Source: Girardia tigrina
Lineage: Eukaryota
Direction of reading: 5' to 3'
Assembly: GCA_001938485.1 (NCBI GenBank)
Contig: MQRK01214093.1
Location: 1 to 56,892, forward strand
DNA: 56,892 nucleotides
A program made the translations under genes and the position numbers. This document shows positions 1 to 56,892 of this stretch, piece by piece. A model generated the notes under the pieces. The model did not search any database, was not told the origin of the DNA, and worked only from the letters and a program-made list of their open reading frames with translations. Numbering within the stretch: position 1 is the first letter of the stretch; the number at the start of each line of letters is the position of its first letter.

Positions 1-1940
1 GAATATTTGTTTTAATATTCGATGTAATGTAGTTTTTTTTAAATAAATATATTAATCGTCAATTGCATTTATTGATTTTTGATTATCGTATCATTAATAT
101 TATTGTCATAATATAACATAAACACTTACTAGTAAATATTTTACTAGTCATAGAAACACTCAATTAGAAATGTGATACTTGCATCACTATCGACACAAAT
201 TTATTACTATCTGTACTAAAGGTGAGATTTGCTAAAAACAATATTTCGAGGAACATCCAAGGATATAACATTACTTCAAATTGAAATTTGATTCAAGCAT
301 AAATGTATAATTAATAAATTCATAAAAGGGTTAGTGTCAGTGGGGTTGATCATTATTGTTTGTCACTGTTTTGTTGTCTATGACGATTGACCAACATTAG
401 TCTGCCAGATATCGAAACATTTGTTAAATGTTATTCTATCGCGTTTAGCAGAAATAGAGATAATGTGATGCACTGACAACATTATTCATCACTCACTACC
501 ATGTACGCCAATGCTGGTACTGTAGTCACTGTGATAGTCAGTTATCCATCCAGTTGGGGGAGACGTCGAAACTATCATATACGTCAATAAAATAGTTCAT
601 AATTATTTTTAAATTTTATCATTATCTAATTTATATCATAATTAATTAGGGTAAACTATATTTATATAAAATCTTAAGATATCGAACAAGTCTTAGATGC
701 TATTAAAGTTATTTTTTGTATAGATTAAGATAATGTAGTTGTTTATAGCCTGTTAGACATTTACTTGAAATTTAGAATTTGAAATTCAGTCTTAGAAAAA
801 GGTAGGCGGGATTATCCATGATTAGTTAATTTTTTTAATAAATGTTACCACAATCAATAAAAATCAATATCTCCTATTTATACACAATTGTCATCTCGAA
901 TTATAACAAAAAGCACTAAAAGATGCCCTTCAGTTACATTGAGATTTTTATTTTAGGCGGTCCTCATGAAAGGATAAACGTATTCTCCCTTTGATAGTAA
1001 TAATAATAACAATAATAAATAGTTGACACACACACAGTTTGACGACCGCCATACCAAATTTTAAGTGTCTCTTAAACTGCCATTCAAATCACTAAAATAA
1101 TAACATTAAAGCATTTAAACAAATGATAAATATTTCTATTAAACAAATTGTATAAAAATAAACAATTTTCGATATGCAAATTATAATATATTATAAATAA
1201 TTGATGATATATCTATAAAAAATGTTATTTAAATTTATCAATCTATTATTTAATCGAAATATATTTATTTTAAATAATTATCATTTATTTTTTTAGTTGG
1301 TAAAAAATTTTCGTTTATTATTGAAAGAAAATTATATTTTTTGTCATTTTCTCAAAATTTATAATATTTGCGATTAATTAATTACTAACTTATTGTATAG
1401 AAATAGATGTAAATTTATTTTCATATATCATTTAATAAATTCAGATCAATGGATGTTAATCATTCTGTTTTAGACATTGGTTCTTGTTTTTTTTGAATCG
1501 TAATGCTATTTTTTCGAAAACATTTTAAGTCTGGTGTCTTTAGACATCCGGAACAATTTAACTCTCCTATAAGTTTGATAGTATAACAATGAAATTGTAA
1601 TTTGTTCTTACATGAAATGAATTCTTAAACTTTTTATAAATCAAAATATGGAAAAACTTATCAATTCATTTTATTATAAATTATTATTATGGTTATAGTG
1701 AGCAAACATATGAAAATGTGGAACTGTGCATTTGACAAAATTTTGATGACATGGTTTCTGACGGAATCGTATGACCTTGATGTAACAAGCGTTCGCCGAC
1801 TGAACGGATAACTGAGTATCGTAGAGACTACAGTACCAGCATAGGCATACCGAGTAACAGAGTAAATCTGTTGACTTGTAATTCTAATTATTGAAAATTC
1901 GAAATATGAACTTAAGAAATATATGCCCGTTTATAAATTG

Positions 1941-2222
1941 CTAAACGTTTACGCTTCTTAAAAATCGAAAACGTTAAAAAGCGAAATTTGCCCACCTCTA
2001 GTCCCACGAAAAAGCTAAATAGATTGGGACAATGTGTTCTTTACCAATGAATAGGCCTAAGGCAGCCTGAATAAAGTTTCAAAAAAAGTATAACTCATGT
2101 TGTGAGTTTTGAAATACAAACTTGATAATTATACGCTCGTTTAGAAATCATTAAACGTTTAAACGTCCTAAAAAACGAAAACGTTTAAACGGTCGTTTAA
2201 ACGCTAAACGTGCCCACCTCTA
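1941..2222 (-). mobile_element. Two tandem termini of a non-autonomous DNA transposon (TAGAGGTGGGCA end, AAACG-rich subterminal repeats; hAT-like MITE remnant)
   Basis: tgcccacctcta occurs at 1989-2000 and 2211-2222, each preceded by repeated aaacgttt motifs. No opposite terminus found. Confidence 0.4.
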
Positions 2223-2880
2223 GATTAGAACATTGAAGCATCGTGTTTGGAATCACATTTATCATTATATACATTATCTTTATCGTAATTTATATTAATT
2301 GAATCCTTCATCTCTCTCTTACTTCGAAAAGACCGAAATAATTTGAATGACAATTTGTTTATGTTATTTCTGTTGTTGCCACCCAAAATCGTCCATTCTA
2401 GATTTTGAATTATTTTCCTTAATAAATTGGTTTTTTTCGAAAGACATTAAAATTCCTAGAACTTAAATTCGACCTTTGATTATAAAATTCAATACAAGCT
2501 TTCCTCGAACTTTTATTTCACAACAATTTACAACCTATTTACAACATTTTTGATTTCGTGTGTGTACACTTTTTACATTTAGATTTATTTAAACCAGGGC
2601 TTCCAACGGGGTCCAGGTTGACCCCTAGGGATCCACAACGTGATTAAGGAGGTCCACAGCAAAATTATGATTTATATTTATAAAAAGTGTTATTCAAAAA
2701 TTTAGAAATTCAAAAAGTCAATGATTTAAAACGTTTCTAACAAGTTTCCATCTCTAATAAATAAAATTTTATCAACCATAAAATGATGAAAAATATTATT
2801 GTTTAAATAAATAAATTTTTAATACTTTTTTAAATACCCAATTTTGATATGAGTAAAAGCAATTAAAATTGTAGGGAATA

Positions 2881-4213
2881 CAGGGGTGGACATAAGTCGC
2901 TTTACCCAGTTTTAATAATAATAAACACAAAATTTTAAATCATAGAACTTTTATTTAATCAGCGTACAANAATAATTTCAAAACAAAAACTTGGAAACAA
3001 AAAAATCTTATCTTCAAAGCTTTGTCCTTCAGATTTAATACACAACTGGATTCTTCTCTGAACAGAGTGACGGATTCGTAGGCACAAATTTTTATCGTTG
3101 TTCAAGGCTGCAATTTCTGTAGTAATTCTTTCCTTCAACTCGGATATGGTTAGAAAATTTTGTGAGTAAACGCGTTCCTTCAGGATACCCCACATTGAAT
3201 AATCACAGGGTGTCAGGTCCGGTGATTGTGGAGGCCATTTAAAAGTTCCTCTCCTGCCGATCCACATCTCAAAACTATTATCCAAAAAGTCGCGTACATT
3301 TCTACCATAATGAGGGGGAGCACCCTCCTGCATCCAAACGTCGTTATCTGCGTCGAACTGAGGTACGGCAAAATCACGCAGCATGTCGAGATATAGTTTA
3401 GAATTAACCGTTCTATCAAATAAGTATGGACCCAGCACACCAATTGAACGTATTCCTCCACACACACAAATTTCTGGAGAAAGATTGTTAGTCTCCCATA
3501 CCAGGTGAGGATTCTCAGTGGAGTAGTACATGGCATTATGCAAATTAATGTGACCATTCAACTTAAATGAAGCTTCGTCGGTCCAAATTATTCTGTCCCT
3601 GATGTCAATGTTCTCATGGAGTTGTTGCTGTAACCATTCGCAAAATTCTATGCGCCTGTCATAATCGTCATCATTCATTTGATGGAGCAACCGAGCTCGC
3701 CAAACTTTCAACTCAATGTCCTTCATTATTCTACGTAAACTTGTGCGTGGTATATGCAAATGCAAACTTGTACGAACTGCAGATGTTGATGGCGCATTCT
3801 GATAGAAAGTTCTAACATTTTCTTTATTTTCCTCGGTATTCACATTGTTAGGGCGCCCACTTCTTTTCTTGTCGGTTACAGAGCCGGTCTCGTGAAACTT
3901 CTTAGCTATAACATGCATTGATTGTCGTGACGGAGGAGCGTCATTAGGATACTCTTTTGCAAATGCTGCAGCTACAGCTCTTGAATTCCTATCATGCTTT
4001 ATCCACTGCTTTACTATAAAAATGTGTTGCTGAAGTGTTAATTGTCGTTCCATGCCAATATTGCCAACAACAATGAACAAAATGAAATAATTTTAAAAGT
4101 TTTTAAATAAATAATTATTAAAACAGAAACTTTTATCTGGTTTTTGTTTATAAATCCTTTAGAATTTTCTGTTTATAATTAAAACTGGGTAAAGCGACTT
4201 ATGGCCACCCCTG
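2881..4213 (-). mobile_element. Tc1/mariner element, rosa (DD41D)-like, 1333 bp
   Basis: About 36-bp TIRs (caggggtggacataagtcgctttacccagttttaat) at 2881 and ending at 4213, with TA on both sides. Encloses the transposase ORF. Confidence 0.95.
2959..4053 (-). CDS. Tc1/mariner (rosa-like) transposase, probably inactive
   Basis: HTH region with RSGRP, WTDEA, QEGAPPHY and WPPQSPDLTPCD motifs. The second catalytic Asp is Glu. First ATG at 4053 (MERQL). Confidence 0.9.
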   Translation of the reverse strand: MERQLTLQQHIFIVKQWIKHDRNSRAVAAAFAKEYPNDAPPSRQSMHVIAKKFHETGSVTDKKRSGRPNNVNTEENKENVRTFYQNAPSTSAVRTSLHLHIPRTSLRRIMKDIELKVWRARLLHQMNDDDYDRRIEFCEWLQQQLHENIDIRDRIIWTDEASFKLNGHINLHNAMYYSTENPHLVWETNNLSPEICVCGGIRSIGVLGPYLFDRTVNSKLYLDMLRDFAVPQFDADNDVWMQEGAPPHYGRNVRDFLDNSFEMWIGRRGTFKWPPQSPDLTPCDYSMWGILKERVYSQNFLTISELKERITTEIAALNNDKNLCLRIRHSVQRRIQLCIKSEGQSFEDKIFLFPSFCFEIIXVR

Positions 4214-4249
4214 TATAGAACTTACATTTATTATATCAGAAATCATTCA

Positions 4250-4723
4250 GTTCTGAATCCAGTGGCGCAAATAAAGACGTTGTCTCTGGAGTTCTGAAAG
4301 ACAATTCAGGATGGCATCTACGAAAATTGTCAAGCCAATCCTAACCAGCCGTATTTGTGTCTGTGTTGAAACGGTGTTGTTTTGAAGGTATGTTGTTATA
4401 TACAGAAAGCTCATATGCCATTTTTCTGCCGTCTATAATTGTTAAGCTATAAAGTAGCCGCTCCATTTTCATGATATATTCCACAAGATGCTGCTTCAAT
4501 TCAAAAGACAAACTCATTGTTCTTGAACGAAGCATTTTAACATTTTCAATCGCACGATAATTTTTTTCTTTTCCTCGAGCACGTAATGAACAAATAGGTA
4601 CACCAAAGCATATACAAGCTCGAAGGTAACCAATCTTCGACCATACACTGATTCAATGGTGGACTTCATCGACTTTTCGTCAAAACTTTGGCGTTTAGTT
4701 TTTCTTTTGTATTAGTTAAGCAT
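4250..4723 (-). pseudogene. pogo/Tigger-like (HTH-psq + CENP-B HTH) transposase N-terminal remnant
   Basis: Translates with stops and frameshifts to YKRKTKRQSFDEKSMKSTIESV..GYLRA..FGVP..HLVEYIMKME..MAYEL..AG*DWLDNFRRCHPELSFRTPE. Confidence 0.75.
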
Positions 4724-5331
4724 ATAAAGAGAAATAAAGTAAGCATGGTGGTTCAAATTTTACTTATATTTTAATCGATAACATAGTTTTAACGTAGTTA
4801 AGATCCATCCAGTTTGTATTCCGTGTTACCTGGATATTGCGAGCAAGAGGGGTTAATTTAAATTTTTATCTCGCCTAATTATTATTTTTTTAATTTAAAG
4901 GATAAAATATTTTAATGTTAATATGCTTATTCAATATTTTAAAATTAAAAATTTATTTTAAAAAATTTAAAATGATATAATAAAAGAAAAACATAAAAAA
5001 ATAAATATCTATTTAAAAATAAGAAAATATCTTTTAATGTATCTATTAAATATCTTAAAATTAAAAATGTTAAGAAAACTATAAAATATTAAATATTTAT
5101 GTATAAATAAAAATATTTTTAATAAGCAAATTTTAAATAAATTTTGAAATAAATTTTGTAAATAAATTTTAAATAATTTTTGAAGTAAATTTTTGAAATA
5201 AATTTTCAGGATTTTAAAAATTGAATCGAAAAGAAATTAATAGATTAATTTGTGGCGGGATAATTAAATTAACAAGAAAATTTGTTTTAAATATGTGAAT
5301 TGTTATATAAATAAATTTTGGTGTTAAAAAA

Positions 5332-5535
5332 ATGAACTCGAATATCAATGTTGCAACCACCTCTTACATGACGACAAACGCTACAATAAATATCTTCACG
5401 GGTCAACTGTTACCTGAAAAGTACAAGAAAGGCGATAATGTGGAGACATTTATTGAAGAATGTGATACATTCTTTAATTTTGTAGGAATAGCGAAGGCCA
5501 AACAAAAGACAATAGTCGTTTGTTTGTTGGAAATA
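5332..5535 (+). pseudogene. Ty3/gypsy gag N-terminal fragment
   Basis: PEKYKKGDNVETFIEECDTFF resembles the gag start of the element at 29.6 kb (PEKFDG..LEEFIKNFNRY). A PBS-like TGGTGT lies at 5318. Confidence 0.55.
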
Positions 5536-5774
5536 TCGATGTTGCAAGCACCTCTCACAGCGAGGATTTTTCTTCTTAGTCGTCTATGTCATTTACCCTG
5601 AACGTGCAAAACATTAAGAAATCATCTTATTAAAAGTATATAGAACAACAACTGAATTACACCCATTATAATTTTATATAGAAAAAAATTAATATAATTA
5701 AACAATAAATTCACTGTGCCATAGATTAAAGAGCGCATCAATACGTAAGACACAAAAGACTTCAAATATGAATA

Positions 5775-6357
5775 ATGAATTCATCATTCACAGTTTTCGT
5801 TTCTTGGAAAACAACATTCACTTAAGTATGATTCGCTGATTTAAGAGTGCTTAGCCAGACTATCAAAATTATTTACTAAACATGTTAAGAGTATGAGGAT
5901 ATTAACATAGAAAATATGGCCCTATGTCATTTTACCTGTACTCCCCTATAAGATTGTAGTTGCGAAATAAGGTCACTAAAAAATATTTATTAAAGAAAAT
6001 CGACAATTAGAAAAAGTATTAGGAAATAAAAATGATCGCCAATTTTCAAGAAAAAACAAAAGTCAAATTAAAAAATTAAAGTGAATAAAAAAATTTTGGT
6101 TCTGGTTTAATAACAATTGAAGTAAAAAATGTTTTTCAAAAAAGTAATAACAATTTGAGGAGTTGTTTAAATATTCAGCAGAGCAAAATGTATTAGTGGA
6201 GTGATTATTTTTTTCTAAATTTGATTATCGAATTGGTGTAGTTTTCTTTGTTTTGTATGGGCATCCAATACATTTTGAAATAATCGATGGACTCGTTTAT
6301 TCAAATGGTGTGTCAAGCAAAACTAACAAAATCGTTGTAAAATTTTAAATTATATAA
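5775..6357. repeat. Left inner arm of the inverted duplication (partner 7181-7249 plus 8374-8922)
   Basis: Direct reverse-complement match. Includes a MITE-like end (taggggagtacaggtaaaatgacatag on the minus strand). Confidence 0.92.
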
Positions 6358-6519
6358 TAATCAATCAAATTAAAAATTATTCTTTCCCAACTTATTTTCA
6401 TTTTAAACTTTTCATTCTTCAACTAGAACAACGTTACCGTCCACTATTTGTTCCGATTTGGTTGATTCATTCATCTTCTGTACTGGTTCATGTTGGACTG
6501 TTGCTGGAGACAATAATTA

Positions 6520-6668
6520 AAGGTTTTCTAAAGAAAACCTTTTAGAAAACGTTTCCGCATTTAAGTTAAACAAAATATTTCCAGTATATTGTATACCATA
6601 TTATGTAACAATGATATAAAATAGTATATAAATGTCAAAATTTATTCTAATATCATTATTATTTTAAA
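6520..6668 (+). promoter_or_regulatory. Putative promoter/5'UTR of orphan-family copy 1
   Basis: About 150 bp is clearly homologous to 49681-49829, upstream of copy 3 (tttccgcatttaagttaaac...tgtcaaaatttattctaatatcattattatt). TATA-like tatataaa near 6625. Confidence 0.5.
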
Positions 6669-7136
6669 ATGCAACAAGTTCCTGATGTAAATGAAGAGAG
6701 AGAAAGTGTTCCTAATCTTATTAAAAAATTTAATGAACTTTATCGTTCTAAACCTATGAGAAAACTACAATCCGAATCATTTAAAAATGAAGCATCTCAT
6801 TTCAAAAGTGATGCACTTTGTACTAATTTAAATGAATCAACAGTTTCTCACAGTCAATATTCTTCTGTCGTAAACGAAGAGAGAGATAGTATTGCTAATC
6901 TTATTAAAAAGCTTGATGATTTTTTTCGTTCTAAACCTATGCGAACACCACAATCCGAATCATTTAAAAATGAAGCATCTCATTTCAAAAGTGAATCACA
7001 TTGTACTAATTTAATTGAATCAACAGTTTCTCACAGTCAATTTTGTTCTTTCGGATATGAAAACATACAAAATTCATTCAGTTCTCAATCGAGCAATTTG
7101 TTTCTATATCTTAGACATTTAATTGGTCAATATTAA
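6669..7136 (+). CDS. Orphan 61-aa-repeat protein, copy 1 (2 repeats, 3'-truncated)
   Basis: Starts MQQVPDVNEER and has two 61-aa units. Homology to copy 3 stops near 7098, so the family C-terminus is missing. Confidence 0.6.
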   Translation: MQQVPDVNEERESVPNLIKKFNELYRSKPMRKLQSESFKNEASHFKSDALCTNLNESTVSHSQYSSVVNEERDSIANLIKKLDDFFRSKPMRTPQSESFKNEASHFKSESHCTNLIESTVSHSQFCSFGYENIQNSFSSQSSNLFLYLRHLIGQY

Positions 7137-7180
7137 CATAAATGGTAACTATTTTCGAAAATATTAATTTTATTTTTTTC

Positions 7181-8922
7181 TTATATAATTTAAAATTAAA
7201 TTTATGAAATTATTTAAAATTTTACAACGATTTTGTTAGTTTTACTTGATGTTGCGGAAATCGTGATTCCACATTATATTCAAAATATAAATCAAATCCG
7301 ATTGTCGTGATTATTTTTATTTTATTTTTTATTGTCTATTTCATTTTTTTTGCCCGAAAATCTGGTGATTATTTGAAATGATTCGCATTTGTCATAACAG
7401 ATTATGACAACGCCTTTCTAATAAGCTACTTTAGAAAAGGTGTTACAATTTCTTGAGAGACACCTTTTACAGGTAGAATATTTCGAATTTGAATAGTTAC
7501 GATTTTTATAGTAATCATTAGACATAATCAAAATAGACATAATCACTGAACGAAAAAAAAGCGAAGAAATATTTTTGAAACTTTATTGAGATTGAAAATA
7601 TTTTTCGTATTAATTAATGATTGTACACATTTTTTACACATTTTTTTTACCATTAATTGTTTATTAACAAATATTTTGTACACTTTTTACCATTAATTTC
7701 ACGACATTGATTCAAAATGGATTGAACATTTGTTGATTGAATTTAATTTAATTTTTGAAAATTGATCCCTTTAAACACTTTATTTAAAAAAATTAAATTG
7801 TGACAAAAATTTACATTCGAATCCTTTTGCAGCACACACAAACAATTTCTCCAATCATATTCATACATTTTCAGAAAATTACATTTATTTATTTAACACA
7901 CAAACATATACATACACACATCCAAGATTACATGTACATGTTCTCAACTCAATTAAACACAAACACAATCACTCAACTCGCCCTCAACATACATCTCAAT
8001 TTCCCAGGTGATTACTATTCACCGAATTTAATTTAAAAGATCTAAATGCCACAAATAAAATTGATTGATTTACAACTCGTAATCGATAATAAACAAAATG
8101 AATCCAAAAACTACAAAATACCGTCACAAAACGATATGAAAGTGATGGTTTAATTATTTAAATGAATTTTAACTTTGTTTAATGATTTTAATTATTTAAT
8201 TTTATTTTTAATTATTTAATTTAGTTATTTTATTCATTTAAACTTTTTTAATTACTTTAAACTTTTTTTAATTGTTTAATTTACTTAAACATATTTATTT
8301 TATTTGTTTGGAATATATATATATTTTCAAAAACTAGCAAAATATTCGGCTAATCATTCGATTTTCCGCTCCACTTGACATACCACTCATATGAACAAAC
8401 GAGTCCATCGATTATTTCAAAATGTATTGGATGCCCATACAAAACAAAGAAAACTACATCAATTCGATTAATCAAATTTAGAAAAAAATAATCACTCCAC
8501 TAATACATTTTGCTCTGCTGAATATTTAAAAAAAATCCTCAAATTGTTATTAGTTTTTTGAAAAACATTTTTTACTTCAATTGTTATTAAACCAGAACCA
8601 AAGTTTTTTTATTGACTTTAATTTTTTAATTTAATTTTAGTTTTTTCTTGAAAATTGTCGATCATTTTTATTTCCTAATACTTTTTCTAATTGTCGATTT
8701 CCTTTAATAAATAATTTTTAGTGACCTTATTTCGCAACTACAATCTTATAGAGGAGTACAGGTAAAATGACATAGAGCCGTATTTTCTATGTTAATATCC
8801 TCATACTCTTAACATGTTTAGTAAATAATTTTGATAGTCTGGCTAAGCACTCTTAAATCAGCGAATCATACTTAAGTGAATGTTGTTTTCCAAGAAACGA
8901 AAACTGTGAATGATGAATTCAT
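7181..8922. repeat. Right inner arm of the inverted duplication, interrupted by a solo LTR
   Basis: 7181-7249 and 8374-8922 are the reverse complement of 5775-6357. Confidence 0.9.
7250..8373. mobile_element. Solo LTR, 1124 bp, 5-bp TSD CTTGA
   Basis: TG...CA ends with short inverted termini (tgttgcggaaatcg / cgattttccgctcca). CTTGA at 7245-7249 and 8374-8378. A single CTTGA (empty site) is present in the other arm at 6313-6317. Confidence 0.85.
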
Positions 8923-9089
8923 CAATTGTTTTTGATTTATTTAATATTTCATTGTTTGATCATCATTAACCAAATAATAAAAAATTCCAAACACTTCAAG
9001 AGATGAAAGAAAACTTATTCTTTCAATTTCAAATTAATCAATAATAAAATTCGACAACATTTTAGTTTCTCAAATTAAAAAATCATTGA

Positions 9090-10200
9090 AATACATTGAT
9101 TTTTGTGGACCAGTAAAAAGAAATATAAATGGATATATATTTGCAAACTATAAATCAAAAAACAATTGATTAATTCATCATTCACAGTTTTCGTTTCTTG
9201 GAAAACCACATTCACTTAAATATGATTCGCTGATTTAAAAGTGTCAGACTATCAAAATTATTTACTAAACTTGTTAAGAGTGTGAGGACGCTAAGATAGA
9301 AAATACGGCCCTATGTAATTTTACCTGTACTCCCCCCTATAAGATTTTAGTTGCGAAATATTAGCCTGAATGAAGGTGCTAGTCAAGAAAAAACAGTTAG
9401 AAAATTGTTATTGGATAAATGGATAGGGAAATTCGGACCACCAAAAGAAATCCATGTAGACAGAGGCAAAACATTTGCATCGGCTTTGTTCAAGGACATG
9501 GCGAAAAAAATAAAAGTTGAAGTATTCTATTCGAGTCCATATCATCCTAATACAAAATGAATCATGGAAAGACAGTTTCTCACGATCATAGATGCTTTGA
9601 ATATTAGAATGAAGGTTGGAGATCATTAAGAATGGACAGAAGTCTTATCAGAAGTCGAGTTTATGTTAAATAGTACTGTACAAGCTACGACAGGCATGTC
9701 ACCAACCGAGATAGTATTTGGAAGGAAACTGAGACATTGTTAGAAAAAAAATTATCAAGATAACAAAAATGTGAAAGCAGTTGAAGAAAAACAGTGACAA
9801 GAAAAAATTTTTAAGTCGGCGACAAAGTATTGATTAAGAAGAAAGATGTCTCAAAAGAAGATGACCGTTACATGCGTCCCGTAACAATGTTGAAAAGAAA
9901 TCATGAAAGAAGCTACGAGTTACAGCTTGAAGATGAAATAATTTTTATTAGAAATGTTGAATGACTAAAGCCATTTAAATCGAGGTGATGTGAGAAATAT
10001 TTTGAATGTATGATGTTTTGTGTTTGAATGTGGTATGTTGATTTGCAATTGTGTCTCTCCTACCCAGATGGCTGATTAATATTTGAATTCTTATTATCTT
10101 AAAATATATAACGTTTAGATTTATTTCTAATTTAACAAAAATTTAACGTTAACAAAACGGGATTTCCAGGTCGGTTTTAAAAACGTTTTTGATTTTTAAT
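9090..10200 (+). mobile_element. Ty3/gypsy integrase remnant with PPT and start of the 3' LTR
   Basis: YIDFCGPVKRNING, KFGPPKEIHVDRGKTF, SSPYHPN and a PTEIVFGRKL tail, similar to the integrase at 25.2-25.9 kb. aaatcgaggtga is followed by TG at 9989. Several stops. Confidence 0.85.
9176..9360 (+). repeat. Third copy of the inner-arm segment (direct to 5781-5968, inverted to 8730-8922), inserted in the integrase remnant
   Basis: Direct sequence match, including sequence beyond the MITE-like end. Confidence 0.85.
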
Positions 10201-10450
10201 AGTTGTTTTATTACATCATTTTTAATTTTAAAATATTGGATAAGCATATTAACATTAAAATATTTTACCCTTTAAATTAAAAAATAATAAATTATACTGG
10301 CGAGATAAAATTTTAAATTAACCCCTCATACTCGCAATATCCAGGTAACACGGAATACCAACTGGATGGCTCTTAACTACGTTAAAACTATGTTATCGAT
10401 TAAAATATAAGTAAAATTTGAACCACCATGCTTACTTTATTTCTCTTTAT

Positions 10451-10930
10451 ATGCTTAACTAATACAAAAGAAAAACTAAACGCCAAAGTTTTGACGAAAA
10501 GTCGATGAAGTCCACCATTGAAGCAGTGTATGGTCGAAGATTGGTTACCTTCGAGCTTGTATATGCTTTGGTGTACCTATTTGTTCATTACGTGCACGGG
10601 TAAAAGAAAAAAATTACCGTGCGATTGAAAATGTTAAAATACTTAGTTCAAGAACGATGAGTTTGTCTTTTGAATTGAAGGAGCATCTTGTGGAATATAT
10701 CATGAAAATGGAGCGGCTACTTTATAGCTTAACAATTATAGACGACAAAAAAATGGCATATGAGCTTTCTGTATATAACAACATACCTTCAAAACAACAC
10801 CGTTAAAACACAGACACAAATATGGCTGGTTAGGATTGGCTTGTCAATTTTCGTAGATGCCATCCTGAATTGTCTTTCAGAACTCCAGAGACAACGTCTT
10901 TATTTGCGCCACTGGATTCAGAACTGAATG
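10451..10930 (+). pseudogene. pogo-like transposase remnant, second (inverted) copy
   Basis: Reverse complement of 4250-4723. Confidence 0.75.
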
Positions 10931-10960
10931 ATTTCTGATGTAATAAATGTAAGTTCTATA

Positions 10961-12293
10961 CAGGGGTAGCCATAAGTCGCTTTACCCAGTTTTAATAATA
11001 AGCACAAAATTCTAAATGATTTATAAACAAAAACCAGATAAAATTTTTTGTTTTAATAATTATTTATTTAAAAACTTTTAAAATTATTTCATTTTGTTCA
11101 TTGTTGTTGGCAATATTGGCATGGAACGACAATTAACACTTCAGCAACAAATTTTTATAGTAAAGCAGTTGATAAAGCATGATAGAAATTCAAGAGCTGT
11201 AGCTGCAGCATTTGCAAAAGAGTATCCTAATGACGCTCCTCCATCACGACAATCAATGCATGTTATAGCAAAGAAGTTTCACGAGACCGGCTCAGTAACC
11301 GACAAGAAAAGAAGTGGGCGCCCTAACAATATGAATACCGAGGAAAATAAAGAAAATGTTAGAACTTTCTATCAGAATGCGCCATCAACATCTGCAGTTC
11401 GTGCAAGTTTGCATTTGCATATGCCACGCACAAGTTTATGTAGAATAATTGAGGACATTGAGTTGAAAGTTTGGCGACCTCGGTTGCTCCATCAAATGAA
11501 TGATGACGATTATGACAGACGCATAGAATTTTGCGAATGGTTACAGCAACAACTCCATGAGAACATTGACATCAGGGACAGAATAATTTGGACCGACGAA
11601 GCTTCATTTAAGTTGAATGGTCACATTAATTTGCATAATGCCATGTACTACTCCACTGAGAATCCTCATCTGGTATGGGATACTAACAATCTTTCTCCAG
11701 AAATTTGTGTGTGTGGAGGAGTACGTTCAATTGGTGTGCTGGGTCCATACTTATTTGATAGAACGGTTAATTCTCAGCTATATATCGACATGCTGCGTCA
11801 TTTTGCCGTACCTCAGTTCGACGCAGATAACGACGTTTGGATGCAAGAAGGTGCTCCCCCTCATTATGGTAGAAATGTACGCGACTTTTTGGATAACACT
11901 TTTGAGATGTGGATCGGCAGGAGAGGAACCATGGAATGGCCTCCACAATCACCGGACCTGACACCCTGTGATTATTCAATGTGGGGTATCCTGAAGGAAC
12001 ACGTTTACTCACAAAATTTTCTAACCATATCCGAGTTGAAGGAAAGAATTACTACAAAAATTGCAGCCTTGAACAACGATAAAAATTTGTGCCTACGAAT
12101 CCGTTACTCTGTTCAGAGAAGAATCCAGTTGTGTATTAAATCTGAAGAACAAAGCTTTGAAGATAAGATTTTTTTGTTTTCAAGTTTTTGTTTTGAAATT
12201 ATTATTGTACGCTGATTAAATAAAAGTTCTATGATTTAAAATTTTGTGTTTATTATTATTAAAACTGGGTAAAGCGACTTATGTCCACCCCTG
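10961..12293 (+). mobile_element. Tc1/mariner rosa-like element, second copy at the same TA site
   Basis: TIRs at 10961 and ending at 12293, TA flanks, and the same flanking sequence as copy 1. Confidence 0.95.
11121..12215 (+). CDS. Tc1/mariner (rosa-like) transposase, probably inactive
   Basis: Same motifs as copy 1, about 22 aa differences, and the same D-to-E change. Confidence 0.9.
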   Translation: MERQLTLQQQIFIVKQLIKHDRNSRAVAAAFAKEYPNDAPPSRQSMHVIAKKFHETGSVTDKKRSGRPNNMNTEENKENVRTFYQNAPSTSAVRASLHLHMPRTSLCRIIEDIELKVWRPRLLHQMNDDDYDRRIEFCEWLQQQLHENIDIRDRIIWTDEASFKLNGHINLHNAMYYSTENPHLVWDTNNLSPEICVCGGVRSIGVLGPYLFDRTVNSQLYIDMLRHFAVPQFDADNDVWMQEGAPPHYGRNVRDFLDNTFEMWIGRRGTMEWPPQSPDLTPCDYSMWGILKEHVYSQNFLTISELKERITTKIAALNNDKNLCLRIRYSVQRRIQLCIKSEEQSFEDKIFLFSSFCFEIIIVR

Positions 12294-14760
12294 TATTCCC
12301 TACAATTTTAATTGCTTTTACTCATATCAAAATTGGGTATTTAAAAAAGTATTAAAAATTTATTTATTTAAACAATAATATTTTTCATCATTTTATGGTT
12401 GATAAAATTTTATTTATTAGAGATGGAAACTTGTTAGAAACGTTTTAAATCATTGACTTTTTGAATTTCTAAATTTTTGAATAACACTTTTTATAAATAT
12501 AAATCATAATTTTGCTGTGGACCTCCTTAATCACGTTGTGGATCCCTAGGGGTCAACCTGGACCCCGTTGGAAGCCCTGGTTTAAATAAATCTAAATGTA
12601 AAAAGTGTACACACACGAAATCAAAAATGTTGTAAATAGGTTGTAAATTGTTGTGAAATAAAATTTCGAGGAAAGCTTGTATTGAATTTTATAATCAAAG
12701 GTCGAATTTAAGTTCTAGGAATTTTAATGTGTTTCGTAAAAAAACCAATTTATTAAGGAAAATAATTCAAAATCTAGAATGGATGATTTTGGGTGGCAAC
12801 AACAGAAATCTCATAAACAAAGAAAATCGAACAGTGTTTCGGAAATTCGATCTCCTTTAATCACGACAGGTGATAATCAATCGGGAAGTAATTTTGTAAG
12901 GAATAGAAATTTCGATCTGTGAAACGGAATTTTGATGAAAGGAATTGATGTAATAAATTGATGAAATTTACGTTGGTGGGAGATATCAAACATATAAATA
13001 GTGACAAAATCAAATCGTTATCGGTTGTAATTGATGGACTGTTGCGTAAATTGTAGGATTGTTTGTTTTTTCCAGTTCCAATCAATATTTCTCCACATTG
13101 ACACCTACAATAACGGGGTTGAGCTTAAAAATGAGGCATTTTTCGCTGCGATTTTAACATTAGATGCCGACAGTTGTTATTGACTACGTTAACATTCTCG
13201 GTACGATCAGTTTTCCGGAAACATCCAATAGCCAACCCCGGGACTCCGCGACCACGCTGCTCCCGCTCGGGCGCCAACACTAATTGTCGATATTTTTATT
13301 GTTTTTATACGGTCAATTAGAGTTGTGAAATTTGACAAACTATAACATTGTTTAATAAACTGACAGAACTTAACGATCACATCCCATCGAACAAATAACA
13401 CATTTTCGCCATTCATTATCCGCTGTTCTCGAAGAAAGATTTCGATATTGAAGATAGACTATATGATTAGACATTATTTTCCTTTATTAAATCCAATTGA
13501 AGTTGCACCATCCTTTGTAACATTCTTTGTTGGTTTTATTGATTTTCCTTTTTAACCCTTTCCTGTCTGAATTAAGATGAATTAATGGAGTCCGTAAATC
13601 ACTTTCTGCAACTTTCAAATGATAAAAAACAAAAGAACAGTTTAAAAGACACGTTTTAAAATAATTTGTCTTTAAAACAGAAATCTTCCTATAAATAAAA
13701 TATAATTCATATTTTTTCAAAAGATGCCTATAAAGTATTAAAATGAAACATGATTCCACATGGTATCAATAGTCAGGAAAGGGTTAATCATACTTCCTGC
13801 TATTGTGATAAAATTATATTCCTTCGTTTTTCTCCTTCCGTTGTTTAATTAACGTTTATTCAATTATATCAAGAAGTTGAGTAGATGATATAGTTATTAA
13901 TATATATTATTTGATATTCTAAAATATTGATTTTAATAAAAGTGAATCCGCAAATAATTGAATATATAGTTTATTACTCTCTCGTCCGCCGTCAGAAAAA
14001 AAGTAAAAAAGGAACAATCGAGAAATATCAATCAGCAATTCCTCGAAAAAAACAAAACTCTGGTAATAATCACATAAACCAGAATTCGATTGAAATTCAA
14101 AACGAGTTTCCACAAAATCACTGGTATACGAACACTCGGAAAAACAAATCGATTTCACTTCATAAAAATTTGACTGATCATAACTCTGAATTGAAATTTT
14201 GATCAACATTCAAAATTTCTCAAATCATCAAAAATGTGCAGCTAATCAGATCGGCCGAATCTTTACACACCATACGCACTTTCCCACGATCGAATCGAAC
14301 AAATATGTTCAAACAAAGAGTCACATGACTCTAATAAACAACAAACTGAATTATTTTTAAACTGAATTAAATTCATTAAAAAATAAATTATTTCTCAATT
14401 ATTTTTTTTGTTTTACATTATTTAATTGATTTATTTTTTAAAATTTTATTTATATATACATATATGTAAATAAATTATGTGACAACAAAAATAAATAAAA
14501 ATTATCAAAGATTGTCATTCAAATTATTTCGGTCTCTTCGAAGTAAGAGAGAGATGAAGGATTCAATTAATATAAATTACGATAAATATAATGTATATAA
14601 TGATAAATGTGATTCCAAACACCATGCTTCAATGTCCTAATCTAATCATTATCATGCTTAAATCTAATCATTAAAATATTTTAATTTTTTTCTATTATAA
14701 TTTTAAATAATAATTTTAAAAAGCCTGAAAATTACGTGATGTTGTGTAGTATTCTGTCGT

Positions 14761-14886
14761 TATATATATATATATATATATNNNNNNNNNNNNNNNNNNN
14801 NNNNNNNNNNNNNNNNNNNNNNNNNNNNNNNNNNNNNNNNNNNNNNNNNNNNNNNNNNNNNNNNNNNNNNNNNNNNTATACATATA
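14761..14886. repeat. (TA)n microsatellite spanning an assembly gap
   Basis: TA runs on both sides of the N stretch. Confidence 0.8.
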
Positions 14887-15381
14887 TGACTTGAATTTTC
14901 AATTAGTAAAGTGACGATGCCAAAACTGGCCAAATATGTATTGAGAAATAAATATTTAAACAAATGTTTTTTTTTATGTTTCATATATTTCTCTAGAATG
15001 ATGTACGATACCGAAAGTTTTGTTAATGATTGTTTGAGGACATTTCAACTTATAATATTAGTAAAAATATCGAAAAAATTAATTTTCATGATATATTATT
15101 TATGTTAAAGAAAACTATTTACACAATGATTAAAAAGGGACAATCACAAAATTATTTATTAACGAGTTTGTTTAATGAAATTACAAAGTTTTGAAGATAC
15201 AAACATCTATTGAAAATCAAAATATATTTGAAAAACATTTTTCATTGAGGACATGTTAGTAGAAAAACTTTTTACGAGCTTCTTCGATAGACTATTATAA
15301 AAGACGATGTTGCTGAAAATTTTTCTTTATAATGTTATTATGCTCCTCATGTATTTGGTGATCTGGTTTCACGAATGTGCT

Positions 15382-16557
15382 TCATGAACCTTTATTAAAC
15401 TTTTTAATAAGATTAGAGACACTGTCTCTCTCTTCGTTTACGAGAGAAGAATATTGATTGTGAGAAACTGTTGATCCAGTTAACTTAGTACAATATGATT
15501 CGCTTGTAAAATGAGATGCTTCATTAGTAAATGATTCAGATTGTGGTTTTCTAATAGTTTTATGACTATAAAATTCATTAAGCTTTTTAATAATATTAGA
15601 GACATTGTTTCTCTCTTCGTTTGCAACAGAAGAATATTGATTGTTAGAAACTGTTGATTCAGTTAAGTTAGTATAATGTGATTCACTTTTGAAATGAGAT
15701 GAATTATTTTTAAATGATTTGGATATTGGTTTTCTAATAGGTTTATAACGATAAAATTCATTAAATTTTTTAATATTATTAGAGACATTGTTTCTCTCTT
15801 CGTTTGCGACAGAAGAATATTGATTGTTAGAAACTGCTGATTCAGTTAAGTTAGTATAATGTGATTCACTTTTGAAATGAGATGATTTATTTTTAAATGA
15901 TTTGGATATTGGTTTTCTAATAGGTTTATAACGATAAAATTCATTAAATTTTTTAATAATATTAGAGACATTGTTTCTCTCTTCGTTTGCAACAGAAGAA
16001 TATTGATTGTTAGAAACTGCTGATTCAGTTAAGTTAGTATAATGTGATTCACTTTTGAAATGACATGCTTCATCAGTAAATGATTCGGATTGTGGTTTTC
16101 TAATAGTTTTATAACTATAAAATTCATTAAGCTTTTTAATAAGATTAGAGACACTGTCTCTCTCTTCGTTTAAGAGAGAAGAATATTGATCTTGAGAAAC
16201 TGTTGATCCAGTTAAGTTAGTACAATATGATTCGCTTGTGAAATGAGATGCTTCATTAGTAAATGATTCGGATTGTGGTTTTCTAATAGTTTTATAACTA
16301 TAAAATTCATTAAGCTTTTTAATAAGATTAGAGACACTGTCTCTCTCTTCGTTTAAGAGAGAAGAATATTGATCTTGAGAAACTGTTGATCCAGTTAAGT
16401 TAGTACAATATGATTCGCTTGTGAAATGAGATGCTTCATTAGTAAATGATTCGGATTGTTGTTTTCTAATAGGTTTATAACGATAAAATTCATTAAATTT
16501 TTCAATAAGATTAGAGACACTTTCTATCTCTTTGTTAACATCAGGAACTTGTTGCAT
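15382..16557 (-). CDS. Orphan 61-aa-repeat protein, copy 2 (about 6.3 repeats, premature stop relative to copy 3)
   Basis: MQQVPDVN ATG at 16557 (the ORF is open further upstream). 183-bp tandem units with no frameshift. An in-frame fossil family tail (..QQHRLL**SIEEARKKFFY*) lies downstream. Confidence 0.65.
   Translation of the reverse strand: MQQVPDVNKEIESVSNLIEKFNEFYRYKPIRKQQSESFTNEASHFTSESYCTNLTGSTVSQDQYSSLLNEERDSVSNLIKKLNEFYSYKTIRKPQSESFTNEASHFTSESYCTNLTGSTVSQDQYSSLLNEERDSVSNLIKKLNEFYSYKTIRKPQSESFTDEACHFKSESHYTNLTESAVSNNQYSSVANEERNNVSNIIKKFNEFYRYKPIRKPISKSFKNKSSHFKSESHYTNLTESAVSNNQYSSVANEERNNVSNNIKKFNEFYRYKPIRKPISKSFKNNSSHFKSESHYTNLTESTVSNNQYSSVANEERNNVSNIIKKLNEFYSHKTIRKPQSESFTNEASHFTSESYCTKLTGSTVSHNQYSSLVNEERDSVSNLIKKFNKGS
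15392..16537 (-). repeat. 183-bp coding tandem repeat, about 6.3 units
   Basis: tctctcttcgtt recurs about every 183 bp. The translated unit NEERDSVSNLIKK...QYSSLL is 61 aa. Confidence 0.95.
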
Positions 16558-18467
16558 TTTTAAATAGTAATTGTTAGATACGTGATTGTTGGGTTCTTGA
16601 TCACAATTGTAATTCATTAATACCAAATTTTATTTATAATACAAATAACAATTATTTAAACAATTTTTCGTCGAGGAACTTTTCTTTTTTTTCTTTTGAT
16701 CAATTTCCTTATACACAAAAATATGGGATTATAAATAATGATAAGCTATTTATTGAAAACGTTATTATAAAAATTGAATTTATATTTTTTATTCCATTAA
16801 TTTTATAGATTAACATTCTTTTATTTTATAAAATATATTTTAAAAGAAAATATAAAATCAACATAATTTATTTAACTAAATTAACAAAAAAAATTATTTA
16901 TTTATTATGTCAACGTTTTATTTATTATCAATATTTCAATTTAAAAACATTATATTGCCTAAAGTTATTTAATTGAGTTATTCGTTTTACTTTTTTACAT
17001 GTTTAAATAAACTTAACAAAAGATATTTATCATTTTAAGCTTATTTTAATGTTTATGCTTAATTTTTTAATTAAAAAATCCATTAGTATCTATACAATTT
17101 GAATACAAAACATAATTTACAATATTTAAATTTATTGTTATATTATAACGATTCAATTATTATAAAATTTTTAATGGTTGCTTTTATTTTTTAACAAAAA
17201 CTGTTTAAAACTAATTATCATCAAATATTTAATTTGCAGAATTTCAAACTGACTTTAAGATTTAAAATTATCTGTTTTTTAAAATTACATTTCTATAATT
17301 ACATTTCATTATAATTACAAATCTTAATTCGAATGAAAACTGCTGCTTTGTTTTTTCTGAATTATTTTGCATTTTTGTTTCGATTTATAAATATGTAAAT
17401 ATTAAAAAAAAATAAATAATTATAAAAGAATTAAAAAAGTAAATTTAAAATAATAATTGAAATTCTTTCAATAATTAATTATTTTTATTAAAAGTTTTTA
17501 AAATTACCTAACAACTGAATTACCATTAAAATCAAGAAATAATTTACAATTTTCTTAAGTGATTACATAATCATTCATTTCTTAAATAAAAGCAATAAAA
17601 AAGAACATAATCAGTTGTCTGATGATAACATATAAACCATCGAAATATATTATCATAAAATATATTTTTTAATGTCGTTTATTTGTTTTCAATAAAACAT
17701 TACCATCTATTTTCAAGTTTATTTGTAATATAAAAAGAGAAAGTTCTCATCACCAATCAAAAGATTACCGTGAAACGCTAATTAATTATTATTGTTTGTA
17801 TTATTTATTACTTTTTAGTCATAGAGTAAACGTGTAAAAAATTTTTTATTAAATAATTAAAATACAATTATTTCAACATGTATTTCAAAGAATAACAATT
17901 TTATTTTAAATTCGTAAATTTTTTTTCAAAAATTAACAATTGTACTTCCAATTACATACTTAACAATTGCACGCAAAACTTTTTTCTTATCATTGATAAT
18001 GTTTTAAAAATAATATTTTTATTTATCCATTTATTTCAATAATATTAAAACTAGGCATTAAAATCAGTAGTTAAAATTTTCAAATGAAAATATTGTATTT
18101 TTCATGATTAAAACGATTTAATAATAATTATAAAAGATGAGATTAATTTGTTATTGATCCATATTGATTATATTTAAAAAAATCATTGAACTTTCTTTTG
18201 AATCATTTTTATCTCGTAACAACATTTTAATGAACTAAACACCTTTAACCAGCTTTAAGAACCTCTGATTTATTAGGATATATGCGGGTAAAAAATTAGA
18301 TATAACAAATATATCATAGATAGTTATTATGCGACTATTTCAAGATTTGCACGAAATGAAATCCCGTAAATCATTTTTAATAGTCATCTGTGAGTAATAC
18401 ACAAAAAAACTTTTATTGGTTTCGATAACAGAATGTTTTATTTCTACTTAATCAAAGTGTTTCACTT

Positions 18468-18716
18468 AGTGTTATTCCTAAGTAGAAAGCTATTGATACA
18501 AAATATAAAACTTTTGATCATAAAATATCTAACTTTACTATAAATACTTGATAAAATATTTATATGAATACAAATATCAGTATAAATCTTGATATTTAGA
18601 GTAAAAAGTTAGATAATTATAATGAAAAGTTTTACATTTTGTTATCAAATAGTTATATTTTGGAATCAAAAATTTTATGTTTTGTTATCAAAAGTTTTAT
18701 ATTTCAGAATAACAGT
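18468..18716. mobile_element. Small foldback/MITE-like element with degenerate internal repeats
   Basis: Ends tagtgttattc / gaataacagta, with inverted arrays of aaaagttttatatttt-like units. Confidence 0.35.
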
Positions 18717-19751
18717 ATAATTAAATTCTTGAATTTGGATTCGTTTCATAATTTCAAATAAATGATATGAATTTAGTCAACAATTATTTTGCACAACAAA
18801 AAAATTAATCTAATAATAGCACGGTAATTAAAAAAATAATTAATAAATATATTCATCAATAAATTAAAATTTTAAAGTATATTTACATTAAGATGATGTA
18901 ATTTACATATTATAAAAAAATGTTTATAACATTATATTATCATATAAAAATTTGGAATAAAACCTTAGAAACTATTGAAAAATCATAAAAAATAAAGATA
19001 TTATTTTTAGAAGAAAACCTCATTTAAAATAATTTTATTTAATTTAATTATCATTAAAATAAATTTTCTGAATACGAAAAAAATATTTTCTAAAATTACA
19101 AAACTTTACTATTTTATTATTAATTTCAAAGAAAAAAAATTTAAATCATTTCAATATTACATCAATTTTTACAATTTTGTACTAAAAGTTATTTTGAAAT
19201 ATCGAGATGAAATAAAACCAAGCCGGTAATCTTTATTATTTAAATTCTGGTTATTTACACACTTCGGTAAAACAACTATTAATTCATTTCACAATTGTAT
19301 CATAATAAGAAACTTTCTACACCCAGGATTACGTTGTATTGCTCCTTATCAGAGTTTCTAGCATGTGTCTGCCTCTCAACTGCTTCACTTCTTGTAAGTC
19401 GTGTGCGACGATTTTGGCAAGTTGCTTCATCATTAGTGAATAAGATCTCACTGCACTTCTCATGTAAAAGATGAATGCCTTACATGTAAACTTAAGATAG
19501 ATGAAAACACTTACATGTAATCAAAAGGTCAAATCCTAAAAGAAATTCTATTAAAATATTATGTTCATAAATCAAATTGTTTTTTTTTCATTTTAAATTG
19601 GAATTTTTTATTTGAAAATGTATTTTTCTCATTTTAAATTGAGTTTTTTATTTCTAAATCAACTTTTTATATAAAATTAATAAGTTTTATTTTCTTTATT
19701 TTTATAATTTTAAGGTATTTAAAATCTGAATTTTAAATGAAAATTTTCATT

Positions 19752-19909
19752 TTAAATAAAAAAATATCTATTTAAAATGAAATATAACATAATACTACAT
19801 ACAGCGAAGTGTACATAACGTTTAAAATATTAAATAAAAAAATATCTATTTAAAATGAAATATAACATAATACTACATACAGCGAAGTGTACATAACGTT
19901 TAAAATATT
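19752..19909. repeat. Perfect 78-bp tandem duplication
   Basis: Two adjacent identical units containing acagcgaagtgtacataacg. Confidence 0.9.
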
Positions 19910-20828
19910 CCTCATAACAACTTATTTTAAATTTATTGTATTTTACAATAATAAATTTTGTAATAATTAATTTCGGTCTTTTGGATTCGGTCATGTTACG
20001 CAAACCCGTTTTTAGATTCATCTTTATAACTGAAACTTAAGGCACAAATTTAACTGAAAATAAAATCAAAAAGTACCTGTGAAATTTAAAATGTAAAATT
20101 AAATTTAAAATAAAACAATTATGAAATATAATTGTTATTCTTTAAAATATAATTTTTATTTTTTGAAATACAATTTACAAATTTGAAATTTAATTGTTAT
20201 TCTTTGAAATACAAATTGAAATGGTGTATAAAATTTAACTACAAATAATCAAATCACAATATTTAAATTTATATTATTTTTCTACAAATTTATAATTCAC
20301 AATATCTCAAATTTATTCACCTTTAAACTATTATTATCGTACTGATTTTACCAATCTATTTTTGTAAAATGTTTTAATGAATGTTAATATAAATTTAAAC
20401 TTCCTGGATTTTTTTCATTTGGATCTAATTCCTAAACTTGAAATAAATACTTTTGAATTATTTAACTTTAAACTTCGAAATTTTTAACAGTTATTTTATA
20501 TAGAACTTATTCTGATAACCATAATTCCAATTAATTTAAGTTTTATACTATTCCAAAATAATACTTTAATCTTATTTTTAAACCATTTTAATTTTAAAAC
20601 TCTGAAATTTGTATTATTCTTTTTAAAAATAATATTTAGTTTCCCAAATAATTTTTTTTACATTAATTCCTAAAATCATTTAATTGTACTTAGTATTATT
20701 TTATATTTATGGTGCTCGAAAATTGTAAAAATTGTAAATAAAAAACTGACGATTGTTTTAATATTTCTGTTGATAGTAGTAAAGCATGTTCGCGAGGCTG
20801 CGGCGCAAAAAATGTAATGCCTCTAGAT

Positions 20829-20900
20829 CAGTGTTTCTCAAATGCAGGGTCGCGAATTAAAAGTGGGTAACCATCATGTTTTGGTTGGGTCGCGTAAATA
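20829..20900 (+). mobile_element. hAT (Charlie/Buster-type) terminus
   Basis: CAGTGTTTCTCAAA..GGGTCGCG preceded by cTCTAGAt, the nTCTAGAn target typical of Charlie elements. Other end not found. Confidence 0.55.
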
Positions 20901-21399
20901 TTTTTTGTACATTTGTTTTATAAAATTAAGATATTTTACAGAAATAAACATTTATTTAATAAAATCAAAAATTTGGTTTTGAAATTATATATTTACTTAC
21001 ATTACTTTACACACATATTATTTTCATTCTTTTTTCTGTCGCGTTCCCTTCTCTTATCAACATTTTTGAGAACTCTAAGGCCCCAGTCGCTTTTTGAGAG
21101 GAACGACAACTCATTAAATATTCTCGAACTATTAACTTATATTCTTGAATTGTTGGGTGAACGGACAAGCCTCTTTCATGCACATCTGCGGACATGCATA
21201 TCGGGTTAAAATCCGTGATGAATATGGCTCAACCGGTAGCTACAGCGTTCGCAGGGATGGATGAATAAACGACTTGGTTATATTTATACGAGTATTTACA
21301 TATATCTATATACTTTGAGCGAAGGGAGCCTTGAAGAAGTAGACGACTACCATCCAGAGTGTTCGCCGGGGACGGCCAGCATCACCTATAAAAGGTTCT

Positions 21400-22920
21400 T
21401 TGACTTGTAAATTTGATTTTATTTACATTGACTTTATGTTAGGGGAAGTTGATACGAGATTACAGGAAGGTGTCGAGAGTGAATAAAAACTCGATAGATA
21501 ATTCCGGAGTATAATTTTTATAGAAAAAAATTAAAGAAAAGTTTTATCAAAGATAAGGTTTTAAATATTTATTCTATTTCAAAAAAAGTATAAAAAATCG
21601 TCAGTTAAAACAACTGAATTTTTTTTGTAAATAAATAATATAGTAATTTTAAACATATATATGGATATTTATAATTACTAATATTGTTTTTAATTATGTT
21701 TTTTTAATTAAATTAAATCAAGTTTTTTTGATTGAATTTAATCGTTTATTGTTTTTTTATTATCAAAGTGGTCACTACATCAGCCCTCAACGAACGATGC
21801 GGAACATGATGGAAAGTAGGCAGATCAATAATTTGTGAGAGCTATGTGAGAATCATTATACTGGACCCATGGTGAAAAGGAGACTGAGTTTTATTCTGAG
21901 GGATGATACTGAGGGGTCAGCTGCTATATCTTCGATTTGAATATATGGTTTAAGTTTACTGATATTGTCAGTCTGGTCAGTGCCCTGAAAGTTTATGGTA
22001 GCTGTTTTGTTCTCTGTTGAGAGTTTGAGAAGCCGATCAGGTCCGGTATAGCGGTCTTAAAGTGAAGATGGTGGACTCTCGTTGTAACCAAACGAATTTT
22101 TCTGTGACAAATTCCTTTGGAACAAAACTTTTGTCAGTTCCGGTATGTCTAGGTAATCTGTCTGCTTGTATTAAGTGTTCTTGCGCTGAAGAAAGAAGTT
22201 TATCATCCTTTGGGGCTTCGATGAAGAATAGTTCGTTGATGAAGGAAGTGTTGGATCCAAAGAGTGGTTGCGCCGGTGAGGTCCCATGACAACTGTTCTA
22301 GATGTTCATCCAACCAAGTAGAATGTATGGCAATTGTTTGGACAAATCGCTGTTCGCGGCTAATGCGCGAAGAGAATTCTTCAACGTTCTGTGAAAACGC
22401 TGCACGAGTCCGTTAGCCTGTGGTTGGAATGCGGTAGTCCTGATTTTCTGTATTCCCAGGTGTTTTGTTAGGCTTTTGAAAAGATCCGATTCGAACTGGC
22501 AACCTTGATCGGTTATTATCCGCTTTGGGATGCCAAATCTTGCAAACAATGATTGACGAAGTGATCGACTATGGTTTCCGTCATGATAGCTTCTGGCCAG
22601 CGTGTGTTGCGGTCGAAGATAGTGAGGATATAGTTGAAACCATTAGAGTTTGGAAGAGAGCTCATGATGTACATGTGGACTGTGTCGAATCGACTACCTG
22701 TTACGAACGACAAGACAGGGAGTTTAGTGTGTCGGGTGACCTTGCTCTTTTGACAAGAAAAGCAAGTGCGACACCATATCTTGATATCTCGGTGCATGAA
22801 GGGCTATATGACTTTGGTGCGGAGTAGCTCGTATTTAGCCTTCGAACCAGGATGGGTAGTGTTATGGAACGCTTGTGCTAGTAAGTCATGAGAGAGCACT
22901 GGATGTGGACATTCCAGGAG
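21400..22920 (-). mobile_element. Ty3/gypsy (CsRN1-like) integrase remnant and 3' LTR start
   Basis: WCRTCFSCQKSKVTRH, RFGIPKRIITDQGCQFES and TTAFQPQANGLVQRFHR motifs. LTR-like tgtagtgacc begins at 21779 on the minus strand. The left limit is uncertain. Confidence 0.8.
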
Positions 22921-23129
22921 TAATGTAATTTTTGGGGTATTTAATAAATCCTTTAAAAAATCTGTTAAAAATCAATTGATTTTAGACCTTCTTTAGAAAA
23001 TATTCAAAATCCATTAAATATTGGAAAATATTCAAAAATTCATTAAAATAATTGATTTTTGATTAAAATTTTCAAATTTATATTATTAATAAAAATTAAA
23101 ATAAAATATATTGAGATGCCAATTCATTT

Positions 23130-24847
23130 TTATTAAATCCTATGGGAAAAGATGTTACATTATCAAAGGGATATCTTCTTTTATTATCATAACCAGAAGA
23201 TGCCTGCTTAGTTCTTGATACTATTCTAATTTCATGTTTTTTAGAAACAATATGTTTCTCTTCTTAAAGCATTGTTTCATTATGAAATAAAATATTAACC
23301 CTATTTTCAAAAATTACATCCTTTACTCCCTTATTTTTATAAGTTTCTCCCCTCTGATTTTTTGCTATTAATATATTTCTAAAGCTATAATCTTTTGATT
23401 TAATATCAACCATTTCTTCAATAATTTTTACACCTTCCATTTCGTCTTTAAATTTCCCAAAATCTAAATTATGTAAGCAATCTTTTAATATATCATTAGT
23501 ATTTTCTAAGTTGTCATAAATTTGTACAAAGAAAGAGTCTGTATCAGTATAATGAAGTAAAACATTTCCTGGCTCAAAGTTCAAAATTCTATGCTATCCA
23601 TCGTATGCAAATTGAAACATTAAAAGTTTTGATAATTCTAAAACGGTAAATCCAATATAAGTAAATTTATCAAATTTGATTTAGGTTTTCCTCATTTCTA
23701 CAGCACAAAGTTTTTTATTAAAGGGAGTTATTGATTTATATTTTGGTTTACCAGCCAATTTTACAAATGTTTTTTTTATTATTTACAATTTTAATGTTAG
23801 AGTGATTTCTATCATTTTTCAGGATTTTTCCATAAAATGAATTATTCATTAATTTAAAGAAGAAATCTCCAAATGATCGTTTTCCAGCTTCTTTCCGTTT
23901 TTGTATATTAAATTATATATAATGTCTCAACCATGGAGATTTCTTATATACCAATTTCCTATGAATTTATTCCCAACACCATCCCTTTTTTTAGATAAAA
24001 ATCCAACGTTCTTCTTTCAACAATATATTTCTTTTTATTGAGGAATGTCTGCACCAATTTCTCGGTTTTATCTCGCCTTTCAGGATAAACGGATTTTTCA
24101 TACGATGATAATTCTTCTTCAAAAGTATTGGGAACTAATCTTTCTGGACAAAATGGATAATAAAATGATTTTTTCTTTATTTCGTCGGGATATTTCAGAT
24201 CAAGTTCATAAACATATCCTTTATCTGATTCTTCATCCGATTCCTCATATGATAAATCTTCCGTCCAATCCATTTCTCCCGTTGGTAAATATTTTGTCAT
24301 AGATGAGGAATATAAGGAGTTTGCGTTGTAAAAAAGAGTATAATTTTCTCGGAAGAATTTATCAAAATCATAATTCGCTTTGTATTTCGATCTTTCAAAA
24401 TCTTCCAGCATCAAATCAAATTCATGTTCATTTATTCCAATCTTTTTATTAATATCTTCCTCCGTATGTCGATTATGGGGAACAATAGATCGCTTTCCCA
24501 AAACTGTCGCAACTCCACCTCTTATACCAGCCTCGTAAAATATTAGCTTGTCATGTGAATCTACTTTACAATATTTCAATTTTTGTCTGGTAAATTTCAT
24601 TCCAGCTTGCCAAGTCAAACCAGGAGTTGAATAACAGTAACATGGATCTATTTAGTAAAAATCCATACACATTTTCCTGAAATTTTCAAAAAAGTCCGCC
24701 AATATCAATACATCCGTTTTCATATATTGAGAGACATAATCTCGCATATTTGAACATCCTAAATCCACACAATTCTTTTTAGCCACTTCATATTCATCTG
24801 AGGAAATATTTTTGTTTGTCAGAATATTAAATTCTTCATGAGGTGGT
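23130..24847 (-). pseudogene. Protein-primed DNA polymerase B, polymerase-domain part
   Basis: GIRGG, YNANSLY (motif A), FKLMNNSFYGK (motif B) and YTDTDS (motif C), with frameshifts and stops. Confidence 0.92.
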
Positions 24848-25149
24848 TGTTAATTGTCGAAAATTGGCATTTATTTACTTTTCCGGTTTTATAATTAAAT
24901 CCGAAATCAAAAAGAGTTTTCATTACTAAAAATTTATTTTAAACCCACACTTTTTTTAATTTCAAATTTGGCGCTTCTTTTTTCCAATAAATTTGAAATA
25001 TTTAAACAACACACGTTTATTATAAAATATACATTAAATAAAAATACAATTAATATATGCACTGAGAGAGTCATAAACACATCCGAACATCATACCAAAG
25101 TTACACGAATTAAATTAACAACAATCATAATTTACAAATCATCCTTACA
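24848..25149 (-). repeat. 3' LTR
   Basis: Near-identical to 29606-29906; PPT adjacent at 25150-25162. Confidence 0.95.
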
Positions 25150-25159
25150 TCCCCCTCGA

Positions 25160-28100
25160 TTTAAAAGGCTTTAGCCACTCAATATTTCTGATGAATGTTC
25201 TGCCATCTTCAAGCTGCAATTCATATCTCCTTGCATGTGGTTTACTGATTACTATTGCTGGGCCCATGTATCGATCACCATCCTTTGTTGAGTTCTCCTT
25301 TTTTATTAGTACATAGTCTCCAAGTTCAAAAGTTCTCGCTGTTGGTAGTTCATTCTCATATTTTTACATATTTCTGAAATCTTTCCACCAAAGTTTCAAT
25401 TTCCGTCCAAAAATAATTTCTGCCGGTGATACTCCTGTGCTTGCTTGGATTGTACTATTTATCATGAATTCAATTTCAGGAAGTATTTCTACCCAGTCTT
25501 TGTGGACCCCATCTTGTATTCGTGTATTAATTGAATCTCTAATAGTTCGGAACTGTCTTTCAATCATTCCATTTGTCTGGTGATTGTACGGACTTGAATA
25601 AATTATTCGGCTGTTAAAGTTGTTGGCCAGTTCTTTGCAAGATGAGGATTCAAATGTTTTCCCTCTATCTACTTGAATTTCCTTAGGTGAACCGAATTTC
25701 AAGATCCATCTCTCCAAAAGAATTCTTCTTGCAGTTTTTTCATCTTGATGAACTACAGCATTTAAACATATATGTCTGCTAAAATGATCAATTATACCTA
25801 AAATATACTGGTATCCATGAATATTTCTCTTTAATGGTCCACAAAAATCAACATATATTTTTTGAAATGGCTCATCCGATATCTGTTTAATAATGTTTTN
25901 NNNNNNNNNNNNNNNNNNNNNNNNNNNNNNNNNNNNNNNNNNNNNNNCTTTGCACCATGTCTTTAATTTTTTCCTTCATATTCTTCATATCAAAATCATC
26001 TTTGAGATAATTATGCACTTTTTTACTACCCGCGTGACATAATGTCTTATGTATTTCTTCAATAAAAATATTTTGTGTATCATCAGGAATCCAGATTTTA
26101 TTCTCGTTGGACAAAACTATTCCGTCTATTAGTTTCCATGTTTTTGTCTTCCTCTCCATTATATCTTTAATAATCAATTTTACTTCCTCGTTGTTTTTCT
26201 GCCATTTAAAATTACTTGATTCCATAGACATTGCTAAGATCCTAGTTTTTATTTTTCCTTTTTTAGCTTCTTCATGTATAATTTGACATTGAATGCACGT
26301 TTCACAACTATTCCTAGATATTGCATCTGCATTCGAATGCAAATTACCCTTTCTATATTCCATGTCTAGGTCAAGACTACTAAGGAAATTAATCCACGTT
26401 TGGAATTGAGGTGTAATCGGCTTCTTTGTTGTTAACATAAACGTAATCGCTTTAGGGTCTGTTCTTAGTAAGAATTATTTCCCGTAGAGGAAATGCTTGA
26501 AGTGTTGGGTAAAATAATAAATTGCTAATAGTTCCTTCCTGGTGATACAATAACCAAGCTCATACTTGTTCATCTTATGGGATCCATAAGAAATGACCCT
26601 TTCTCTACCATGAGCATCTATTTGCGATAAAACTGCGCCATCGGTATCCAAAATAAAGTTTTCATTAAAATCTGGATATGCCAAAATTGGTGTCGTCATC
26701 ATCATTCCTTTCAATTTATTAAACGCTTCATTACATTCCTCCGACCATATTAATTTTTTGTCCTTATTTTTACCACACATTTCTTCCAATACTTTTGAGT
26801 ATCTTGCGTAGTCCTTGATAAATTTTCGATAATAATTGGTCAGGCCTAAGAAACTTCGCAAATGTTTTATGCAAGATGGAGTTTGAAATTGTTTAATGGC
26901 TTCTATCTTGCTCTCATCCGTCTGAATACCTTCTGAACTAATTATGTAACCTAAGAATTTTGTCTGTCGCACTAAAAATTGACAATTTTCAGGATTGATT
27001 TTGAGGCCTGATTCTTTAATTCTTTGAAAAACATTTTTTATACGATGAATATGGTCTTCTTTAGTTCGTGAAAATATCAATATGTCATCTAAATATACCA
27101 CTGCNNNNNNNNNNNNNNNNNNNNNNNNNNNNNNNNNNNNNNNNNNNNNNNNNCTGGTGCTGCCGCAATTCCAAATGGCATTCTTTTAAAGCAGTATTGT
27201 CCACTTTTGGTCGAAAATGCTGTTTTTTCTTTGGATTCCTCTTCTAGTTCTACTTGGTAGTAAGCATTTCCTACGTCAATGGTACTGAAATATTGTGCTC
27301 CATTTAAAGTATTCAGCATATCATCGATATTTGGCATTGGAAATGCTGGTCTTATTGTTACTTTGTTAAGCTGACGAAAATCCACACACAATCTGATTTC
27401 TTGTTTCTCTTTCTTCCATACGCACACNNNNNNNNNNNNNNNNNNNNNNNNNNNNNNNNNNNNNNNNNNNNNNNNNNTTGTTAAGCTGACGAAAATCCAC
27501 ACACAATCTGATTTCTTGTTTCTCTTTCTTCCATACGCACACTAAAGGAAAATTCCAAGGTGATGTGCGTTTTTTTATTATATCATTTTCTTCCAGCTTT
27601 TTGAGGATTTCTTCCAATTTTTCTTAAAAGTGTTTCGGCTGTTTGTACGGCTTCACAAGTATTGGATCACCTTGAGTTTGAATCAGATGTTTCGTGTAAT
27701 CGGTCTTTCCAACATCCCATTTGTTTGCCATAAAAATGGACTTGTATTCAATTAAAATATNNNNNNNNNNNNNNNNNNNNNNNNNNNNNATACAATTCTT
27801 TCATTCGAATCATTCTTTCTTTGTCTAAATTGTTGTCTTTAATTTGCAAAATCTGTCGTTTTCCTTGCATAACTTTTGATAGTCGTATGTTGAATTTCTT
27901 AAGGAAGTCAATTCCGGCAATCATCTCCTGAACAATTTCTTTAACAACATAAAACTCAATTGTTTTTTCTACTTGTTCTATATTGATGATTAATTTAACA
28001 GTACCATAAGTTATCAATTCCGAGTCGTTTGCACAATATATCCGTTTCGTTGAATCTTTTAATTTCACATCTGTCATATATTTTAATAAGTCAAACTTAA

Positions 28101-28524
28101 TTACATTTACCCTGGCGCCAGTATCTAAAAGACAATCAATATTTCTATCATTTATTGGGAACGTAATACTTGGTCGTTCATTTAGTTTATCGTATCTTAT
28201 ATTCAAACAAGTTATTTTCAACACATCTATTTTCAATAGGTTTTTATTGTCATTACTATTATTGCTAAAGGGATTAAATTTCTTTCTCTGTGTTTTTGTT
28301 TTATTTTCTCTACTTAAATTACATATTACATTCTTATCAAAATATTCCACATAGTCATAGCATTTTTCTTTACACCCAAACTCACATTTTAAATCAGATA
28401 TTTCATTCACAGCAAAACATTCCGCAAACACGCTCTTTTTTTCAATACAATCAAGCTCACATAATCCGAGGGGTTCACTTTCACATACATCATCCAACCA
28501 ACAGTCACATACACAATTAAACAT
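25160..28524 (-). pseudogene. gypsy pol (protease, RT, RNase H, integrase), broken by gaps and frameshifts
   Basis: LLDTGA, RLCVDFRQLN, MPFG, YLDD, FILDTD, TRKELLA and YSSPYNHQTNGMIER motifs. Confidence 0.93.
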
Positions 28525-28556
28525 ACCTTCAAATAGACATCTGCATCCAGGATTTT

Positions 28557-29606
28557 TTAGTTGAGCACACTGATCACCTCTCTCTTTGATCGTGCGTCTT
28601 TGTTTCCCTGATTACCAACATATTGATCTTCTGAATTTTGGTAGTTTCTGTTGAAAAATTCTGTTTTTCCGTACATTTTGTTCATTTCTTGCATCTCGTT
28701 TTGGCTATCATACTCGTTTTCATTTATAACTGCTGCCGAGTACATTTGTTCATTTGGTCCTCTACTTTGGGATCTGTATGAATTAAATTTATTCGCGATT
28801 CTTTCTTTTCTTCTTCTATATTCTGCTTTTTCCTCAAATCTATGCGGTTTCTCATAACATTGACTCCTATAGTGTCCTTTTTTATGACAAAAAGAACATT
28901 TGACTTATGGACACTCTCTTCTTACATGTCCTTCTTTATGACATGCCCAACAATGCACAATGAAATGTGTTGGATGTATCTGTCTTTTATTTTCTTGTAC
29001 CATATCTCTCCTGACTTGACGAGTTTCCTGTCTTGGCTGATACTTCTTTTTCTCTACATTTTTCCATTTGCTATCATTTGTAGTATATGCTGCAACTGAT
29101 TCTTCNTTCATTTTCTTTAATTTATGAACTCTTTTTACGATATCTTTGATATCTTTGGTATCAGATGTACCTCTCAACACCAGTTCTCTTTTAACTTCAT
29201 AGTCATCGACAACATTCATATATACTAAATTTGTTAATTCTTTTTTTCTAATTTTCTTTTCGCAGAGCTTTTCAATAAGTTCATCTGCTTTTTTGAAGAC
29301 AAAATCCGGATCCTGGGATTCCAATCTAAGATTAACAAGTTCATTCATTATATCCAATATCGTTTTTGGTTTCGTAAACGCTGCTTTTAACTTTTCATCG
29401 AATGTAATTCCGGGTGCTTCATCATATTTTAAAACTGCTGTGGACGTTAAATATGCAGCTACAACAATTACCTTCCTTTCTTCTGCAAGCCCAATAATTT
29501 GAGCATAACGATTGAAGTTCTTTATAAATTCCTCAAGTTTCGATTCTGTGCCATCGAATTTTTCGGGACCCTCAATATTCGGTTTCGCAATGGTCAGGGT
29601 CGCCAT
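28557..29606 (-). CDS. gypsy gag (frameshifted near the C-terminus)
   Basis: MATLTIAKPNIEGPEKFDG start at 29606; CCHC knuckle CWACHKEGHVRREC. Confidence 0.85.
29593..29605 (-). promoter_or_regulatory. Primer-binding site, tRNA-Arg-like
   Basis: TGGCGACCCTGAC directly after the LTR-terminal CA. It resembles the tRNA-Arg PBS (TGGCGACCGTGA) of 412/mdg1-type elements. Confidence 0.7.
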
Positions 29607-29906
29607 GTTAATTGTCGAAAATTTGCATTTATTTTCTTTTCCGGTTTTATAATTAAATCCGAAATCAAAAAGAGTTTTCATTACTAAAAATTTATTTTCA
29701 ACCCACACTTTTTTTAATTTCAAATTTGGCGCTTCTTTTTCCAATAAATTTGAAATATTTAAACAACACACGTTTATTATAAAATATACATTAAATAAAA
29801 ATACAATTAATATATACACTGAGAGAGTCATAAACACATCCGAACATCATACCAAAGTTACACGAATTAAATTAACAACAATCATAATTTACAAATCATC
29901 CTTACA
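29606..29906 (-). repeat. 5' LTR
   Basis: Near-identical to 24848-25149. Confidence 0.95.
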
Positions 29907-31883
29907 GTGATATTTCGGTTTCCACCAAAATGTTTTCCACTTTATACAATTTCCCTTGATATATTCATGGGGAAATATTCCTTTCTTTGAAAACCATTTT
30001 TGTTTTTCCTGATCATAAAACAGAAGATTATTTTCTCTTAAAATTTTACAATCTTCACCTTTTAATTGTTCCCCACATTTTTCTAAACTACGACCATAAG
30101 TAAAATTCTTTGCGTCCAGAATTTTTAAAGAATTTATTTTAAAAGAAATACAATTTTCTGATTTTTTTGGGGAGAATAGATGTTTTTATCGTCCTTTCAT
30201 TACACTTTACCATTAATTCTTTAAAAAAATAAGTAGTTATCATATTTCGTATTGTTATAGAAGAAAACTGGTATGATATCAACTTTCTTTGCCCTTAAAT
30301 TACACTTATTATGAAAGCTCTTCTATATTTCCCCGTCAAATGATCATGATCTCTAACTTTATCTCTTGATGATTTAAAATTTTTATTACGATAGAAACAT
30401 TTTTTTTACAATTTCTAAAATTTCTTTTATCTCTTGATTCCATTTTTAATTTTCTTTCAGATTTAAATATTTGTGTATATTTATCATTTATTTTCATTAA
30501 ATAATCAATAAATTGGTTCACTACATCTTTTCCCATAATTTGTTTATAATAACTATTTTCTATCTCCAGTATATTAGAAAGAAAATAAATACCATTAGCA
30601 AATGCTTTTTGTTTCATTATATATGTAGTTTTATCACTATCTTTATCATTAATATTTTCAAATTCTATAAAATTATATTTTTCATTCCCTTCTTCATTTA
30701 TATCTTCTTCACCAGTAAAATTATAAGATTCAAAATCAAAATATATGGCAAAAGGTACTTTATTTTTAAAAGGAAAATTTTTAAATTTATAATATGATTT
30801 ATAGGGAAATACAGATTTTGATGGTTCATTTTTTTTCACAGTTCTCCAAATGTTTCTTGTAAGATATTTCCAAATTAAAAAATATTCCACAATTCATGCA
30901 AAAATGTTTTTTGTTTTTTATCGTTATTCAAATATGTGGAAATATCATTACACCGGACAATATGTAAAACTTTTTTAATCGCAAACTTATTTCCCTCCTT
31001 TAATCGTTTATGTTTTGAATATAAAATAATATTAAAACCCTTAACATTTTTATGGGCATAGAGAATACCTTATGATTACCATTATCATCAGCAACAAAAA
31101 CATTAACCTTATTTTCATCTTCCTCTTTTTTATTAAACCGTTTTAAGTCTTACAATGTCGAAGGGAAATTGATACCCGAAAATAAGTTGTCATAATAAGC
31201 AAAATCTTGGGAATAATAATATATTTATACTAAATTGTAATTAATTATTCATATTTTTTATCTCATCCCGTTTACGGTATGCAATGAAACATCAGAGAAA
31301 ACATTTATCATCGGTATTTTTAATATTTATAATGTTTCGGGATTTTTTCATCCGTTCCGGTATTTCGATATAAGAACCTGAAATTTCATTTTTATATTTG
31401 GAAACGACATATTCAATATTTTTGATTTGTAATACTGAAAATCCCGATCCATTATTAGTATATTCATCAATTTTTGTGTTAATTATATTATATCCACTTG
31501 GGCAAAATCATCTATAACTTCTTCCGTTTTCAATATTTTATCGCGTGTTTTAAAATTTATAGGCCCAATTTCCTTATATATTTCTTTTCCTCTGGCAGTT
31601 TCTCATACCGTTAAAACATTATAGAAGCTGCAAAATTGATTCTTTGTGGGTATTTTAATTTTCCATTTTTATATCTCGTAACGAGAGCATTGATATCTTC
31701 CATATTCAAAATAATTTTTTTATCTGTATATGTTTTCGTAACATATATCACCGAATTACTATTATATACTTCAATATTATTTCCTGGATTTTCAATTGTA
31801 CCACCACTTACACTTAGTGAATTATATATATTTACATTAATAATATGTTGTTTACTTTTCTTATGGGATCCAATTCCAGCCAT
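29907..31883 (-). pseudogene. Protein-primed DNA polymerase B, N-terminal and exonuclease part
   Basis: GSGFS..SGSYIEIP..NIKNTDDKCF, PFAIYFDFES (Exo I), VRDHDH..G.YR..HNKCNL and KGIFPHEY, typical of Polinton pPolB. Confidence 0.85.
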
Positions 31884-32425
31884 ATTTTTAAAATGTTTTT
31901 CGTAGTATATGCAATATAATGGATCAGTATTTGAACTTACATCTGTTTCGGGTTCAGTTTCTGTATCCGCATCCGTATCTGAACATTCTTCTTCTTCTTC
32001 ATTATATTATGATGATAAATCGCTTTAAAAACTATACTTACATCATCATCACAATCAACATCAGATGCTTCATCAATATTTTTATTCATATTCAGTATTT
32101 TTTTTATTTTTTATATATTATTTCCTCAATAGATTCATAAAGGATTTCATAATATGAAATTTGGAATGACAAAAGCCATACCTTAATATGGCTCTTTATT
32201 ATTTTTTTTATTATTTATGAATAAAAATTAAAATTATGTGATGATATCATTGAAGAATTGTTTTATCACTAACATTACTCATGTTATCACTCTCCATATT
32301 AAAAGAACTATTTGAATCAGTCTCAGTAATATAATCCGAATAATTTAATAAAATGTATAATTTAATAATGTCTATAATTTAATAAAATAACGTGTAATAC
32401 CTCTTTTGTAAACAAACTCATGTAT

Positions 32426-33059
32426 TTATTTTTCTATAATTTTTCTAATAATATTTTTAAAGATTCTAAATTTTCTGGGGTAATCATTTTTTTTATATTT
32501 TCGCTTTTTTTTATCATAATCACTCAATTTACATTTCTCCAATATTTGTTTACTCATTTGTAGTTCTTCTTCCCATATGCAACTATCTGATAGGGCTTGT
32601 TTGTGAAACAAGAATAATTCATCATTCGTCTTTTCTAATATTTTAAAACATTCTTTATATTTTATTATTTGTAATAATATTGAAACCATTATCCGTTACA
32701 TTGGTAAAAACACCCAATCCAGCAAAAGCAGCAGTCAATGGAATTGTCGGCCTTCCCAACGAAGCAACACCTACAACGACAATTGCTCCAACAGATCCAA
32801 CCAAAGTACAAAATCCATTAGCGTATTTAATACATTGTCCAATTCGCTTCCATCTTCTTTTAAGTTTCCGATAATGTTTGATATGTTCGCCTAAATATTC
32901 CAAATCTTTTTTACATTACTGAATATGTAAACTATTTAATTCATTTTTATAATTATCTGCCGTTTCTTCTATTTTCAAATTTCTACTATATTTTTTCATG
33001 TATTCTTCCAAATCCAATTTAGGAGACATATTTTTGGTTTTTATTTCTTCTGACGTCAT
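32426..33059 (-). pseudogene. Polinton accessory ORF with a basic stretch and hydrophobic segments (PW-like)
   Basis: HYRKLKRRWKR followed by a G/A/V-rich hydrophobic region; lies next to pPolB. Confidence 0.5.
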
Positions 33060-33165
33060 TTTATTATAATATTATTTTTTATCCCAAAAGTAATGATGCA
33101 ATATTTCCATTTAAAACGAAAATAACAATAGAATATAAATCTATGAAAAATATAATATATATTAT

Positions 33166-33940
33166 TTACCAATATAACATAATATTTCCTTTTTTATTAT
33201 CGCAATTTCCAAAAAAGTGAAGATTTGTGAAATGAAATACTTTTATTATTTTATATTCATTATTACACAAATTTACAATATATTTACGTATATCTAATTC
33301 AAATATTTCCCCCATAAAAAATTCAATGGTATTTTTTTGATTTATATATAATATTGAATTTGTTTCAAATTTGTTTATTAATTTTTGAAATATTATTTCA
33401 TTTTGTCCTTCTCTAAAATAAATAGTTTCAAAAGTATATGTATTTAAACTTTTTTCAAAAGTCCTTATTCGATTTTCCAACCTTTCAACTTTATTTTTAA
33501 GATAAAAGATTATATACATCATTTCAATATTTACCTCATTTAATATTTTAATTCTTTCATCTGCTAATTTTACTAAGATATGTTCTTTCTCTTTTAATGC
33601 TTCAATATAAGCTGAAAACGAATAAAAATTATTATTATTAAAGAAATCATCTTTTTCCATATATTTTTTATTAAATATTTCTCTTTCACGAATATGAGCA
33701 AATTTTCTTTCCTCTCCCCCATATTCAAAATCATAAGCAATAAAAACACCTCCATAAGTTTTTTTCAATTTCATTTGTAATTTTTTTTCGTCTGTTGTTA
33801 AATTAAATCTTATATTATTAAAATATTTTTTTCTGAAAATAATTATTTCTATTTTCAACCATATAAGTAAGAAACTGCGTCTAATCATGAAATCATCATA
33901 TTGTATCACTCCATTATAATAATTACTTTGACTATCTTTA
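33166..33940 (-). CDS. Uncharacterised AT-rich ORF, probably Polinton-derived (the ORF track fuses it to an unrelated CpG-rich segment)
   Basis: About 250 open codons, co-oriented with the Polinton genes. No motif recognised. Confidence 0.35.
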
Positions 33941-35703
33941 TCTATATCTATATATATTAGATATATATATGTGTCGCCCACAAACTCCGTCCGCATTTCG
34001 GATCGGGAAATTCCGAATAAATCGTCAGGGATCGTTCTCTGGACTGGTCGACATTGAGAAATCGGGGATCGTATTGCACCGTTGCCAAGTACGAGTAGTC
34101 GCCTGTTGTGGCGACGATTCGCGATTGCGCGATCAGATATTTTCAATAATCGGAATTGACGGATTCCCGTTCGAATTTTATCGGCAAACGATCGATAACA
34201 AATCGATAAAACCAAGATCGATGATCCTGTTTTTCCGAGCATTTATTCTCTGGCATTTTTGCATTTACCCAAACTAGGTGAAATGTCCAAATCGATCAAT
34301 GTAATCGAAATAAAAAATCCCAAACGATTTCAATCAATATATTTTTTCAATTCAAAAAATTTCTGTACAACGCCAATTATTCAAACAATACCAAATTAAA
34401 TTATTCACAGTTTTTCGATAGTATTTTTTGATCAATTTTTTAAATTTTTAATTGTATTAAAAATTTTCTAATATACGTCTGAATTTTTCTAAGCTCAAAA
34501 ATTTCAGGGGTCGCAAATCCAATTAAGAAATTTTTTTCAAAATTAAAAATCAAAAAATTAAATTAAATATCACTTTAAAAAAACTCTTAATTAGTTGCTG
34601 CTGCTGATGCGATTTAGTGAACACTACAATATATCTTCAATATTATAGTTTTTTAAAGTTTTATCATCAATTATTACTTTTTGTTATTTTTGCATTTTTT
34701 CTGGGAGATAAAAATTGGTTCTTCTTGTAAATTTAGCTATTGTTTTAATTCTATCTTCTATAATCCTTTTTCGTTCCTCTAAAAAATAAACTTCTTCTGA
34801 ATAAGTAATATTAATATTAAAATTTAAAGCCATATCTTCAATTAGAGGTTGTTGAATTAGAGTTTGATCTTTAAACATCAAATTATCGACAGTGAGAGTC
34901 TTGACCTCGAAATCCTCAATCTGATCTCCCTATTCATTAACGAATTCATTATCAAGCAAACTTTATCCGAGTTTTTTAACGTACATTTTCTTTTCCAATC
35001 TTTTCTTTAATAAATTAGGAATTCTTCTGCATGCTACCCTAAATCTAGTAGTGAATGATATTGTGTAACTTTTTCCTTGTTATTTTTGAATACCCCTGTA
35101 ACCATATCTCTAACAATATCTTTTATTCTTCTTTGTGTATTTAATTCTTGCATAACCATCCATGTTACAGATCTAAATCTTTCATGAATATCTTCTTTTT
35201 ATTTTTTCCCTCTTCATAATTATGGGTAAATCTTTTATTATTTTCAAAATCTAAATTACTGGAAAATGTATCCACTTTATCAATTTTCTTCTTTATCGAC
35301 TCCATATCTTTCTTTATCGAGTCGATATCTTTCTTTAACGAGACAATATCTTTCTATAACGACTCTATTTCTTTCTTTTGCGAGACAATTTCCTTCTTCA
35401 GTAAGTCTATTTGTGAATTAAAATTTTTTATTAACTTTATCTCTTCCAAAATATCAATATTTTGAATTATTCAGGGATTTTACCCGATCCTCCCCATCCT
35501 CATTAACATATCGATTATCTGACTCTCATTATTTTCATGTTATTATTTTCCAGAGCTTCATTGATTTTTTCCTGATTCATCCCAGTTTGTAAAATGTTTC
35601 CAAATTTATTCACAGGATAACTCATTTAAGGCCATTTTTTTATTTAAATCTATTTTTTAATACTATTTATTTTTAAAAATAAAAACCTTAGCCTCGCGAG
35701 TAA

Positions 35704-36060
35704 TTACAATAAAGTTTCAGGCCATAAATAATCTAACATTTCTTCAATGATATCATCAAATTTCATGATTTTATTATCACATTCACACCGATACAATTTA
35801 AACATAAAATACAAACATAATTGACCACATAATCGTGTTCCAAAAGGTTTTACTTGAACAGTATTATAAATGCATTTTTGGAAATCTTTTAACGGTTCTA
35901 TTCCAAATGGATCGAAATCCAACTTATTGTGATTATCACGATAAAATGCTACTCAATGACTTCCTTTTTGATCGGAATCTTGATAGTTGATTATATTTAA
36001 TTTCTTATCGTTTACTTGATCCATTTCATTAGCCATTAGAACTTGAAAATCTTTAGGATC
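35704..36060 (-). pseudogene. Adenain-like (C5) cysteine protease of the Polinton
   Basis: IINYQDSDQKGSH*VAF..DFDPFG..YNTVQVK..CGQLCLYF matches the GSHWVA / FDSFG / Q..CG motifs. The Trp codon is now a stop. Confidence 0.85.
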
Positions 36061-36219
36061 TATTTTCAATTTTAGTGACCATACCGTAAGATCGAAATTA
36101 GTCGATGTATCAACTCTAAACATCATCATAAAATCACCTAAATTATAAAATTCAAGTAAAGTCATTTTCAATTCCGATTTTTCTTTGTTCCAAAATTACA
36201 AAACACTTTGGCGTAATCT

Positions 36220-37065
36220 GAGACATATTTATTTGTTCGTTATTGAAATTAAGTAACCTTCTCTTATCATCTATGTTTCTCATCGTGAAATCATTAATCT
36301 GATAAATATATACAGGATAATAGGTAACGAAAGCCGGACCTCAGATATTTTGTATCCAATTGGAACGGTAAAAGCCGGAAAAGAATAAATAATATTTGTA
36401 TTTTTCAAATTTTCAATATTTGCTACTCTAATATTACCTTTTTCCTCAATTGAAACGTGTTAGCAATATTACAATCAATATTACAAATATTAATATCTGT
36501 AATCTGAAAAGTATATTTCGACTCATAATCCGTAATCACAATATTGTTTTTATTGATAAAATAAAAACTTCGGTCTCCAGTAAACAATTTATGTTTTGGA
36601 TATTTATCCGGATAAATTTTATCAAATCCATCCATGGAAAAAATAATCGATTTCTTTTCAAATTCGATATAATAATTAATTTGGATTTCGATTTTGAAAA
36701 TAACCGTCTTGTCATCAGTTTCCACTTTAATCAAATTATTAGTTAAACTCAATGTTTCTTTATTAATATCTTTAAAACCTTTGGGACCCTTTTTCAAATT
36801 TAATTTTATATATACGTAATTTATATTAACTTTTACTATATTTTTTCTTTCTCCTTTTATTTCAGCGGGGAAAGACGATCATTTTTAAATAAAATAAAAC
36901 GAATTGTTTTCGTCAGTGACATAAGCGACAGTATTATAGGTGGAAAACCACAATAATCCTATTTCGTATTTGAATTTTTTTATCCAAATTCAGCTGAACT
37001 GGTAAATTGATTCTCGAGCGGAAATAGTACAAGGTATTGAAAATCCTTTTGTATCATCACTCATT
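36220..37065 (-). pseudogene. Polinton minor capsid (penton)-like remnant
   Basis: NIDCNI...IIYSFPAFTVPIGYKISE motif. Confidence 0.65.
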
Positions 37066-37069
37066 TTTT

Positions 37070-37900
37070 AGTTTGAGTTTTTCAAGATCTCTTGTGATTT
37101 TTCTTTCGTTATGAATTTTCGGGATTTTATTTTTTTTATTATATTCCTGATATTATCATCCAAACCATCATGACCTTCTTGGCAGCAGTATATTTATATA
37201 AGTAAACAAGCAATGAGATTGGATCTTGTGGTAATTAAGAAGATGTTAAACCATAACCAACATTTTCAGTATCTGATTGAACTTGTTTATCTTTTTTATA
37301 CTTACTTTTTCTCTTTTTACTACTTTCTTCCTCATTTTGACTTTTAATTTCAACTTAATTTTTTTTTTAGTTCTTCCTGAATTTTGTCTGAATCAATATC
37401 TTCCAGAAGTGGATCTGTTTGAATATTAATTTCTTTGAATGATTTTTGTTTACGCTATTTTTTCTCCATCTCTTTTGGTTCTCTAAAAACTCGATTTTCT
37501 CGATCTTTTTCGTTCGATTCTCTTCTTGTTTCAATAATTTTCAAACAATGTTTTATGTAGGATCTATCGTTAATATTTTGTATTCTGACCCTTTTTAATA
37601 AATTAATATATTTCTTATATCCAATTATTATCTTTTCAATGGAATATTTCGTTTCTAAAATAATATCGTAATTTCCAATTAATAAATTGTTAAAACCGTC
37701 ATCAATAGGAAATTTGTGTGAAATATTCTGGTTTACAAAATTTAAATTCTCTTTATCATTTATTAGAACGCATATTAAATTATTTAACGTTAAATATTGA
37801 TTTCCCCGATAAGCCTCGTCTAAAGGCGAAGTATATGTTCCGAATCGAGGAATTAAAGCAGAATTGGATCGTGTAAAGTTATCATAATTGTTAGGAATAA
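37070..37900 (-). pseudogene. Polinton conserved ORF (PZ-like) remnant
   Basis: C-terminal G.GL..LPQDP..L...L....AAKK.GHDGL...I...I...K.IT motif. Confidence 0.5.
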
Positions 37901-38947
37901 CGAAAATACTGTTTTAAAATTTATTTAATCCAAAATTAAATTCTCGCCTTTTATTTTTGATTATTTAAACAACCTTAAATATGTCATATTTAATGACATA
38001 TTTTAATTTATCTAAATTTTAAATAGAGAGTTTTATTAAAAGTATTCTTGAACCATTATTATTTTTTAATTTAATTTAGTTTATTTACAAATTATTATTA
38101 AGTTATTAATTATATCTCACAATAATAATCCGTATTTTCAAATAGTTTCATATATGGAATCGAGTGATGTGATCCGAATTCGGTTTTGAGTTTTTCCCGT
38201 AATTCCTCTAAATATTTATTAGATTGGAATTGGTGTTCGGTAATAAATTCTTTATCCTGAGGAAAGAGATTGAGTTCATGGATCATTGAATCAATCTCTC
38301 GCTGATTATTTTCAAATAACTGCTCAAACTCTTTAAAGAAACTCTGGGATATTTTATCATCATAATTTTTGATATCCACCTCGAGAATTTTTTTAATATC
38401 ATTTTCATTTTTTATCAGATTGTTTTTCAATGTTTGTGTTAAAACCTAAATATTACGATGTAACCAAGCTAACCAAATACCGGAGATGATTTGATGAACT
38501 TGGTGACATATAATGAAACAAACGTATTAACAACATCCCAATTTGAATGCAAACATTTATTTATAACACAAACAGATTTTTCGCAACTATTTTCAGAGGT
38601 CATCTTTCTTTGATTGATATAGTTTTTGATTAAATATTCAAATATAAAAAAAACAATGAATGGGAACATTTAATATTACATTTTAATTTCTCATAATTTT
38701 ATTGGATAAACATACATTATGTAATTTTTTAAATAAACATAAATTTTTAAAATATATTAAAATTACTAAGTTAAAATCGTTTACTGAAAATATTATTAAA
38801 ATTCATAATTACCAAATTTTAATTAATTAGTACTTAAAATTAATATCATTAGATTCAAATAATCAATGAAATAACATATCAATCCCGTCTGAGTAGGAGA
38901 GTCACAAATCTAAACAATATACCACAACAAACTTACAACATTCCAAA

Positions 38948-41070
38948 TTATCCCTCACAGTGTGTATTCTTGAATACTGCCATGAACGATCCATACATTG
39001 TTGCTGAGTCTGTAATCAGCTTATACTTATGAAAACCATAGGTTATTGCCAAGTTTATTCCTCTTATGTCTACATCCACTTCCCTCATATTAATATGGCT
39101 TGTATCGTCTTCTTTCATTAACCAAGCAGCATCTTCAACGATATCACTGTTAACACACAATAGTACGCCAAATGCTATACTACTTGCATCTGTCCAAATG
39201 ACATCATTATTATTGCAATTTACAACCCACTTACCTGTTGCAGGATCTCCATCCATTCTCAGCCTTTGACAGATTTCATTAACTTTCTCTATGACGTCTT
39301 TTGGCACTAATTCATCCCAGTCTATCTTGTATTTTGCGGTTAATCTCTGAATGTAGGCACAAGCAACTCGCAACCATCCTGCAACTGGTACATGGCCTAT
39401 CTACTCCCCCAAGATTCAATGTACTTCTCTCCTCGTTGCTTTCTCAAGCTCCCTAGTTACGAGCTCTTGGTCTCTTCTCCACTGCAAATGGCTTTTTACA
39501 TTCAATCCAAGCACCCTAACATCTTTGTCTAAGCCAAACCGTTCTATGGGTTTATACTCCAACCCAAACCTGCGAAAAATTCCTACTACATCCTCTGCAT
39601 TACAAGAACTTTCCGCAATGAACACGTCATCAATATATTCAGAAGCAGTTATCGTCTGCTCTTCCTTGATAATGGTTTCAACTAATCTTGACATTACTTT
39701 TGGTGCAATGGATAGACCAAACCCTAACCTGGTCGTCACATACACTTCACCATTCCACATAACCGCATGATATTTCCACAAATCTCGAGCCACCCTTACT
39801 TGTAGGTAAGCCTTTTTTAAATCCATTATAGCGCAGTTAAGTCCATATTTCTTTCCACTCTCATAATCGTGACTGGCAACTGGCATCACTGCTGCCCGGA
39901 TAGCTATGAATTTGTTCATTCAGTAACTTCTAGTCTAATACCGGTCGTATTTGTGTCGCTTTGCCTTTGACTTGCCGTACTCCAATCAAAGGTATCATGT
40001 TACGAATCTCCCCGTCTCGCTTTTCATCTCACTTTATCAGAACACCTTCACTTACCCACTCATTCATCTCATCTTGAAATGGCTCTTTATCTTCATTGGG
40101 AATATCCTAATTGACACTTGAGGTTCTCCCAACCGGATGATCATCGACGAATCTCCAACGTTTGCACAAATACCTTCGTCAAATTGAGCTTCGAAATCAT
40201 CATCTTTTACCTGCAAGTGTCTTCCGCTTTTCCCTCCAGTCGCGGAAGTAATAGCTTCCAATTTCACTCTATTACTACCACATTTTATACAAACATGATC
40301 ACTGTCTACCCGTATTGTCAGTCCACGTTTGAGAATAACATCGTTTCCCACTATGATTTCGACGCCTACAGGCAGCCGTTCAGATAAAATTGCTCCAACA
40401 GGCCTCAGGTCATACCGTCAAATAGAATCTCATGTAATTGCACTTTACCCAGGATATTTACCTGAATACCGTCGACCGGTACCAGGTGCATGTTTTTAAC
40501 TCCTTCGATTCTTGACTTTGTGCAACCTCTTCTAACAAGAGTGGCACTACTCCCCATGTCGGTCATCACCTTCATCATTTTCTCGTCGATTAGTGCTTGT
40601 CGAATGAATAAATTCGGAATAACAGCTGAACATGAATAAATTAATGGCGATTGCAAATTTGAGGCGATTCAAGGCCGCCTTGTTGACATAGTTGTCCTCG
40701 GGGCGTTGTGGCTTTTATAGGTGTAACTATTGCCGCTAGTTACACCACCATCCCCTCTTACTGTGACATTTTGTCTTACAACATTCACTGCGGAGAGGTT
40801 GGACCCGGGACCTCCTCCTCTTTGTCGTTTCCCGACATGTTACAGTTTGCTTTTATATGTCCGACTTCTCCGCATTTAATTCTGCACGTCTTATGTGTGT
40901 GTCCAAGTTGATTGCAACCAACACATCGAAATTTTCTGTTGGTAGCCGCAATTACGTCTTGATGATATTGATGAGGTGATATCGTTTTGGCCAAATTCAC
41001 CACTCTCTTGAACATGAATTCGACGTCCAATTTTGGCTGCACCTCTCTTTTTAATTGATCCGGTAAATGT
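38948..41070 (-). mobile_element. Degenerate gypsy-type LTR retrotransposon internal region (gag end, PR, RT, RNase H)
   Basis: CVGCNQLGHTHKTC and KCGEVGHIKANC knuckles; DMGSSATL; DLKKAYLQ, RLGFGLSIAP, YIDD; WTDASS. Confidence 0.9.
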
Positions 41071-41221
41071 GAATAAATGTCATTATTTTAAATTATCAAT
41101 ATCATTGATTCAATGATATATTAAGGAAATTTTTTTCCTTATAGATTAATTAAAAAAAATTATTAAATTAAAATTATTATTAATAAAAAAAGGGGTGTTG
41201 TTGCATTTTTTTGTGCTGGGC

Positions 41222-41529
41222 CATGATTTTGTTCCTCGGTTCGCTGTTGTCAGATTTCACGGTGAACGAACCGCTCGCGGACGACTCCCATAGATACTGC
41301 TCGTCGTCATTGCCCTTGGAAATTTGCACTTGGATTTTGTCAGCGACCAGATACGACGAATAGAAACCGACACCGAATTGTCCAATCATCGAGATATCGC
41401 CTTCGGCTCGCAGTGCCTCCATAAATGCATGGGTTCCCGATTGGGCGATCGTTTCAAGATTGTTGTTGAGCTCGGCTTTCGCCATACTAATTTCCCGTGT
41501 CGATCAGCGTGAGTGACTGCGTCTTTGTC
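41222..41529 (-). pseudogene. HSP90: HSP90 N-terminal ATPase-domain fragment
   Basis: SLTLIDTG(fs)..[66 protein letters not shown](fs)RGTK. Confidence 0.95.
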
Positions 41530-41925
41530 GATATAAAAACTAAACTAGAGAAACGGATCTTCCGTTATCACACTTTCCGATTCGTTCTCGGTGTTTGTCA
41601 TCGTGACCGACAATCGTCCAGTAAGAAATTAATCGATAAAATTCAAATTTCCATTACGACCAAACGATTTCAATTAATTCTCATTCGGAGATGAATTGAG
41701 TATCGCTGGAATTCAGAGAGTTTTTTAAAGCGCTCGAAAGATTTTCGCCCAACAATCGTTGGCGTCCTGTTGCATCAACAGTCAATTTTCCGCCGGCTTT
41801 ATCGATCAATGCGATCGGTGTTGTGGCAGCAAATTGCGGACACAAATGGTGCAAAAACTTAACGAGCATCACTGGCTGAATCAACAAATCCGAGCTGTCC
41901 ATACTCGCAATCAATGGACCGAGTC
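41521..41925 (-). pseudogene. USP14: USP14/Ubp6 ubiquitin-specific protease fragment
   Basis: SMDSSDLLIQPVMLVKFLHHLCPQFA..(fs)LMQQDANDCWAKIFRAL..NFID*FL....VTMTNTENESESV..EDPFL*FSFYI is colinear with USP14 (SMDK..IPPIILLQFLHMAFPQFA..LQQDANECW..LIDQFF....TTMKCTESEEEEV..QLQLSCFI), recalled from memory. Confidence 0.82.
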
Positions 41926-44580
41926 TTGCAGAGTGTGGTAGAGAGAAAACAGCGCTTAATACTAGAAAAGGACACTGGGAGTTTTTGAGGTTGCCAATGG
42001 GCTTAGCGGCAGCGCCGGCAACGTTCCAAAGAGTTATGAAAGCGATATTAAAGGAAGAAGACTGGAGGGAATGCTTGATATATTTGGATGATATTCTAGT
42101 TTTTGGGAAGACACAAGAGGAGCATTTAGTCAGGCTGCGAAAAGTATTATCCAAAATCAAAGAAGCCGGTCTAAAGATTGCACCAGCAAAGTGCCGATTT
42201 TTTGCAAAGGATGTAAAGTATCTGGGCCATAGAGTATCAGCCAATGGAATTTCGATGGACGAGGATAAAATCAAGTGCATTCAGGAGTGGCCACAGCCAG
42301 AGTCTCAAGAGGAAATGAGAAAATTTCTTGGACTTTGCGGATACTATCGCAATTATATTAAAGAGTACGCCAAAATTGTTGCATCATTAGAAGACGCATG
42401 TAAAGACTGTTGGAACAAAGCTAGAACTAGAAAATTACACCCGTTGCAATGGTCAGCCTGTTTGGGTGACGCATTTCTTCATTTGAAACAATGTTTAATG
42501 ACCGCGCAAATTTTAGCAGTTCCGAATAGCTACGACCAATTCATATTGGATACGGATATATGTGATAACACGATTGGATGCGTCTTTTCTCAAGTGCAAA
42601 GTGGTGATGAAAAAGTAATAGCCTACGCTTCGCATAAGTTGTCTACAGCAGAACAACATTATTGTGTGACACGAAAAGAGTTACTGAGTGTCACAAATAC
42701 ACAAAAATGTTTAGACACTATTTATTTGGAAGAAGATTTAGTATAAGAACTGATCACAAAGCTCTATGCTGGATGATGAATAGGAAAACACCGAGTACAA
42801 GTCAGTTTAGTTCATGGCTCAATGAATTGAGTGTCTTTTATATGGATATCCAATACCGGAAAGGAGAAGAACATAAAAATGCGGACGCTCTATCCCGAGC
42901 GCCAGAGCAATGCCAGCAATATGCAATGAGCCACGAAAATCCGAAGGCAAAACGAAATGTTAAATATTACAATGAAAATCAAAATGATAAAAAAGCTGTT
43001 GTCTACTGCCGGCGGATAGCAATGGAAGAAGAAGAGGTCTGCCAGACGGATGATGATAATCTGGCTTTGATAATTAAACTTATGAAAAACAAAAACCTTG
43101 AAGATCAATAACCTGGAGAACTTCAGAATGCAGAAAGAGAAGCCCATGTGCTATGGAGAAATCGGAAGGACTTGCGATTTAGAGGAGACTTGCTATATAT
43201 TATTCGCAAAGGGGACTATAAACTTCTTTTACCAAAAAATAGAAGAGATGAAATCATCGGCCATGACCATATGTTATATGGACACATCGGAGTCAGCAAA
43301 CCACAACTCTTTTAAAGGAGAAATTCTACTGGCCAGGTATGTCTTTTGATGTTAGAATAAGAATAGGAAAATGTAAAGAATGTCAGAGCCGAAAAAATCA
43401 ACGACCAGACAGAAATAAGGCTCATGGATCCTTAAATGCAAGGTACCCCTTTGGAACAATATATATTGATGTAACAGGACCACTTCCAGAAAGTAAAAAT
43501 GGATGTAGATACATCTTGGGAATTATTGATAACTTGTCAAAATACCCCATGCTGATACCGCTGAGAAATATGACTGTGAAAACGATATGCAAATCCATAT
43601 TTGACAAGTGGATCGTGCAATTTGGAAACCCGGACAGGATACACTCAGATAGAGGGACTGCTTTTGAGAGCGAGATCGTACAGGAACTTTGTGCTCTTCT
43701 CGGAATAAGAAAATCTCGGAGCTCACCATATTATCCTCAAGGTGATGGTGTAATCGAGCGACTATTTGGTACAGCAAAAGACATGCTTTACGCAACAGCG
43801 AAGTCATCTGGATGTGAATGGGAAGAGGCGATCCCATTTGTTGAATTTGGATTAAGAAATACAATTTGTAAAAGCACTGGATTTTCTCCCTTCGAGGTGA
43901 TTTTTGGTCGGAAAATGAGATCTTTCTACTCGGAAAAGAAAGTGAGTCCAACAAATGATGGAAACTATTGCAAATATATTACAGAGCTTCAACAAGTGTT
44001 ACAAGTGGTGAGCCAACATATCAAGACCAAACAAGAAATTAAAAAGTCAGCTACATCAGGTTCAGGGGGTTGCCTTGCTATTGGTGATCTAGTGCTGGCT
44101 AGAATACTACCGCGAATCAAAGGAATCGATATGCCGAGATACGAAAGGGCCATATGCAGTGATCGGTAACATGGGGAAGCATGCGTACAGATTAAAAAGG
44201 ATTAGTGATGGAAGAATAATTGATAGAAATGTGGTGGATATCAAAAGATTGAGAACACCACAAAATGACACGAGAAAATCAGAAAAGGCTACAACAATTA
44301 TATCAAAAAGTATCAAAAATGATCATCATGATGTACATGAAGAAGACCAGATGCCAGAGGAAGATCGACGGAATATTAATGAAACAAGAGTGAGACGCAA
44401 TCCAATTCGAGACCGACATAAGCCTAAAAGATACAGAAATTAAGTTGTCGAACTGGACGAGTGTGGAATAATTATGTAAATATTAATGTATTTTAATGTG
44501 TGTGTTGTTTTAATATTCATTATTGTAAACGGTTAATTCAAATATATATTTTTCTTAGTTGGATATTCTCTTTTACAACA
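41925..44580 (+). mobile_element. 5'-truncated Ty3/gypsy element (RT, RNase H, integrase, probable short 3' LTR 44462-44580)
   Basis: REKTA..LPMGL, YLDD, FILDTD, TRKELL, RTDHKAL, IHSDRG and SSPYYPQGDGVIER motifs; tgtggaa...ttacaaca after a purine-rich tract. Confidence 0.92.
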
Positions 44581-44744
44581 ATTTTATTTTTGACTTTTTG
44601 GAAAAAAATTCCATATTAATCAGTTATAAAGTAGTTATAAATAATAACTGATTAGTAGTGCATTTTGCTACCAAAAAATAAAAATTTAAATTTAAAAAGT
44701 AATCAATTGTTTTATATTTTTTATTTCTATGGAAATAAATTTTC

Positions 44745-44831
44745 CTGAAATCCCGAAATCATGGGATTCCTAATATTTTAATCCCGGGATTTCGGGATAG
44801 AAATATTGTCCAGGATCCCGAGATTACCCTA
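44745..44831 (-). mobile_element. MITE terminus with (a)tcccggga subterminal repeats
   Basis: TAGGGTAATC end on the minus strand, with repeated atcccg/cgggat motifs. Confidence 0.35.
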
Positions 44832-45632
44832 TTTACCACCATTCAAATCAATTTGAGTAAAATATTGGCACTCAGTTTCAACTTTTGAGCACCATTCTGG
44901 ATAACGTTTAACTGCAATCACGGCAGATTGACTCTTTAAATTTCTGTCACTTTGTTATCATCGGATGTTGAAAACAACTATTTATAAGCAATCTCGTAAT
45001 CTTTACAAAATCTCACTGAGTACGTTCTTTCATCACTGTAATTTTCATAATGGTTATTTCCAAACGTTGTAATAGATTCTCAGAAGTATTGTGGAATCTC
45101 ATCGTCTTTCACGAGAACCATTGTGAGAACCTGACGACGAATACAGGAAGGTGAAAAAGTGTTTATAGAGACTAAAGAGTGAATTTATTTAACGCAATAT
45201 CAAACCGTTCTCGAAAATCAAAAGAACAAGCACAGGAAAAAATAAAAAATTCAAGTAAATTTGAGAAATAAATTTAATATTAAATAATATAATAAAATAT
45301 AAACAAAAATCTAAGACTTAATTTTATGAGTATGAGGAATTAGCTAATTTTCATTTCGCTGATAGAGATTTAAATAATTAAAAATTATTTAAGATTAAAG
45401 TCAAATAAAAATTTAAGTTCAATATTTTAAATAATACTTTAAAATTGAATTTTTCATTTTTTTCTAAAATTTACTCAAATTTTTCATTTGTTTCTAAATA
45501 TTATACATGAGTTTTTGATTTTTTCTAAATTTAATATGAATTATTCATTTTTTAAAAATTTTACTGGAATTATGAATAAATTGAAATAAAATTGGCAGAT
45601 TATTAAAATCAAAATTCGAAAGCCAATTGAAA

Positions 45633-45676
45633 ATATTTATTAATTTCGACGGTTTAACCGTCATCGTCAGAACAAA
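45633..45676 (-). ncRNA. Minimal type I hammerhead ribozyme in the Penelope pLTR
   Basis: tgtt CTGACGA t GACGG ttaaa CCGTC GAAA ttaa TA aata: intact core, stem II, palindromic stem III and short stem I. Confidence 0.75.
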
Positions 45677-46404
45677 TGATTTTTCAAACGAAATTTACCT
45701 ATATAGTGCAGTTAATGATTATGTAACCAAGGTGTAATCAGTACATCATTTAAAAACTCTCAACAAAGTTGTAGAGAGTGCAGTTTGAACGTTAATTTTA
45801 GGATCCAAAGATCTTATATATAACGCTTCACATGTCACTCTCTCCCAATAATTTTTAAATTGAGTGCACAGAATTTTAAAGTGTTGTGAAGTTATATATC
45901 CTTTACAATGTCTTCTATGTCCTGCAATGTTACTTCCACCTTCATTGCGACTGTGTTCCTGGATTCTCTTACAGAGATGACGTGAAGTCTATCCAATGTA
46001 TGAGGCGTTACCCCCATTACATGTATATTGGTAAATGAGATCCGAACACAATCCCAATGGCGTTGGAGATTTATTGCCGAACATACTTTCTATTTTGTGA
46101 GTGCGAGATATTACTTTAAAACTTATTGCATTATCTAACGCTTTCAGAATAGAATTTTTAAATATTTTAAACCCCTCTGAATATGGCACAGTTAACACAT
46201 AACCAATTCCCACACTTTTATCATTATTGCTGCAAGATTGCTCTTGATCTTGAACATCTAAAATTTTAGTATTACTTTTTTTGTCAATTAATTTATCAAT
46301 AGTTTCCAATCAATAGTTAACAAAGGATGTAAATGATGTACTGATTACGTATTGATTGCATAATCATTAATTGCACTACATAGGTAAATTTCGTTTGAAA
46401 AATC

Positions 46405-46448
46405 ATTTGTTATGACGATGACGGTTAAACCGTCGAAATTAATAAATA
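46405..46448 (+). ncRNA. Second hammerhead copy with a core mutation (C3 to A)
   Basis: Identical to the first copy except ATGACGA in place of CTGACGA. Confidence 0.6.
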
Positions 46449-46749
46449 TTTTCAATTGGCTTTCGAATTTTGATTTTACTGGAATTGTTTATTTTTTTAA
46501 ATTTATTTTGTTTTTTAAATTATATTAAAAATTATAAAAAAATAACACTGAGACTTAATTTTCCGAAACTTAATTGTCGTACCCACATTATTATTAATAA
46601 AAATACTTTTTTAAAGGAAAAAATGTAATTTTAAAATAAATTGAATTTCGAACAATAATTATAGATATATTTTAACAACACAAACAAACCAAAATCAATT
46701 GTTAGACTACGAGAAAATTCTTGAAACTTCATAAAAAAACTGGATCAAT

Positions 46750-47205
46750 TCTTTAAGACATTTTTGTGCGTTTGGTGTAATTTCAAAGACGTTATTCAAT
46801 TTGAGCTACTTCCAAATGGTCAAACTGTCGACATCTTTTAAGCTTAATTTAATCAGTTGTATGCAGTTCTTGACAGAAAATACTAGGATTTGATCAATCA
46901 AAAATGCGCTCTTCGATAGAAAGAAAACGCAAAATGAAACACTATCTGACACAACAAAAAAAGATAAAAAAATCTTATCTCCAATGAATGTCTTCCACAC
47001 TCAGCTTATAGTCGGGTCCTAGCATTAACACACTATCACTTTTGTGTTATATAATACGCTTTTTGTGGTCACAACTTAAGTAACCTGAGTGAGATTGAAA
47101 ACGGATACCAGTAATTTTTTTGCCTCTAAATACAAAGAAAGATACCGAAGCGGTATTGATAAATTTTGTAATAGATTGATTCAAGCTATTAATTAAAATG
47201 GTATT
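46750..47205 (+). pseudogene. mariner (DD34D-type) transposase remnant
   Basis: CVWCNFKDVIQFELLPNGQTVD and LPHSAYSRVLALTHYH (decayed HPPYSPDLAPSDYH). Confidence 0.7.
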
Positions 47206-47668
47206 TATATTGCATTTGTATTCTTAATAGTTGTTGTAAAATTATCTTTAATTTTTCTTTTTAAAAACAGAAAGACATTTTCGTTTTCCTTTATATTACA
47301 TAAAGCATGTTTCATCATTAAGGCATCGTAAGTTGTAGGTAGATTTCAGATTACTAATCATTTAAATTACACATAGATAATTACACATTTTATCAATTTT
47401 AAGATACTTTATTATGATTGGACATTCAAACACGTATTTCATCCCAGAACTACTTAAAAACTAAAACATTTATTTTCAAGCGACCATATTTACTGATTAG
47501 AGGACAAATATGCGTTTTAAAGCGACCTAAAAAGTAATAGTTTAAGTTTAATTAAAACAATCATTAACACTAGATTTACGATGGTTGATTATATACCTAT
47601 TTTATTGAAGTGTGCCAATTTGACTTATACAACAAACGATCTCATAGCAGTAGAAATATGTAAACCAC

Positions 47669-49074
47669 GGTACGTCGACTTTACCACGGACGACTTTACC
47701 TCGGGCAACTTTACAGCGGGCGACTTTACCGCGGAAAATTTACAACAAAATTGTAAATAAGTGAACAATTTCATATAAAATATGAATAAAATTTTTTAAT
47801 AATGTAATAAAACAATGAATCATACAAGGGTTTTAATTTTAAAACATAAATGGATAGAAAAATTTCAGATCGACATGACATTTAATTGTTCTTTTTATTA
47901 TAAAAAATAAACAAACAACATACGAAAAATTAGTAAATTCCAAATTTAAAAAATTCAAATAATATTCTAGAACAAATAAATAATAATGAAAAGTGAATAA
48001 CACACGAAAAAATGTAATGTGTAAATATAAGATGCAAAAACATTAAACTGATATATTAAATTAATGGAATAGTAAAATTATAATAGTAAGATATTTATAA
48101 ATTTTAAGTAGTTTATATTAATTTTTAATGTTTTAATTTAAAATTTTTTAAATTTTAAAAACTCTGTTGGCAAAGTAGAGTTCTGTCTGCAAAAAGAATG
48201 GATATTAAAATATTAATTTTTTGATTTACTAGTTTTAAAATTCTTTCGCTTGCAATCACCCAACTGTTGATAATTTGATAAATCAATTTCGTACTGAACA
48301 ATATTTTGTTGAACTAATTTGCAGGGCATTAGAGCAAGTGAAGAATTCCCAGAATTCTCATCACAAATTTACGTCAAAGTAAGTGAGAGAATTGAACGTG
48401 TCGTTGAGCAATATAATGATTTACCAATATTGGATTATCTTAGAGGCGTTGCTGATAATTTAAACTTTTTGGATTAACCCTTGAATGCATCTTGTATCAA
48501 AAATGATACAACAAACGTTTGAAAGTGCCATGCATCCAGTTTGTGTAAATAATTGCTGTCCTTTGTAAATAAATTATCTTTGTACATTTTTGTCTATGAC
48601 GATTATAACAAAACATGTCAAAACTCCCGCCAATATTGATATAAACGTCAAAATTCTTTAAACGTCAAAAAATATTTCATGAAAAAATAAAAAATCATGC
48701 ATTTAAGGGTTAAAGAATATATTTACTTTTCCACTAATTTAATATATCAATTTAATGTTTTTGTATCTTTCTTCTATTTACACATTAAATTTTTTTCATG
48801 TGTTATTCATTTGTTCTAGAATGTTATTTGAATTTTTTAAATTTGGAATTTACTATTTTTTTGTATGTTGTTTATTTATTTTTTATAATAAAGAGAATAA
48901 TTAAATGTCATGTAGATCTGAAATTTTCTATCCATTTATGTTTTAAAATTAAAACCTTTGTATGATTCATTGTTTTATCATTACATAATTAAAAATTTTT
49001 ATTCATATTTTAGATGAAATTGTTCACTTATTTACAATTTTGTTGTAAATTTTCTGCTGTAAAGTCGCCTCATC
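47669..49074 (+). mobile_element. Internally deleted Mutator-like element (MULE) with ~400-bp TIRs
   Basis: 9-bp TSD GTAAACCAC at 47660-47668 and 49075-49083; long TIRs; 15-bp subterminal repeats (cgactttaccgcgg); transposase C-terminal remnant HPTVDNLINQFRTEQ..RIERVVEQY..LDYLRGVADNL at about 48245-48475. Confidence 0.88.
48478..48709. mobile_element. piggyBac-type MITE, 232 bp, innermost layer
   Basis: cccttgaatgcat / atgcatttaaggg TIRs with TTAA on both sides. Confidence 0.85.
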
Positions 49075-49680
49075 GTAAACCACATGCGAAATGAGGGGAA
49101 TTTGATAAGTGGTGTAAAATATATTTCATTACATAACTAAAAATCATCATATGTATTTAAAAAAATAATATTTCAGTTTTATATTTATAGCAATATTATT
49201 TTAAATGAGTCAAATTGGCTCAGTCCGTAAATCAAGTGTTAATGATTATTTACTTTTCCGAAGGATAACTAAAATCTCCGGTTTTTCCTGAATTATTGTA
49301 ATTCATGGAGTCGTGAGATCGGTGAACAAATTTTCTACAATATTTTCGAATTTTAAATGTTATATATTTTTTTTATTTTACGGAATGTGTAAGAACAATC
49401 AGTTGTACTGGTATAAATTACTTTTATTTAATTAGCAAAATTTTGATAACTTTTTTTACGTTATTGCACGTTAAAAGCTTATTTTGGTTAGACGTTGAGT
49501 TTAAGAAAACTTTAAACCTTTTTTATTTGTAGATTGCATTTTAAATTTTGAAAAATATATAATATAGTTTTTTTATTATTGGCTACCTGACTCGTGATCC
49601 GTTCCGCTATTGCCAATCATACGGAGTGGACTTTAACTTTAACTTTTAAAACAAAATTAAATGGGGAAGATTGTACTTTA

Positions 49681-49829
49681 AAGGTTTCTTAAAGTAAAAC
49701 AATAACGAAAATTTTCCGCATTTAAGTTAAACGATATATTTCCTGTATATTGTGTAACGTATTGCACAATATTGTTCTAAAATTATATATAATTGTCAAA
49801 ATTTATTCTAATATCATTATTATTTAAAA
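49681..49829 (+). promoter_or_regulatory. Putative promoter/5'UTR of orphan-family copy 3
   Basis: Homologous to 6520-6668. TATA-like tatatataa near 49784 and a CCAAT near 49613. Confidence 0.5.
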
Positions 49830-50447
49830 ATGCAACAAGTTCCTGATGTAAATGAAGAGAGAGATAGTGTCTCTAATCTTATTAAAAAGTTTAGTAAATT
49901 TGATAGTTCTATACCCACGCCTCAAGTCATTAGAAAACCAAGAACCGAATCATTTAAAAATGAAGCATCTTATTTCAGAAGGGAATCACATTGTACTAAT
50001 TTAACTGGATCAACAGTTACTCACAGTCAATATTCTTCTGCCGTACACGAAAAGACACAAAATACCTGCAGTTCTAGATCAAACAATTTTACTGATTTTT
50101 CTTCAACTTGTTTTGACAGAATTCAGCAATCAGTTCAAACCCGGTCCTCTTGTTCTCAATTACACAGTAATGAGAATCAAAATTATGCTTCTCATTCTCA
50201 ATTACTCCCTATTGCGAGTCAAAATGACAATTCATTTAACAATTGTCAACTCATCGACAATCGAAATGTGAACCCCATTTTTCGAGATTTCAATACTAAA
50301 GAGAACTGTAAGTCAATAATGGTACAACATCACCAAATGCAGCAGTCAATGTTCAAGGTACATAATGACATTGTAAATCAAAATCTTCAACAACATCGTC
50401 TTATACAAGAATCTATGGAAGAAGCTCGTAGAAAGTTTTTCTACTAA
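49830..50447 (+). CDS. Orphan family copy 3 (one repeat unit, S/N/Q-rich middle, EEARRKFFY end); the most complete member
   Basis: 205-aa uninterrupted ORF. Its 5' flank is shared with copy 1; its tail and about 200 bp of 3' flank are shared with copy 2 (15110-15380). Confidence 0.7.
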   Translation: MQQVPDVNEERDSVSNLIKKFSKFDSSIPTPQVIRKPRTESFKNEASYFRRESHCTNLTGSTVTHSQYSSAVHEKTQNTCSSRSNNFTDFSSTCFDRIQQSVQTRSSCSQLHSNENQNYASHSQLLPIASQNDNSFNNCQLIDNRNVNPIFRDFNTKENCKSIMVQHHQMQQSMFKVHNDIVNQNLQQHRLIQESMEEARRKFFY

Positions 50448-51654
50448 CATTTTCATTAATGAAAAATGTTTAGCAAGAAATGTTTGTCGAATAAATTTTG
50501 ATTTTCAATAGATATTTGTATATTCAGAACTTCGTAATTTCTTGGCGCATTCTTAGTAATTTCTATACAAAACTGGTAATAAGAAAAATTTTAGTGATGT
50601 GTTTTGTGCGACTATTATTTTGAAATCATTGTGTATAAAATAGTTTTCCTTTACCTTATTTTGTTTTACTTTTTCTTATTATATTATACACTTTAATCCT
50701 CTATAATAGCTAAAATTAAACTCGATTAAAGTTATTCCTAGTTTCCTTTCCTTGTCTTCTACAGCAAAAACCAAGAGGTTCCTGGAGAAGGATATGATCG
50801 TCAATGCATAATTTTTACTTTGTTATTTAATTATTTTGATACTTGGAAATGAATTTTCTAGAAAGCACAAGCAAAATATTAGATTTTCATTTTTTCTATT
50901 ACATATTAAATGATAATACTGAAAGTCTCAAAACATTCATTAGGTTGTTCTTCCAACTTTAAATATATAATGAGAACCACAATTCAATATATTTTATAAA
51001 ATAAAGAAAATCCAAGTCATGATTTATTTGGTCAATCATTTGTTTTGTTAAGTATTAGTTTAATAATCTCTGACTTATCTTCCCTTCAGGGACATATTTG
51101 TAGAGCCAACAATCATTTTAAACTTACTAGTTCAAATTCGATAATTCGAATCATTTAATGGAACATTAAGAACAGTATTTTTTTATCATTTTGCCCTTCC
51201 GTGTCAGAGTTTATAAAAATAATTTTCCACAATAAATAAATTGATACACCAAAACAACTCATAGAAGTTTCTGAGAAAAATTTATAAATGACTGTTATAT
51301 TCTTTCTAAATTTTTTTTAAAAAAATATTCATGAAATATATTATTAAATCTGAAATCGCAACAATTTAGTTGCATTCTGATCGTAAAAACTGATGAATTT
51401 TATATTTATGGGTTACCTTCCCAATGCCCAAACGACTCACATGATTTAATTTGCAAGATGTTTTAATTTTCGAATGATGTCCCCAACATATGCCTTAGTT
51501 ACTTCAATTAATACAGAAATTCCGGTATTATGAGATAGCAGTAAAATCAGTTTTGGCAAGTATAACTAAGTTATTGCCCATTTCTAGGTTATCTAGATGA
51601 ATTATGCATCGATGTATCATTTATCAAAGGTAAGGACAAGTTTAAAATCAATTC

Positions 51655-52595
51655 TGTTGTGAATTGTTTTTCTCGAATGAATTTTTCGCATTTTATTTTG
51701 TTTCTTTGTTAAGAGTAATAAGTATTTTTGTTCGCTAGTGTAAAGGATTTCCTAATTTTTTAAAGGGCCACTTTGCACGAGCAAATGAAAACAGAAAACA
51801 ATTTATTTACAGTACGTTTCTAATGTTCTCCGAATTGTGATTATTTAACAAATCTCCAATATTTCTACTACACTTTCCCTTGATTTCAATGCACAAACGC
51901 ATACGCCACCTGTACACTGGAGAGTCACGTTCTTCTCTGGTGGTATCACTCCTATACACACGTAAACTGCAAATCTCGTCAGCCGAAAGGTTTCTCGATT
52001 CAGCCTTTGTTGCCGCACTTCGTTGGATTGAGTCTGGCTGCTTTTAACGGCGTCCGTTGTGCAATTTAATGTCTGCTCGTCTTCCTGGTTGCCTGTTATC
52101 CGCCATCTGGGAACCATTCGCAAACTCGATAGTCAATCAGCTGGCATTATTGATCCGTTCTCGAGCACGCGTCTGATGTGTGACACGTGGAACGAGACCC
52201 CGTCAATCTAGACTTGTTGGAGTTGGCGGAATCCGCTCACGACTGCTCATCTCCTCTGATTCGTGTACGTCGTCTTCGCCGGTTTCACGAACACGGCTTT
52301 TCCTACTTGTAATTCCCTCGTCTGTATAACTCCAGTATCCTTTGGAATCTGCTCCGCAAAATTGACTGGTAGCGGCTGTCGACGCCGTTGTGCAAACACT
52401 CTGGATGCGGGAATTAAGCCCTCGCTACGACCGTTGTTGAACAACGCGTGTCGATCATTACCCTCACGGCCCTTCCCCACACGTTCTTCGGAATGAATAC
52501 CAGTTGCGTATCCAAGCTGCCAGGTCCCCCAACCGTGCAATAGTTTGTCTCACTATTCCTTTCCCGTTTAGTCGGTTTTGCTCATCAAGCACCTC
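51655..52595 (-). mobile_element. Internally deleted gypsy-type element (protease start joined to integrase tail, PPT, 3' LTR start)
   Basis: VRVMIDTRCSTT followed directly by LIPASRVF..VGKAVFVKP..IDGVSFHVSHIRR; aagggaaag then tgtagtag at 51872. LTR end uncertain. Confidence 0.65.
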
Positions 52596-52598
52596 CTT

Positions 52599-53281
52599 CT
52601 AATGTGATCCACCCGACCAAAGCCAAAACATATTTTCTGCCGTCCTATATCTTGGTTTGCGGTTCGATTGATTAATATCTTGTAAAATGCCAAAAAATTG
52701 ATGAAACCCTTCTAGTGAGAAGTCGAAATGTGGAAAATTTCTGTCACGACAAAAGATTGTCTGTCGCTGAATTTCATTTATTATATTGTCATCAAAAAAG
52801 CTCATTCACAGCTGAAACTCAGTTCTAATCAGGACAAAGATCAACTACCCTACCACGTGTTTCTCAGAGCAATTCATTTGTGAAATCATTGTGTTTTATC
52901 CATGTTGAAAATATTGAGTCATAATTTTCACTGTCATTACTGGCCACATCATCATCAAAAAATTCCGCTTCAATTTCGCCAGACACTTCATTTACTGAAC
53001 CATTGATTTCATTGAAACATTTTTCGACATTTGGGACATTAGGATCTTCACTTTCGGGGAGCAAGATAATAAAATCATTGACTCGGTTTCCGACACTGGA
53101 CATCAATAAGAGTGATAAAGTGCTGGATTAATTCGGCGGATTAATTCGTAGATTTGGTCGATAAATATAAGTATGAATCATCTAAAACACATGAAATCTA
53201 CGACTTACAAGGAAACAAATGAGCATTTAATAGAAAGCAATTTCAAATTAAAACAGCTTGACAAAATTGGTAGTGTAAATG
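52599..53281 (-). pseudogene. piggyBac (PGBD-type) transposase 5' remnant
   Basis: DFIILLP..EVSGEIE N-terminus and FFDDNIINEIQRQT..F.FS..F..FFGIL; possible TTAA-flanked end at 53281. Confidence 0.65.
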
Positions 53282-53472
53282 TTAAAGTTTTATTATTAAA
53301 TTTTTCATTACTATGACGCATTTAAAAAAAGAATAAAACACTTAAGTAGCTCACTTGGAATTGAAAAAATCAACAGATAAATAGATCGATTCAAAAATTT
53401 TGAAATTTGTACAAAAAATTTGTACAAATTTTAAACAAAATATATTTCGAATTCATAGCTGAATTCTTAATT

Positions 53473-53630
53473 ACCACAGTACAAAGTAAAAATATTCATC
53501 TCCTTTTCTCGGACGGCCATCACTCTACCAAAAGTACCGGTGCCGACTGTTCTCGATAATTCAACTTTTTCCGTGAAAATTTTGCCTTATCGAAACTGGA
53601 AGTTGAACTTTCTACATCATTGTTTATCAT
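53473..53630 (-). pseudogene. First-exon fragment of a PKA/PRKX-like Ser/Thr kinase (frameshifted)
   Basis: MINNDVESSTSSFDKAKFSRKK(fs)ELSRTVGTGTFGRVMAVREKE: kinase Gly-rich loop resembling PRKX TVGTGTFGRV..V.EK. Possible gtaatt donor follows. Confidence 0.72.
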
Positions 53631-53780
53631 TGCACATAAATTTTGTAAACAAATAGTTAATTAAATTTGTAAAATTTAAAACTCGACAATTGGCAATGAT
53701 TTTTTTTATTTTTAATCGATCACAATTCTTTATTTATCATAAAATTTCAATCCAAACAATAATTATGACATAAACACCAG

Positions 53781-53820
53781 TGGCCAATCAAAACAAAATA
53801 TTAACGAAATTGGCCAATCA
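53781..53820. promoter_or_regulatory. Tandem CCAAT (NF-Y-type) boxes
   Basis: tggccaatca twice, 31 bp apart, 150-190 bp upstream of the kinase-fragment ATG. Confidence 0.5.
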
Positions 53821-54214
53821 CATTAACCTATTAATTCAACAACCACTACGCTGTGGTTCATTACTTGAAATTATTTTTACTGCCATTTTGGAAACATTCT
53901 TTTTTCCATTTTTTTATTTATTTACTTTAATTTTTTTCAAAAACTTTCAATGAAAAATACTCCTTAAAAATTAAGTCAACCACAAAACAGTGAAAATCCT
54001 AAAAACAGTAAAACTATCAAATTATAATAAATTTATGATTCGAAATCAATTGAGTTCCATTCGATCACCTGAAATTGATGGCACAATTAGTGAACTAGAA
54101 TAACCAGAGGTGGACCAATACGTCTGAATTTATTAATTCTGATGCCCCTGATTTGTATTATTTTCGAATTTTTATTCGCTTTTATAATAATTTCATTTAG
54201 ACTATTTCTATTTT

Positions 54215-54500
54215 GTTTGTTTTTGACGAAAATATTTTTTCTCGTTCAGCTGGTTTCGAAGAGCTTTGATTTCTTTCATGTTTTCTTCATCGATATTAGT
54301 CCCTTCTTTGATTTGATTTTGAGATACTCCAACATTTTTCTCTTCATCTTTCTTTCAATACAATTTTATTAAATCAAGAGTATCATTGATTTGCTGTTTT
54401 TCATTGTTATTTTGTGTCATCGACAAATTTGACTGTGCGAGATCGGTCGTGTCATCTCCCCCCCAAAGGTGAATCAACAAACCCCTTGCTCTGCTGCCAT
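54215..54500 (-). pseudogene. Unassigned interrupted ORF (MAAEQGVVDSPLGGDD...), possibly a retroelement ORF1 start
   Basis: About 95 codons with one stop, charged and coiled-coil-like. No diagnostic motif. Confidence 0.25.
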
Positions 54501-55557
54501 TAAAATTTTTTTTAAAAGTTTAGAGATGTGGTTCTTATAGAAAAACTGAATATTTTCTAAAAATGATTTATCGTTCAAATGATGAGCCACTCGAAATATA
54601 TGTTCGTGTACATGAACACTGGAGAATGAAAGTTTCATATTTTTTTGTAGCCTACCTAATTTTTGCCCTTTCCTTTTTTATTTCAAAATTAACATTTGAC
54701 ATTAAAATGTATCAACAGACTTAGATTTAGTTTATTATTTTTTAAAGCATTTAAGATATTTCATTATGGTTTCTATAGTTGGTACTTCGTACCACAAAAG
54801 GAACTAAATAGATTAAAGAAGCAAAAACAAAAGTGTGTTTTATCAGGACGAAGTTAATATCTCAAATCGAAGCTAAAAATTAATTAAAAAGAAAAGCAAT
54901 AAATCATATAAAAAGAAAGTACGATTATTAATCAAAGATGAAAATTTTATACAGAGTAAGATAACATCTATTTATTGATCACATGCAAACATCATCGTCT
55001 TAATAAAGAGTTTTAATTTAATTAAAACTATTTAAATAATTTTTAATTATTTAATTCTCATTATGAAAATCAAGTTTGAAATTGAATCGTTAATATCGAC
55101 AAAATAATTCTGACAAAATAATGATTTTTTTATTTCATTAATCGTTATCTAATCTGAAATACAAAATTTAACCTTTCAATTTCCATTTTGTTTTATCGTA
55201 TCAATTTAATTAATCCATTTAAATTTCATTCAAACTCCATTGCATATGTTAACATTCAAAATAAAACTGATCAATATTGTATAATTTTACACCGTTTTTA
55301 CACCGTCGTACAATTTGAAAATTTGAAAGAAAGTAAAAGTAAGATCATATTTTTATATTTATCTTTCCAGTCTTCGGAATGCTAATTTGATAATTTTGAG
55401 AAAGAATTTAATCAAACCTTTTCTAAGAAATTGATTATTGAACACGTTTCAAAGTTTCATAATCCATTATAATCAATTATAATTTGTAAAATATTTAAAT
55501 ATTGATTTAAATAAAATTTATCCATTTAAGCTATATTTAACGACAATATATTTCGAC

Positions 55558-55625
55558 GGGAGCATGTCGTTTCTCCCCCGACATTTCTACTCTGACATTT
55601 CTCCTGCGATCGTTTCTCGCAGACG
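55558..55625 (+). repeat. ~14-bp tandem units (gacatttctcc..), probable DNA-transposon subterminal array
   Basis: Four degenerate units; architecture similar to the MULE end at 47669. Confidence 0.4.
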
Positions 55626-55699
55626 ATACGTATCTATGTCGATGGATCAAGCGTCAAGTTCGGGTCACTGATTAATAAATTAATGCACCTGTATATAAA

Positions 55700-56166
55700 T
55701 ACAAAAATAAAGATTATGTAAAATCTCTTAGTTACGAGACTGGAATTTATAGGAAGCAAACTGATACAGGTTTATATACTTCAGCAGACAGTTTTTGTGA
55801 ACTGAAGTATAAAAGAAATATGATTAAAGGTTTAATTTATCGCTCCTGGTCGTTGTCTTCCATTTTTGTTAAATCTGTAGAAAGTGTTAATAAACTAAGT
55901 TCCTTACTAAATCAGAATGGTTATTCTAAATTTTACTTGAAAAATTAATAAACGAAACAATCGATAAGATAATTTTGAAAGATAGTTCGAAAAGTCAGAG
56001 TATTGCTTCTCCTGATGGATCTAAGAAAGAAATCGAAGTATCATTAGATATGAATAATATGCCGATGTATTGCTTAATTGTACCTTATTCTGAAGGATTT
56101 AAGAACTTTAGAAATGCATTGTTAAAAGCAACTAACAATGAATTAAATTTTAAAAATATATCATGA
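55700..56166 (+). mobile_element. Penelope-like RT thumb/linker remnant
   Basis: TGIYRKQTDTGLY..YKRNMIKGLIYR..L.QNGY..VPYSEGFK, related to the element at 46 kb. Confidence 0.82.
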
Positions 56167-56892
56167 ATGTAGGGATTTCTTAAAATCATAAATGAAAAAT
56201 ATTTTTTTTCTGATAAAAGAAAATCATAAAAGAAAGTTAAATGTCATTGATTAGAGAGAGAATAAATATTTGTGACACGGTTTTGAAAATATAAAAAGGC
56301 ACAAATCAACAACAATTAGGAATTAGGCAATGAATTTGGTTTAACTCATTTACAAAAAAATATCGATTAATATTGCCGTTGTGTAATTTTGAATACACTT
56401 GCCTGAAGAAGATGTTAAAACACAAACCGAGCGTTGTAAATATTTATTGTGAATACAATACGTTTTGAGTTCCTCGTTATTATTTTATAAGCATTGAAAT
56501 TGAGTCACGCTCGCGTGCTGTTGTACTATCGGTCATTTCAACTTCGTTCTCTGAATTGAACGAGGAGAAAGGCTTATGAATAGATGCGTTACGGCAAGAT
56601 GGTGATCACCATTTGATTCCCGAAACGCCATCCTTAATCTGTACTCTATTTGGATTGAAGATTTTTCTTTTGAGTTCTCTACCGCAGGACAAAATCTGTT
56701 CATTCAAGACATAGCGACATTTGATGCCATCCTCGACACAATGCCTCAGCGAAGTCTCATCCCCTTCGATTACAGCGACGGAGCTACTGTAAACTGATTT
56801 AATGATCTCATAAATTAAAAGTGTGTTCAGTAATAAATCTTCTACACCTTTAACACTTTGTTCTGATAATTTTTATAAATATAAATGTGATG

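Follow-up and report, generated by a model that had tools for sequence, protein, structure and literature searches.

A lineage-restricted planarian gene family with a Lifeact-like, probably actin-binding N-terminal helix

Genes and repeat arrays in the window

The window analyzed here (56,892 nucleotides of Girardia tigrina, positions 1 to 56,892 of contig MQRK01214093.1) contained three intronless open reading frames, at 6669 (+, 155 aa), 16557 (-, 391 aa) and 49830 (+, 205 aa), named copies 1, 2 and 3, which shared the MQQVPDVN start described in the initial annotation. Their features were as follows:

6625-6657, plus strand: copy 1 core promoter, with a TATA box (6625-6631) spaced 30 nt from an initiator-like TCATT (A at 6655)
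6669-7136, plus strand: copy 1 reading frame, 155 aa, two units, 3'-truncated, without the C-terminal helix
6669-6740, plus strand: copy 1 conserved 24-codon head, with a Lifeact-like motif (V14, L17, I18, F21) and a hydrophobic residue at 24
15256-15381, minus strand: what remains of the ancestral C-terminal helix, dead and part of the copy 2 3' UTR, accumulating stops
15382-16557, minus strand: copy 2 reading frame, 391 aa counted from the ATG of the family, with six 61-aa units and a seventh motif helix, then a stop
16558-16635, minus strand: putative copy 2 leader, starting near 16635 inside the end of the LTR-like element; four dispersed fragments begin at 16628-16635
16586-17311, minus strand: 5'-truncated copy of a high-copy solo-LTR-like element, which replaced the ancestral TATA box of copy 2
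49786-49818, plus strand: copy 3 core promoter, with a TATA box (49786-49792) and an initiator-like TCATT with its A at 49816
49830-50447, plus strand: copy 3 reading frame, 205 aa, of ancestral type (head motif, disordered linker, C-terminal helix)
49830-49901, plus strand: copy 3 conserved head, a predicted actin-binding helix with model contacts at residues 3-22
50298-50441, plus strand: copy 3 C-terminal helix, residues 157-204 (pLDDT 88-96 over 161-205)

The 61-codon repeat was genuine, and formed 183-bp tandem arrays of 2.0 copies in copy 1 (6687-7053) and 6.2 copies in copy 2 (15394-16536); copy 3 had a single unit, 12 nt longer. Together, the reading frames and the repeat pattern were far beyond chance. 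Judged by its sequence, the 61-aa unit is the duplicated first 183 bases of the gene and not an old domain. The accordion of 1, 2 and about 6.3 units was real but was not the basic design of the family: it is derived in two copies, and 5 of the 7 paralogue types have one unit. The frames of all units were open, as had been noted, but so were two nearby Tc1-like frames (377 aa), so that open frames alone are weak evidence at this locus.

Copies 1 and 3 shared a 5' flank of 152 nt (81% identity), as previously outlined. A 3' block was also common to copies 2 and 3 (approximately 180 nt in total), but only some 64-90 nt of it was flank, instead of the 200 bp or so first estimated, and copy 2 does not encode the common C-terminus attributed to it. 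Its tail sits behind a TGA (15384-15382) with two further stops, and is therefore dead 3' UTR; three to four stops were present in this tail in other haplotypes. An alternative genetic code for the tail was rejected, since the stops vary between haplotypes and TAA ends other copies. The array of copy 2 had 5.3 units in the collinear second haplotype (G000:C232496). Copy 1 departed from the family around 17 codons past its second unit, with homology stopping near 7099, and a second copy of its tail was not found among 40 scored candidates. The other haplotype's collinear contig lacked copy 1, which is flanked in the window by inverted arms (5755-6307 and 8388-8942).

Searches of the same genome uncovered a larger, older family (191-320 aa). 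Its proteins have a conserved head of 24 residues, a Ser/Asn/Gln linker that drifts neutrally, and one or two helices at the C-terminus. The deep paralogues (317, 320, 305 and 306 aa) had little in common beyond the head, and their C-terminal helix was doubled as a repeat of about 50 aa. A 100-degree hydrophobic period was clear for this helix in paralogue E; in A, B, D and F another peak ranked highest. The motif EEARRKFF, considered as a second actin motif in the C-terminal helix, was discarded, as it is not retained in the deep paralogues. Between copy 3 and B, 80 substitutions had produced no stop (neutral P 0.003-0.008) and the four indel events were all multiples of 3 (neutral 11/47; flanks 1/7), both tests being overstated through ascertainment, because an open frame was what led to the choice of the window copies. 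We regard this as almost certainly a real protein-coding family.

The lineage-specific character of the family was borne out: homology queries with copy 3 or alignments, made before the deep paralogues came to light, gave no match among 1.84 billion representatives or in word-index searches, and no usable match in the Atlas. Neither the PDB sequence search (E<=10) nor the fold search with the low-confidence model gave any match, and no relative was found in metagenome or viral contigs. By exact-sequence look-up, 0 of 10 proteins were present, the genome's actin included, so that the organism is poorly represented in the protein database. The proteins had no recognized domain, without any viral or Pfam match; Pfam PF04320 was rejected for copy 2, where it passed the cut-off only via summed weak repeat matches (0 passing stretches). 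A TE origin had not been recognized from the sequence, and common element ends, target duplications and TE domains were looked for around the copies and not found; the common flanks extended no more than a few hundred bases and ended at different points. In the literature searched, no paper was found printing the family's peptides or describing the family, nor one combining the terms planarian, intronless, lineage-specific, actin-binding and disordered.

Conservation of the head and its match to Lifeact

Nine head residues were invariant in the 7 paralogue types (V4, D6, V7, V14, N16, L17, I18, K20 and F21), and position 24 was always F, L or I. Rapid evolution was confirmed for the linker, whose dN/dS was about neutral (0.75-1.18). 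Among tail-bearing paralogues, clear purifying selection was limited to the head, with a dN/dS for the first 24 codons, a region set before the deep paralogues came to light, of 0.12 (A-B), 0.07 (D-E) and 0.14-0.24 (A or B with respect to D, E and F). Synonymous changes accounted for 6/9 of the head changes in two independent pairs (P=0.002 against the neutral model), and identity between D and E was 23/24 in the head and 49% in the linker (P=4e-6). A dN/dS near 1, proposed beforehand as grounds for dismissing the genes, did hold over most of the protein; the gene is nonetheless real, since what selection maintains is 24 codons and an open frame. The head had a relaxed dN/dS (0.22-0.51) in copies 1 and 2.

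The proteins were largely disordered, as anticipated, most of the chain having an AlphaFold pLDDT below 50: in copy 3, a helix (residues 7-27) was followed by pLDDT below 50 over 28-144, and the model of copy 2 had one helix per unit, at low confidence. Lifeact contacts actin through V3, L6, I7, F10 and I13 (PMC7360965); V14, L17, I18, F21 and F/I24 of the family head align with all five positions, and, over eight consecutive residues, six are the same as in the Lifeact core. PMC13364712 defines the SFM as an F-actin motif, VxxLxxxFE, in which P1 Val and P8 Phe are essential and P4 Leu and P9 Glu modulate affinity; binders with P4 Lys or P9 Gln are on record there, and repeats of the motif are reported in PLEKHG3, SORBS1/2 and SSH2. 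P1 Val (V14) and P8 Phe (F21) were present in the first motif of 7/7 paralogue types (as a motif pattern, not a PSSM score), as was P4 Leu, and the P0 of the family was Ser, as in the SFM match. P9 was Glu in one type (paralogue F), Asp in another, and S, N or H otherwise; every window copy had Ser or Asn there instead of Glu. P8 was Leu in 4 of the 9 motifs of copies 1 and 2 (motif 2 of copy 1, whose motif 1 has Phe, and 3/7 in copy 2), and P4 was Ile or Asn in three motifs of copy 2. The loose pattern VxxLxxxF was found in 2-3% of shuffled proteins and the strict pattern, picked after the fact, in 0 of 20000 shuffles.

A complex model of the head with the genome's own actin scored 0.78, against 0.02 for the best of three controls and 0.01-0.02 for two unrelated partners on the same actin. 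The score mark was reached by 51/78 solved and 2/108 mismatched microbial pairs, and by 71/105 solved and 2/126 unrelated eukaryotic pairs, a calibration which does not extend to peptides or disordered chains. The model was made with one actin monomer and not a filament. Runs shared at least 63% of contacts, with a partner pLDDT of at least 58. In the model, V14, L17, I18 and F21 lay on actin residues 143, 341, 345 and 349, and S13 on 25, the actin residues named for Lifeact and the SFM; the contacts of the model included 23-25. Head residues 3-13 were also placed on actin. The head is predicted by the model to dock in the SD1/SD3 cleft, the Lifeact site, and probably binds F-actin, though the score of 0.78 may reflect memory of solved Lifeact/F-tractin-actin structures.

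Promoters and the LTR-like element at copy 2

The TATA-initiator spacing of copy 1 was the same in copy 3, in the 4 subfamily-B copies examined, and in 2 of 4 deep paralogue copies; it was 31 nt in the genome's Hsp90 gene, and background windows matched in 51 of 16012 cases. The promoter block occurred at gene copies only (19/19 matches). The 5' flank of copy 2 was unrelated to those of copies 1 and 3, and a high-copy element ended 29 nt before its ATG. The whole length of this element was about 1.0-1.15 kb, with TG...CA ends, a 5-bp target duplication and 2823 first-look candidates; of 11 copies with both ends, some of which are redundant contigs, 7 had the duplication (up to 1 mismatch). No exact PBS-type match was found for the element, and its continuation was common to 2 loci only, without gag-pol. 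An element-derived in-frame ATG at 16617 could extend copy 2 by 20 residues. The stretch 17330-18700 was a TE patchwork, unsuitable as a silent control.

Ten dispersed fragments of copy 2 were found, all within 16635-15189, and the four spanning the LTR junction started within 8 nt of each other (P ~1e-4), inside the element. No common mobile tail was found on the ten fragments within 1.2 kb. As a control, an Hsp90 fragment lacked exactly the 57-nt GT-AG intron of its gene and started 3 nt from the Hsp90 initiator. Together, the ten fragments and the four starts inside the element suggest transcription from the element in a heritable lineage; the fragments could be DNA-templated, since an intronless family offers no splice evidence. 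From these sequences, transcription of copy 2 from the LTR appears quite likely. Three contig sets, whose type is uncertain, gave nothing for copy 3 and do not count as evidence on its expression. One copy 2 fragment, joined to a 3' end of Penelope-like type, may have arisen as a chimera by template switching.

The arrays of copy 2 contained 53 variants with none disabling, versus 7 disabling per 90 substitutions in the dispersed fragments (P ~0.016). Their units diverged at or above the neutral non-synonymous rate which, together with the relaxed head of copies 1 and 2, means that the accordion may be drift. Positive selection on the units was rejected, as NG86 ratios above 1 fell within the neutral simulation (P 0.07-0.09 at best).

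Interpretation and comparison with known systems

On balance, these are real genes of a lineage-restricted animal family, whose protein probably anchors to actin filaments via one conserved Lifeact-like N-terminal helix, which the accordion would turn into a chain of up to seven. The first 183-nt duplication may have arisen when two similar in-frame runs, spaced by 183 nt, mis-paired, and unequal exchange would then have altered the unit number (2, 5.3, 6.3). In tail-bearing members of the copy 3 type, the C-terminal helix might tether a partner, or dimerize and bundle. Copy 2 would be transcribed from inside the LTR in cells passing DNA on, and its product, multivalent and lacking the tail, would bind filaments and coat, cross-link or compete for them. 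Selection of its array as a multivalent binder is conceivable, at somewhat less than even chance. Tentatively, and with less confidence, the family could be seen as a natural Lifeact under retooling, in which the LTR switched copy 2 on (stem/germ cells), a deletion took the effector tail, and unequal exchange tunes from about 5 to 7 helices between haplotypes, giving a variable-valency coat or a dominant competitor, with cDNA fragments recording start site and expression over time.

A competing account, to which we give a substantial though minority weight, accepts the family and its actin-binding head but takes copies 1 and 2 as decaying by-products, with a duplication of the first 183 bases due to slippage, loss of the tails, and no more than a noisy transcript from the LTR. 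The C-terminal helix is indeed lost in both copies, Leu replaces the essential Phe in 4/9 motifs, the units evolve neutrally and vary in number between haplotypes, and copy 1 has no second copy and is missing from the other haplotype's collinear contig. Decay is harder to reconcile with the 15 units from three haplotypes, which have no stop or frameshift while the adjoining tail collects stops, with the Phe retained in the first and last motifs in every source haplotype seen, and with an array that terminates directly after a complete motif.

It is unlikely that the head is a helix for a non-actin partner whose resemblance to Lifeact is a convergent, generically amphipathic pattern. In favor of that reading, conservation of residues 1-13 equals that of the motif and Lifeact has no counterpart to them, P9 is mostly not Glu, and predictors readily dock amphipathic helices in the actin cleft, but six of eight consecutive residues and all five contacts match, the post hoc strict pattern was absent from the shuffles, unrelated partners scored 0.01-0.02, and residues 3-13 are also placed on actin. 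The least probable reading, by a long way, and one mostly contradicted by the data, makes the frames TE accessory genes or cargo, or non-coding tandem repeats open by chance. All copies lie in TE-dense DNA, copy 1 between inverted arms, and most of the protein is neutral; against this stand the lack of shared termini or TE frames, flanks ending at varied points, a promoter block confined to gene copies, selection on the head, and the lack of viral or Pfam matches.

An apparently featureless orphan family thereby gains a specific predicted function, and whole-gene dN/dS near 1 can mask a functional gene. If the actin-binding reading is true, SFM-type binding extends to a lineage-specific invertebrate family, which would offer a natural one-to-seven motif series for valency effects on filament binding, bundling and competition. 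Where RNA data are lacking for a gene, the dispersed cDNA-like fragments of this genome can serve as a fossil map of 5' ends.

Multi-repeat beta-thymosin/WH2 proteins (ciboulot, tetrathymosin) also multiplied a short actin-binding helix by intragenic duplication, changing valency; the present family lacks an LKKT-type motif at WH2 spacing, and had no Pfam WH2/thymosin match at E<=1. The planarian blitzschnell genes encode short secreted peptides, whereas the present proteins have no hydrophobic leader, a distinction made by description and not by sequence. According to PMC8290160, blitzschnell is likewise taxonomically restricted and arranged in tandem-duplication clusters, its several subfamilies comprising both genes and pseudogenes. 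Class 2 templated sequence insertions, described in PMC5110952 as short transcribed pieces that fill breaks and lack both poly(A) and target duplication, account for the ten fragments but not for the gene family. The Echinococcus ta-TRIM (PMC4558846) is a solo LTR of a flatworm with a 4-5 bp target duplication, which starts transcripts reading into a downstream gene, in stem cells; transcripts were obtained there by EST and RT-PCR, whereas here they are deduced from dispersed fragments, and here the LTR replaced the gene's TATA box.

There was also a close likeness with the SFM proteins of PMC13364712, where validated motifs are traced in vertebrate proteins and SHROOM3 and not in a family of the present type, and WH2 is set apart as binding actin monomers with opposite polarity. 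Common to both are an S(P0)-V(P1)-L(P4)-F(P8) helix heading a disordered region, purifying selection confined to the motif, and a predicted SD1/SD3 cleft. In contrast to SFM proteins, P9 in the family is mostly S, N, H or D, the motif is nearly all the conserved content of an orphan gene, together with an equally conserved 13-residue extension, and copy 2 consists only of motif-plus-spacer repeats in variable number.

Members and common plan of the family

Six-frame translation of the window confirmed the three ORFs of the initial annotation:

6669 (+), copy 1, ORF of 155 aa
16557 (-), copy 2, ORF of 391 aa
49830 (+), copy 3, ORF of 205 aa

Tandem Repeats Finder detected a 183-bp period, with 2.0 copies in copy 1 and 6.2 in copy 2. 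The repeat unit spanned codon 8 to codon 68, and thus one motif helix plus spacer. Copy 1 was an open frame, as described, but its homology to the family ended near 7099, without the C-terminal helix. For copy 2 the ORF and the repeat array held, but the 5' flank differed from that of the family, and the C-terminus it was said to share with copy 3 was located behind a TGA and contained two further stops.

The own-genome assembly (1.43 Gb in 255,254 contigs, redundant; two contigs were 100% identical to window 48599-56892) was searched with the unit (39 matches from 49 candidates), the tail, i.e. the C-terminal helix part (17 matches from 36 candidates), and whole copy 3 (E<=10; 65 matches from 62 candidates).

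Family members in the assembly.
Type A (copy 3): one locus
Type B: 191 aa, 69% identity to A; complete ORFs on five contigs, of which one has an N gap, additional partial ORFs, two broken copies
Copy 1 type: a separate class among the matches
Copy 2 type: copy 2, a collinear haplotype with 5.3 units, pieces of a third haplotype
Copy 2 fragments: ten, short, dispersed
Deep paralogues D, E and F: 305-320 aa (12 stretches fetched, 3 of the 12 without a family ORF)

In a protein tree, D/E/F formed one group and A/B/copy 1/copy 2 another, the split being fully supported. The plan common to all tail-bearing members was a 24-residue head, followed by a linker rich in Ser/Asn/Gln/Thr and, at the C-terminus, a helix rich in His/Gln. 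A and B had one such helix; in D, E and F it occurred twice, as a ~50-aa repeat. AlphaFold predicted for copy 3 a helix at 7-27, disorder at 28-144 and a confident helix at 157-204. Protein, structure, family and literature searches, where the organism is poorly represented, gave no match to the family.

Types B and E/F repeatedly occurred in divergent inverted pairs, with 5-10 kb between the members (stretches L049/L050, L051/L052 and L165/L166). One B copy carried a disrupting Gypsy-type insertion behind codon 7, and ORF pieces near the B cluster were presumably USO1-like and INTS6-like. Other elements of the window were:

2221-4952 versus 10188-12821 plus 14511-14644, two copies of a composite DNA transposon in inverted orientation (97%), each with an open 377-aa Tc1/mariner-type ORF
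5755-6307 and 8388-8942, long inverted arms on either side of copy 1 (89-94%); third partial copy at 9158-9335
23200-38500 (-), broken element, which we take to be Polinton/Maverick-like with DNA polymerase B pieces, split by a Gypsy-type insertion that has direct repeats at 24848-25149 and 29606-29906; several unassigned ORFs, of which that of 358 aa (33169-34242) had no Pfam match
41196-41923 (-), decayed Hsp90 fragment, with hundreds of candidates in the genome
45604-46478, Penelope-like 3' fragment between inverted arms
47719-49069, second MITE-like element, upstream of copy 3, with inverted arms of its own

Inverted arms like those of copy 1 were not seen around other family members. A second haplotype contig had only one composite-transposon copy, and the stretch with copy 1 was missing.

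Promoter, open frame and constraint on the head

Copies 1 and 3 had a TATA box exactly 30 nt upstream of an initiator-like TCATT. This layout was also present in 4/4 B copies examined and in 2/4 deep copies (the other two had a mutated box and a different flank, respectively), and in the Hsp90 gene of the genome (31 nt); its background rate was 51 in 16,012 windows. The 80 substitutions between A and B made zero stops (neutral P 0.003-0.008, inflated by ascertainment). Their four indel events were of 9, 12, 9 and 12 nt (one reported by BLAST as 2+10, four bases apart), vs. multiples of three in 11/47 indels of neutral alignments and 1/7 in flanks, a contrast also inflated by ascertainment. Synonymous changes were 14 (15.2 expected); overall, the amino acids of A/B drift neutrally.

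For the first 24 codons, dN/dS was 0.12 (A-B), 0.07 (D-E) and 0.14-0.24 (clade vs. clade), compared with 0.75-1.18 in the linker and 0.62-0.69 in the tail; the heads of copies 1 and 2 were more relaxed (0.22-0.51). Six of nine head changes in two independent pairs were synonymous (P=0.002). D and E were identical at 23/24 head residues vs. 49% of the linker (P=4e-6), and A and B had their longest uninterrupted identity, 21 residues, over the head region (P=0.015).

Likeness of the head to actin-binding helices

The head followed the pattern S13-V14-x-x-L17-I18-x-K20-F21-x-x-[FLI]24. The actin contacts of the actin-labelling peptide Lifeact (V3, L6, I7, F10 and I13; PMC7360965) aligned one-to-one with head V14, L17, I18, F21 and residue 24. 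A complex modelled from copy 3 residues 1-42 and an intron-less actin of the same genome scored 0.78 (0.02 for the best of three controls), though peptides and disordered chains fall outside the score calibration. This mark was reached by 51/78 solved and 2/108 mismatched microbial pairs, and by 71/105 solved and 2/126 unrelated eukaryotic pairs. At least 63% of contacts were common to runs, with a partner pLDDT of at least 58. V14/L17/I18/F21 were placed on actin 143, 341, 345 and 349, and S13 on actin 25, the residues described for Lifeact and for the F-actin-binding motif SFM (VxxLxxxFE; P1, P4 and P8 being Val, Leu and Phe). Conserved head residues 3-13 were also on actin in the model (215-218, 304-310 and 329-334), an extension without counterpart in Lifeact. 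Since complexes of the Lifeact/SFM type are already solved, the score indicates likeness, not binding; the same conserved head might bind something other than actin, which, beside the residue-by-residue match to Lifeact, we consider unlikely. Intron-less actin paralogues with odd substitutions (e.g. ALAFDEEMHT) were found beside conventional actins (L151, L153).

Probable transcription of copy 2 and proposed mechanism

An element of high copy number, with 2,823 first-look candidates (raw search candidates), ended 29 nt before the copy 2 ATG. Whole copies were about 1.0-1.15 kb, started with TG and ended with CA, and 7/11 two-ended copies had a 5-bp target duplication: the element is solo-LTR-like, 5'-truncated here. 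It took the place of the copy 2 TATA box and contributes an in-frame ATG at 16617.

The ten copy 2 fragments (140-430 bp, 92-98% identity to copy 2) occupied unrelated sites: within a Tc1-like transposase of which an intact counterpart exists, between neighbouring portions of a Gypsy-type RT, fused to a Penelope-like 3' end, adjoining an antisense 18S rRNA piece (L064 7619-8167 (-)), etc. All mapped inside 16635-15189, and 4/4 junction-spanning fragments began at 16628-16635, though the LTR extends 700 bp further (P about 1e-4). No such fragments were seen among A, B or copy 1 matches. In the Hsp90 control (545 first-look candidates, 12 loci examined), one locus lacked exactly a 57-nt GT-AG intron and started 3 nt from the gene's initiator; a second locus of the same origin shared both features. 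These pieces indicate that the genome captures cDNA beginning at start sites. Together with the fragment starts, they point indirectly to probable transcription of copy 2 from within the LTR, in cells whose DNA is passed on. Solo LTRs that start gene fusions have been documented in a flatworm (PMC4558846), and patches templated by RNA in human cells (PMC5110952). Stretches L136 and L138 carried the Hsp90 N-terminus fused in frame to a common unrelated tail (ORFs of 261 and 429 aa).

In type A, about 13 nt at the start and at the end of the unit were alike and in frame with each other, a plausible seed of the first duplication. Units were mosaic and their number varied between haplotypes. Copy 2 had seven motifs and a stop four codons past the seventh; behind it, the ancestral tail was accumulating stops in all three haplotypes. 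None of the 53 variants in 15 copy 2 units was disabling (P about 0.016 at the fragments' 7 per 90 substitutions), as expected if the array itself were selected; Phe to Leu changes in 3/7 motifs, a variable P4 and a unit amino-acid change rate at least equal to the neutral rate count against array function, and we lean slightly towards doubting such selection. The accordion copies may instead be decaying by-products of a real family, a serious possibility, somewhat short of even, and compatible with the function of the head. A TE origin or chance is very improbable.

The reading we consider probable is that the head would anchor the protein to F-actin, the linker would act as a length-tolerant tether and the C-terminal helix would serve a dimer or partner; copy 2, controlled by the LTR, would be a multivalent derivative that lacks the tail. 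The motif class is already known; new are a gene with one SFM as its conserved content and a paralogue made of only SFM-spacer repeats in variable number.
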